Shown here piece after piece: positions 1 through 64,000 of a DNA stretch of 64,000 nt. Numbering within the stretch: the stretch's first letter is position 1; every line of letters starts with the position of its first letter. The DNA comes from Balanoglossus misakiensis (Eukaryota; Animalia; Hemichordata), in assembly GCA_040954595.2 (NCBI GenBank), contig CM082576.2, positions 17,407,028 through 17,471,027 of the forward strand. Direction: 5' to 3'. The notes under the pieces are model-generated. The model saw only the letters and a list, made by a program, of their open reading frames with translations, had not been told where the DNA came from and did no database searches. Made by a program: the position numbers and the translations under genes.

Positions 1-511
1 AATCCAAATTATCTGCAAATGTTGCGTTCAACTCATTAAATAATGGATTGCCTTCGCTTCCTTCCATATTTCATGCGCACCATATAACTTATAAGTAGAC
101 CTAAGTTTTGTCCATTCTTTTTACCCATTTTGCTGTCTTTTCTATGGTCACCTCCGTTTTGTCTGTTGTTAGGAAAGCACACTGCCTTATGGCATTTAGT
201 GCATACACTTTTTGTAACCAGAGTCTCTGGTTTGGCCCATGCGCATACATGTAAGATGATCATTGCCCTTTAAACATAGAGTCAAGGACACAAGGTCCCA
301 TTTGTGGATTGCACAGAAATAGGAATTAAAATCAAATGATGCACGTGAAATTGACAAGCAGACGTGATGTACAATGAAACCATACATGTATATATGGAAA
401 TGTAAACAAAAATTAACTTGAAACATGGCTATCTATAACGTAGTAGTAAAACCATTCTCAGTCATTTATTAAGGTTTGATAATGTTCCTCTACAAATAAC
501 ACTACACTCAC

Positions 512-618
512 CTTGGAAAGTGGTTGACTTTTTGAAATTCTGTCAGACTACGTAATGTAAATGGTTTGACATGAGATCCAGTCCACATTAGATTAAAATC
601 AGAACTATTTGGGTGGGC
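512..618 (-). CDS. TTLL5: TTLL5 coding exon 4
   Basis: tag|GCC...CCA AG|gtgagt; [35 protein letters not shown](R). Confidence 0.93.
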
Positions 619-3600
619 CTACAAAAGATAAAAGAATATGCAATTTCAATAAATTGACAAGGTATTACAAGTGCCATTTTTGTGTGAAAGCAATGTTCAG
701 TGTACAGCGGAAATGTTTCCAAACCATGTAATAGAGGGTGTGTGATTGAACTGACATGTGCTGACCCACATTAAAGTGGAACGTTGTGATCCGTTTTTGA
801 GCCATTCTGCGAAATGTGATTAAAAAGTACTATGAAAAAGGTTGGTTTCATTCACTTTCACTTAGGCATAACAGAGCTACAGCCAGCCAAAAACTGCGCG
901 AACCCGGAAGTGAGTGACGTCAGCAACTTGTGGTACCGTTGTCCGCTGCCGACGCGTTGGAGCGAGCTTATGCTTATACACGCCTGCACTCACGCGACCG
1001 ACGACGTTAGCATGGCAACATATTCTCGGGTAGTAGGCTACAATTTTGAACCAGAGATTCCCTTCTACGACCAAGCGACTGAATTTTACAGAGGACAAAA
1101 ATTCATGCAGTTCTGATCTCCGATGTGTCCCGCTTGTCAAGGCTTACACTTGGTGTGGTTTCAGTGAAACCATAGACCCTAGGGTATATGGTGAAACAGA
1201 CAATGCTGTTATTAAACAATACCCTTCCTCGTTGTCTCTCCCTCGTTGTCACCTTTTCGAACCACTTTTCTTACAAAAATACTTTGTCACCTTTTATGGA
1301 GTTGAAAAGAATGCAGGTGCATCGTCCTGCTCTCCAGGGGTGTAGTACGTCCGTAGGATAATGGAAGCCAATACCATAGTTATTCTATGCATGTCTCGTC
1401 TCTTGAAATGTATTAAAACTGCCCTTTTTAGTTGCTTTCATTTGATAACTATGCGATCGTCAATAAATGGAAATTAAACCCAAATACATGTACCAAAAAA
1501 CGTGCAGGAAGGATTTAAAACGGTACGTTTATTATTATCAGCGGCAGTTAGAACAACTTTGTATAGGCCTTACGGTTTGTTCATAAACGTCGACATGCAT
1601 GGCATCGTGGACATTGCAGGGTCTATGTCTGCACGCATCGACAAATACAATACACGTAGACCATTGCCTTTGAAAGAAACATATCCCCGTCGATTTTCCG
1701 AATATGTTTTTAAAATCATGATCCGCGCAAAATGTGTCTGTTTATTGGAAACGACACGTCGAACGTGTAAGAGCGCTGCGCCTCGACTGCAACGCAAGTT
1801 GCTGACGTCACTGTAGTATTTTCAACTCGCGTCTTCTGCTTGCGCAGGAAGTGAAAGTGAATTAACCCATCGGAACGTTGCCGTTTTTGACACCCGGTTT
1901 GTACTTTGAAGCCCAAAATTGTGGGTGTCGTTCCACTTTAAAGCCCCAGTACTTCTCGTGTTTATCCTTTTTTACCATCGAAAATTGCCCGTTTTCCCCG
2001 TACATTCATCATGGAATACTACATAATGAAGATATAAGAAAGGTTTTCTGTTTCTACTGGTACCAAAACATACATGTACACTACAATGTACATGTTTGTT
2101 GGTTCACATTAACCACCATATAAATTTTGGAACCATGGATGCAGTGTGTCACCTACATGTATAGCAGCTGATGCTCCATAAGTCTCAACAGTAGACAGTG
2201 AAGATTTCTTATAATGACACCAGAAAACTTGCCATGCAAACCAAATGTCTACGAAAAATTATTAAAATCAAAGAACCATTTGTAAATGTTCTACTTACTT
2301 CATGAAAACCATGTTTTGATAAAATTTGTCGAATAAGTCTACACTCTGTCTTTACCATTTTATATGCTAGATGATATTTATCTGCAAAAAAAGAAGAAAA
2401 AAAGAAAGAAAATTGAATCACATTCACAATAAACCTTTTATATCACCCTGTATCATGTGCCCATTGTCCTACATGTACATTGTAACCATTGCTACTTTGA
2501 TTTCAAAATGTTGTAGGTATACAACAAGCTCTCATCAGGTTTACAACAATTTTTTGAAAACTAAGTAGGTTTAATGTATTATGTGTAGGTTTCTTACAAT
2601 GTTTACAACACTTTCCTGATTTTATCTACAGTAGTGTGCCTTTTCAATCAGTTCCAAAATAATCAGTGCTTCTGAGAGAAATTTGCAATGTTTTTATAAT
2701 CAACAGTACATGTACTTCGTAAAGCTCACACAATCATATCCTCCAACACTCATGTTCTATCACGAAGAGTTTATCTTATTTCCTTCCTATAGGCATTTTA
2801 AGGTCCCAGCTTGCACTGGTCAAACAGGCACAAACATTCTTCTATTCCAATCGCAGCACAGCTGTTAAATGATAGGAATCGACTGATTTTCCACCTATAC
2901 ATGTACGCTTGCCCTTTTTTTTACATGTGAATTTTTTATTGATTGTTTTAGATTTTGTTTACTACCGTCGTGTATGCATGTTTTTCACGAGTCACCATTA
3001 ATTACCTAGTTTGGGGATGAATGAAGTATTCTTGAATTAAATTGAGGAAACAACTCACTGTACCAGTAGTAAGAATTTGGAGAAAAATATGTTAATTGAA
3101 TTTCATGACGTATTCTAGACTTAGTATTTCTACCAGTCTGGTGGAAAAACAACCAGTCTCGGACTGTCGGACAGGCGTTATTTCGAATAGTGTGTTTTGC
3201 AAAACATAACAAGACAAACCTGTTCTCTCCAATATAGGCCTTAGATAGGGACGGTCGATCGGCCACAGACAAATTATCACGTCATTATTTCTCCACTGAT
3301 GATCACTTTTTGTAGGATATAACAAGACAAAACCGCTCTCTCCCATATAAATTATAAGATAGGGTCGGTCAATCAGCTGTTCACGCACACAAATTATCGT
3401 GCCGCGTGCTCTGTGTGTACGCCTATGTGTTAGTGAAGCTTCCGTTTGCTTAATAATCGTAGAAATTCAAGCAGTGTTTGCCTACGGCCATACCACGTAG
3501 AATACACCGGTTCTTGTCCGATCACCGAAGTTAAGCTGCGTTGGGCGTGGTTAGTACTTGGATGGGTGACCGCCTGGGAATACCACGTGCCGTAGGTTTG

Positions 3601-6600
3601 AATTTATATTATTTTTTTTTAAAGTTCTTAACTTTTGCATTAAAAAGTCTGCTTTGTAGAAAAGTTAATAATATACAAAATTAATTCATTTTTAGTTTAC
3701 ATTTTTTTTCTGCTACATGAGTGACCCAACATTACTTTTTGATTATGAACCTTCCATTTGTCCAACATGGCAGAAACAACCATCCTGACATTGTGTCCAC
3801 TTTAGGAGATTTTTATTACTCATCTACATCCAGGTAGCAAAGCTCTGTTTATGGAAGTGAGATTTATGGAGATAACTGGGTGACATCATATCACTAACAT
3901 TAATATAGAACCATACATTATTGACAGAAACATTAGTTGACTAGTCAAACACCTCACTCACCTCCCATATGGTACAAGCCTTTGACTTTGGTAAATAATG
4001 CATCAGCACTGAAGTTGACAATTGGAACCTTCTTTCCCGGTCCAGACCATATTAAGTGTGAACCATTGCTGAAGCATAGACAAAAATGCATTAAATATTA
4101 CAGAATCTGCTAAATATTTCACATAGTGCATTCAGATGTCAATCACAGGCCAACATCTGTACCAAGTTTCAATACATATAAATTTGGTGCATTACTGTGA
4201 CATTGGTCAATATGGTGATTGTGCTCTTTTTTGACAATATTTGTCAGAAATGGATATCTTTCATATACCATTTCATGAACACCAGTATGCACATTAGGCC
4301 ACATGAAATCTACATGTAATCCTTTCTTGTCATTCTGAAACTTTTAGTGTACAAAATTTTACTTAAATCTGTTCATTTGACCTTAAAGCCCCCATGAGCT
4401 GCAACTTTTGGGAAATTATCATGTATATATATCATGGACGGTACCGGCTGTTTGGAGGGGAGCTCAATCTAGTATTGGTAAAATACTGTTTTACCACTGC
4501 TGGCAGTGGTAAAACGGGCCCCTGAACGAGCATGCAGCGGGGAAAATGTGCGGTTAAACCACAGTCGCGTGGGGTTAAACCAAAGAAATAACATAAAAAT
4601 ACTGTTGAATTTAAATTTTATTTTGGAAATGCTCCAGGGTTCTCCACGGGGGGTTTTTGAGGGGCGGCCTGCCCCTCTGTTTTTTGCGGCCGCCCCTCTG
4701 TCGTATGTGCCGCCCCTGCATTTGACAACACCGCCCCTTTGTTTTACCCGGTAGAAAACAAAGCTCGCGCGTGGCTAGTTATACTTTGCGAAACAACGAA
4801 ACAGCGAAACGACGAAACCATTATTAAAATAGGGGCCAGTCATCAAAACGGTGGCGTATGATTTTTTTTAAAGTTTCCAAATTAAAACGTAAGCGAGCCA
4901 AGAAAACTACAGGTCAGATAAATTGTTTTCTCGGAAATTCAACATTAGAATTTGGCGTTGGAAACAAACGGCGGGTCGCCAGTTCCTGGTCTGCGGCCTG
5001 GTACTATGTAGTGGTAGAGTCGACGTCGTGTGCGCGCAAACGATTCATGCCAAACTGCTACATATACACAGTGAATATACGCGCGCGCACAACGAAACCA
5101 CAACAGATCGAAACCTCAAAATGCGGCAGCAACTGACACTATTTCCTTAAATACCACAAGGCGGGGAGGCATGAATTGCAATTAAGATAATAAAGAAATT
5201 TCGACAATGATACTGTGTTGTGTGAGTTACATGTGTTTCTATATATAACTACTACTCTTACCCCCCATCAGTGTTTGACCCTCGAAAGCTTACGGACACT
5301 ACTGCTTTGTTTCAATTAATCCTTAGCCCTGTGAATATACTCGTACATTGACCTTTTGGGGCGGGATTCTTTTTTGGCGCGCAACCACTAGTACCAGGCC
5401 GCAGACCAGGAACTTATTTGGAAACTTTTAAAATAATAATACGCCACCGTCTTGATGACTGGCCCCTATTTTAATAATGGTTTCGTCGTTTCGCTGTTTC
5501 GTTTCGCTGTTTCGTTGTTTCGCAAAGTATAACTAGCCTCGCGCGTTGTGGTTTATAGTGTTACTAGCGTCTTTTGGGGGTGGACGTGAACAAAATGGTC
5601 GTTCACACTTTGTCATGCACCATAGTGACACTTAGCATGGCAAATGGAAACCGTTTCACACATTCAGAAATGATGTCAGTCGAACGTTCCAGAGAAAAAC
5701 CATCGTGTTATCGACATGACCTAATTACGTGACCTTTGACAGTATGCGTCCTTCCTTCACTTTGTAAACCCGGAAGACAGCAAATTTTTCACTGGACATT
5801 TTCATGACAGCGACTTCAACAATGATTACGATTTTTGGGGGTTTCATTGACTACAATTTTATACCGATCAAGGCCATTAGTAATCCCGACCGTGACAACG
5901 ACTCTGGAGCCGATGTCGAGAGTACGGGTGGTCGCGCGCGCGATCGGGGACCCAGCCAACTTAACTGCATTGAGCTGTGCACGCGATGTCGCGCACGGTC
6001 GCGGTCAGTCGATGTTAATTTTATGCAAATGATATGCTAATTTTTATGTAAATTATCCGCCCCTGTTAATTTTCAAAGCGTGGAGAACCCTGTGCTCTGT
6101 GGGAGTATATATATATTTATAATATACCTCATGCTAATACTGTGTCGTGATTCGCCAGAATCCGTCACGTGATAGGAAAATAGAATCGACTATGAACCGC
6201 TAGGGAAATAGCAGAAAAAATATAAACCGGTCACGTGACCAGCGTGAGTGCGCAAACTCGGTCACGTCCATCAGCGTCGCTTCGTCTGACACAATGGCCA
6301 CCGCGGAAGATGTCGTCTGCCAACCTCAAGAGAAAATTGCCAGATTTTCCCAGCTGTTAGCATGAGGTTTATTATAAAACACCTATAGCCTGGCCTATAT
6401 TCGGGCCATAGCAGCCGTTTTTAACCCCTCGTGATTATGAGTTACCAGAATCATATGCTATTTGCCTCGGCCTGCGGCCTCGGGAAATAGCATATGATTC
6501 TGGTAACTCACAGCCCCTCGGGTGTAATAAACGGCCGCTATGGCCCTCATGGCCAGGCAATAGGTGTTCAATATATATATTTTGTCATAAATACATGTTT

Positions 6601-7828
6601 TCTTGATATAATATAAGGCAATATCATTTAAAAGACAGAATTAAAAGCATCTGAGATTAGCCTAACCGAATTACATTGTATTGAGTTGCAGCTCATGGGG
6701 TTTAAAGGCTGTACAATCGGTAAAAGTATATTTTTTTAATTGTGCATTATTGGTTTCTCCTTTGTAACTTGCACTTGCTTTTGAAATCTAAGGTCGTGAA
6801 CTTAGTCAATAATTGAAGGAAACTGCTGAGTCAGTATTTTTCCAAAAATGGTTTGTCTATGTCTGTGAGCTTATAGTACATTTGTCTCTTAAAATAAAGC
6901 GTGGTGACCATATATGTACGATTTTAACTGACCAATTAATTTATTTTTACTTGACTGGGCTATGTGTAAAATTTCTTGAAAATGACAATATTGGGAAGAG
7001 ACAAATGTGCAGTTTGTAAGTTTACGTTCTGCATGAAATAATTAAGCAATACAACACCCCCGGCCATGGTATACCACGAGATTTTGACCAGTTCACGACA
7101 TATACACACGAGCGATAGCGAGTGCGTATATGGAGTTGAACTGGTCAAAATCGAGTGGTATACCATGGCTGGGGGTGTTTTATTGCTATTATATTATGCC
7201 AGTATATTGAAACTTTGCATAAAACATTTTAAAAAGGCATTTTCTTTGACTATGATATATGACTGTGGTATATGGCTAATATATCACGGTCACGTGTCGT
7301 GTCTCGACCAATCAAATTGCGTGATTTACACCATCAATATACTGGTATAATATAATATAATACATGATACATGTTTATTTCAGTGTTCTCCCCATGAATT
7401 TCTGATAGCGTAGCCGCCAATTTGCCTAAAAATATCAACAATTGTTATGTTATCTAAGTTCTATTGTCTTCTCAAAATTAAAGAGTAGTGGGCACTACGC
7501 TTTAATTGCTCGGGGGGGGGGGGGGGGGGGAACACTGTCATGTAAACATAAAGACACATGGATGCCTGTACATGTGAGCTGAAAATATTATGGACAGAAT
7601 TTAAAGGTTAGGACAATACATGTTATCTGCTCCTTCCGATTCCTCTTCTTCCCCCTCTTCTTCTTCATCATTGCTGTCTTTATCCCTATCAGAATCACTT
7701 GTGGTATCTGAGCTGTCATCCTGATCATCACTTTTAGATTTGTCAGTGTTGTTATCACTAGCAACAGATGCAGAGTCCGGGTCTGAATCTGATGTATTAG
7801 TGTCAGGTGTGGTCCCTGTTGATGTCAT
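512..7828 (-). CDS. TTLL5: Tubulin polyglutamylase TTLL5, 5' part (join 7828-7620, 4068-3962, 2381-2299, 618-512; continues left of window)
   Basis: Spliced translation ...[99 protein letters not shown] matches the recalled N-terminal TTL-domain region of TTLL5. All junctions are GT-AG with compatible phases. Confidence 0.9.
775..1937. mobile_element. Non-autonomous TTAA-target DNA transposon (Kolobok-like)
   Basis: TTAA|AGTGGAACG ... CGTTCCACT|TTAA; CpG-rich interior. Confidence 0.7.
2299..2381 (-). CDS. TTLL5: TTLL5 coding exon 3
   Basis: cag|AT AAA...GAA|gtaagt; (D)[27 protein letters not shown]. Confidence 0.93.
3480..3598 (+). rRNA. 5S rRNA gene, single copy, antisense within a TTLL5 intron
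   Basis: GCCTACGGCCATACCAC...CCGATCACCGAAGTTAAGC...GTTAGTACTTGGATGGGTGACCGCCTGGGAATACCACGTGCCGTAGGTT. The ends pair (GCCTACGGC/GCCGTAGGT), the internal control region looks intact, and a T-run follows at 3612-3620. Confidence 0.95.
3962..4068 (-). CDS. TTLL5: TTLL5 coding exon 2
   Basis: cag|C AAT GGT...GGA G|gtgagt; [35 protein letters not shown]. Confidence 0.88.
4635..6092. mobile_element. hAT-like MITE with 5-bp TSD
   Basis: TGCTC|CAGGGTTCTCCACG ... CGTGGAGAACCCTG|TGCTC. Confidence 0.8.
4773..5538. mobile_element. MITE with ~100-bp TIRs and 8-bp TSD (Merlin-like)
   Basis: TCGCGCGT|GGCTAGTTATACTTTGCGAAAC ... GTTTCGCAAAGTATAACTAGCC|TCGCGCGT; TIRs contain CGAAAC repeats; superfamily tentative. 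Confidence 0.8.
6117..6572 (-). mobile_element. Crypton-like hairpin element, family C
   Basis: Hairpin 6378-6570; IR pair TATACCTCATGCTAA (~6123) / TTAGCATGAGGTTTA (~6357) abutting the hairpin; no evident TSD. Confidence 0.7.
7042..7355 (+). mobile_element. Crypton-like hairpin element, family A copy 1 (314 bp)
   Basis: Near-identical to 21528-21841, 23359-23672 and 23738-24051. Confidence 0.85.
7620..7828 (-). CDS. TTLL5: TTLL5 first coding exon (acidic Ser/Asp/Glu-rich N-terminus); exon probably begins at acceptor 7959
   Basis: accATG at 7828 with an in-frame upstream stop; ends AAC AT|gtattg, phase 2, matching the next exon; strong acceptor ttttctcatttcag before 7959. Confidence 0.72.
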
Positions 7829-7870
7829 GGTGGTGGTGGTGGTGGTGGTGGTGGTGGTGGTGGTGGTGGT
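7829..7870. repeat. (GGT)14 microsatellite in the TTLL5 5' UTR
   Basis: Read directly; abuts the minus-strand ATG. Confidence 0.95.
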
Positions 7871-8449
7871 TAAAGTTGAGACAAGTTACTGCTGGTGTGT
7901 ATTCTTGTATTGTGTGGCATCCCAAAACAAACTTGAAAGGCCCACTTCTTAGGCATGGACTGAAATGAGAAAACAATATAACAAACAATACACGAAATTG
8001 GTAAATGGCATATTACATGTGACATATATCCACAAGTTCCGCAACGACCTTTGGCTGGTTGGATGGCCAGCCACCCAGCGAGCCCACCATGGTTACATGT
8101 ACAATTATTGCAGCCAATAATGTAGAGGGCACATTCTTGACGGGAGGGAGGGGGGGGGGGGGGGTTAGCGTGAAAATAGTCTGATATGGGTCCTGAGGCT
8201 TGTATTGCCGACCACACAGCCATGTCAAATCTGCGGGTGACACCGCGCAACTAGTGCTGACATAGTCTGAAACTCCACCTCTCAAATCCTGCATCGTTAG
8301 GCCAGTGCCATTACAACATTTACAAGTGCATACAGTTTGTATTATCATTAGATTGGCGAGACCATCATTCTGGCAGTTTTTGCATTCGCGAAGACAGCAT
8401 CGTCAGACGTGAGAGAAGCTACACGGCTCTGATACCAGAAAGATTAATT

Positions 8450-10452
8450 GAAGAGATAGTGGAAAAGAAGACAGCGGAAATCAGAGATACATGTAGTGAA
8501 CAAGTGCAATCTGATTGTCTTTAACATGGAAGATAGTACTGAGATCAACCCTGATGAACGGAAAAAATACATGTATGATATCGAGCAGTTTGATAGACTT
8601 TGTTCCCATCTCTGATGTATCAACAGAAGTCACAAGAATTTCAAGAATTGGTCAAAAACATGAGTCCAGTCACAGACCAATGTTAATACAATGTACAATG
8701 AAATCGCAGGATCAGAAGAGATCACTAATGAAACAATACTGAATTCAAGGGTGTTACCATAAGTCACAATATGACAAAAAATCGCGTCAAGGACACGGCG
8801 GTCCCATTGAGGGATTACACAAGAAAAAGTCTACACAGGAGTACATACATGTACAAATGTACATGGCCATATACAGACAGACACACACACACACATACAC
8901 ATACATGTAGATCTAGAGATCAATGAGCAAACACTGACTGACCCATAAGTTGCCATTGGCATATGTACAGCTGTACTGTACATACACTAAATAGAACAGC
9001 TGGCCTCTATAAAACTTAGCCAGTTATGTAATCATTCAGGAATTTGCTGTGTTTATATGAAACACAGGAGGGAGTTCCTGCCTAATTAAAACAACTCAAT
9101 AAAGTAAATACACACCACTTTGCAAAGCAATCTGACCAGTAGTTCTTGAGTTACTGTGTTTTGACCAAATTCACATTTTTCCAGCTAATTTGCATATTTT
9201 TGGCGATGACACCTTCATTTGAACAAACTCCCATCTACAGCCCAGCCTGCATCTACACACCAAATATCAAGGTGATACACGCAGGGGTTTTCAAGTTTTT
9301 GATGTGGACGGACATACATGTGTACAGACATCCATCCATCCATCCATCCATACATACAGACGCAACCGATCCCATAAGGTACCATGGTAAAAACCAATGG
9401 TACCTAAAAACGAGAGGGAGGAAAACAAGCGTATCCTCAAGAAAGCAAAGGAACTACAAGCAGAAGACACAACCGGAGAGTACAGATACAAAGTAATAGG
9501 TCCACCATGGGACAGAAGGATAAAGAAACTGAAAGTGGAAGTGATAGACAACAAGATGTAACAGTCCAAGTACGAGGTGCAAATGTAAATACTACATGTA
9601 CTAACCCCAGAACTGTAAATAATATGGATGTAAATAGAAGTTTGCTAACATGTGTGTATACTAACTCTGATTCACTACTGAATAAAATGAATGAATTCAA
9701 GTATACAATAGCTGTAGCTGAGAAACTAAAGGCTCTAAATACATCCAAATCTCCAGGACCAGATGGTTTCCACCCAAGAATATTATATGAACTCAGAGAT
9801 ACAATATGTGTACCACTATCAATCATCTTCCAAACATCACTTCAGACTGGCCAACTACCAAGCCAATGGAAGCAAGGAAACATTACCGCAATTTACAAGA
9901 AGGGCAAGAAATGTGTTCCATACATGTATGGCATCCATACAAAGAAAAAGATATAGCAAATAGAGAATGTACAACGTAGAGCCACCAGACAAATTGCAGC
10001 ATTGAAGGGGTACAGCTATGAAGAACGCCTGCGGACAATAAATTTACCAACTTTGTCATATAGAAGAGCAAGAGGTGATATGATTGAAACGTACAAGATA
10101 CTAACAGGGAAGTATGATACTGCCATCACATATTTTCTCCATCGTCATCACTCGGATAGAACCAGAGGTCACTCACTCAAACTTGCAAAATCACAATGTA
10201 CCCTGGACATAAGGAAATTCACATTCACACACCGTATTGTTGACACTTGGAACAATCTGCCTGAAACTGTTATCTCATCACCCACCCTGCACTGTTTTGA
10301 ACAACGCCTGGATAGATTCTGGAGAGACCAGGACATCCAATTTGATTACAAAGCAAAGATTTATCATCACTCTTCAGCATCGAACTAAACACAGATCTGG
10401 ATATATAGGCCTATTGGCCTGCGTCCACAAACAACCTAAGTAAACCTAAGTA
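8450..10452 (+). mobile_element. Fragmented CR1-type LINE
   Basis: YTNSDSLLNKM (EN start), KSPGPDGFHPRILYEL...WKQGNITAIYKKG, YEERLRTINLPTLSYRRARGDMIETYKIL...FTHRIVDTWNNLP; 3' tail (AACCTAAGTA)2; internal deletions. Confidence 0.85.
9100..9410 (-). mobile_element. DINE-1/Helentron-associated (HINE-like) element fragment
   Basis: Reverse complement of 59005-59300; terminal hairpin plus (GGAT)n. Confidence 0.6.
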
Positions 10453-10467
10453 ATTACTGACAGATGC

Positions 10468-11286
10468 CAGGGTTTTACATGACGCGCATTTCTGCGTCCT
10501 TTACGCACAAAACTGGGCTTGGGACCCGTCAAAAACTAAACCATGCGTCCCAGGGGACGCATGAAATATGTCTGTTGTTGCGACGGTAGTTGCACGTTTC
10601 CTGATATCTAATGGGTGTACGCGTACACAGAGAGTCAATTGAACAGTTTATGACCTTATGACCTGTAATCGATACTGATAACAGTTTCATAACAAACTTG
10701 TAGCAAACTTGGTTTATTGTTGAATTTGATACAGTTTACGTACACGCAGTCACCTCTTGGGAATTGTAAGTTACACTGCAATATCACGCCTATATCGCAC
10801 TTTGCCGTGTGCAAGCAGTGAACTACCGTGACTCCTATTGCTCTGAAACCAACTCCGTCCATGAGTACCAGCAGTCTTAGTTTTGTTGAAAACCCTGAAC
10901 TTAAACTTTAAATATAGATTCAGCTGCAAATTTCTTCAAGAAGACCAAGTTGAGAGTACATGTACTGGTATTCTCCATATTATATGATTTAGGTCAAAGG
11001 GTCACTCATAAGGTGATGTTCAAGATGGGACCCCTAGCCATACTACAGTTGATCTTGGAATTACTCCCTATATCTTGTAGACAATATCATTTTATGATTT
11101 GGATTGGTATTGATTCTTACAATCGTTGCCCATTCACAGAAGGATTTTCTAATTTCCAGCATTGATAAAATGATAAAATATTCTGGTGAAATAAATTGGG
11201 ACCCCCATGGTTTGATGTAGGACCCCCATTTTTCAACACTAGGAGTCCCAGGGACTCCCAAAAGTAAAAAGTGATGTAAAACCCTG
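10468..11286. mobile_element. CAGGG-terminated MITE with 7-bp TSD (hAT- or P-like)
   Basis: CAGATGC|CAGGGTTTTACAT ... ATGTAAAACCCTG|CAGATGC. Confidence 0.78.
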
Positions 11287-11581
11287 CAGATGCTATGACT
11301 GAGCATTTACATAACATTGCAAATCTCCCCAGTCCCGAGTGGGAGAATTGTGAATTTGTCCCAGATCCTACGTCCCGATCGGTGATGACAGTCATACAAT
11401 AACCAAGGGCAATTTTCAGTATGTCGACCCGCCAATGCAATTGGCAGGTTTTCTCCCGATCAAAAGAAAGTCTCCGGGTGTGAACAGTCTGCCTCGATGA
11501 CATGTACAGTACATTACACGTCTGCAGGTTTGACATGTTTGGATCACTCGGAAACACAAAAAACACTTTACGATGACTTAC

Positions 11582-11850
11582 CAGACAATCGTGTGTACTA
11601 TTCTAGCTATTTTCTCCTGAATGTGGTACCATACAGGCACTTGAAGGTGCAAAATGTAGACGATGCCGTAGAGAACTTCACAAAGAGCCGTAAAATGTTT
11701 GATAAAATTGAAGCTCCCGGTCCGTTTTTCCGGTAACCAATTTGTTGTTACGGACGCTCTTGGGCATGCGCATAGTGGATTTTCTCAAATCACGCAGATC
11801 AAAAGGAAAGTCTCGTGGGTCTTCGAGACTAGTTTAGTTCACTTCCGGTC
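11582..11850 (-). promoter_or_regulatory. Probable TTLL5 non-coding first exon and CpG-rich promoter
   Basis: Minus-strand donor G|GTAAGT at 11582/11581; NRF1-like GCATGCGCA near 11764-11772; ETS-like ACTTCCGG 11841-11848; local CpG enrichment. Inference only, no transcript data. Confidence 0.45.
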
Positions 11851-12423
11851 GGGATAAAAATGCATCAAAGCCTACAATCATGAATGGGATATGAATTATT
11901 GGCGTCAACTATCCAAATTAAACTACAGTTTACGATATACTAGTATAAATCGTAGTGCATGCCACGAGAGCAGACCTTGGACTGTACCATTCTATGGTGG
12001 CGATGGTTAGCATGATTAGTTAGGGTTGGTGTTATGGTTATGACTTCATTTACAAAACTCCCGGACAAAACTAAATCACTTTAGCCAATATTTTCAACTT
12101 TCGAACGCATATTTTTAACTCCCGAGGCAATATTTGCAACTCTCGGGTCAAAGAATTCGTGAGCGACTGACGACAGTCTACATGATGGACGGACGTGGTT
12201 CTACCAAATGAGAAATTTTGCTTTGTCGCAACATGATATTAGAGCAAGGGGTGGACCATTTGGTATCATGGCAGGGGAGGGGGGTCTGAAAGAAGATGGA
12301 TGAGACAGCATAATTGTGTGTGTCTGTTCCACTGGTCATATTTGTCTCAACAACAAATGTACAGTCCCTTATGTTTAAATGTTTATGCCCTGGAACATAT
12401 CAGGCTATGTAGGACTGGGCTTA

Positions 12424-13498
12424 GGGACTGTCCAGAATTTACTTCCAGGGGGGGGGGGGGCACCGATTTTCCCCAAGAAAAATTAGGGGGGGGGGGTCAG
12501 ACATAAAAATCACAATCCTTTAGGGGGGCATGTAAAAAACCCTCACAAACTCAATATTTGCCCAGAAGTGCTGATTTATAAGAAACAAACCACCATGGCT
12601 ACCTGGATGACAGATGAACTCCACAAGTGCATTAAATCTTCATAAGCTGGAATTTCCGGTAATTTTTACGGTGGGTTATTTTGTATATCTACTACAGTTT
12701 CTTGTTCTACTCTGTGAAGCATAATAAAATGCCTAGTATTTGGCCTGCCAGCACAGACCATATATGTACAGTGAACAGTCAGTGTTGTTACTGTTGACGA
12801 GCTCAATTCAAGTCCAGACTAGAATTCGTTAATTTTCTCATCAATCATTCATATATGTATATAAAAAGTTAATTTGCTTTTGGATTCATTAAAATGCAGC
12901 TTTGAGCTCTGTATTTTATTTAAAAAAATTACGTGGGAGGGGGACACCCCTTCCCAAACCCACCCCCTTCACTTCTCGGTTTACAATATCTGCCAACACA
13001 GAATACAAATACTTAAAAAATATAAACAATGCTCAGTTTTAATATCCACTGATGAGGAAAAACATCAGTTTCAAATTCTTTTCATGGGAGCGCTGTTTCT
13101 TTTTTTACAAGATAGATAGGTGATGTGTTTTGCTGTGTGAAAGAAAATGGGGGGTGGGATTTCAAAATTTTAGCTGTTCGGAAGGGGGGGGGGTGATTTG
13201 AAAATATTTCGGGTTGTGTACGGGGGCCATGTGAAAATTAACGGTAAACATTTTTAATTCTCCCGCCCCCCCCCTCCAGAGGTGTTTGTAAATGCAGCCT
13301 TATCAGACTGTATGTGACGTAGTCTGTAAGCATGCATGTATATATTGGGGGGGGGGGGGTCATGGAAAAAAAAGGAAATTTAAGGGGGGCCAAAGATTTC
13401 CTCCACAATTTACAAGGGGGGGGGGGCATGGAAAAAAAATCACCAGGAAAAGAAGAAATCCTCCAGCCCCACCCTGGAAGTTAATTCTGGACAGTCCC
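12424..13498. mobile_element. PIF/Harbinger-like MITE
   Basis: TTA|GGGACTGTCCAGAATT ... AATTCTGGACAGTCCC|TTA; many G/C runs. Confidence 0.82.
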
Positions 13499-13567
13499 TT
13501 ACATGAATTTATGATAACTAAGCACTGCGTCTGAACATGCGTTAATTATTGCCAATTATTCACCTTA

Positions 13568-14719
13568 GGGACCGTTCAGTTTTTACGGCTGGGGGGGGAG
13601 GGTCGGCAAGTTTGTGTCATCGGTTTTCAAAATCAGGCCGACCCCCACCCCCCCTTCACCCAGCACCAAAAAATGGTGACCCCCCCCCCTTTGACAGACC
13701 CAAAAACCCCACGCTGAAAACATTCGCCGTCCTGATCCTATGTACACTGTATGCAATAAAGGGAATTAGGCTCCTCACACCTCATTTATAAATTTCTTAA
13801 AGTAATTGAATTATATAATAATATCGTTGCAATAAAGAAATCTATGAACAAAATAAAATGACAAGTCAATACAATAGTTGCTAGAATTGGTAAAACAAAA
13901 AAAAGTGGCGGGGGTGGGCGTGGGAGGGGGTGTCCCCCTCCCACATAAGAAAAATTTGTAAAATACGGTGCTCAAAGTTGCATTTTAATGAACTCAAAAG
14001 CAAATTAACTCAATGTTTGGCAGGACAAATTTTGATTTTGCCACTCCACTGAAAGTAAGCATAGGGGTAGGGTGGGGAATAAGTCTGCCCTGGTACACTA
14101 CACAAACCAGCGAATAAATGATATGTTGTGAAGAATGGAGAGTGTGGGAGGGGGTGTCCCCCTCCCACATAAGAAAATTTTGTAAAATATGTAGCTCAAA
14201 GTTGCATTTTTATGAACTCAAAAGCAAATTATCTCAATGTTTGGGAGGACCAATTTTACTTTTTGCCATTCCACTCAAAGTTAGAAGATTTGGCGTCATC
14301 TTCGTCATGACATCATTTATAAAACTTCCAGCGTATAGAAGATGCAGCACGAAACTATCAGTGATGCGAAATGGTTTAAACGATTATTCTCCTTTATGTA
14401 TTTACTTTGTTAAATATTATCATCAGTGGGGTTGGGGTGGCAAACACTCTGCCCTGGTACACTAGACAAACCAGCAAAAATCGAAATGAGGCGGAGAATG
14501 TAGAGGGTGGGTGTGGGAGGGGGTGTCCCCCTCCCACATTAGAAAATTTTGTAAAATAAAGGGCGCAAAACTGCAATTTTGTGGACTCAAAAGCAAAAGT
14601 TCGGTGGCAAAAGTATGTGACCCCCCCCTAAACGTTTAAAAAAAACAGGACTTCAAAATTTAAGTGACCCCCCCCCCCTGGATTTTGCCGCCCCCCGGCC
14701 GTAAAAACTGAACGGTCCC
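13568..14719. mobile_element. PIF/Harbinger-like MITE with internal tandem subrepeats
   Basis: TTA|GGGACCGTTCAGTTTTTACGGC ... GCCGTAAAAACTGAACGGTCCC|TTA; unit GTGGGAGGGGGTGTCCCCCTCCCACAT repeated three times. Confidence 0.82.
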
Positions 14720-15384
14720 TTAATATATTCCACAAAACCTGGGGAGAATACTGGAGGGGGAGGGTCATGAGACTTTTTGTCATAGGGTTGGCATATGGGG
14801 CTTCTCCTTTGCTAAACAGTTGAGGGCGCATCAGTGAAGAGCCTTGCAGCGAACGTACGGTGGGCTGTGAGAGAGTTTAGACGCTGACCTGATGCCCCTT
14901 TGGAAGCGAAGCGGACAAAATACAGCTAGATACTCAGACTATGGAATTAGCCAATCACTCTAAGTCCTTTCACAAATTATCTACAGTAGGCTACAGTGCA
15001 TGCTTATTACAATGTACTTTAATTTCACTGTATATTGTCTTTATAGCTGCAAACCGCTACTCATTAATATTTTTAAAAGCCGAACACTCAGCGATACGCA
15101 AAAAAATGAATATTCATGAGATAAGGTATACATTTGTCCCAGGGCAGGGGCGCAAGGTGTGCACTCGCTAACGTCGCCGATGCAGAACAGCAGCTCCGCT
15201 TCTAACCACCAAGAAGTTGCTCCACCCAAGTCCAAGTCTGCAGCAACTCAATGCACCACAAAAGCAACGCAAAATGGCGAACGCCGCACCATTCACCGGT
15301 ATGTAGTTGGTACTATAGTGGATGACTGAATAGATGGACGGACGGACAGGCAGACGCGAATGAATGGATGGATGGATGGATTGG

Positions 15385-15512
15385 TGAATGAATGAATGAA
15401 TGAATGAATGAATGAATGAATGAATGAATGAATGAATGAATGAATGAATGAATGAATGAATGAATGAATGAATGAATGAATGAATGAATGAATGAATGAA
15501 TGAATGAATGAA
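15385..15512. repeat. (TGAA)n microsatellite
   Basis: Read directly. Confidence 0.97.
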
Positions 15513-17044
15513 TCAAGGATTGAAAAAAATGCATATAAAAGTTGTACATGTGTATAGTTTAATTTGGTCCGAGTCCTTCAGTAACAAGCAAAGATTGCAC
15601 ACCTCTCCAAACATCCTCATTTTTAAAAATTGGGTGACTTGCCTAAAACACCCAATGACACCCATTGCTATGCTAAAAATCCGAGAAATGTAAAGTTTTT
15701 CTACGTAAATTTACAAAATATTCAAAGAATTACATGAGATGGATGATGATTTGAAAAAAATGGCACTGCAAGATATTAGCGCTGCTCTTTGGTTTCTGAC
15801 GTCCGTTTGTGAAAATTTAGACATATTTACAGGCTATGACAAAATAAGAAAAAGTGCATGGGCCGGCAACAGTGTTTGACAACATTGCCGGAGTTATCCG
15901 AGATTCGATGATACAATTAACGGAACTGCTTTTACCAGATTCAATATCATTCAGTGAGATCATCGTGGACGCTTTCTCCGATCTGCCAAATGAAGTCGGT
16001 AGTCTCAGCTGACAGAAATCAGGCGTAAAACATTCTCCGGTGTATGGGCTTGCCACAGTTCTACGACCTTGCGTGTTTCACAGTGCTGTCAGGAAAATGT
16101 GACGAAACTGCAAAATGTACATGGCCTTTTATGTCATAGTTTGTTCAGTCAGCGTTTATAATTTGGATGTTCTCGGTAGAAGAATTCGGATTTGAAATTT
16201 AATTGCTTTACAATTGTTTCAATCTGTATAGCGGTGATGCGACAACAAAACTGTATTGTATCAATTAGTCGATTTGTAATTGAGAATATTTTCATTTTTC
16301 TGATTTTTGATATTTTATATCAATGAATTTTAAATACGAAAATAGAAAGAAAACACAATGTTCCAATACTATTTCAGTTACGAAGTCTAAAATATTGGAG
16401 GGTCAGCACTTTTCTTGCTCTCCTCGAGCTCATGCTATAGTTTTATGGTGAAAATATCCGAACAGCTCAAGCATAGCGACATACTAGTTATAGTTTTTCT
16501 TAACTGTTAGCCATGCCCATCAGAGGTGAAAATGAAAATTTAATTCGTGAACAATTTAGCTTTCCGTGTTTTGTCCGATAGATGTATGATTGTGGAAATG
16601 CTTTTGAAATGTCGGGTCAATAAACCTTGCTATATTAAAACTCATGTCTGTGGTTGACACACGGGTTATCTCAGGAGGTTACCGAGGTCGGACCCGGCGG
16701 AATGTCCTTCGCATGCATTAATTCATTGTGAAAATCTTCCTCAGTGAGACCACTTTCTCTCGACTTTGACGTTTTTAAGTCAAGCCATCATACTTCATAT
16801 CCCCAGCGACTTTTGACATTGACAGAAACAATCAGACTTCAAAATTTCGCGGTCGGGAGAAGTCTGAAGTTTTGAAGTGAGAAATCCTAATTTTGAAGTG
16901 AAACATTTCTGCCAAAGTCTTTATTTAGAAAGGTGATTTTGAAGATGTTGGGGTGATATCTTATAGAAAGAAATAAAACCAAACACATTTATGATTTTTA
17001 AAATTACTTTCGAGAGCTAAAAGGTACACTTGGCCGTCATTAGC

Positions 17045-17206
17045 CACGTGCACGGACCCTATATCGTTTGTGAATTGTTTTCACACAAGGCCAAAGTGCA
17101 GTAACACGGTGTATCGCATGGTATGGACACATGATACACATGTGACTATTACCAACCAATCACTTTATTACTTCCAATTAACTAAACGCTACCAGTGGGG
17201 GCGGGG
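17045..17206 (+). promoter_or_regulatory. Candidate XDH proximal promoter motifs
   Basis: CACGTG 17045-17050, CCAAT 17156-17160, GC box GGGGGCGGGG 17197-17206, about 280-440 bp upstream of the ATG. Confidence 0.4.
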
Positions 17207-17483
17207 TCGCTGAGCTGAACACACTACGACACTACCACAAAGTTCCAAGGACTGCCACGTTCGTGTGTAGTGTTTGTGAGTTTAAAGTTTACCAAACGAC
17301 GGTGGAGCCACTGGGGTGAATTGTTGCGTGTAGTTTCGTCCTTCCGAAATCTTTGTGTCGACTGCACTGTGCTTCAGACACCCAATTTATAACTGGAACT
17401 GAAGGAGTGACTACACTATCGCCAACCTCTACGCGTGGTGCACGGGTGGACTGTACTGTATCATGTATACGACCAAAAGTAAC

Positions 17484-17528
17484 ATGCCCGATAATAATGA
17501 TCTCGTCTTTTTCGTCAACGGCAAAAAG
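17484..17528 (+). CDS. XDH: XDH exon 1
   Basis: [15 protein letters not shown]|gt. Confidence 0.9.
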
Positions 17529-20500
17529 GTTAATATGTTGTTATTATTATTCAAATTTAGGTCAATACGAATGCAATGAGTGTCACGATGAAATCTTTTC
17601 AGACATGCAAGTACTCAGGCGCAGAAAATCACTGACTGCGACAGCACTGTCCTCAGCGCAGCAGGTCGATTCAACCTGTAAATATTTACAGATTGAAAAT
17701 GCTGACTCTGCGTAGGGTACCTCTGCGTAGTAGGTTAGCTACAATGATTGTTGCGGGTGCTGCTAGGTTCACAGCCCTACCCGCAGTCGAGTGACCGTGC
17801 CCTACCAGTGTGTTCTCGGCGTTAAAGGACCTAGGATAACGCCGAGAACACAGACCTATTGAGGCTATTCGCAAAACTCCTGCGCCTGTATGGTTGTTTA
17901 CAAGACTGGTGTATACTTTGACCTTGGCTGTCTCTGAGCACGATAGTGACAAATCACAAGCGTCCACGCCGTATGCGGCTCTTTTAGATTGATAACAGTA
18001 GGGTAGTTTACACAAACACCTCTGGGAGGTGTTGGAAATATAATCCATTTTTCAGATACGTACACCCCCCCCCCACCGGCACCCTTATTTTTCAAGTGGG
18101 GGCCTTCCCACTTTGAATAATTTTGAAGCCCCCCCCCCTCCTGCCACACCCCACCATGACAGCTTTTCCCCACAAGTACAGATCTAGACATGTGGATGTT
18201 TTTACTAATGATGTCCCTCCCTTAAAAATTTCGTGAATTTACTCTGCAAGTTTTCCTTCACACTGATAGAAAGTAATAAAGCTGAAAAAGTGAAAACAGT
18301 GTTTGCGGGGGTGGGGGGCCTGCAAGGTGTTCAGCTGTTGTGCGAAGCAAAGGTATGAAAGTTAATGTTGACATAATTATAAGGTAGGTCACAGGTCATC
18401 ACAAGGACACCCAAAATTGTGTCAAAAATATATGACCCACACTGGTCCATGTCCAACAAACATCATCCCTATGGTTAGCCTAGAATTATTACAGTCTGTC
18501 AAAAGTAGGTCAAAGGTCACATCAAAATTTTCCCAAATGTTTAGAGCAAGTCCTGTCTATTGCGGCACCCATAGATTTGTACAAAAAACCTTGGTCTGGT
18601 ACTTTTCCAAGAGCTAGTGTTAGACAGATGCCTTTTTTATAATTATCAGTATTTTAGGTAACAAAGGTTTTCGGAAGTCCATTCTGTGTGAAATTTGGCG
18701 ACAATTCCGAAAGAAGCAGTCTGATTGACCTCACTGAAGAGGAATTTACCTTTTTGGCCGCTTTTTGCCCAAAAAGGGTTATTGTTAGAAAATATTAAAA
18801 ACAAACTTTTCTTCATTTTAAGTGATCTAAATGATAAATGAAAGGCCATAGGAATATAGCTCTACAAGTTGCAGTGTGCTTGTTACTAAACTTCAAGTCA
18901 TGGTGTTGTGTTGTTGTTTTTTGAAATTTAGCCCAGTCAGGATTTGGACTAGTCACAGCAAGTATTAGACTGTCGACAGTCCCTCGCGCCTAATGTGTAT
19001 CTTTTTTGAGGGCCGAAGGCCCGATTCGGCGTTTCGTGTGAGGGCCGTAAGGCCCGAGTGACTGTTATAGCTCTCCGCGCCCTCACACGGCATTGTGGAG
19101 AAATTCACCGGTAACGCAACTGGCATGATTGACAGTTAATATACTTCATAAACTCATTGACCAATCATATTGTCACGCAGTATCGGGTCAACAGGAAGTG
19201 AAGCTGTAAAGCGGGCAAATGCTCAGTTTGACGCCGCCCATATGCAAATTTTACTATGTCATTTTCTGCATGCATAATTAATATCAAGGCAAGGCTTACA
19301 AGCTATAACACAGTCACTTTGTCCCTTTAATGTGGAAAGTGAATGTTGACATAACTAGAAAGTAGGTCAAAGGACCCCAAAATGTGTCAAAAATATTTGT
19401 CCCACACTGGTCCATGTCCAACAAAGACCAGATTTTAGATTTGCAAGTACGGTAAATAACAACATGTGTTAAAAGTAGGTCGAAGGTCACTGCAAACATT
19501 TCCAAAATATTTAGAGCAAGTCCTGACAAGAAAGTAGGTCAAGGGTCATCACAATGACTCCCAAGCATCCAAAAGCTTTCAAAAACTTCATAACAAGTGG
19601 TGGTCATCATTATATGATAACTTATATCCGGAAAAGAAAGAGATGTGCTATCTATATTTAATTTGAAATGAATATGGGCATATATGAAATGAGCTGAAAC
19701 ACAATTGAGTGTAGGAGCCATATTTGATGACCATTCAAAATGTCATAGAAAAGAAAATATTAAAAACAAACTTTTCTTCACTTTCGGTGATCTGATGATA
19801 AATGAAGGTCCATTCTATATATATATAAAGTGGTGACTGGTGTATTAAAATAATACTGAGCCCACTCAAGACAAAATGGACCAAAAGATGCAAGGCAGTG
19901 CTCTGGAGGAAACTGTTCTTGTTTTTGTCATTCGCTTGAGGTCTGTTGATCAGAGCTGGTTGTGTGTCACAGTGTGAGTGGGCAGTTATCATTTCAAGCT
20001 GCATAATTTTTAATTGCAATGATTTAAATTTTGTATGAAACATTTAGGTTACTTTGATTTGATCTTGTTCTCCACAGGTTGTTGACAGCAATATTGACCC
20101 TGAGATGACACTCCTGACGTATTTAAGGAAGAAATGTATCCTTTACATGAATGATCACACAAACAACGTGACTATGAACAGATAAAAACTCAGTTTTGAT
20201 TTCTGGTAGTTTTATCAGACATAGTACTTTGCAGGTACGGTCACCGTTTATTTTAGTTCCAGAGTTGATTTTATTGGAAGAATAATGTACTCCCCGAAGA
20301 CCAATAATGGACGAAAGCACGCATTGTAAAGTATGACATAATGTATGAGGCGAGGCTGAGTAAATTATGGAGAACAGCGTGTGCTTGAGTCCAATTATAC
20401 ATGTACCATACATTATATGTAATAATGTACAGTGATGACGTCACAAAATTCACTGGAACTGATAAAGCTGTAATATTTAATGCATATACTTTGTGTAGAT

Positions 20501-23500
20501 AATACCACAGAAAAAAGAACTGACTCACTGCATGCATACTTGTATGGCAGTGGAGAAATGGCGTGAAATGAAGTTGTATGATCCTTAACTACGTATATAA
20601 TTCAGTGCGACTAACTGGCTCTAAGTTGGGTTGTGCTGAGGGAGGATGTGGGGCCTGTACTGTCATGGTTTCTAAGTTTGATCATGTTTTGAAAGAATTA
20701 AGGTAAGTAATTTCATATAACAATGATTGAGGATGACCCCTTTCCTTTAATCCGAGGCTGCAGATGGGATTTTAGTCAATTTGTGATTTTGCATGTGTAT
20801 GTGTAATTTTATCTTTACTGCTTTTTATCGTATGCAATTTTATTACTAAAATAAAAACTTTTTACCCTGTATTTTTAATTTCATTTATGAGCCGGGAGAT
20901 GATTATTAATTACACTTAGTGGTGACAATAACGTATTTGAATTAAATTGAGATATCCAATTGTCACTCTTTTACAGCCATTTCTCAGTGAATGCTTGCCT
21001 GGCACCAGTTTGTGCCATGTATGGTTTAGCAGTAACTACTGTTGAAGGAATTGGTAGCACTAAGACTAGACTACATCCTGTACAGGTAACAAGAGACTGG
21101 TCCAAATAATATCACAGTTCCTTCTGGAAGTAACCATGTGTTTTATGTCTATGTAATTTCATTCTTTCCAAGACTTACTGTCTTCTGTGTGCTTTATTGA
21201 TTGTCTGTACAATATATTAAGATCCAGAAAAGAGCTTGATGGCCAGACCTGTCAGGCAGAACTACTTATTCAGTTCACCGTTTACCGAACCTGTTATGCT
21301 GTTCATAATCATCTGCGTTGTCATGAAAATGTTTGAGTTAAGTGTGTACGTGCAGAACATAAACTGGAAAAGTGCGCACATTCGTCTTTTTCCGTATGAT
21401 TACATTGAGAAAGGCTAGAAAACTCTCTTCTACTATTGTCATTTTCATGAAATTTTACATATAGCAATAGTCAAATAAAAATAAATTGTTATCAGTCAAA
21501 TAAAATCGTATGGGCACTGCGCTCTATTTAAGCAATAAAACACCCCCAGCCATGGTATACCACGAGATTTTGACCAGTTCACGACATATACGCACGAGCG
21601 ATAGCGAGTGCGTATATGGAGTTGAACTGGTCAAAATCGAGTGGTATACCATGGCTGGGGGTGTTTTATTGCTATTATATTATGCCAGTATATTGAAACT
21701 TTGCATAAAACATTTTAAAAAGGCATTTTCGTTGACTATGATATATGACTGTGGTATATGGCTAATATATCACGGTCACGTGTCGTGTCTCGACCAATCA
21801 AATAGCGTGATTTACACCATCAATATACTGGTATAATATAATTTGAGATAAACTTCACTAAACATTTTGCTCATGAAGACCAACCATTCGTGAAAAATGC
21901 TTACTCAGCAGTTTTATTGAATGATTGACTAAATTCGTGGCCTTGTGTTTCAAAACCTCTTATATTTTATTTCGGATTTTCATAATACATGTACATACAA
22001 ATGAGAAAAAAAATCCACAATTCAAAGAAATTACAGTAGTTTAAATTTTACTGATCGTACATCCTATTAACCCTGTCAATAATGCATGTGATGTTGATGT
22101 ATCACGTGGGACATTCAGTTCATATCTGGTTTCTCTGTGATTCTCTGAATATCTTCTTAATTGTTTAATCACACAGACTTTCTTGTCATTGGGGATGAAT
22201 TTTATGGTCTATTTTTTTTCTTTATTAAGGAACGGATCGCAAAGGCTCATGGGTCGCAGTGTGGTTTTTGCACACCTGGTATTGTGATGTCCATGTATAC
22301 ATTGCTAAGAAATGACCCCAAACCATCGTATGAAAATCTGACGAGTGCTTTTGAAGGCAATCTCTGTCGCTGTACTGGATATCGACCCATACTGGAAGGA
22401 TACAGAACATTCACAAAGGTGATTATCTTAATACTGAGCATATCTGTATATGTGTGTGTGTTTGTGCCCATGTGCTTGAACATTGCCGAAATTTCATAAC
22501 AGTTACCTAATTGATGGTTTAGACAAAATCAAAAATGGTATGTTATAATAATAGCCGGTATATGCACTTCTGGTAATATACGTTTTGGATACACTGGCAT
22601 AAAATTCATAGAAAGAGATTTCATTGATATGTTGGTCTTTATTGTAAAATACATGTATTACTGTCACCAGGAAATTTGTTATTTTACCAGTAAGTCTGTT
22701 GTCAAGAACCTCACAATCTACCTTGATATGTCAATTGTACATTATGTTGGTTACTGTGGATAATATTATATCAGTGTAACATGGCCACGAATACATTGTT
22801 GTGATTGGTTAATTGAGAGCCTGTTTTAATTTATGCAAGCCATGGTTAAATTAAGCAATAACCCCCGCCGCAGACGGGTATACGCGAGATTTGGGTACAA
22901 TTCGAGACATGTAGCACGAGACGTCAGGCCAGTGCTATATGGAGCGAATTGTACCCAAATCGAGTGTATACCCGACTGAGGCGGGGGTTATTGCTATTAT
23001 ATTATATCAACAATTGTTTTTGTGGCATATCAGTGTCATGTTCTTACCGAAACGGCGTCAGAAAGAGAAATTACGATCGTGAACCAACATGGCGACGATG
23101 AATGTAAACACGAGCAGGTGGGATCGAGCATTAAACATGAAGCAGACGACAAAAAGTGACAAGACGGGCATCGCGCGTGGCAAAGTGACAAATATTTCCA
23201 CAGAGCAGTTCCAAAATAAAACGTCCGTTAATTCAACAGTATTTTTGTTTTATTTATTTGGTTTGAACACGCGCGACTGTGGTTTAACCGCACATTTTGG
23301 CTGCCGTATGCTAGTTCAGGGGCCCGTTTTAGCACTGCCAGCAGTGCATTATTGAGTATTATATTATACCAGTATATTGATGGTTTAAATCACGCTATTT
23401 GATTGGTCGAGACACGACACGTGACCGTGATATATTAGCCATATACCACAGTCATATATCATAGTTAAAGAAAATGCCTTTTTAAAATGTTTTATGCAAA

Positions 23501-26500
23501 GTTTCAATATACTGGCATAATATAATAGCAATAAAACACCCCCAGCCATGGTATACCACTCGATTTTGACCAGTTCAACTCCATATACGCACTCGCTATC
23601 GCTCGTGCGTATATGTCGTGAACTGGTCAAAATCTCGTGATATACCATGGCTGGGGGTGTTTTATTGCTTAATTTTAGCATCGCTGGATTGAGCTCTCGT
23701 CCAATCAGAATTGCGGACGGTAGCATGATATAATATATTATATTATACCAGTATATTGATGGTGTAAATCACGCTATTTGATTGGTCGAGACACGACACG
23801 TGACCGTGATATATTAGCCATATACCACAGTCATATATCATAGTCAAAGAAAATGCCTTTTTAAAATGTTTTATGCAAAGTTTCAATATACTGGCATAAT
23901 ATAATAGCAATAAAACACCCCCAGCCATGGTATACCACTCGATTTTGACCAGTTCAACTCCATATACGCACTCGCTATCGCTCGTGCGTATATGTCGTGA
24001 ACTGGTCAAAATCTCGTGGTATACCATGGCTGGGGGTGTTTTATTGCTTAAATAGAGCATAATGCACTGTTATATTTGCCCCTGAATATGAATTAATGTA
24101 CAAGTTGAATGAGTAATCAAAAACAGGGAAGGCAATATTTAGATATTATGAAAAACATTTCTGGTACTTCAAAATAACATTTGTTTGACAATGTGACGTG
24201 GAAGTTAATTTTGCGATTGTCTTCATATTTGGAGTATGCGAGTATTTCTGGAGAGAGTTAAAATGCCAATTCTGGGGCCTATTTCATTTAACCACTGTTA
24301 CAACAAGAAAACACTGTTCTTTGAACATGGCCATTCAAATTAATTGTAATGTCTAGAAAGTAATGAAATGAAATTGATATAATATATTAGCAATAACCCC
24401 CCGTGGAGGGTGGGTCTACCACATTTCCACATTTCCCTTCATATATGCACTCGCCTGCAGCTCGTGCATATATGTCTCGAATTGTGCTATATCTAGTGGT
24501 ATACCTGCCCCCGCGCCGAGGGATATTATTACTTAAATACTTTATTTTCACTGGAATTTATTTTGCTGTAAATATAAATTTTGAATAATACTTCTATTTT
24601 ATTTTCACTATTTCATGTTAACTTTATAATGTGAAAAGAATAGGAAATAGGAATTTTCACTGGGATTTCATTTTAGTCCCAATTAATGTTTATTGAAGTG
24701 TTTGCATATACACAGAGGTCGGGTGATGATACTGCGTGCGTGTATTTTTGACGCACTAATTGAAAAAATAGCACCAAACTGAGAAAATTACGTGTCAAAA
24801 TTGATTGATCACTTCATGTATTCAAACTGCAAGCTGCAAACCAATAGGCAGTCTTTTTGGTGACATGCTTTTGTGTGTGGAACAGTATTGTGTGGGGCGA
24901 CTATTTTTTTCATATACACTATCGAAACAAATGAAAATTGACTGCCTCATGTAAAAGTAACATTATATGAATTGACACACCGGAGAGGTGAGCAAATCCA
25001 GTGGTCTCAGGTCTGACTCTGAGACCATCCATTTTGTTGCCACGTTTTTACTCTGTCTGGTTTAAAGGGTTTTAAAAAAATCGTAACCTCTATACATGCT
25101 AGTGTGTACACAATATTGCCAGGCATGCTTTTATTCTAGGGTCATGTTTGGTGTCAGGTGACTTTCACTGTTCCTGACAGCATCATCCATGCAATATGGT
25201 CTGTAGGGGGTACCTCAGGTATTATTCAAATGACTCGTAATTGGATGCCCACTGTAAACTCATTATATTGAATAGAGCTCGAGGTCACAGTACACTGTAT
25301 AGTGGTTGTCGAGGGGTTTCACAAAAATTACGAGTAGGCAGCTAAATTTGGGAAGTAGGTGGCTGGTGGCAAGCTGAAGAAACCATCAGGGTGGGGTTTG
25401 GGGGATGGAGGGGGTGGTTGTCTCACTAGGTGGCGAAAGGCTGAAGCTATTTAGGTTTTGCAGAACACAAACGCATTCTCTGCATTAAAAATCCTAAATT
25501 GAAGTGGTATAATTCCTGCCCACACTTCCCCATCTGCAGCCAGGCTCATAGACTGTCGACAGTCCCTCGCGCCTAATGTGTATCGATTCGGCGTTTCGTG
25601 CGAGGGCCGAAGGCCCGATTCGGCGTTTCGTGGTGCGAGGGCCGTAAGGCCCAAGGGACTGTTATAGCTTGCAAGCCTTGCCTTGATATTAATTATGCAT
25701 GCAGAAAATGACGTACTAAAATTTGCATATAGGGGCGTAAATTAAGGTCACCGTGTTCATGAGTTTATGACGTATATTAACTGTCAATCATTTTACAGGG
25801 GCATTTTCCCACAGTGCCCGTGTGAGGGCGAAACAAGGTATAACAGTCCCTCGGGCCACGCCCATGCCCGAGGCCTTACGGCCATCGCACCACGAAACGC
25901 CGAATCAGGCCTTCGGCCCTCAAAAGATACGGGCCTTACGGGCCTCGCACGAAACGCCGAATCGATACACATTAGGCTCGAGGGACTGTCGACAGTCTAC
26001 CAGGCTCACTGCTCAATTGTTTTAGTGATCTCAGAATGAATGACTGTATTGGATGACTTTTTTTGTCATCTGTGTTACTGGTCTTATATTATTTGGAAAG
26101 TAAAATAAGTTTCAATCTGTGTGGCATTAATATAGAAGCTGTTTACCTTTAATAAAAAGACTATCTGCCATGAAGATACCACAGACGTTTGATCTTGATG
26201 TTGAAATAATAATTTACAATCATGTTTCTCTGTTTTAGACAGAAAGAAATCAACAGTCTCTTCATATCTGATGACTTTCATTTCGAAAGTAAGAAAACAA
26301 TTAGGTCAGGGTCTGGGGAAACAAATACAGTGTTGATAATTCCCCCCACCCCTGGTCAGGCTGCCCCCCAAAAGAACTCCAAACAAAACAAACAACAAAA
26401 TCTGGCAAGGGGGACAATCACCCTTGCTACTGTCATTCTCGATGGAACACTTTGTCTGTATTGTTATTATTATTATTTCATCTTTATTTCAGATTATAAA

Positions 26501-29500
26501 ATAATCCATAGCAAAACAAAATCGTCTACTCCAAATCTTCCAAAGTCCACTATTTGAGAACACTGATAGTGATAAAACACTGGCTACAAGTGGATTACTT
26601 GAGAGGTGGAGTCTGCTTAAAAAGCTGAATGATTTTTTCCGGAGTATTTCATCAAAAGTTAAAATAGAAAGATTAACAAACATCGCACTGTTGCTCTGAA
26701 TAAAAGAATGTTTAAAACCAGACAATTTACGGAAAACCCGGGAGTAAGCTCTCCTAACTGCATTAAATATACACACAGAAAAAGCACTCCATAAGTAAGA
26801 GCAATACGGGATATCACAAAATACAGAAAACAAATGACATTTAACAGAGATAGACGCAAATTTAAAATCACGAATAATCGCATTACCGCGAACATAAAAT
26901 TGTTGCGTTTGAGCTAGAATGTCCTCATTATCCCTAAGGTCACAAGTGATAAGGTGACCAAGATATTAATAAGCATTGACATAATTCAGCATTCGTTCAG
27001 ATAAATTGGAACGTGTCTGAGCCTGCGCATACTTGGCTGAATTAACATACATACTGTTTTTTTCTCATTGAAGAAAATTGAGTTAATGCTGCCATAATGA
27101 CCACAAGTATCAACAAGCATCTGCTGGCCATAGGCTCCAGTAGATATAATAACCAAATCATCAGCGTAAATTAAATGATTAACCTTATAGTCCCCTACAA
27201 GGCAGCCATACGGAAGAGCGGAAAGATTTTTGCTGATATCATCCAAGTAGACTGTGAAAAATATAGGTGACGTAATTCCCCCCTGTTTAACCCCATTCTT
27301 TGAGTGAAAAGGTTTAGATAACAACCCATTCCATCTCACCACAAAATCTTGGTGCCTATACATGTATGACAAAATCTTAATGAGATAAGGATTGACACCC
27401 CTCGCCAAAAGTTTTACAAAGAGAATATCATGACGAACATAATCAAAAGCTTTGGATGCATCCATAAAAGTGACAAAAACAGGAGTGTTACAACGCTTGT
27501 AATAATTCAAAATTTCTTTAAGAACAAAAATTGACATATCGGTACCATGGCCTGGTTTAAATCCAAACTGGTGCTCGCTAGTCGTTAGACAATCCATGCA
27601 GCGATTTAACCAAACGTTCTCTAACAGTTTAGATATCGTTGTTGCAACAGCAACAGGACGGTAGTTCGATTTGTCACAAATGTAACCACCTGGGTTTTTG
27701 GAAGGGGAACCAAAACCGTAGTCATCAATTGTTTGGGAACATTGCCATGAATTAACATAGCCGTGAAACAGAGTGAAAGTAGAACACTGACTCTGTATGG
27801 CGCATACTTCAGGTGCTCAGGTGACACCATGTCGATACCCGACGATGCACCTGTCTTAAGGTTCTTAATTAATTCACAAATTTCTTCATGGTGTACAATC
27901 ATGTCATCACAGTACTCAATGTTCATAAAATCAGGTGCAGACTCTTTTCCAGTTTTTGTCAAAATATTCTCGTAATGGTCTTTCCACATATTAACCACTT
28001 CAACATCACCTGTATGACCATCAATAGATGATGGAGATATTGATCTACCTTTCCGTTTACTGACATCTTTCCAGTACGCCTTGGAGTCTTTCTTTAATTT
28101 TACAGCCAGGGCATTTGCGAGCATTTCTTTTTCTGCCTTCTTACAATTTGCTAACTGCTTTTTAAATTGAGCTCTGGATCTGCGCATAAGTTCAAAGAAG
28201 GGACCAAATTTAGGGGAGCCATTATCCTTCCAGATTAAAAAATCAGTGTGAGCTTTGTCATAATAATCTTTGACTAGAGCATTCCAACCAGGAATTGCAT
28301 GCTTATTTGAGTGTGTAATTTTAGGAAGAGTCCTATCCGCTGCGATTAATAGTACAGAAATAATATCATTGTAAAAAGTGTCAATCGACTCTGAATGTAT
28401 ACAGCAGTCTGGATCAGTACATGCCAGTGCTTCAACAGGAATATAAACTTCAGATAAAAGTCTATCACAATACACTTTATAGTTTTCAAGTTGACAAGAG
28501 GACGCTTTGTTCCAACTAGGACTATGTATTTCAGCTGGTGGCGAAATACTAATCCTTGGTAGCAAATGAGTCTTCAAAGTGAACATTACAGGGAAGTGAT
28601 CAGATGAAATGATATCATAGTTTACCTTAACAGAATCAACTATAGTATCAGACGATGATGAGCATATAATGTGATCAAGCCAACTTCTGGCTGAACACGA
28701 ATCACTTAAATATGTAAACGTTTCCTTGTTATCCTAGGACTAGTGACGTGAGGCAGTCAGTTCCGGATGATCGATGTGGTGTGGGTGTAGAAGGTGTATA
28801 TCCAATGGGTAAACATCCAGTGTTGACAAGAGGCAGCATTTGGGGAAATTTTTCTTGGTTCACAGACGAAAAGTTACATGACTGATAAGACAGTGTTGTG
28901 TTTTCATGTATCGACAGCCAAACAGAAAAATGTGCTGCGACAGACAGATAGTGATGTAATGTCGACGTCTTGTCATTATCTTGTAACTGTATTGACCAGC
29001 AGAGGGCAGGACTGAGCACATGGCCTGTTCCAAGTACATTCCATTACCCCATAGTTTTCTACTATTCACTGACAGTACAATGAAGAAGTATACTATGTAG
29101 GGTGGGCACCGTGAACTTGGGCGACTTTTGCCCCACAAACCTATTCGAAGGGGTGCATCAAGTGCAAATGCAATGTGCAATACAGCCCTTGTGGTTTTGT
29201 GTTGGAGATTGATCAGCATTAGTCCAAACATAACTGATAGATGTCACACTTGACTGGCACATTTTTGATCAGATCAAGTAGTAGCAAAATGTCCTTTTTT
29301 TCTTGACAGGAATATTGCTGTGGTGGTGGGGGCAGTAATGGATGTTGTAGAAATGACAGTAGTGTGGTACAGGAGAAAGTGGTAAGAAAATTTAGATTAA
29401 TAAATAAATAAAAAACATGATATTGAGGATAATTATCGTCCTTTGCAGCCTGCATAGGGGATGGTGGTATCTGACCTTGATATTGATGATGAGTTGGGGG

Positions 29501-32500
29501 AGGATACAAACCTTAGTACCGTATATCCAGAATTTTTCTCAATTACACATTGCCATTTCTTTGTTACATTTATGATTTACTGGTACACCACAAAATTCAT
29601 TAATATTTCACAGTTACTTTAGAAGAAAAATACCTGTTAAAAACTTTTGTGTTTATTGTCCTCTTACTGTAAAATATGACAAAGGAACTTGCCCTTATTA
29701 TGCAAATGTATGAGGTTAAAGTCATTTCACGTTTAAGTTACATGTAGTTTTAAATTAGTTTTCAGTCAGCTCTACAGTATTGTGTAGTCACTGCCATTGC
29801 GATGTTTTGCCCTCCAGTGATTGTGGTCTGTTGTTACCATTCACAATTCTTTCTTCTTTACCTGAAGTTGTCAACCGAGTTGTTCAACCCAGGTGATTTC
29901 ATGCCTTTTGACCCTTCACAAGAACCCATATTTCCACCTGAGCTCATGGTAAGTTTAAACAATTATATGGTTATTCTGCTTTCTTTTTGAACATTATTTG
30001 TGGGAGTTACAAACAATACCTTTTGTCAGCTTTACTTTTGTTCATTTATGTATGTCTGTTTTCTCAGTGTTCATCTGTCTGTAAGCAAATCTTTCAAATT
30101 GTAACTTTAAAAAAACTACCAAAATACATGATGTAATACTATATAAAGTACTTTCATGTAAAGATGTGTTTCAATTTGCATGGGTGTTGCTTACAAGATG
30201 ATGAAGATAGGCGACACCTCTCTTTATTTGTAGGGATCTAGGGTTGCCCCTGTGATGTACCAAATGTATTATGAAAAGTAACAGTATTATTATTTAGGGG
30301 CCATTTTTCCATTGATGTTAAAAAAATTAAGTTTGATATCCGCTGGCCTGATTGCTTTGAAATTTGGGTTGCATGGTCCTTTCTGTGCCTAAATAACGAT
30401 GTGCTAAAATTGTTTTGAAACTATCAGTGTAGTTTTGGACATTTTAGCCAGTTTTGGTCAAAAACTGACTTCTCAGAACTAGGTGTCTTCATTATTATGA
30501 TGTGCCAGAACTATAGTGATATATATTGGTATTAAGGAAAAATGTTGGTCTGTCAGTGAACTAAACTTTTTTATGAAATTGATTAAAGTTAGTCTATAAT
30601 GTGTTAGCATTTATCTCCAAATTTTGGTGATCTTTGGCCTACCTTTTTTAGGTCTGGGCTTTTATTGTAAATTGACCCTATTTATATGAGTCAGTTAGGG
30701 ACCACAATTTGCTGACACACTTTGAGGTACTCAAGTGTATTAGGGTAAAGTGCTACAAATTTATCTCAAAATTAAATGTAATGCCAATTTGATGAAATTT
30801 GGTAGATTCATTCTATAATATTATACCTCTTGAAATATGAAATAAAAAATAAGGGTCACCTCGTCCATTTCCATGGAAATGGACCATAAAAAGAACTCTC
30901 TAAGGACCTGCAAAAATGTCCATTTTTAAAGAAGTCCATTTTAAAAGTGTAAAATATGCACAATCTTCGGTACTTTAAAAAAACAATATAGAGAATGGAT
31001 ACTTTAAAATACTTGCCCTTCTCAGATTTTTGACTGTCAATCAAAGAACAAAAAATAAATTGATATGGAGAAAATGAGGATTTGAGGAAACAAAGATATT
31101 CATTACCTATTTGCATATTCATGAGAAAGTTAATAAGATGCGCCCAAACATACTTCAGTACTCTTATATCTACCTTTCTATATCATCTAAATGATTTGAG
31201 AATATGGGTAAAATGTTTTCTAAATTTTTGATCCAACAATGATTATGTTATTGACAAGATAAACTTATTTCCACCAGAATACAGACAAATATCAAGGAAG
31301 AACAGTGAGGTTCTGTAATGAGAGAGTCAAGTGGATTAAACCAGCAACTTTGGATGAGTTATTGGATTTGAAATCTCAATATCCCAATGCCAAATTGGTT
31401 AATGGCAATACCGAACTAGGTAAGAAAGTCTTCCTCTGATGCCTAAAGGGAATCCCAACCTTACAACAAATATGGATGACAAACTGTTACAAGCAGTTGG
31501 CCCATTTCATCTAAAATGGATTTTATAGCTCGTGCATCTGGCCGCCTAAGTGTATAATGTGCACATGGTAAGGCAATGTGCACATTATTCTTCAGTATCA
31601 ATCATGTGATCTGGCCATGTGACCCACTGCGTTGTCATTTCCAGATGACGGGCAAGCAATATTTCGGCATCCAGTAAAAGTTTTTCCGAGTATGTTTTTA
31701 ATTTAAAAGCATCAGACATGTAACATGTATCAGGCATGGTGCCTCATCAGGCTCAGGGCGTTTCGTCTGCAAAGTCTTTGTCCGGACCCTGTTGTTGAAG
31801 ATGCCCGTCATCAATTTGAATGCCAACGTAACTGCCGCGTGCGCGTCTGACGTCATTTGATATCGAAGAATACTGCCAGGCATCTTTGGTAGAAACATTG
31901 ACATGCCCACATGTTTGGATAATTCTCATTCACTATGACGTCCTCCATGTATCTTATCCATCTGAGTCCATGTTAATGACTGTGGTTTATTTTGATGATA
32001 TAGGCGTTGAAGTTAAATTCAAGAACCAATATTACCCAGTCTATTTAATGCCATCCTGTGTGCCTGAAATGAAAAGAATTGAAGTCAAGACTGATGGTGT
32101 TACTTTTGGTGCTGCAGTCTCACTTACCAAAATTGATCAAGTCCTCAAAGAAGAGATAGAAAGATTACCAGGTCAGTGTTGTATACAAGCACTTTTTTGA
32201 TGAGCTCTGCTTTCAGTACAGCTTATCAGGGTGATTGTCTGTCATCAATCCGCTCTGCGCTATCTGTTGTCTGTCATCACTTGGTAAAAAATCTTATTCT
32301 CTTTAACTAATGTTACAATTATTGAGGCATTAAAGCTCCCCGGTGGTGGTGGGTTTTGTCTTGAAATTTAAAGACAGGGTCCTTGATGCTGTTTGTAAGG
32401 TTTTTGAGCTACATGTATATATTGTCCGGGAAAGTAAGTTTAGTTCTGTGTTGCATTCTCACCTTACAGAGAGCACTTAATAATTAGGTTCTAGATCACC

Positions 32501-35500
32501 TGGCATGAGGTAGAAATGTTGGACCAATTTTTATGGCAATGTGAGAGACACAGCAGCTGAAAGAGTCCTCGAAAGAGAATGAATATTAACGTGGAGAACA
32601 TTTATTGTATTGCAGAGATTAATTTAAGTGGAAACTTCATAAGTTCTCTGGATTGATTTTTCATGTTATACTCATTGAGTTTATTTTCACTCCACCATTT
32701 CATTGAATCCGAACAAATTTAAAAAATCAGAACATTTTTTTTACTGCATTTCAGAATATAAAACACAAATGTTTTCTGCGATAGTGGAAATGCTGCGGTG
32801 GTTTGCTGGTCATCAAATTCGAAATGTTTCTGTAAGTATGTCACATTAAATTTTAATTTTCATACATGCAACACCTGTATTCGCCACAATGAAGATATGA
32901 GCCTGTATTTTCACTAGTGAAAATACAGAAACAGATTTTCAATGTGTATCAGGAATTATTTTTGAGGACATCCAAAATCACCACACTAACAATGTTGAAC
33001 TGAACTGATTCAACAGTAATATGGAAATCAGATGCAATTTTGTTGGGTTATATTATGTTTTAAATTTGTCTGATATATTAAATTAATATTTATGATCTTT
33101 ACCATAGGCTGTTGGTGGTAATATAATGACAGCAAGCCCTATCTCTGATCTCAACCCACTTTTTGTAGCTGCTGCTTGTAAGCTCACACTGGCATCCAAA
33201 TGTAAGTTCATGTGATCTTGAATTCTCTTACCATGGCTCCCACTTCACTTTTCATTATGCATTGCAAGTAGGGGGACTTGCGCTCCGTTCATTTAGCCTT
33301 GCATTATTACACCAATTTCATTCAAATGTGCAGTCACCATATACAGTGTTCATCATAATGGCTTTACCCAGCCAATCTCACCCTGCTTTCTTTTCTGCCA
33401 CTCTCCTTTTTAGTATGACAATATCACAAATGTTTCTTTTTACTGGGCAGGGTTCAAAATTGTAGGGAATATTGTACATTATATTACCATGACCTGTGCG
33501 TCGCATTTTAATTGGTTGAGATGAACGTCGTCACTGACCACAAATACTCAGTAATGGTTTGTTTACATGCCCGTAAATCTGAATAGTAATATTAGAAAAC
33601 AGTTCAGTGAATACAACATTTTGCGTAACACAAGTTCCGGGGCCCCCTAGTCTTTTACGTGGGACATTTTCGTAAATTTTGACGGTTTTCTTGAGTTCGT
33701 TGGCAATAAAATGGAAATAACTGACTCCGCCCTGACCATTAACGTTTGTTTATTGGGATCGGGCTCGAAGAAAGCCAAAATTCATGGGCTCGGAAGCCTC
33801 GCCCGTGAATTTTTTGGCTTTCCCCTCGCCCTTGCCCATAAACAAACGTTAATGGTCAGGGCGTTGTCCATTATTTCTATAATATTCCATACAGAAACTA
33901 ATGACCAAACATAGTATTTGCCTGGTGGTATGACATCCACATGTACATTTTTTATTATTGTTCAATTCAATCTTTATCTACTCAACACATACCCTTTGGT
34001 TAATGCGGATTATTGTAGAAGTGTGCACATTCCTAGCCTATCGGATAGTATTGTTTCTGGCATTGAGTTCTTACGCAAATATACAAGCGTAGGTCTTTGA
34101 TAGACTCTCTCACGTCCCCGTTGGCCGTCCATGCAAGCTTATGGTCTGATTGCATGTGTGCCCGACAAGGTTCGCTACACAACACCATATGGGGCTTCTC
34201 CTTTGCTAAATGGTTGAGGGCGCGTCAGTGAAGAGCCTTGTAGCGAACAGTGGGCTGTGAGAAAGTCTAAGGTCTTTGATAAAACATCATGACATATGGG
34301 CCGCCGCAAGGGAAAAGGGCCCTTATGCATGGATTTTTCGATTTTTATTTTTTGTCATTTTTTGATAGTACCTGTGCTCCTCTTTTCATATGTGTGCCGC
34401 TCACTATGAACTTACACCTGGAAATGGCATTTGTGGCCCATTGAATGTGACATATGACCTTTGACCTCAGCCCACAAATAAAATTCACTGTTTTTGTCGC
34501 CTATTCAAATGCAAATTACTAAAAATGACGTACACTTGCATAAGGGCCCTTTTCCCTTGCGGCGGCCCATATAGTTTTTGTGCACTTTGTACAGTCAAAG
34601 TATGCAACTGCACCGATAGTTTTTAGTGTGTTAACAGAAATTTTACCAGGTTCACACACACAAACGATTTGAGACACTATAGTGCCTTTCACACATGCAC
34701 ACTTTCTACAATATTAATTTGTAAGTGCCACGTGTGAAAAGGTGAGAGCGGCCCTGCGCCGCTCTTTTCTGGGACGGTGTTGAGGGGTGGGACCTGGGTC
34801 GGGGCGCCGCACTAAACAGCGATTCAAATCACGTGTGAACAGAAACACCGTACTAAACGCCGATCTAAACGCACTCTGCCGATGCGGTTTGTCTCATTAA
34901 GCGCCGCATTAAGCGTTGAGGTTCACTTTACTAAAACAATGGCCGAAGCAGTGTCTCGAGGCAACAATTGGAGTGACGCGGAAATGGCCAAGGCACATAC
35001 ACAGGAATTGCAAACTCGACCTCCGACGACGATTTTGTAGCATGGACTGCAGTCTTCCAATCGCAACCTCCAATGAAAGGTTACCATAAACGGGTATCGG
35101 GTCATTCAAATGCCCATGAAATCGGCGTCGACGACATTTAAAAAGCAAATTCAAGAGTACCATATACAGTAAACACATTACTGGATCCGCCATTGTGACG
35201 CTGCTGTGGACGCGCGTAGAGGGCGATGACCCCGTCCCTTTTATACACATGTGAATGCAAAACTGTTTGAGTTGCTGATACGAAATGTTTACCAACTTTT
35301 ATAATCCCAAAAAGGGCGCCCTAACCATGGCACGTGTGCAAGCGGCTTATGGTAAACACAGAGCATTAATCCTTTGAGTCGCGTTGTGTCCACACACACA
35401 CAAAGTTTGTGTATAGGCACTAAGGCTCAGTCCCCTAATAGACAATAGGTTGCGGAGAGGTGTAAATCCTTACACCAGCTCAGGTCTGGCCGGAAAAGCC

Positions 35501-38500
35501 GTCTCAAATCGGAGACGTTTCAGAACCACTTTACACCGTCCACACGTGTTTTTTTTAAAGAAGGTATGTGATCTGAGATGCTTCAGAACCATCTTAATGG
35601 TGTGTGTGACCCCCATATTGGTATTGTAGAGATTGTATTTTAAGCAATATAATTATCTCTTTTGCGTTACTTTGCCAACATTTTTGGTAACCGCAAAAAC
35701 AAGCAAAAGCAGAGGAATGATCATGGATAAACAATATCAAAGAAGTGCTATTTGACCTCAAAGTGTCACTGCTACGTACATTGCTTTTATATTGGCAGCA
35801 TCACAAAGGATACCGTCAATTATTGTTCCCAATGATGATTGAAACACCTAGAGTCTGTGAGTGTTTGGCTAGGTCTGCAGATACATTAATGTCAGTGATG
35901 AGCACAGGGCACGGGCGTCATGGAACAATACAGTGTATACCTTAGCATAGGCCTAAACGAACACACAATACAATATTTCGTGTTAGGGTTTAGGGTTAGA
36001 GTTAGGGTTAGGTGTGAACGCGAACTACACTCACGAACGGCCTAGCTACAGCTGGACTTGCAAAATATGCGAGCGAACGCACTAGCGTCGCAGAACGCGG
36101 AAGTGATGGCGCAATTTACAAATTGCACGCGCGCACGCACCCAGCCCAGCGCGCGGCAGACGATCGTACGACTCTGTTGCTAGCCAAGACAAACGCGCCC
36201 ATGTGTACCTCACGTACACAGGGCAGATCAGTTGCGGGCGCGCACGCATGCTCAAGACGAGATCGTATACACACGGTGCCTATCCCCTATAGAGGTACGC
36301 GTACGGTGTGGTTTTGCACATAAAGTTAACCCAGACCCAGCTTTATTGCAGTTCTCGTCCACACCAAACAAACCTATGAAATATTTTATTGTTTGTTCGT
36401 TGAGGACGTCGCGTTTATGCTAAGTTTATTAATATCTGTACACTTTATTTTTCCATGACGCCCGTGCACAGGGCAGAAGGGACACTCAAAATTGAGAAAG
36501 GAACAAGAGTATAAGGCAGCCAATGAATGAACTGCGTTTGGAACAGTTCATATTTACGAGACTTGAGGAGATATAGGCGTCATAACCTACATGTGTATGC
36601 CTAAACAAAAGTAAGTTTGTGGTAAGACTGCTAAAATCAATGACTGTGAAATACTGTTATGTTCTAGGTGGAACTCGACAGGTCTCAATGGATGAGCACT
36701 TCTTTACTGGTTATAGAAAAACTGTGGTTGAAGCCGAGGAAATACTGCTGTCTGTGCACATACCTCATACAAGAGAGGTATGTTAATAGGACGCAGTACA
36801 CCATTACTTCATTTACAGGGAATTATAGTTGAAGATGTCTGTTGTGAACATTATTAAATTCAGATAAACATTGAAATAATATGTCAGCCTAATTCAAGAG
36901 TCACGTGCCAAGTGCCAAGATTCATGCAACCTAAGCCAGAACAAGATTATTATTCATTTTGTTTTGTCAATTCACCTAACCATATTACTGTGTTGCCTCT
37001 ATACATTGTATAATTCCACATAGAACAATACATTTAGATATTTGGTAAATATTGGGTTCAGATTGGTCATCACGCCAGAAGGGACCGTCATAGCATGATG
37101 AGAATGGGATAGTTTTGATTTCGTGGCTAATTCTTCTGGAGCACAAATTATAGTGACGTCACCTCTGTGTAATTTACATGTGAGTGCATCTTGTAGTTTG
37201 TTGGTAGACTGAGGTCCATTAGATTTGTGGCCTTCTACATTGTGGTTGCTGACTCGCAGGGTATCGATGGTGCGGTGGTACCCGTACTGATTGGCAATTG
37301 CAGGGTTCTGTCTTTCGCTGTCAAAAGAATCTTCTGGAAAGTTATGACTCTACATACAACACTGTAATACATGTATGTCATGGCTTTGGCATTGCTGCCA
37401 AACATTTTCATGTCTGTCTGTTTCTCTCTCTCTCTCTCTCTTTCTCTCTGTCTCTCTGTCTCTCTCCCTCCCTCCCCTCTCTGTCTCTCTCCCTCCCTCC
37501 CCTCTCTCTCTCTCTATCTCCCTCCCTCCCCCTCTCTCTCTCTCTTCCTCCCTCCCCCCTCTCTCTCTCCCTCCCCTCTCTCTCTCCCTCCCTCCCCCCT
37601 CTCTCTCTCCCTCCCCCCTCTCTCTCTCCCCCTCTCTCCCCCTCCCTCCCCTCTCTCTCTCTCCCTCCCTCCCCCTCTCTCTCTCCCTCCCCCTCTCTCT
37701 CTCTCTCCCTCCCTCCCCCTCTCTCTCTCTCCCTTCCCCCGCTCTCTCTCCTTCCCTCCCTCCCTCCCTCTCCCTCTCTCTATCTATTTAAACAGCATGA
37801 GTATTTTTATGGTTACAAACAATCTTTGAGAAGAGAAGATGATATTGCCATAGTCAACTCTGGGATGAGAGTTTGCTTTGAGAGTGGTACTGACATCATA
37901 TCAGAATTAAGCATTAGCTATGGAGGTATGGCACCAACAACTATCATGGCCAAGAAGACCATGAAGGCTCTGATCGGCAGGTATGGCAATATAAAAAAAC
38001 ACCATACAGGTTGTGACCTGTTATAACTTAAAAGGGGTGGTTATACCTTTGCTATGTCAACATTCTTCACTGAAGCAATGAATCGCCACAAGAAGCCAAG
38101 GAAAAGAATGCAAGAACTTTTGAGTGTACATGTTCTACATTGGGCAATCATAGCGAACTCTCTTGTTATTTGCTTGTTTGTTTGCTTGTTTATGGGTACA
38201 TGCATGGAATAAACACCAACAAAGTAATGGTGTTTGTTTGTTTGTTTGATAGAGTCCCTGTACATATGCAATTCAATTTATTTTGCAATATGACCACCAG
38301 GCAGCCATTTTGTTAACTTTTTTCATGTCTACACCCCTTGAGACATGTCAGTTGCAGATTTAACGGATTTTCAATCCGCTCCATACATATTTGTCCAAAA
38401 GACTTTGTTGCCCAGGGTCCCCATGTTTTGTGTTAATGAGACCTTTGTGCTAATTCTCTCGTGTTTGTTTCTGTAATGCATTTTTGTTAATTTTATTTTG

Positions 38501-41500
38501 CTATTAGAAAATGGGAAAGTTGTTTGATAGATGATGTGTGCGAACTGTTACATCAAGATCTTCACCTGTCACCCTCTGCACCTGGTGGTATGATTGAATA
38601 TAGAAAAACACTGGCTGCCAGCTTCTTCTTCAAGTTTTATCTCAATGTTCTGGACAGATTAAACGCTCAAGAAGTAGGTGCATTACGAATTAAAAAAATT
38701 CTATTGTTGTCAAGATGATTACTAATATTTAGAGATTACCTGTAGTTCACCTTGAATCTTATGTGTTGTTTCGAGCTATCACTAAATTTTACTGTCATTA
38801 AAGGGACAAAGTCTGTCTCTCGCTGCCCTTTTTTCATTAATTATGTTTGATACAAGACACCGCTTATGTTAATGTACATGTGTTTATGTAGTGAATAAAT
38901 GTCCAATCACAAACAACTTCCATCCCACTTGTATGATATGAGAGTAAAAACTCACCCAAAATGAATAAATGGTAAAGACTGATTATTCATTTTGGCGAGC
39001 GTTTCACTCTCATGTCTATAAGCGGAATGGACGGTGTGTGTTGTTGAACATTGATTCACTATATATCCATATGTACACTAACATAAACGGTGTCTTGTAT
39101 CAGAAAACAGCGAGAGAGAGACTTTGTCCCTTAAAATAATTTCAGGGATTTTCAAAGATTTATTTTCAATTATTTTGATCATGATGAAAATTGCAGCAAT
39201 TGTTGTCGTATTATTAGTTTTTTCAGCACCACTGTCAGTGACATGGAGCAAAATCCAGATAGGGGATGTCCATTGCCTTCTGATATTTGTCATAAATTTA
39301 ATTTCTGATGTGTAGTTGCTATCCATCAAATCTGTTTATTAGCAACATATGAGGGCAGAGCTTCATTGGCTGCTAGGAATTATGGATGTGAGGCTGATTT
39401 TTTACCAAAGTGCTATGTTACACATGGGCCAAATAAATTATGAATAGGCTTTTATAATAATACATTGACATTTTTGACCTTTACAAGTTTACATCAGATA
39501 GGGTGATTGTTTGTCGTTGTCTGACATGCAGTGTCTGTCAACACTTTCCTTGTACTCTGAAACCACTGGTCTGCAGGTTCATAGGGCGATCTTAGTGACC
39601 TATGATCAAATCATGACAAAATATGTAAAAGTATATTTTTACATAATAACCTTTTGTAAAAAAAAAGTCTTCTAAAGTCATCTTCAAAATACAAGACAGT
39701 GTCTAGCTGTTTTGATCTTTTGTGCTAATTGGTTCCTGGGGTGGTCAAATTCTGTCGATATTGTGACTTTTGCATCAGTCTATTTTGACTACCTTGCAAA
39801 TATGCCTTCTGGCCCTACTATCAAGTTTGTCTGAGTCTGAAGAGAAGTGTGCCATTCAATCATTTAACAGTTATCTTGTTTATATTGCAAAGAATCACAA
39901 CAGAACTGTATCGGCCACTAGGTCATTTGTCAGAGTAGTTGCATGATTGCCAAATGACCTGTGGTGGCTAACAAGCAAAACAGATATTGATGGGAAATTA
40001 TCTATATGCAGAACATGCAAACAAAACCAAACCAAACAAAATGTACTATTCTGCAAAGATTATTAGATGGAGTTCACTTTCCAACCATATGACGTATCCC
40101 CTGTGTAGGTTGTGGATGTAGCTGTGCCATCTTCATTCAAGAGTAGCTTTTCAACGTTTCAAAAGCACAGCATTGCAAGCTCTCAGTTATATCAGGTGAG
40201 TATGTACCCCATCGTCGCAAACCACGGCCCTTTTACGGCAGCGCTCTGCTCCCGCAAAAAGGCCGTGGTATAATACGGCCATGTATTCAGAATTTGGTCT
40301 GGGCGCTTTCATAGTACATCCAACAACCAATCAGATTGCTTGTTACATCCCATTCACGCATCTCATTACATCTCATTCTAAACAACATGGCGGCTTCCAG
40401 TGCGGAAGTGCTCTTGTCCCAGCTCTCCTTGAGAGACGGGCTTTGATTGGCCAGATTATAATGATGTCATCTCATGAATATGCATTACCAATATGTTCAA
40501 ATACCAGCGCGGTACTCCATTTTAACCAGAGTACGTGATTTCGATAGTGAAACGAAAGAAATCCGTAGTCTGGTGGGGCGAGAATGATGTACCCTTACTT
40601 TATACTCTGCTCTACTTTAGTATCGAGCACTTTGTATCGGACCAGTCGAACCGCATACTTAACCAGCTGAAGATTTAGTACTTTTGGAAAAATCAGCTGA
40701 ACTTTTTACTGAAAGACTTTGTTCATCAAAAAATTCAGCTGAATTTTTTACTGAACATGAAGCCTAAAGCGGCTTTTGGGGGGATGAGAATGACCTTAAA
40801 AAGCAAACAATGATAAAAACATGTCTAATAAATAGTAACACTTATATCTGATGAAAAATTTCTAAAATTTAAAAGGAATTCCGAAAATTGTCCGGAAATT
40901 CCGAAATTAGTTCGGAATGTGTACAGTGTGCGTGTGTGTGTGCGCGCGCGCGTGTGTATGTGTATGCATGCATGTCCTGCCAGGGACACTTTTATCAACT
41001 ATATACTTTGTTGAATTTTTGGATTGGTCCTACAAAATCACCTGTTAAAATTTGAGCACATTCGGCCAATGCAGAGCGAAGCTAAATTCTTCTGAAGTTG
41101 TCAAAAGCAGCGAAAATGCAAACTGAGAAAAAGCAATTTGCATTGTTGACACCTATTTCTTAAGCTGCGGACCCATTCAGAAAAGTGCTATTTTTGGGTG
41201 ATTATGTACCATTTCCACCAAGACGCATTTGTCAGAATGTGGGTCAGTATCAGACCTACCGATTTATGTAAAAAAAGAAAAAAAAAATGGTAAAAATCAC
41301 AACTTTTCATGCAATACCACCTTAAGCTAAAATATATGCTAGCTAAAAAGAAATGTTTTACAGCTATCATTAGCCTCATTAATGTTTATTTGTAATATCA
41401 TGTGATATTTCTTTAGGAAGTGTCACCAGGACAACCTGTAGATGATGCTGTAGGAAGACCTCTTGTTCATCTTTCAGCCTACAAACAAGCTACAGGTCAG

Positions 41501-44500
41501 GCTGTATATTGTGATGATGTAACCCCAATAGAAGGTAAACCTTTCTCTTAAAAAATTGCTCTATCAAACACTTTTATGTGTACTACCAATAAATTTATAG
41601 TATCGGCTTTGTTGGAAGTGTTTTATAATAACCACCATCACCACCACCACCACCATCATCATCATCTTCTTCATCTTCTTCATCTTCTCAGGGCACTTTT
41701 TGCCCTGCTTTATTAAAGTTGAAAACTGCCACATATTCACTTCTCAAATTTGTATGTATGTATTGTATGTAAATGTGTGTGTGTATGAATGTTATTAACC
41801 ATAGAGAACATGGCACAATGATCACTAGAGTTGTGGCGCAATGGTGGTTGGGAATGTTGGCATAAGCCTTGGACTAAGCATGGCAGGAAATTCTCGTAAA
41901 GTTTTCGTCATATTCCTAATACTTCAATGACACAAGGCAATGATAGGACTAAGGCTCAGAAGCATATTTTTATCAATCAGTGTAGCCACAGCTGTTCGCA
42001 TTTGTGTGTTGTCTACAAACAGTACCTAATGTCACACCATTAGAGTTACCTAAGGCTTACTCTGTGACTTTCAGTCAAAATAATGTATACACACTGAGCA
42101 GACTGCAAGGAAAGATTGAGCCAGAAATGTGCACAGAGAGTAAGTAGTGTTCACGGTGCCCACTCTTACGTATACGTTCAGTTCTAAGTAGGCTGACAGG
42201 CATTTCCTTTCAAAGGTGGGGGTGTATTATCAACCAAATGATGTAAAATGGGGTTTAACAGAGGAAAGTGTATACAGTAATAGGGTTATGGACAAAATAG
42301 GGGTCTTTATGGTCTCGAGGTCTGAGCCCCTCGTCCGTACATGGTGTGATAAATCATCACTGATTTTATTCTTTTTCTACTTGCGTAGGTTGGTACCTTT
42401 CATTCTGTGTTAATGAGCATCTGGGACTGGGTTATCGAGGAACGAAAACCCGCAGCATGTTTGTTTACAAAAAGTCAAAGTGGTGTGTACCTGAGTCAGA
42501 GGCTTATTGTTTTCTGAGAAGTGTGTGTGCAGTCATACAGCACTTGTTTTTAGGAGAACAGTACGATTTTGTTTAAAACTCATATTGTAGCAAATTTTTG
42601 ATTGTGTCTACTTTTTTTCTATTGGCAAGCGTGCCCTGGAATCAGAGCCATTTTAACTTTGAAATTGAATTTGAACGAGCTGCTTGGAGTCATTTTGCCT
42701 ACATGCGCAGAGCTTGTGGATAACACAATAGGAATTTTGCTTTAGTTGGCCTAGAATATTGCACATATCGGAAGCTTTGATCGCTATTGAAACAGCAGAT
42801 ATGGTTGAACGAAGAGGAGTTTTTAGTGTTAGATAATAAGTGTTCTAAATCAAAAATATTCACCTCTGCATTATATGTTTAAGTCAGCTATTATCTGAAA
42901 CAATGTTATAGTCCGTCTAAATGGTATTTGGTAACTGATGAAAGGTTTACCATAATGGATTTTGTGTTATTATTGCAATGTACTGCAGATTATTCTGAGG
43001 TTCACTACTACATAACTTTGGTATAGCTCTCATTACTGTGAGAGTGAAGAAAAATAGTCCCTTTCAAATTTAATATTTTGGAGCATTTTTGACAAGCAAG
43101 ATTTGGTTATTTTTTTGCATCACTTGTGAAAATAACTTCTGTGTGGCACAGATCGCGCGCGGAGGGCAGAAGTTCTGTCATGTTTTGGGAATTTTATTGT
43201 TCTCTGAAATGTGTTGACAAGACAGACGTGATGTCTCGCTGATCTGTTTTCAGTGATGAAACCAATATTTTAAATGTCTGTACCTGGGTCTCTGCATAAG
43301 CTTACAATCACAAACTATTGTGTGACTCAATCGTGTGACTTCGGAGTTTCATTTTGTTTTGTGATCATAATTTGGGATCATACAAAATCATACAAAAATG
43401 TATCCAACACAAACGTCAGTTTGCAAAAATATCGAACGCACCAGACTTTATGTCGCCTGTTGGCAGTGTGTGCTCTTTTGGCCAACAATAGGCACTTCAT
43501 ATTATATTAACATTACATATGATAGTAGGGACCCTGTTCTGAGATGTGCGTTCTGGACAATAGAGTGACTTTTGAAAAGTGCAAGGCACACATAGAATGT
43601 TTCATTCCCAGATACCAATTTTGCAAAATTTACATAGTAATCTAAGCTGCTTCATTGGATTTTTAAAGCAAAACGTAATTTCAGCTCCAAAATGGTTCCC
43701 ATTGAAATGTGTGTCATAAAAATCGATATTGTTTTTGCTCTCTTTGAGCCAATATACCCCGTGGAAATCAGACCTATTGTTAAAATTATTATTTTTATAT
43801 GATTCTTATTTAATTATTATAATTTAAACAGTATGGTTTGAAATATTTTGTATATCAGTGAATGGTATTATTATTTTCTATTATTATTTTACTGTGAAAC
43901 AGGAAATTATGCCGCATTCTTTTGTTGGCATGTGGCAGTTTAAATTTTATGCCAATATTTACAGTGTTTATTGGGGAGCAAAACGCCAAACAGATACATC
44001 TTTCTTTGTTTGACGTCATCGTATACGAGTGGTTTTTCGCGGAGCAGTGCAACTTCGAGCCGCAGGCGAGAATTGTACGCTTCCGAGAAAACCACGAGTA
44101 TACGATGACGACAAAGAAAGATATCATGGGATTATATATTTATCACATGAACAGTCTTCTTATTTTTCGTTAGAAGAGGCAGGCCTAAAAAAATTCAGTA
44201 TTTTGCAACAATTTTGGAGCGGTGTCGTATTTTGCTGAGCGGGATTATTTTCCCCTACGAGATATATGTTGGGAGATTTTATGAATGATCAGCGATAGTT
44301 CATCATTTGCATATATAAATTCAGCCAGGCCGTTCGCATGACACCTACCACAACCTCCCACTTTGTCTATCATTCAACTGTTGAGTTTACAGGTATGGGT
44401 GGTTATACTCACTCACTTACTGATGTTTAATGCCCAGTTTTAATTATGCGCATCCGACTCAGCAGGTAATCCCACACAAACAAATGCGCAAATAATTTCC

Positions 44501-47500
44501 TGTTTCACAGTATTATTATTATTATTATTATTATTATAATTATTTTTATTTATACAGTAGAGTTTAAATTTTTCTGTTTATAGGTGAATTGTATTTGGCG
44601 CTAGTGACAAGTTCCAAGGCACACGCCATTATCAGGTAATGATTACTGTGCTCTGTAAAGATAGACAATCTCCTGGTGGTGGTGCTGGTGTAACTAAGGC
44701 CAATGAAAACAAATGTGTGGCTCCGATAACCAGACCACTACTTTTTTTAACTGGCCCTCGCCTGTTTCACAGGTACAACAATGCCGAAGTTAAAAAAATG
44801 CAAAATCCATGATAAAAACTAAGAAAAAGCAAAATCATGTAAGACTATGGATTGACATGGCGTTATCTATTAAGCAGATGCTCTGATATAAATAAAAAAA
44901 AATGAATTTTTTTTTCTTCTACCTTACTACCCTGTTTCTGAAAAGTTATCTGAACCACACAATCAATTATTGCGTTGGCATTATGCATGTGTTGTAGGTT
45001 TTCTTGTAACATATTATAAGGTTATTCACAAAATACCGGGATTTATGTCCAAGTACATCGTACAGCGGAGGTATTGTCCGAGACGCGCAGCGTCGAGGAC
45101 AATACCGAAGCGTACGATGTACGAGAACATAAATCCTGGTATTTTGTGAATAACCTTATTATTATACACCTTTTCTGAACGTTCTTCATGAACGATAAAG
45201 AATAAATAGGCCGCTATCGGACTTTTTAGTTTTCAGACACCGCCATGATGTAATTTGCATATCGAACGCACCTTCATCTCGCGCATCAGGTGATGCTAGT
45301 GTCGAACTGCCTGTCTCGCGCGCGACGTTCTACGCTGCGTGCGCTGAGCTCGTTCTGGAACTTGAAATGAACGCGCTCGCCTGTTCGTTCACAGATTCCT
45401 TCGACTGAAATTTCAGCGTGGATTTTGACTTATTTCGCATCACCAATAATTTTGTTTAATAACGGCTGTGTACTTTTTATATAAATTTTTGTCAGAATAG
45501 GGTTAATATCGTCATTGTTTACATTGATCACCAGTCCTGTGAGGTCAAAGTCACAATGCGTCCAATAACCCTGGTGTATTGGACTCCACGTCCTCATTTG
45601 AATAATTATTGTACGGTGATACCGGGAATTATTGTATTACGGAACTCCATAGGTTACAGCAGTAGGTGTATAATAATATCAATAAAGTCTTTCTTTATAA
45701 TTATTCACTGGTATCCCTCTGTGCAATCCTATATTAATTTTGTTTTGTTAGGTATGATCTGCTCAGTTGGATGCAGTACACTTGTGGCAGTTCATTAAAC
45801 CCCGGTGCGGGGTATAAAAGACCCCCCAAATCAGTGGCGAATCTTAATGCCGTTTGACTGACAACAGACAACACCAACGATCTTGGCTCTATGAAAATCG
45901 GCCCAAACAGGTCCAAGCATAAAGAATTACACCACACAACGACAGTAGTTGGCTTTATAAACACACACAACATAAAGTTATCGACGAAAAAGTACACGAG
46001 CTTTTGAAACAACGATGATTTTGGGAGAAATCTGGTTTCAGTGCTATTCAGAAGCGTCCCTGAGAAACAATAACCACGCCATTCAAACAGTTGTCAATCG
46101 CGTGGAAGTGTAAATTTAGTGTTCAATTATTTTCTGTGTGCATGAGATCAATTACACAGTCATTATGCACGACGACCACTCCCAAATAAACAACTATACA
46201 AACACACGTTAATCCGAACCCCGGTACTTTCCGCACCGGGGTTTAACCCTGTATACAAATTGGGTGATAAATTTACATGTCTTTCAGTGCAGCCATACTT
46301 TAAGTCAATATTTGTACTAGAGTTTTAGCTAGCATACCACAGTATTTTTTGAAAAATCGAAATGAGCGATGAAAAGTGAAATTGGGAATTCGAATTGGTG
46401 GAGCATGTTTGTGGGTTTGGTTCAAAGGTGCATCCTTGGGGTAACTTCACCAGCGGGTCATATGATTATGAAAAGTGGCACCAGCGGGTCATATGATTAT
46501 GAAAAGTGGTGTCATTGCATTGGTGCGTCTTAGTTTAGACCTCTGCTTGAGGTGCTAATATTAAAATTTCATCGTTTTTTTTCTTTGTCTTCTGCTGTCA
46601 TAAAAAGGTGTGAAATTGTCTGCGGCTCGTGTGGGACAGAAAATCCCCAACTCGTGTGAGAATTATGATTCCAGGTCCGTTGGGAATGTGAGATTCTCTC
46701 CAATCCTTCCCATTCTACCGTCGGCCAAATGTGATTGTTCAGTGGATATATCCAAATGGATAGTTGGCACAGTTCTCTGGGCATATTTGGAAGGATATCA
46801 GACAGCCAATTGCGTCCATCCAGGGTCTCTGCCCATGAAGTCAGGGCTTTAACCGCTCATGGCCTTTATCAGCCAGGGTCCCTGCCAGTGTGCCCTCTAA
46901 GCCCATATGACGCATCACTGACTCAACAAACTCACTGGCGACTCAATAAATTTATCCATCTTACATGCAAAGGTACATGGCTGACTCAGGGAAATAATGT
47001 TTGTTGGAAAACACTCTGGCCCCTGTTGAAACCATCTTGCAAGCAGGAACATGACATTCTGTGCAAACTCCTCTATTAGTTTTTACCACTGTGATATTGC
47101 TTCCGAGCTGGACGGGCTCCACTCAATATGCCTGATCAGCAAAAGCCACACTGCTATTTCCTCTCAGCAATACTATGGTGGAATTGACATTCTTTTCCCA
47201 CCTCCATGTTTGTGTGGAATTCTGTTATTTATCCAAATAGGAATAACGGCCGCATCGATTAACTATATAAGTTGCTTAGGAGCATAAAAATTTACATATC
47301 ATTAATATGTAGAACGTGATCTGGCCAATGAGGTGGCCAGAAAGGGGCGTCACTCACCCGTTTCCCTGCAATGAAAATTGCGACCTTTTCTTTTCAAATG
47401 TAAATTTTTATGGTCAAATGCTCTGTTTGGGGATATCCTGTAAATTCAAAACAAGAAAGGACAAGTCAATCTTGCCTCTGGAAGAGAAAAATTTTCACCA

Positions 47501-49960
47501 GTGCTTTTTTTAAAAAGTTTTTAATTTTGGTTTAGGCATTTACACTACATGTATATTTGAAGTTTTCACCTGAGAGAATACGACTCTGTCTGAGGTTTTC
47601 CAGCTGCACAGGCACAAAGTGTCATTGTAAACGTCAGGTCACACCATATCCACAATGATTGTACACCAACTCTGAAAGAATACTGTAAAACGGTTATTTT
47701 CGCCACAGGAAATTTTCGCGATATCAAAAGAGGCAACTGTTACACGAGCATCAATTTTCGCGTTCTCGTATTTCTCTGCATCCGTATCTCCGAAAAAAAA
47801 TTACGACACTTGTTATTTTCACGTTTTGTTGGCTCTCACAGATTTCGCGATAATTTATTTCTCGCGGAAAAAAACTGTTTTACAGTATGTTGTTACGTAC
47901 TGCAGTAATGCTAGTTGAACCACATTGAGCAAAACAAATACTGTAGACTGAGTGACTTTTGCTTTTCACACATCAATAACACTGGATCAACTAAATATCT
48001 GTGAACTACCAAAACACCACACACCCCTCAAGTGATATCACAACACCAAATTTATCATTTTTATTCCCAGTTGCCTCTTTCGAGATCAAAGACATCAACC
48101 GAATACACACAGATATGGCGCATTCAATATGCAAATGACTTCACAATGTAGCACACTTTTTTTACTGTATCTGAAAACTAGAAAGTCCTAAAAGTGAACC
48201 AAATTATCCTTTACAATGTACTCGGACATAAAATCTGGTATTTTGTAAATAACCTTATCTTATTTTGAATGTCTCATAGTTGAGCTTGCTGTTACAAAGA
48301 CCTCCACCAACTCCACTTTGTTTATCTTGTGACAGTACCGGTATCTACAATATTGAGGGGGGGGGGATAATATTTGTGATATTTTGGTCAAAAATCTTTT
48401 CAGTATGATTTCTCTGAAATTTAATATGCATGTCCATGAGGTGATCACAGTGAGATTTTTGGTCAAAATTCTTTCTGAATGCTTTTGGATTTGCAATGCG
48501 TATCCTTATGGGATTTAAGTCAGATGTGTTAAGAGATATGCAATAATGTGTAGTTTTGGGTACATTTTTGCTGATTTTTGTCTCAGAATATTTCTAAAAA
48601 TCTTTGGGTAAGACTTTGACCTTTGCTTAGCAGATCCCTGGGAAGGTCTAATATAGATTTTGCAATTTTGTATTTTTAGGGCAATGTTGTCTTTTTTGGT
48701 CAAAAATCTGAGAACGCTGTGCATGACATTGGGTAATCATGAGTTTGTCAGGTCTGAAGAGAAGTGCAGAATTCTCCCCTCCTGATATCATGTTTATAAT
48801 GCAAAATATCACAGTAGAACTGTTTTGGTTTCAAGTAAGGTCAATTGTTCAAGCCTCTAGAGCTGCCACTTTTTGCATTATTTTCATGATTTTATTATCC
48901 TACTTAAATAAGCTTACTGATAGGTATACAGGATTAGCGTATGTAGCGATTTGAAAACACTATGTATTAAAACGGTGATGCACCAATTTAATCAGCCTCC
49001 ATATAAACAGTACACAGCTATCGTGGTATGCGTCGCCAAGAGATAACAAACTGATGCAAATGCAAGTATAGCCCAGAGACCAGAGCGTCGATCTAGAATA
49101 CAACGCCCAGGGACAGTCGAGCAATGTCCTGCTGAGCTGAAAGATAGTAGCCCTGGCAACGATCAGGGTCGCTTAGTAACGAATGGATAACGAGTGATCT
49201 ATCAAATGTTGACGGGCGCCAGTGGTTGGATGATATAATTAACAAAGCTTGGTTATGAATGTTCATACACCTTCAAAACCACTCCCACATCGCGTTTTGA
49301 AAACATACTTGGTGACTCCACCTCTATTTCCTTATTTAGAATGCGATGATGTCATTTGGTTTACATTGAGTGACCAATTAGCTTACACGCAAGATTTACC
49401 ACCCGTGTTGTTCTACGCACAAAATTCTGTGCGTAAATAGAGACTGTCACCGGGCGTTTCTTTTCGACGCCAGATCGACGCCCTGTTCTCCGGGCTAATG
49501 CAAGTAATACGGCTTAATGGTGAGGATTTTAGAGGATAGGAAATATATTTGAAGTATTTTATTGTGGAAGAAATATGTGAAATTTGGCAGCTATAGGGGC
49601 TTTCATGTCTGTAATTTGCTGATTTGGTTTCAAACAACATTCTATCGACAGTAATATTCCCTCTGTACTTTTTAAATACTCAGATCTGTCAAGATAGAAG
49701 AAGCAATGGCTTTGAAGGGTGTCCATGAATTTGTCACATATACTGATGTTCCCGGGCAAAATTTAATCAAAGATGAAGAAATGTTTGCATCTGACAAAGT
49801 ATGTACTGTGTGTATGTGTGTTTATGTATGTATGTATGTATGTGTGTATGTGTGTGTGTGTGCGTAAGTGCGTATGTATGTATGTATGTATGTATGTATG
49901 TATGTATGTATGTATGTATGTATGTATGTATGTATGTATGTATGTATGTATGTATGTATG

Positions 49961-49991
<31 letters not shown>

Positions 49992-52900
49992 TACATGCAT
50001 AATGAAATGGTGATCGGGTTTGGACCTTTGCTGCCATATTGGATTTTTCTTTAAATCTCATTGAAATTGTTAAAAATCTTCCTTCACCAGAGCCTGCAAT
50101 TACAGAAATTTGATTTCATGCCCATGAAGTGAATTCTAGAGTAACCAATAGGGCTAGACATCTGTTTTTTTTCTTGGACATGGACGAGTATTGGATGAAA
50201 TTTGGGTAACCTACGTTTGCATCTACTTGGCTTTTGGTGGGATCTGCTTGGGTTCTGCTAACACTGCTTGCTGCTTTAATTCTAAGATATGTTTCATTCG
50301 ACAGGTTGTCCATGTTGGCCAAGTGATTGGTGCAATTGTAGCTGAGGACCAAACCATTGCTCAAAGAGCTGCCAAACTTGTCTCTGTGCAGTATGATGAA
50401 TTGGAACCAATAATTACAATTGAGGTGAGCTCATACCCAATTCAGGTAGGCGACTATCCAAATGCAATGCATGGTTTATTCATATTCTATAGACTCACAT
50501 GTAGAAATATTCACAAAAGGTGCCAAAAGAGGAGTACATGTATTACACTATGTCACCATGCATGAATTTTTGATAGAGCTATTCAGATAAAATCCCTGTA
50601 AGAAAACTATACCTTGGGGAATGCAAGAAAAGGTCTGACTCTGCATTTTCAGAAATATTTCGGACGCCCGAACTGCACAATTAGGATGGGGAACACCTTA
50701 GTTTGTTTCTCTCTCTAGTTTTGGATTTAAAAATCATACAATGTGATGAGGCATATCTATTGCACCAATGTGAGGCACGTGAATTGAGGTGCATTACTTT
50801 GTATATTTGCAGGAAGCTATAGCCAAAGAATCCTTTTACAGGCCAATCAAATCAATAAAGAAGGGGAACACAGAAGAGGCATTTGAACAATCCGACCAAA
50901 TCATTGAGGGAGAAATAAGAATGGGTGGTCAAGAGCACTTCTATTTAGAGACCAATGCCACCATTGCTATCCCCAAAGGAGAAGATTCAGAGATGGAAAT
51001 TATGGCTTCCACTCAAAACCCTACAATGACGCAGGTATGAAAGATGAATTTTAGCCAAAGTGCTGCATGAACTCTGCCTGCATTGGCAAGTTGTGATAAC
51101 AGGTCCCTTGAAAACCTGTCTCAAATTTTCTGTATGTGCTTTGGTTTGTTTTGTTATGTTATGTTATGCACTCTTGAAGCCAGACAGAATTATCAAGATT
51201 TGTTAATGCGCATATTTCAACCAGGAATTATGCAGCATTTTTGGGGTAAAGATGGATTTTTTAGCTTACATTAGGTGCGTTTTGAAAACCTCAATAATAA
51301 TGTAGAAAGCAGGAATTTTTGGGGTGCACCCATGTGGCCAGTCAGTGTGAAATCTGAAGGTAGCAATGGGATGGGATCGCTAAAAGACCAAGTGGTGTGT
51401 TTGGAGATTGTAATAATCTGTGGGGTGTATTTTGGGTGTACATTGGTGCCTGAGTATTTGGTAAGGGTTAACTTTGGTACATATCTCTGATACACTTGGA
51501 CGATGTAACAAGATGCAGTAATTGAAACAGATGGTCACTATCTTAGATATTTTTTTCCCTTTTGAACAGACAATGGTTGCACAAGCACTGGGTGTTCCAG
51601 CCAATAGAATTGTATGCAAGGTGAAAAGGATGGGTGGAGGTTTTGGTGGCAAAGAAACACGAAGCTGTCCACTTTCCACTGTTGTGGCTGTAGCTGCGAA
51701 CAAGTAAGCAAATAAGCAAATACAGCTTGCTGGAAATTTTCAGATGTTCATTTTTCAGATGCAATTAAGTTTCTTGTGAACATGCTACAAATTTGCTGCA
51801 AGCTCCGTTCTGTAAATTTGCAGCAAATTAATTTGGGATACAACCTTCTGGTACTGCAATTTTGCTACAGCTAGTACTCATTGTGGTCACCACCTCAGAG
51901 ACCACAAATAAATAATGATGGATGTGTTTGATGTACAGTGTTATCAGTCTCACTCAGCAGAGCTCCATGTTGCTGATAGTGGAGTTAATGTAGGAAAAAT
52001 CAATTACAACTATTACAATAATCAAAACTTTTAATTATTTCTTATATAGCGCATTAAATGATAAATTATCTCAATTGCATTGTTGTTACTATTATGAGAT
52101 ATACTGGTGCCACTTTTACATTGTAACATATTAAGGCATGGCTATACCTTTCCTTACATGGTTAGTTGGCAGTTCAACGCTTAATAATGATAATAATGAT
52201 AGTACTGAATAATGCAAATTCTGGATGGCTAGATAAGTTGAATATTTATTCAAGGAGCACGGAGCGAGACATAGACTTGCCAAAGCTTCGCCTTAAACAT
52301 GAACATTGTAAACGTGATAATAAAAACTTACACAATTTAAATTAAAATTTCTCGTGGTTCTTGGTAGAGTTGGCAGACCTGTGCGTATTATGCTGGATCG
52401 AGATGAAGATATGTGCATTTCGGGGACTAGACACCCGATGATGGCACGGTACAAAGTTGGCTACACCAGAACTGGGCATATTAAAGCATTAGAAGTTGAC
52501 TGTTACAGCAATGCTGGTTGCAGCTTGGATCTGTCTCTTTCAGTAAGTGTAATTAGATTATCAATATTCCTCCATCAGTTAAATTCAAATGTTTTATTTG
52601 TCTGTGAATTGAAAACTCATCACATATCAAAGATACGTTATACGTCAATCAACCATGATGCATACATTATATACACATTATATACTGGTACATTACATTA
52701 TGTCAGTGCAGCAGTGCTACAAATACAGATTCATGATTGGATGTGATCCTGTTTTTAATTATGGGAAGCCATGGTAAATAGATCATAGAGTACTATTTTC
52801 CCATTATCAAATTGGTATTATTTTATATCATGCTACCGTCTGCCATTCTGATTGGAAGAGAGTGATTGTGCGGTTAAGCCATAGTCGCGTGGGGATAAAC

Positions 52901-55900
52901 AAAATAAATAAAATAAAAATACTGTTGAATTTACGGACATTTATTTTGGAATTTCTCTGTTGGAATATTTGGCATTTTGCCTTGCGTGTCAGATGCCTGT
53001 CTTGTCACTTTTTGTTGTCTGCTTCATGTTTAATGCTCGATCCTGGTACATTACATTATGTCAGTGCAGCATGATTGGATGTAATTGCGGGAAGCCATGA
53101 TGGTAAATAGATCGTAGAGTACTATTTCCCCATTATCAAATTGGTATTACATTTTGCTAGTCCAAGGCGTTTTTCGTTTATGTACGTATCCATGAATGTA
53201 TCAAATCTAAATTAGTTCATTGCCAAAAACAGCTTGCATTCAAAAATGTACATTTGATGTATACGTGTTTGCTACATTACATTATTGCTTACTGTAGACT
53301 TCATGCACTTACCTGCTCAGTAATTTTGACAATCATTCCTTTGTATTATAGACATTCTTTGAGAAGTGCAGACATCATGTAGAGTTGTATGTAATCACAC
53401 AATGTATAAAGTTCGGGTCCCCATGCTTTGGTAAGATTTATATTTTTCATCAACAGGTAATGGAACGTACCTTGTTTCACATCGACAACTCATACAGATT
53501 ACCAAATGTGATCGTAACAGGGTATGTGTGTAAGACCAACACTCCATCTAATACTGCATTCCGTGGTTTCGGAGGACCTCAAGCAGTATTCTTTGCTGAG
53601 CACTGGATGACAGACATTGCTACAAGATGTGGTATTACTCAACAACAGGTAAACATCTTTCACAATAAAAAAAACAAACTATTAAAGGGACAAAGTCTCT
53701 CTCTAGCTGCCCATTTTCCATTAATTATGTTTGATACAAGACACCGTTTATGTTATTCTACATGTGGATATATAGTGAATCAATGTTCAACCACACACAT
53801 CCATCCAACTTGTAGACACAAGAGTGAAAAACTCGCCAAAATGAATAATCGTAGAATAACATAAATGGTGTCTTGTATCAAATATAAATAATGGAAAAAG
53901 ACTGCGAAAGAGAGACTTTGTCCCTTTAAGACCTAGAGCAAAGTAGTGGACCTAAGCAAAAAGAATTTACAAAGACATATTCTAGACTTATCAAACTCAA
54001 CCTACCTACACTTGCAGAAGAGAGAGGGGAGATCAGTGTTCGCGGTCAAAATTTTGACAGTGCGTTTTGCGTACGCAAAGGCTGGGCAAAAATGCGTATG
54101 ATCATTATTTCAATGCGTAACTGGCCACTTCCGCATTCCAGTCCACAATAAACAAAGTCAACATGAGAAAACATGTATCAAAATTGATCACAATCACACG
54201 TAGACAGCGTGCTTAGTTTTGCAATTCAAGTACTAACACTGTAAGAGTGTGAAACCTTCGAGTCATCAAAAATGAACCTCTAGAATTTTGAAGGGTTTCT
54301 TTTTCCACGCGAAGCGAAAATTTCCCGTGCTCGGTCAAAACGAAAGTCGGCAACAGGTGGCCCTTCCATAGTAAGAAGCATCAGATCATCGGCATGCTCG
54401 TCGCCTAGTCGATTGCGTCGTGCAGTGAGTACGCGGTTTTGGCAACTGAATCCCCGTTCACAGGGCCTGTGAGCGAAGCCACGGATATTCGATATTCCAA
54501 CGGTTTTGAAACTCGGTGTGACCTTCTCCCGTGCCGGGTTGCTTTCGCTTTCGCTTTACTGCCTGCGTCGATGTCACCGTGGACACGTCCGACGAGGTGG
54601 CAATACAGGCGGCAGACTCCAAAGTAGGCTGCGCGGCTGGCATCTCAGCGGCCGTTTTGCTGCTTGAACTCGCAACAGATTCATCTAGTGATGCTCCCGA
54701 TGTTTTTTTGCTAGAAGCACTAAAGTTGAAAGATAGCAACGAGGATTGCTTTGACATGATTTTTGAGCTACAGTGGCACCAATTACTAACAGTTAGCTAC
54801 GTATTGGCTCTCTGTCCGTGTCAGTGAAACGTGGCGCGTGTCGCAGTTAGTCGGAACGAAACGATTTGCTCAAAAATTGATACAATTTCGGGCGACACCA
54901 CTTGAGTTACAATCGCGCGAAAAAAATGCTCAACATGTTACTATTTTAAGCGGCGCGGCGCGTGGTGCTCTGTTGCAATTTTGTTTGGGGGCAATGGGCG
55001 AAACGTGCGCGATAGGCAATTGCTGTAACGAAAGTAGTATTTCAAGTGCGTACAGTCAAACGCACTGTCATCAGAAAAATGCGTTTGAAAAAAATCTTAT
55101 GCGTATAATACGCACTTTTTAGCGTAACCGCGAACACTGGAGATATGATTGAGACTTGCCTTAATATATTGAATTGTATGCTAGAATGATGTCACTTCCT
55201 TATTCAGTGTAATTTCTCCTTTGCTCATCACCAAACGTGACATAGTTAAATAATAACACATGTTAGCGAGGGCAATATCATGATCTTTGGCCTGCACGAG
55301 GGATGGTGATTTTGATAATATTGATGATGGCTCGGGCATCATCAATATTATGGTCAGAGATCACCAGCCCGAGGGCAGGCCAAAGATAATGATATTGCCC
55401 GAGCATGACATGTGTTATTAATTTTATTATACCGAACAATTGACCATACACAGCACAGAGGGTTGCGTCCATTTCGTATGATGCAGGTTGCAGTGAACTA
55501 AAATATCTCGCTGTACAGTGTACCTACTTCGAACTCAGATTTGGTGTATTTACTGTCCGTTTGCGGTAAAATATCGTCTAGTTGAACAGCTGTTAATCCT
55601 GTGTGTCGCTTTGAAGCCATAGATGCGGGAGTTGACTGATCGTGAAGGAAGCCATTGAACGACAGTTTGTTATGCGCAGAAAAGATGCACAGAACCTAAA
55701 ACCCGTTCTCAGCCTGTAATATTCTCTCAGCGCGCGCGTATCCCTGGCCCGTAGCCCCTACCTACGGGCCATATACTCTGTCAACCATGTAATATCACAT
55801 TCTTTTCTATGTCACGTGGTATGGTCTCAGCCAATCAGTAGTACGGAATACAGAGTGAGGTGTAATAATATGATTTGCAGTGAGCAGAACATGTCCATCA

Positions 55901-58900
55901 CAGACGAGAACTTCTAAATTTGTATGTTCAACTGTGATAGTTGTCTGACACATTATTCTAGATATGAGTTGGTGGTTAACCTTGACTTCCATCATACTGT
56001 AAAACACTTAATTTTCAAGAGTTGAAATTTTCGTGATATCGTGAGTATTAATTTTCGCATTCCCTTATTTCATTCACTGCATCGTTATCTTCAAAAAAAA
56101 AATTGACACAACTTTTTATTTTCATGCTATTTTGGCTCCTGCGTATTTTGTGAAAATTTATTGCTCGCGAAAACAAAGTGTTTTACAGTATTTAGAAAGG
56201 TGACATTTGAATGCCCAACATGTAACAAAGTTTACTTTTTACACAAGAGTTCAACACTCCTGCCCAGTTTATGCAAATGACAAACATTGGCTTTTGAGCA
56301 TCCAGCTGGCACTTCAGGCCTCTCCCTTTAACTGCTAATGTTTTATTCCATGTTTGCCAGATTAATTTCAAAGCATTTTCCTTAGAAAAGGACAAAACAA
56401 GAAGGTAAAATATTCTTTCAAATACCACTTTTTCCCAGTTCTAAAAAAAATTAAGTTTGCAGTTCCTATGAAAAAAAAATGCTGTAAGTATTACTGTATT
56501 AGTTACCATGTGTGCTGGGGTCCCTCAGGTAAAACCATATAAGCAAAGTTATTCTTTTTGTTCCAAGGTACGTGAAGTGAACCTGTACAAGGAAGGTGAA
56601 TTGACACATTTCAATCAGCCACTGAACTGGAATAACAGTCTACAAAGATGTTGGACAGAGTGTTTAAGAAAAAGTGATTTCCCAAGCCGAAGACGTCAAG
56701 TAGATATATTTAACAGGTAAACAACTCAAATAGGATATAAATATTGCATACATTGGTATTGTAGATCTTCTTCCAGCAATATCATCATTCTAGAATTATT
56801 TTATTTCACCTCCCCCCCCCCCTCACTAGAAACACAGACTTATGCCATCACTCTGCATTTGCCATATGACATGGTGGAACTGGCCACAATCAGCAGTTGT
56901 TCAAATTCTTTACCTTTTAGCTGACATTTGCTATCAATAATATGCAAATACAAGCTGTTGATATGTCTGTCTGTCTGTCTGTCTGTCTGTTTTTATTTTA
57001 TGTACATGTATGTATGTATGTATGTATGTATGTATGTATGTATGTGTGTGTGTATGTATGTATGTATGTATGTATGTATGTATGTATGTATGTATGTATG
57101 TATGTATGTATGTATGTATGTATGTATGTATGTACGTACGTACATGTATGTAATGTGCGTACATGTATGTATGTTTCTATCAATAATTTGAAAACTAGCT
57201 GTGCGTATCACATTGATATTTGGCTGTAGGTGGTGTTCTGTTTAAATGAAGTTGTCTCTACCAAATGATGATCATACTGATAGATTCATTTACTTTTTAT
57301 TGCATCTTTAATATACATTTATTCTTTTTTTTGTTTCAATTTTTGACATAGTGAGAACCGGTGGAAGAAGAGAGGAATAGCCATAACCCCTGTCAAGTTT
57401 GGCATATCTTTTACTTTTAAAACATTAAATCAAGTAAGTAGGAACCTTGTTACAAGTTACTTTAGAAATTATGAGTAGTTCTTATTTTTTGCAAAGATTC
57501 TAATTGTAAATTTCTCTTTAATTTCTCAATTGATATTGTCACAGGTTTTCATGTGTCCCGTCCCCCCTTCTTTTCCTGAAAAAGTCCCATGGTACCCCCA
57601 ACCCGAATGGCTAGTTCCTCTAGTCCATACCCATTACCTTACAAGTGGAACAGGCGTCTGGTGTTGTTGGCCGCGGCTTCCATCAATTGCTTGGCATTTT
57701 CACCTTGCACCTGGGCTACCTCCTTGGCCACTTCCCCCAGAAGCATGGGAGGGTTAAAGGTATACAGTCACCTCCAATTTACATATGCCCATATACAGCT
57801 GAAATGGATTATTTGAGCGTTCTAAAGAATATATGGTGGCGCTCTTTTTTTTTCGCGTGTGACACCCACTGAAAATCCGTTATTGGCTAGATCTCAAGTT
57901 TACCATGGTAACAGTAGCTAAATTTCCATAGGTGACCGTATACCTTAAAATGCCGATCTCCATGCAGGGCTGGATGCGGGGAGTGGGTTTCCAGGAGGAT
58001 CCATAGCCTGTGTCCGGTTAAGGCTGGCCACACTGGCGGAAAAACTGAAATGGCAGTTTGGGAATGCCTGGCTCCATCTGCAATTAATGTGTTGAGTACC
58101 GCAGAAGTTTTGGATTTGAATGGGCTGGGAGGTGGGGCAATTCTCAGACATTATCATCAAGGCCAGGGCATGGACGTTGCTGGCATTAGCCCCCCCCCCC
58201 CTCGTGCCTCGTATGTGTATACACTACAGGCTTGTCCATCAGTGACAATTCCAACAGTTGGAGGGCTTTCTCTTGGCGACTATACTTGCTGCAGGGCACG
58301 GTTCGGTCAATGCTAATTTCGCCAAAGGTGGCCACCACTGCAGGGGGTTACAAGTTTCTGGAGGACATTACAATATTTAAGTTAAGAACCTTTGTAACAT
58401 AGAAGTTTCAGTGCTTCTGCTATGATGTTTCTTTCCTTCCTGTGAAAAATAGAGTCGCAGTGAATCGTATAATTTTGTTTCTACTGCATGTGTATCATTG
58501 TTGTTGCTGTCTGGGTGTTTGTGTTGCCAGAATTGGGTTCGCAACACATGTCATTCACTTTAATTTGGGCTCCCTAAGTACCAGATCAGCCATATTCAAC
58601 GTGTTTAACGTATTGCTGCTAGAATCGTAACTTGTTTCAAAATCAGATTTCACATTAGTATCAGTTGCATTGGCTACCTGTTTCAGAACAAATTGTTTTT
58701 AAGATTTTAGTTCATATTTTTAAATTCATTCATAGACTCGGACCAATTTATCTTTCAGATATGATCAAGTTATATGTTCCAAATCGCAACTTGAGGTCTG
58801 CTCTTCTGTTCGATCACGTACAAAGAAATATGGTGATCATGCTCCTATTCTTTGGAATAATCTCCCATTGAAAATCTGCCAGTCACCAAATCTGTCTGTT

Positions 58901-61900
58901 TTTAAATCAAATGTCAAAACAATACTTTTTTAAACTGCCTTTTAACTATTTTTGTAGTATGCACTTTTTTGTATATATTGTAACTAATTTTTATAGTTTA
59001 TTTTTAGGTCCCATTGGTATGGTATGTACCATGGGACCTTATGGGATCGGTTGCATCTGTATGTATGGATGGATGGATGGATGGATGGATGGATGGATGG
59101 ATCGATGGATGTATGTCCGTCCACATCAAAAACTTGAAAACCGCAGCGTGTATGACCTCGATATTTGGTGTGTAGATGCAGGCAGGACTGTAGATGGGAG
59201 TTTGTTCAAATGAAGTTGTCATTGCCAAAAATAGGCAAATTAGCTGGGAAAATGTGAAATTGGTCAAAACTCAAAAACTCCACAACCACTGGTCATATTG
59301 ATTTGAAAATTGGTATGCATGTACCTTATGTCAACCTCATACAGTCCTGTATGTTTTGAGCTAATATTATCGATTTCCTATTTTTTATGCATTTTTTTGT
59401 ATTTTTCCATGGTATTGGTAAAAAGTCTTCATTTCTGAAAGTGATGCGCTTACTTCTTTAACATTTAGTATGAAGCTTCCTAATGGTTGTCTGAGTAACC
59501 ATAGTTTTGTTCAAATTGTTGCAAAATTTGCATATTTATAATTTTGAGCAATATTTGCCATTTTTGGTCAAAATTTTTTTTCATTAAAACCGCATGCCAG
59601 AATGCTTTGCAATTTGGTAGGCATGTTCGTAGGGGTAACTTTAGTAATATGATTTAACAAAATGTGCTATTTGCATAAAGGTGTTATCGGGGAAACTTTT
59701 GCAATTTTTGTCAAAAATTGTTTTCTCTGAAACTGCTTGTCATATTGCATTGAACTTTGGCAGACATGTTCCTTGTAGTGATTAATGTAAGATATTGTTC
59801 AATTTTGGTGATATTTGCATATTTGTGTTTTTGCCACTTTTGAACAAATATCTGTAAAACTGCTTGTTGGATTGCTTTAAAATTAGTTTTTTTCTCTGAT
59901 TGCTTTGAAATTTAGGATATAATTTCATAACACATACATGTATATGTGCAACTTTAATTCAATTCTGATACTAGAAATATTCAATATTTAGCGAGTTTTT
60001 TTATAAGTTTCTTTGTTTTTGGGTAGCAAATCTTCTCCTAAACCAATTGTCCAGTTTTTTTTAAAGTTACTGTTTACAAGGAGTTGCTACTCCCAACTTA
60101 GACATGTTTACATAACTTTAATAGGCCAGCTGTTACAGAGACCACCAGGTATTAAATTTTTAATTACCAGTGGCAGTTCAGTGTGTGTCTGTCTGTCTGT
60201 CTGTTCCATGGCTGACTGAAAGAAGTTGCTTCTCATATGTGTTTGTACAGACAATTTTTGGTCATTTTTTTTCTAGCATCACTTGTAAGACTGCCATGAC
60301 ACATGACAGTTTATTGGGCATGTTCCTTGTTAATTTTCTTTACATTCCATATTTCTATATGGTAAGATCATATCTGCTTGCAATGTCACCTGTAATTTTT
60401 ATTCTGGTGTGTCTTTGTTTCCGCAAAATCCTCAAATGGGACCACAGTGTCCTTGACACTATTTTTTATCTCAGTGTTCTTGGTCACATTTTATGTGGAT
60501 ACTGACACTTTACAAATAAATTAATATTATTTATTGTTTTCAATTTGATCATATTTAGTTAGAGATGATTTCTTTTAAATTCTAGGCCGGAGCTCTGGTA
60601 CACATCTATGGAGATGGTTCAGTATTAATAGCACATGGAGGCACTGAGATGGGTCAGGGTCTGCACACAAAGATGATCCAGGTTGCCAGTAGAGCTTTAA
60701 GTATTCCTTCAAGTCAGATCTTTATCAGTGAGACCAGTACAAATACAGTTCCAAATACATCTCCAACAGCAGCCAGTGCATCTTCAGATTTGAATGGTGA
60801 AGCAATAAAGGTAAAAGTAGAATTTTTTGATATGCCTTAAATCACCACATTGATTAAAAATAGGAATAACCAGAGAATTCATGTATGTTAATTACAATTT
60901 CCTATTTCCCTTGTCTGTTACAGGTAATGTTCAAATCAGTTAAAGCCATAGTAACACCATTTTAGACCAAATTATTACACCTCACGTATTATGTTGTGTT
61001 TGTGATTGGCTGAGGTGAACTCGCGTTACATAGCAAAAAAAGTGATATAACATGGCAAGAGTTGATAAAGCCCTGTTGATATTGCCCACTGGGTTGTTTT
61101 GGTGTTCTGTACGCGACTTCTGCGCATAACAAACTGTCGTTCAATGGCTTCCTCCACGATCAGTCAACTCCCGCATCTATGGCGTCATAGCAACACACGG
61201 GCTTAACACCAGTTCAAGTGGACGATATTTAACTGCCATCGAACAGTAAATACACCAAAATCGCAACCAACAGCGCAGTATCCTCAAAATTATTGTGATG
61301 TTGTCTGAGCATCATGTGTTACATGTATTACTTTTATTATACCGAACATTAGATACATACAGCATTAGGGTTGTGTCCAGGGTCGTTGCATGCAGCGAAG
61401 GTCTCAATCAGTTAATCTCCGAAGAACTGTAGCTGTAGGCCTACTTTGAACTTTGGACAACTGATATTGCATTGTTGGTTGCAATTCTGATGTGTTTACT
61501 ATCCATTTGCAGTTAAATACGTCGGTTTATTGCTCCTCGAATCCATACGTGTGGGAGATTGTGAACGCGTTCAGACAACAATTTTCATGTGCAGTAAAGA
61601 TGCGCAGAACCTAAAAACTGTCCCCAGCTAGCCATATCCCCTCACTGCGTGCCATATCCCCTACCCACGTGCCATAGGCTCTGTCAGCCATGAAATATCA
61701 CGTGGTACGGTCTCGGCCAATCAAAAGTATGGAATACAGCGTGAGGTATAATAGTGCTAAACATTGTCCGTAAAAGTTAATATGCTGTGCAGGTTTGTTA
61801 CCGTCTGCCATGTAGCACACGTGACAGCTTATGACACTCTGCTAGAAACTGTCCGAGATGCGCAACTTGGGGGATCAAAACAGTTTTTGACTCACTGACA

Positions 61901-62055
61901 ATGGGGAAGGATACATTCAATATGTTTATAATCATATCAATGCAGCTATGAACTAATGTTTTCTACATGATTTTATACAGAATGCATGTCAGACCCTCCT
62001 GGAGAGATTGGAACCCTATATGCTGGCTGAGCCCAAAGGATCATGGAAGGAATGG
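17484..62055 (+). CDS. XDH: Xanthine dehydrogenase/oxidoreductase, 27 coding exons, 3' end beyond the window
   Basis: Open spliced frame of 3339 nt. It contains 2Fe-2S motifs ([20 protein letters not shown]), an FAD domain (GNTELG, RWFAG, ASPISD, GYRKT, RREDDIA) and a Moco domain ([46 protein letters not shown]). Confidence 0.97.
18966..19312. mobile_element. Partial copy of the Academ-like MITE at 25549-25999
   Basis: Starts TAGACTGTCGACAGTCCCTCGCGCCTAATGTG; second TIR truncated. Confidence 0.7.
20078..20135 (+). CDS. XDH: XDH exon 2
   Basis: [19 protein letters not shown]; followed by U12 donor GTATCCTTT. Confidence 0.93.
20136..20605 (+). other. U12-type (minor spliceosome) GT-AG intron, XDH intron 2
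   Basis: 5' site GTATCCTTT; branch site TCCTTAAC at 20582-20589, 16 nt before the intron end; no polypyrimidine tract. Confidence 0.93.
20606..20702 (+). CDS. XDH: XDH exon 3
   Basis: (L)[31 protein letters not shown]. Confidence 0.95.
20977..21085 (+). CDS. XDH: XDH exon 4
   Basis: [36 protein letters not shown]. Confidence 0.95.
21528..21841 (+). mobile_element. Crypton-like hairpin element, family A copy 2 (314 bp)
   Basis: TTAAGCAATA...hairpin...TATTGCTATTATATTATGCCAG...CTGGTATAATATAA; inserted without TSD into a repeat related to 6702-7040. Confidence 0.85.
22230..22418 (+). CDS. XDH: XDH exon 5
   Basis: [17 protein letters not shown]...[21 protein letters not shown]. Confidence 0.95.
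22851..23737 (+). mobile_element. Crypton-like hairpin element, family B (contains family A copy 3)
   Basis: TTAAGCAATAACCCCCGCC...GGCGGGGGTTATTGCTATTATATTATATCA...TGATATAATATA. Confidence 0.8.
23359..23672 (-). mobile_element. Crypton-like family A copy 3 (314 bp)
   Basis: Reverse complement of copy 2 with a few substitutions. Confidence 0.85.
23738..24051 (-). mobile_element. Crypton-like family A copy 4 (314 bp)
   Basis: Reverse complement of copy 2; sits at the terminus of family B. Confidence 0.85.
24375..24536 (-). mobile_element. Decayed family B-type hairpin
   Basis: TGATATAATATATTAGCAATAACCCCC...TTATTACTTAA. Confidence 0.6.
25549..25999. mobile_element. Academ(H)-like MITE with long TIRs and 9-bp TSD
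   Basis: CCAGGCTCA|TAGACTGTCGACAGTCCCTCG ... CGAGGGACTGTCGACAGTCTA|CCAGGCTCA. Confidence 0.82.
26461..28728 (-). mobile_element. 5'-truncated, frameshifted non-LTR retrotransposon (RTE-X-like)
   Basis: EN end (SWLDHIIC...SDHFPV), IPGWN linker, RT motifs [35 protein letters not shown]; (AAT)n tail near 26462-26475. Confidence 0.88.
29310..29381 (+). CDS. XDH: XDH exon 6 (linker)
   Basis: [24 protein letters not shown]; cag/gtaag boundaries. Confidence 0.88.
29868..29948 (+). CDS. XDH: XDH exon 7
   Basis: [27 protein letters not shown]. Confidence 0.9.
31278..31419 (+). CDS. XDH: XDH exon 8
   Basis: [47 protein letters not shown]. Confidence 0.94.
32004..32171 (+). CDS. XDH: XDH exon 9
   Basis: (G)[12 protein letters not shown]...[25 protein letters not shown]. 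Confidence 0.93.
32755..32831 (+). CDS. XDH: XDH exon 10
   Basis: (E)[25 protein letters not shown]. Confidence 0.93.
33108..33201 (+). CDS. XDH: XDH exon 11
   Basis: [31 protein letters not shown]. Confidence 0.95.
33477..33881 (-). mobile_element. Crypton-like hairpin element, family D
   Basis: Hairpin 33712-33880; IR pair TATTACCA (33482) / TGGCAATA (~33701) adjoining the hairpin. Confidence 0.65.
34101..34269. mobile_element. Academ(H)-like MITE with 10-bp TSD
   Basis: AGGTCTTTGA|TAGACTCTCTCAC ... GTGAGAAAGTCTA|AGGTCTTTGA; related fragment at 14790-14880. Confidence 0.8.
34298..34568. mobile_element. Unclassified MITE with ~30-bp TIR and ATAT flanks
   Basis: ATAT|GGGCCGCCGCAAGGGAAAAGGGCCCTTATGCA ... 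TGCATAAGGGCCCTTTTCCCTTGCGGCGGCCC|ATAT. Confidence 0.78.
34681..35421. mobile_element. Internally deleted Harbinger-like element
   Basis: TIR AGTGCCTTTCACAC/GTGTATAGGCACT; convergent ORF starts [16 protein letters not shown] (Myb/SANT-like) and [11 protein letters not shown]...RRRR; TSD not clean. Confidence 0.5.
35910..36466. mobile_element. P-like MITE with 7-bp TSD carrying TTAGGG repeats
   Basis: CACAGGG|CACGGGCGTCATGGAA ... TTCCATGACGCCCGTG|CACAGGG. Confidence 0.78.
36668..36777 (+). CDS. XDH: XDH exon 12
   Basis: (C)[36 protein letters not shown]. Confidence 0.95.
37419..37781. repeat. ~360-bp C/T low-complexity tract before XDH exon 13
   Basis: Read directly; almost purine-free. Confidence 0.97.
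37796..37980 (+). CDS. XDH: XDH exon 13
   Basis: [26 protein letters not shown]...[21 protein letters not shown]. Confidence 0.95.
38508..38673 (+). CDS. XDH: XDH exon 14
   Basis: [55 protein letters not shown]. Confidence 0.93.
38802..39131. mobile_element. TTAA-target MITE (Kolobok-like)
   Basis: TTAA|AGGGACAAAGTC ... GACTTTGTCCCT; second copy at 53686-53925. Confidence 0.78.
40109..40195 (+). CDS. XDH: XDH exon 15 (linker)
   Basis: [29 protein letters not shown]. Confidence 0.87.
41417..41534 (+). CDS. XDH: XDH exon 16
   Basis: [39 protein letters not shown]. Confidence 0.95.
43892..44510. mobile_element. TA-flanked MITE (Tc1/mariner-like)
   Basis: TA|CTGTGAAACAGGAAATTAT ... ATAATTTCCTGTTTCACAG|TA. 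Confidence 0.75.
44584..44635 (+). CDS. XDH: XDH exon 17
   Basis: (G)[16 protein letters not shown]. Confidence 0.93.
44698..44979. mobile_element. Degenerate TAA-flanked GGCC MITE (Zator-like)
   Basis: TAA|GGCCAATG...TGTGTGGCTCCGATAAC ... GTTATCTGAACCACACA...TTGGCA|TTA. Confidence 0.45.
45013..45676 (+). mobile_element. Crypton-like hairpin element, family E
   Basis: Hairpin 45016-45160, then TATACACCT ... AGGTGTATAATA. Confidence 0.75.
45799..46242. mobile_element. TTAA-target MITE
   Basis: TTAA|ACCCCGGTGCGG ... CCGCACCGGGGT|TTAA. Confidence 0.75.
46448..46509. repeat. Exact 31-bp tandem duplication
   Basis: CACCAGCGGGTCATATGATTATGAAAAGTGG x2. Confidence 0.9.
46700..47150 (+). pseudogene. 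DIRS-type tyrosine recombinase C-terminal relic
   Basis: [28 protein letters not shown] (HxxR), [23 protein letters not shown] spread over shifted frames. Confidence 0.6.
47683..47885. mobile_element. TA-flanked CTGT MITE
   Basis: TA|CTGTAAAAC ... GTTTTACAG|TA; related copy at 55997-56188. Confidence 0.7.
49069..49497. mobile_element. Academ(H)-like MITE with 9-bp TSD
   Basis: ATGCAAGTA|TAGCCCAGAGA...GCGTCGATCT ... AGATCGACGC...TCTCCGGGCTA|ATGCAAGTA. Confidence 0.8.
49684..49798 (+). CDS. XDH: XDH exon 18
   Basis: [38 protein letters not shown]. Confidence 0.92.
49808..49990. repeat. (TATG)n/(TG)n microsatellite
   Basis: Read directly. Confidence 0.95.
50305..50424 (+). CDS. XDH: XDH exon 19
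   Basis: [40 protein letters not shown]. Confidence 0.95.
50813..51034 (+). CDS. XDH: XDH exon 20
   Basis: EAIAKESFY...[37 protein letters not shown]. Confidence 0.95.
51570..51703 (+). CDS. XDH: XDH exon 21
   Basis: [44 protein letters not shown]. Confidence 0.95.
52368..52542 (+). CDS. XDH: XDH exon 22
   Basis: [23 protein letters not shown]...[13 protein letters not shown]. Confidence 0.95.
52821..53045 (-). mobile_element. Truncated Crypton-like family B copy
   Basis: Resembles the reverse complement of 23120-23295 and 23695-23737. Confidence 0.7.
53457..53648 (+). CDS. XDH: XDH exon 23
   Basis: [13 protein letters not shown]...[12 protein letters not shown]...CGITQQQ. Confidence 0.95.
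53686..53925. mobile_element. TTAA-target MITE (Kolobok-like), same family as 38802-39131
   Basis: TTAA|AGGGACAAAGTC ... GACTTTGTCCCT|TTAA. Confidence 0.8.
54034..55139 (-). mobile_element. Internally deleted hAT transposon with 5-bp TSD, inserted into a CR1 relic
   Basis: GAGAT|CAGTGTTCGCGG ... CCGCGAACACTG|GAGAT. Transposase N-terminus (...[12 protein letters not shown], from 54757) is joined out of frame to the C-terminal dimerisation motif [19 protein letters not shown]...EGPP (stop 54280). The host reads RGD|MIET. Confidence 0.88.
55246..55869 (+). mobile_element. Crypton-like hairpin element, family F
   Basis: Hairpin 55246-55422, then TTATTATACC ... GGTGTAATAA. Confidence 0.72.
55997..56188. 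mobile_element. TA-flanked CTGT MITE
   Basis: TA|CTGTAAAACACT ... AGTGTTTTACAG|TA. Confidence 0.7.
56568..56716 (+). CDS. XDH: XDH exon 24
   Basis: [19 protein letters not shown]...RCWTECL...RRRQVDIFN. Confidence 0.94.
57007..57133. repeat. (TATG)n microsatellite
   Basis: Read directly. Confidence 0.95.
57352..57433 (+). CDS. XDH: XDH exon 25
   Basis: [27 protein letters not shown]. Confidence 0.95.
58590..58945 (+). mobile_element. L2-type LINE 3' fragment
   Basis: [15 protein letters not shown]...[26 protein letters not shown]. Confidence 0.75.
59005..60000 (+). mobile_element. DINE-1/HINE-like element: terminal hairpin, (GGAT)n and diverged tandem core repeats
   Basis: AGGTCCCA...TGGGACCT hairpin and microsatellite; recurring GCAAAATTTGCATATT / GCTTTGAAATTTGG motifs; homologous to 9100-9410. 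Confidence 0.6.
60586..60810 (+). CDS. XDH: XDH exon 26
   Basis: [38 protein letters not shown]...[16 protein letters not shown]. Confidence 0.95.
60971..61753. mobile_element. Two partial family F copies in inverted orientation
   Basis: 60971-61285 (-) and 61290-61753 (+) both resemble 55390-55869. Confidence 0.68.
61981..62055 (+). CDS. XDH: XDH exon 27
   Basis: [25 protein letters not shown]|gtaag. Confidence 0.94.
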
Positions 62056-62399
62056 GTAAGCTTCTTCATCAGTTTTCTTTCTTTGCTTTTGATCAAAGTA
62101 CAGACATTTGAAGAGGTCTTATTATGAGAGAAAACTTATGGATATTTAGAATTTGAAAACAGATAACCCACTTGTAGTAAAATGCATTTAGAGAGGGACT
62201 TAACTGTAATGCTTTTCTGAATAAAGCTTGATATTATATCAAAAAGGCAGTGGGATTAGATATTCTCTCATGGGAAGTGTTCAGAACGAATTGTGCTGTT
62301 ACTCTGCTTCATAAACTATTTCAACATATTTCCACTTTGGCTATATAATAATAATGTTTTATTTACCCAAGTATTAAGGGGAACATGATGAGTAGCGAA

Positions 62400-62990
62400 A
62401 TACATATGGTGGGTAAATATAAATACTGCAGTCAAGATCGTCTTTCTCAGATTCCAGCTTTTTGAGTCTTTCGTTCAATTCTTGATTCTCCTTCGTTAAT
62501 TTCGTGTTGTTATTTTCAAGTAGAGTTATCTGGGTTTTGAACTGTTCAAACATTGAGTTCATAACGTTGACGGAGACTTTTTTACCTCTTCTGTATTTTC
62601 TTCGACATGCTGGATTGTTACAGACATATTTTCTAGTTTCTGCAGTCTTGTGCTGATTTGGCTCAGTTGAGCAAATATGTCCGAGGATGTCACAGTGTGT
62701 GGGAGGTCTGGTAACGGACGTGATGCTTCACCTACAGTATCCGTTGCAACAGGTGGCGCAGTGTTCTGCGCGGTCGCATAATATTAGTTGTACCACTTAA
62801 CTTGCTGGTGATCTTCTAGAGTCGGAAACCGCTTCTTCCTACAACATATAAACAGCATCAGGTCTCCTTGACACAGCTTTACGCCCCTGATGACATTACA
62901 GTCCTCACACCTTGGTTTAGACATATAGTTATAGTCTCACTTGCAGAGAAAATGTAAACTTAAATTTGGCTGGAGCCGATGTGAACGCAT
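62400..62990 (-). mobile_element. Probable LINE ORF1 5' relic
   Basis: MSKPRCEDCNVIRGVKLCQGDLML followed by coiled-coil-like LLENNNTKLTKENQELNERLKKLESE; frameshifted. Confidence 0.45.
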
Positions 62991-63074
62991 TGTCTCATCG
63001 GAAGCGCCCTCAACTGTGTATATGGAGGAAAGCCTTAACCTAGTCCAAAAAATGCTCATAGTTACCCATGTACA

Positions 63075-63475
63075 TGTATGCCACTGAATTATACAGGAGT
63101 CAGTCTGCCTTCCATAGTGAGTGAACTTTATTCAAGTATTCTTAATAATAGATTGGTTGCATTTCTGGAAAAGCTCAAGTCTTGTCAACATTTGCTTCAA
63201 TTTTTTTTTTTAAACAAATTGCTACCGCGTGGTACAAATGGCTTATTTTACAATTCTATGAAGTGTACATGTACAATAATGACTTTTCCTGTGTTGATAT
63301 TAATTGCACTTTGTCCCATGGTTGAGACTTGAGTACAAATTATGGAGTTAGGCAGGGATATGTTCTTTCTCTAACTTTGTTTTCAATTAACTTGTTATGT
63401 GAAAGTTGGAATTTATAAAGGTCTACACATCAGGATACCAGTGGGAGATCAGGCAATTGGTGTCCTTTTATGATA
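63075..63475 (+). mobile_element. Old LINE reverse-transcriptase fragment
   Basis: PLNYTGVSLPSIVSELYSSILNNRL and GVRQGYVLSLTLF. Confidence 0.6.
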
Positions 63476-64000
63476 GACCGGGCGAGGGGGGGGGGGGGGG
63501 TTGATTATAGATAAACTTCAAAGAGTAATCCCAACACTCTCCCTACCCTATGGTGTCAAACTTCAAAGGTGGAGTATGGTCATTAATGATACTAAACACA
63601 AATTATGTATTTCAGAGGTAAGGATTGTGACAAAACCAAGTTTGTTTTTCGGTATAACAAAAGAATATTAGACATTGTTTAAATATACCTTGGGGTTGTA
63701 TTAGGTGAATTTTTAAACTTGGATATACTGTGAACCTGGAAATTTTTTGCGCATTCTTATTTTCGCGCAATTATGCGCTGGATCGTAAATGCAAATTTAA
63801 GACCGCGCATATGTTTTCAATGTCCCCAAATGTGGCACATGATACGTTGTACCTGCTTCCTTGTTTACACTTCACTATACACGCTCACATACAACACGCA
63901 CATACATACTCTGACGCTGTCAAAATAAAGTATTTTCAGCTATTTTGACAAAGGACTCTATTTTATTTAATACTGTATTCTTGTATTTTAATAAATTATT

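Follow-up and report, generated by a model that had tools for sequence, protein, structure and literature searches.

The window, by which we mean the whole 64,000-nt stretch of Balanoglossus misakiensis DNA that was analysed, carries a real and recently active set of related non-autonomous elements, probably of Crypton type. We are slightly inclined to read them as gene-less DNA transposons that insert whole and without target duplication, and whose likely mover is a tyrosine recombinase of Crypton type that works on one folded strand. Their structural design and their insertion scar point to a single-stranded, integron-like reaction.

The surroundings are animal DNA, with microsatellites and fragments of LINEs, and the + strand carries exons of a xanthine dehydrogenase-like gene, which are seen as Pfam matches in window ORFs at 22161, 31832, 38491, 50158, 50783, 52324, 53352 and 60586. 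The Pfam scan took in 141 of the 156 window ORFs, and the 15 left out are mostly microsatellite frames. The elements of families B, D, E and F and the copies A3 and A4 of family A lie between these exon matches, and the family C element, A1 and A2 lie upstream of the first exon match found. The sole Rfam match in the window is a 5S rRNA at 3480-3598, and a tRNA search of the window gave 0 tRNAs; the elements have no Rfam or tRNA match that would mark them as a known RNA gene or a tRNA-derived SINE. The window is present as contigs in three runs (X1, X2 and X3) of one sample, of which X3 had a small share and was used for loose ends only. These runs may be the source of the assembly and are therefore not independent support, but they do show other copies and alleles.

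The elements and their relics are as follows, the seam being the short stretch directly after the hairpin that pairs with the far end of the element.

6119..6572, - strand: family C element, with hairpin at 6378-6568, seam at ~6355-6377 and far end at ~6119-6140; (AT)n flanks blur the exact ends.
7043..7356, + strand: A1, a family A copy of 314 nt.
21529..21842, + strand: A2, a family A copy of 314 nt, shiftable by 1-2 nt, with hairpin at 21531-21673, seam at 21674-21696 and far end at 21820-21842; read as polymorphic, with an empty allele.
22852..23736, + strand: family B element, ~573 nt without inserts, with hairpin at 22854-22995 and seam from 22996; it contains A3, and A4 splits off its last bases.
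23358..23671, - strand: A3, a family A copy nested inside B, with an empty site from other B copies.
23737..24050, - strand: A4, a family A copy in orientation opposite to B, 1 nt from the right junction of B.
24374..24540, - strand: decayed A/B-type hairpin with a B-type seam start and without body, absent from the list of the sequence-only reading.
33479..33881, - strand: family D element of 403 nt, with hairpin at 33705-33886; the hairpin-side end is set by loose ends of 11 contigs at 33881.
44003..44121, + strand: one more hairpin, in which there are two GA/GA loops and the tip is GCA, with no convincing far end within 1.9 kb.
45015..45676, + strand: family E element of 662 nt, with hairpin at 45013-45162 and seam at 45158-45172; its ends are set by analogy, with no empty site.
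55247..55868, + strand: family F element of ~622 nt, with hairpin at 55248-55423; the seam is short and weak.
60968..61755: a back-to-back pair of F relics, one at 60968-61260 on the - strand and the other at 61296-61755 on the + strand, with most of the hairpin gone.

The hairpin at 44003..44121 is a possible seventh family.

The sequence-only reading had proposed six families with one layout, each element having a hairpin of 140-190 nt, and hairpins of 142-191 nt are present at all nine of the places where it had put them. Long hairpins number 16 in the window, against 0 in each of 20 dinucleotide shuffles. Between seam and far end, 22 of 23 nt are paired in A, 17 of 18 in C and 14 of 14 in E. 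In shuffles of the downstream 1 kb, which covered families A, C, D, E and F, this degree of complementarity was reached in 0/200 cases for each of A, C and E, in 22/200 for F and in 200/200 for D. In the case of family B the match is evident after removing the nested A4, and with the inserts removed B ends like A. Every seam except that of F (that is, those of A, B, C, D and E) scores highest with the far end of its own family, by a narrow margin in B (12 v 11) and D (7 v 5). Families A (with its 4 copies), B, C and E show the common layout clearly. In D and F the match at the far end, taken by itself, does not exceed chance, and the membership of these two families depends on position and shared end motifs.

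With regard to the seam, the earlier proposal was that it is the reverse complement of right end plus left end. It is indeed complementary to both termini, but it falls 2 nt short of the real end-to-end junction in A, B, D and E, the ends being fixed from scars (by analogy in E), and the missing 2 nt directly follow the crossover T. In these four families the shortfall is predicted to leave an unpaired spacer beside the crossover. The view that only A and B share terminal motifs had to be abandoned, as a CACGTG..CCAATCA..end pattern has 6 matches (A1-4, F and one F relic) against 0 in 100 shuffles, and the distance of a CCAAT-like word from the right end is 34-48 nt in A, B, C, D and F, and 115 nt in E. 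A and B are related, so the families are not fully independent.

Insertion could be followed at two sites. At A2 there is a contig joint from 21527 to 21842, seen in X1 and X2, that skips 314 nt; the contig extends 58 nt to either side, and the joint is ambiguous by 2 nt. The depth of the empty-joint contig equals the entire right-flank depth, from which we infer that the contig is the empty allele of its own locus and that A2 is polymorphic, and hence that family A has been recently active. The triplets beside A2 in the filled locus are ATT (left) and AAT (right), and the empty locus has a single ATT. As ATT is present only once in the empty site there was no target duplication, and the left triplet is target-derived and the right AAT element-derived. 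The empty site for A3, obtained from other B copies, again gives a 314-nt unit, with AAT on both sides. The use of A1 and A2 as mutual empty sites was rejected, as the right flank of A1 does not carry the repeat on.

Thus at both A2 and A3 the whole 314-nt unit was inserted without target duplication, which bears out the earlier suggestion that hairpin and body move as one. It also bears on the possibility that a palindromic MITE beside an ordinary TIR element forms a composite moved by DDE transposases. The motif after the hairpin and its inverted copy at the far end do resemble a TIR pair, and there are partial relics of both hairpin-only and body-only form. However A2 and A3 inserted whole, and the trinucleotides flanking A2 differ, so that there is no duplication. 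The whole-unit empty sites contradict a DDE composite for family A, and we find it barely credible.

The empty sites show that family A has neither terminal inverted repeats nor a target-site duplication. There is a short direct repeat, AWT on the left and AAT on the right, which is 3 nt long and imperfect, one copy being the element's and the other the target's. AWT precedes the left end in all 4 A copies, in B and at the 24374 hairpin, and family D obeys the same rule, with 11 contigs diverging exactly after the equivalent T (the loose ends at 33881). A4 landed 1 nt from the right junction of B, so element ends rebuild targets. The homologous spacer of 6-8 nt that had been envisaged does not suit the data: what target and element have in common is just the outer bases of the trinucleotide, and 2 bases of the junction stay unpaired on the seam.

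Family A has roughly thousands of young copies. Among the contigs on family A, 494 of 763 are at least 99% alike, and summed contig depth over the A body is 1.3-2.8 x 10^5 in X1 against ~32-46 on single-copy flanks, although such a depth is no copy number. The SNP tables from short contigs, at 6 rows, are too thin to show covariation.

The hairpins differ between their two strands. In seven hairpins the arm-to-arm mismatches, read on the strand that has the hairpin first, are G·A in 46 cases and C·T in 2, and the tandem loops are GA/GA in 12 cases and TC/TC in 0, tandem pairs not being independent of each other; G·T and A·C mismatches (16 and 9) do not differ significantly. Tandem G·A pairs stabilise DNA stems. 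An unbiased scan found the GA strand to be the hairpin-first strand in 9/9 layout hairpins and 6/6 families, and two palindromic elements that served as control are without any GA/GA loop.

The hairpin tips of A and E are the mini-hairpins GCGNNAGC and GCGNAGC, family C has a GCA loop as its tip, and the tips of B, D and F are not exact mini-hairpins. These two mini-hairpins are far stabler as DNA than as RNA and are found at single-stranded phage priming sites (PMC13037366). ViennaRNA with DNA parameters weakly favours the hairpin-first strand in 7/8 cases, D being reversed, and with RNA parameters favours it more strongly, in 8/8; such modelled folding energies do not separate DNA from RNA.

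The RNA result is relevant because the elements could be non-autonomous DIRS-like retroelements, the seam acting as their internal complementary region (ICR) and restoring the ends on single-stranded cDNA before insertion by a recombinase. The logic is the same and so is the trinucleotide scar, RNA folding parameters favour the same strand, and the right end has CCAAT and TATA-like words that might serve as a promoter. In DIRS-1 the ICR is essential, the cDNA is single-stranded and the RT acts in trans (PMC7192593). Against this, there is here no terminal inverted repeat pair enclosing an ICR, the seam is an inexact complement, A, C and E have tip loops of the DNA type, and the 4 A copies show no 5' truncation series. 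We consider a DIRS-like origin very improbable.

The mechanism that we propose for a Crypton-type recombinase is as follows. The hairpin-first strand, when single-stranded, would fold so that the seam pairs with both ends, to give a duplex in which the right-end arm is followed by one paired T, then by a bulge of 2 nt and then by the left-end arm. The recombinase would cut the folded strand after AA and the target after AW, and one strand would be exchanged via the single shared T, that is with 1-nt homology. The junction would then be left to host replication to resolve, as happens in integron attC x attI recombination. In the donor the AT-rich left flank, paired with the seam, is a possible excision substrate, and in A1 and A3 there is an AT-rich left flank able to pair with the same seam.

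The scar geometry fits a tyrosine-recombinase reaction with minimal homology, 1 nt as found by measurement for integron attC, and one strand exchange. It is compatible also with a cut on the opposite strand with 3-nt near-identity, or with an HUH enzyme; the GA bias argues for the first of these readings, but is not proof of it. Single-strand transposition driven by such an enzyme, as in IS200/IS605, Helitron2 or Replitrons, would have the seam as a guide pairing with element end and target, and the lack of duplication, the oriented insertion 3' of a short motif, the hairpins and the strand specificity are all typical of HUH systems. However the elements lack the 3' hairpin and the subterminal inverted repeat of Helitron2, since the far-end repeat is terminal and there is no self-inverted match near the right ends (very short hairpins would escape), and they show neither the terminal direct repeats nor the fuzzy ends of Replitron-1. 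Both ends are precise at the two solved sites and there is no HUH ORF among the window ORFs scanned, and we regard HUH-driven transposition as quite improbable.

The other possibility is that these are indeed Crypton-type elements, which use a classical double-stranded circle, with hairpin and seam serving as accessory binding sites or a priming signal, or being a by-product. The double-stranded circle is the published Crypton model (PMC3212892; PMC13565253), and in Chlamydomonas clean excisions of CryptonF and matching target motifs are reported (bioRxiv 2022.05.23.493040). For animal Cryptons the literature describes no terminal repeats (Kojima and Jurka; n.d. in 8/8 CryptonA rows) and assumes the double-stranded circle (PMC3212892), and Crypton transposition is stated in a 2026 review not to have been demonstrated experimentally (PMC13565253). 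However a double-stranded circle leaves the one-strand GA/GA loops and the matching of each seam to its own far end unexplained, there is no 6-8 nt core common to target and element, and the left side is target-derived at both solved sites. We think a reaction through the classical circle unlikely. What tells against our own reading is that no direct right-to-left (circle) joint is present among the listed contig joints, in which contigs drop rare forms, and head-to-tail pairs are 11 and 23 nt apart; the hairpin-only and body-only relics tell against it too.

A search for the enzyme gave no recombinase gene linked to element ends in the 141 of 156 window ORFs scanned with Pfam, and within the window no Pfam domains, including RT/RNase H, tyrosine recombinase and HUH, in ORFs over the elements. 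DUF3504 was found in 0/4, 0/401 and 0/401 prokaryote assemblies, and the controls were silent too. The A/B end-and-seam pattern had 9 viral and 5 metagenome matches, none with a hairpin, and the right-end pattern 2 viral matches with no hairpin and no likeness to the window, and both sets are chance matches. Family A had no match when compared with phages, and LINE RT used as bait in viral contigs found nothing. A second LINE fragment, for which 63 of 120 listed homologues were aligned, had 7 loci in 4 host-contaminated assemblies, the same 4 in which DUF3504 was absent, and one weak 44-nt DNA match in 1/4. The earlier claim that one strand folds and splints both termini is thus strengthened in that the G·A bias and the scan favour one strand, but neither a recombinase nor a circle joint was found in these searches. 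We nevertheless prefer a Crypton-type enzyme because of the duplication-free triplet scar, the lack of DIRS or Helitron anatomy and the abundant non-autonomous animal CryptonA families on record.

A similar layout may be present in salmon Crypton-like repeats. Our literature search found no description of this layout or mechanism for Cryptons in the parts of the sources available, although Repbase and Dfam entries, figures and the 2019 Kojima review could already record the hairpin. Like the non-autonomous animal Cryptons, the elements are short (300-700 nt), abundant and gene-less, in an animal host, with no true TIR pair or duplication, but the accessible descriptions of those Cryptons include none of the hairpin, seam and strand bias seen here. 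They differ from fungal Cryptons in that the direct repeat is 3 nt and imperfect, and that of fungal Cryptons 4-6 bp.

The resemblance to integron attC x attI recombination lies in one folded strand, an unpaired spacer by the cut, 1-nt homology and a tolerant middle base of the triplet (PMC2811028; PMC2727003). As described there, the integron integrase cuts AA/C, needs homology at one base and tolerates the middle base (PMC2811028), and cuts next to an unpaired segment (PMC2811028; PMC2727003). However attC is one contiguous bacterial site, whereas the site predicted here, in an animal and for a putative enzyme, would be assembled on an internal splint from two ends that lie far apart. With DIRS elements there is in common an internal stretch complementary to both termini (in A, B, D and E with a gap of 2 nt), a trinucleotide scar and, if our reading is right, a tyrosine recombinase, but DIRS elements carry RT, LTRs in inverted orientation and, close to the right end, an ICR that is an exact complement (PMC7192593, PMC6681497); here the long inverted repeat is wholly at one end, running from the terminus into the seam, and 2 nt are unpaired. 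Scars of the DIRS recombinase consist of one element-derived and one target-derived trinucleotide (PMC7192593).

IS200/IS605, Helitron2 and Replitrons share the single-strand logic, hairpins, lack of duplication and oriented insertion (PMC13565253, PMC3627910, PMC10288648), but differ in terminal anatomy, and the portions seen of their descriptions have no two-end splint. The strand-biased circularizing elements of Vibrio are also similar, in that tyrosine recombinases copy out one strand, but they are bacterial and multi-gene, with no fold-back splint in the part of the description available (PMC9345347).

A recently active 314-nt family whose ends are exact, and whose target rule and folding strand are both defined, lends itself to oligonucleotide substrates, with sharp predictions on strand, cut and bulge. 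If the mechanism is true, the single-strand recombinase chemistry of integrons is at work in animal genomes, Cryptons are linked to DIRS elements, and a compact duplication-free integration system is on offer. More broadly, we suggest, as a tentative proposal with a little under an even chance of being right, that there is a widespread animal class of tyrosine-recombinase transposons that move as folded single-stranded DNA, build an integron-like site from both ends on an internal splint and make one exchange with 1-nt homology at AW/T. Such a class would correspond in eukaryotes to the integron cassettes, and the internal complementary region of DIRS elements could plausibly have originated from it.

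Degraded copies of two of the gene-less families A-F, all of which share a layout of hairpin, seam (a stretch complementary to the element ends), body and right end, were also present in the window:

4420-4634, 52816-53043 and 48209-48266: relics of families B (hairpin missing) and E (half of the hairpin kept)

At 21683, in the seam of one copy of A, two contigs follow A as far as the seam and then continue as B body, the contigs leaving the window sequence there as loose ends. They are possibly A/B mosaics, or they may simply reflect a seam common to both families.

In families A, B, C, D and F the right end carries CACGTG-like, CCAAT-like and TATA-like words in a promoter-like order, directed outward from the element. 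If the element were circular these words would point toward the hairpin; the promoter-like reading as a whole is speculation.

The remaining features are as follows:

3480-3598 (+): isolated, full-length 5S rRNA match (113.8 bits)
9408-10388 (+): broken LINE retrotransposon
26489-28733 (-): broken LINE retrotransposon with an RVT_1 match
18966-19310 and 25536-26012: separate family with terminal inverted repeats of about 80 nt
38798-39135 and 53682-53929: MITE-like palindromic family, GA/GA loops absent

The 5S rRNA match could be a gene or a pseudogene. Very high contig depth was also seen at two repeats of unassigned type, 31600-31870 and 34164-34280. Animal-type LINE contigs are present in four GTDB representative assemblies, and are likely to be host contamination.

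The palindromic MITE-like pair served as control in comparing GA/GA loops, the tandem G·A mismatches in the hairpin arms of A-F. The terminal inverted repeats of the separate family bear small GAA/GTA-loop hairpins, on opposite strands, and such loops are thus not confined to the seam layout.

Follow-up and report, generated by a model that had tools for sequence, protein, structure and literature searches.

Hairpin-ended elements of Balanoglossus misakiensis with tandem G.A mismatches on one strand: a candidate folded-strand design of CryptonA

The CryptonA elements come closest, among described mobile elements, to the hairpin-ended repeats that we analysed in a 64,000-nucleotide stretch of Balanoglossus misakiensis DNA (hereafter the window). 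As far as the accessible text of three accounts goes (PMC3212892, PMC5753468, PMC13465315), CryptonA elements, like the repeats of the window, make no target duplication, have no classical terminal repeats and give rise to short gene-less copies that far outnumber their parents. In the part of the 2011 study of Kojima and Jurka that is accessible, no terminal repeats were found for animal Cryptons (PMC3212892); Eulor5/6 were described as Cryptons in PMC5753468, and Glomhoppers in PMC13465315, again as judged from partial text. Unlike what is seen here, the same partial texts (PMC3212892, PMC5753468, PMC13465315) describe CryptonA without hairpins, GA mismatches or single strands. Homologues of the hairpin design that are linked to a tyrosine recombinase (YR) gene encode DUF3504 recombinases, as CryptonA does. 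A literature search for Crypton hairpins, GA mismatches or single-strand substrates found no description; Repbase Reports, Dfam, figures and most subscription papers lay outside its scope. Repeat-database curators are said to note a hairpin in Eulor5/6-type entries, and the hairpin itself may be known to them.

Two bacterial systems offer a parallel for the hairpin. According to the accessible part of PMC4246890, a one-strand fold of about 150 nt in the CTX phage, attP(+), brings together two inverted sites with unequal spacers, a single strand exchange takes place and replication resolves the product. The likeness to the window elements is that one strand's fold, recombined by XerC/XerD in the case of CTX, joins two inverted sites with unequal spacers, one of which is internal after insertion. 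Unlike the elements studied here, CTX is bacterial, relies on host enzymes, uses one fixed dif site and obtains its single strand by rolling circle, and the accessible text does not describe GA/GA blocks (PMC4246890). The single-strand step is the phage's own, whereas for the window elements we infer it. In integrons, as set out in the available portion of PMC2727003, unpaired bases of attC set strand choice and an unpaired spacer sets efficiency. The attC/IntI pair resembles the present case in its imperfect one-strand hairpin, its tyrosine recombinase (a candidate here) and its unpaired features; the extrahelical bases of attC are, however, single and at fixed positions, whereas the GA/GA blocks described below are paired, stacked and variable in position.

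A further comparison is provided by CryptonF-1_cRei, an active element of Chlamydomonas that shows clean excision yet copy gain, by a mechanism that the accessible text calls more complex than the model (bioRxiv 10.1101/2022.05.23.493040). Its target resembles one element terminus, as here; by contrast, it belongs to another Crypton group, the only one whose activity has been seen, has a 5-bp shared motif, and no hairpin is mentioned in the text searched.

Hairpin-ended elements in the window

The window is eukaryotic, as recognized by xanthine dehydrogenase/aldehyde oxidase exons, a LINE reverse transcriptase fragment and a 5S rRNA. Most of the hairpin repeats reside in introns of the xanthine dehydrogenase/aldehyde oxidase gene; hairpins occur in or near introns in both orientations. 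The broken LINE (26492-28733, minus strand) comprises a reverse transcriptase frame (26989-27816) and adjoining frames. The 5S rRNA (3480-3598, plus strand; one match, 113.8 bits) was the sole match in an Rfam scan of the window. A short coiled-coil frame (62377-62727, minus strand), with Pfam matches below threshold, is possibly a piece of LINE ORF1. A MITE-like family (38798-39135 and 53682-53929), which is fully palindromic, has TTAA ends and lacks GA/GA loops, served as a control.

Families A, C, D, E and F are built on a common plan (Table 1): they start with TT, continue with a long hairpin, an internal repeat and a body, and finish in TAA, their 3' end being the complement of the internal repeat. 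The plan is the same in family B, with a disturbed 3' end. The hairpin arms of the window families measure 60-90 bp. What the 3' end of the elements repeats is the internal site, about 145 nt in, and not the 5' end, so that classical terminal inverted repeats and long direct repeats are absent. Family G elements are probably of the same class as the GA-hairpin families.

Family A inserts without target duplication, as shown by an empty allele, by 25 contigs carrying an empty paralogous site and by two paralogous empty sites within the window, which align without gaps; at most one T is shared at the insertion. The base that follows the element is T in 8/9 distinct window copies, and the left flanks have A, T or G as their last base. 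The four A copies are 98-99% identical and have no Pfam match, which makes them an interspersed, multi-copy and non-coding family. At the left end of A, the summed contig depth, which is not a copy number, rises from under 5,000 to over 300,000. Each hairpin forms the 5' end of a non-autonomous (gene-less) DNA element. A MITE of a DDE superfamily was ruled out, given the lack of terminal inverted repeats and of target duplication.

Two further observations concern the elements as a whole. The segment 22851-24540 holds a cluster of same-class insertions, with A3 within B, A4 at the 3' end of B and B2 adjoining, which suggests that the elements target sequences resembling their own ends. A box resembling CCAAT precedes the 3' end by 25-50 nt in several families (at 21794, 23698 and 55831 in the window, and at the loci L030, L028, L029 and L211); in a circle or tandem this box would lie upstream of the hairpin and the YR gene, and it is possibly a junction promoter.

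Table 1. Positions of the hairpin-ended elements, their parts and the host gene in the window
Feature	Position	Strand	Remarks
Family A element, copy A1	21528..21841	+	314 bp, TTA...TAA ends; depth step, empty-allele joint 21527->21842
A1 5' hairpin	21531..21673	+	arms about 66 bp
A1 outer tandem GA/GA block	21564..21640	+	21564-65 opposite 21639-40
A1 middle GA/GA block	21583..21620	+	21583-84 opposite 21619-20, beside bulged T
A1 apical GA/GA block and c-GATA-g loop	21596..21607	+	
A1 internal inverted repeat	21674..21696	+	immediately follows the hairpin; predicted to form the lower strand at the junction
A1 3'-terminal repeat	21820..21841	+	complementary to the internal repeat, score 41
Family A copy A2	7042..7355	+	5 differences from A1
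Family A copy A3	23359..23672	-	inside B, without target duplication
Family A copy A4	23738..24051	-	at the 3' end of B
Family B element	22851..23733	+	A-related ends, GA sites decayed, hosts A3
B2, decayed B-like hairpin	24385..24540	-	
Family C element	6117..6571	-	c-GCA-g loop
Family D element	33479..33882	-	
Family E element	45014..45676	+	c-GCA-g loop; three GA sites in majority sequence
Family F element	55246..55868	+	
Family I hairpin	43998..44122	+	two GA/GA blocks, c-GCA-g loop; missed by the original prediction
Family G element	18966..19310	+	branched end, GAA-loop mini-hairpins
Family G, further copies	about 25549-25850; 25650-25999	+; -	
Xanthine dehydrogenase/aldehyde oxidase exons	22161-60837	+	Pfam: Fer2_2, FAD_binding_5, Ald_Xan_dh_C, MoCoBD

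Strand bias of the tandem G.A mismatches

The original prediction, made from the letters of the window, was that the mismatches in these hairpins are tandem G.A pairs which can form on one strand only. The 4-mers that it cited as flanking the GA sites are all in place, with two approximate positions in B being off by one base. In the DNA fold of A1, the sole internal loops are CGAG/CGAG (21564/21639), CGAC/GGAG with the bulged T (21583/21619) and CGAG/CGAG (21596/21606), and the hairpin is capped by c-GATA-g.

Hairpins were collected with a finder that accepts Watson-Crick pairs only and is strand-symmetric, and which therefore favours neither strand. It returned 13 hairpins in the window, nine of which contain GA-class loops. 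Mismatch types were not strand-symmetric: GA/GA made up 19/27 of the two-by-two loops (12 of the 19 being contributed by the four near-identical family A copies) and AG/AG 0/27. All the window hairpins with at least two GA/GA loops (6/6) carry them on one strand. GA sites also survive in the majority sequences of the families, on one strand; in family E, the majority letters restore two Watson-Crick pairs (45126 and 45137) and gain two GA appositions (45051 and 45068). As for the A hairpin, no variant at a frequency of at least 2% is listed in contigs of the same organism (runs X1/X2), contigs being assembled in a way that drops rare variants.

The partner inverted repeat lies downstream of the hairpin on the GA strand in the four A copies, C and E and, by alignment, in D and F as well; the GA sites of B and B2 have decayed. 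The claim that the GA strand is in every case the one on which the hairpin comes first thus holds for the four A copies, C, D, E and F, but breaks down at the level of single copies elsewhere. The YR-linked copies L038 and L047 (along with L048, a duplicate of the latter) show TC/TC on the hairpin-first strand, an inverted inner arm and near-perfect arms. Siblings of L038 and L047 carry GA/GA (1/1 full-length and 6/6), and we read the two flipped copies as arm-to-arm inversions that occurred after insertion.

The GA sites have no uniform spacing: their offsets (about 37, 55 and 68) are shared by A, B and E and differ in C, D, F, I and the YR-linked families, a pattern more in keeping with a role in stability than with a fixed code. 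The analogy with attC, in which the GA/GA sites were seen as a strand-selection or protein-recognition code, survives in part. The kinship with single-strand tyrosine-recombinase sites is upheld, in that the design is found at CryptonA ends (see below), and the notion of GA/GA as a code read by a protein is unproven, as the offsets vary.

The same bias was observed beyond the window. One genome record, G001, is titled as a bacterial MAG and contains megabases of eukaryotic DNA (L024-L031, L140-L199) with Cryptons, Helitrons and LTR elements; this DNA is probably host contamination. In a 1.2-Mb sample of it, two of whose three contig blocks were picked around YR loci, the two-by-two loops were GA/GA in 18/113 cases and AG/AG in 1/113. 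All 444 hairpins found were grouped into 157 clusters, a set enriched for YR flanks. Among the cluster representatives, GA/GA accounted for 31/86 loops, as compared to 0.54 expected from single-mismatch frequencies, and AG/AG for 1/86. Every hairpin of the cluster set with at least two sites had all of them on one strand (16/16). CGAG/CGAG made up 95/129 of the contexts. A looser detector applied to G001 gave a weaker contrast genome-wide, with GA+TC in 18 tiles, AG+CT in 11 and CA/CA in 18 of 1061. That selection acts on the fold of one strand, as originally proposed, is supported by the large excess of GA/GA over the null, the near absence of AG/AG and the same-strand placement in 16/16. Neutral decay was rejected: it would need two adjacent transversions per site and would produce AG/AG as frequently as GA/GA.

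Association with CryptonA recombinase genes

No tyrosine recombinase or Rep gene was found in the 140 of the window's 156 frames that were scanned. YR genes were collected from other sequences in three ways. A search of genome contigs with a YR motif gave 8 loci, encoding proteins with DUF3504 and Phage_integrase domains; a search for DUF3504 returned 29 matches, spread over three genomes, of which 23 were treated as distinct elements; and an alignment search of metagenomes gave 79 loci (best 80 of 180 relatives), 54 of them with 1 kb on both flanks.

A GA block was present upstream of the DUF3504 YR gene, on the coding strand, in 7/23 elements from the genomes and in 28/54 loci from the metagenomes, the latter being mostly one family cluster from one assembly; downstream, on that strand as well, the corresponding numbers were 0 and 0. 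The background was 10/1061 tiles, and the flanks of four G001 Helitron loci gave 0/70 tiles (80 kb). About ten distinct end families show the hairpin design at YR loci. The locus L030 is a complete example, with a hairpin, an internal repeat, a 527-codon frame and a terminal repeat, and the model of its protein (pLDDT 88) has a Cre/Xer-type fold. The proteins P0001-P0003 match DUF3504 with E values of 1e-30 to 1e-36 and Phage_integrase with E values of 1e-8 to 1e-11; P0001 combines the two domains with the catalytic motifs and, in its model, a Cre/Xer fold. In the catalytic R-H-R-H-Y set of 22 YR sequences, H, R, H and Y are invariant and the other R is 90% conserved. The fold of the CryptonA YR is closer to Cre/Xer than to IntI4 (Z scores of 18.1 for Cre, 16.9 for XerA and 14.0 for IntI4). 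This comparison overturned IntI4 as the nearest relative, a place suggested by its being the top catalytically active PDB match by sequence (40.3 bits versus 37 for XerA).

Hairpins located downstream of YR genes (L040 and L041) were considered as a second orientation and rejected, the relatives of the L041 hairpin occurring away from that gene; we read both as neighbouring insertions. At L041 (G001, C15 and C18), a very large satellite array with a period of about 410 bp (1403 matches) encloses both a YR gene and a GA hairpin.

Other searches were negative. A blastn comparison of 12 window repeats with 2.07 Mb of fetched sequence (229 loci) gave no match for any hairpin family. In viral contigs, the family-A end pattern gave 23 loci and 0 real hairpins, the YR motif gave 0 matches and YR alignment 0/25 confirmed. 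A search for the apex motif gave one match, by chance. Judging from their architecture and insertion signature, the window families are very probably non-autonomous CryptonA elements; autonomous elements of like design were seen in other genomes.

A folded strand as candidate recombination substrate

With the 3' end of A1 set in front of its 5' end, the stem of the computed fold gains about 22 pairs, which run across the crossover, and two bases stay unpaired. The computed junction excess, which falls on the crossover strand, amounts to +2 in A, D and F and to +3 in C and E; it sits at 1-4 nt from the crossover in each of the aligned families, the alignment of the family B junction being ambiguous. 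For autonomous copies, the junctions were taken from natural tandems instead of computed 5' starts. Three natural head-to-tail tandems (L068, L132 and L211) display the same junction fold, and their net excess is +2. Another such tandem, L121, is degenerate and has no fold across the junction. No direct 3'-to-5' joint was found among the family A contig joints listed, which carry spacer letters. In the sequences and their computed folds, the crossover lies within an imperfect hairpin whose unpaired features differ between the strands. The unpaired spacer of attC has its closer counterpart in the excess of 2-3 nt where the two ends are joined, a feature missed by the original prediction.

The insertion target was examined in one YR-linked cluster. 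Its left flanks read CTA-H, with C in 24/39, T in 36/39 and A in 38/39 followed by a variable base, and these columns match the element's own 3' end; the 46 right flanks of the same cluster are simply AT-rich (the counts for both sides include some duplicate rows).

A slightly better than even case can be made, from sequence evidence, for what we consider the best reading: a folded single DNA strand would be the substrate of the recombinase, the GA/GA blocks would bias strand choice and the elements would likely be mobilised by CryptonA. The GA/GA blocks, together with the GNA loops, are predicted to let only the hairpin-first strand form a stable rod. In the scheme that we propose, the GA strand, once exposed in replication or transcription, would fold, and base pairing between its 3' repeat and the internal repeat would bring both ends together. 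The recombinase would then cut and rejoin the GA strand alone, releasing a single-stranded circle, in which junction and internal site would pair to form a bulged duplex. A single strand exchange would insert the circle behind a short target resembling its own 3' end, with the bulge blocking the second exchange, and the resulting junction would be resolved by host replication. The role of the GA/GA blocks would be to steer strand choice and to provide stability, and they would also keep the palindrome from being perfect. Such a scheme would result in clean excision plus copy gain; single-strand excision followed by a single exchange would account for the behaviour of CryptonF-1_cRei. We infer the fold, the excision as a one-strand circle, the single exchange and the resolution by replication from the architecture, the strand bias, the YR association, the junction excess and the one-sided target. 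The broader proposal that CryptonA is a eukaryotic integron/CTX-like system, in which one folded strand is excised and integrated, a 2-3 nt bulge enforces the single exchange and GA/GA and GNA select the strand, seems to us evenly poised between true and false.

It is rather unlikely that these elements are CryptonA members whose duplex circles recombine by the classical two exchanges, as has been proposed for Cryptons (PMC3212892, accessible text), with the hairpin as an accessory cruciform or binding platform and GA/GA as the cheapest palindrome breaker that keeps a fold. Although the nearest fold is that of Cre and the GA spacing is variable, as this model would have it, the occurrence of GA on the hairpin-first strand in every family and the recurring 2-3 nt excess between the junction and the internal site are left unexplained, and target similarity is found mainly on one side of the crossover.

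We regard as improbable a role of the fold as a replication signal (a priming site or a rolling-hairpin origin) that would convert an excised single-stranded circle into duplex, without being a recombination site. The inner-arm flips with homogenised arms seen in L038 and L047 are reminiscent of the flip/flop hairpin ends of parvoviruses, and branched ends do occur. These flips are, however, rare and single-copy, as judged from the siblings with GA, instead of the even mix that rolling-hairpin replication produces, and the stem passes through the crossover point.

Equally improbable is selection on RNA, whether as a structured leader on the recombinase's mRNA or as an intermediate. In YR-linked copies, the strand with GA upstream of the YR gene is also the coding one, so that orientation does not argue against RNA; the predicted strand gaps are larger under RNA parameters (3.9-12.9 kcal/mol) than under DNA parameters (0.5-7.5), with controls differing by similar amounts, and G.T exceeds A.C by 18 to 7 on the GA strand. 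By contrast, the hairpin loops point to DNA, not RNA. A c-GNA-g triloop is found on the GA strand in 16/26 clusters and on the other strand in 1/26, and GNA triloops outnumber GNRA (3) and UUCG (0) loops. The CGAG/CGAG sheared-pair block has an NMR structure in DNA hairpins, and GNA triloops form stable loops in DNA (accessible text of PMC10085684 and PMC8163305). Moreover, the motif is retained in gene-less copies lying in either orientation in introns, and there is no poly-A tail, target duplication or Rfam match.

Finally, it is very improbable that the window families are Helentron/HINE-type (HUH rolling-circle) elements with convergent ends (PMC4067079, PMC10288648, both in part): like HINEs, which also favour T-rich targets (PMC4067079, accessible text), they have subterminal inverted repeats, one end hairpin and no target modification, but the palindromes of HINEs are 5-10 bp long in the same partial text, the surroundings of the Helitron loci lack the GA block that YR loci have, and the window flanks are not TT on both sides.

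To return to the folded single strand as recombinase substrate, the end design supplies what a direct test of the question requires: a defined substrate in the form of a 180-nt oligonucleotide, P0001 as candidate enzyme, and clear mutants. If this reading is true, sheared GA pairs and GNA triloops would have a biological job, sheared G.A DNA would have a widespread natural role, and orphan hairpin-tail repeats could be classified by a structural rule. The design would also suggest an integrase that is compact and has a short, loose target. Animals would possess a single-strand 'peel-and-paste' reaction carried out by a tyrosine recombinase, and folded-single-strand recombination, known from bacterial integrons and the CTX phage, would reach animal genomes.
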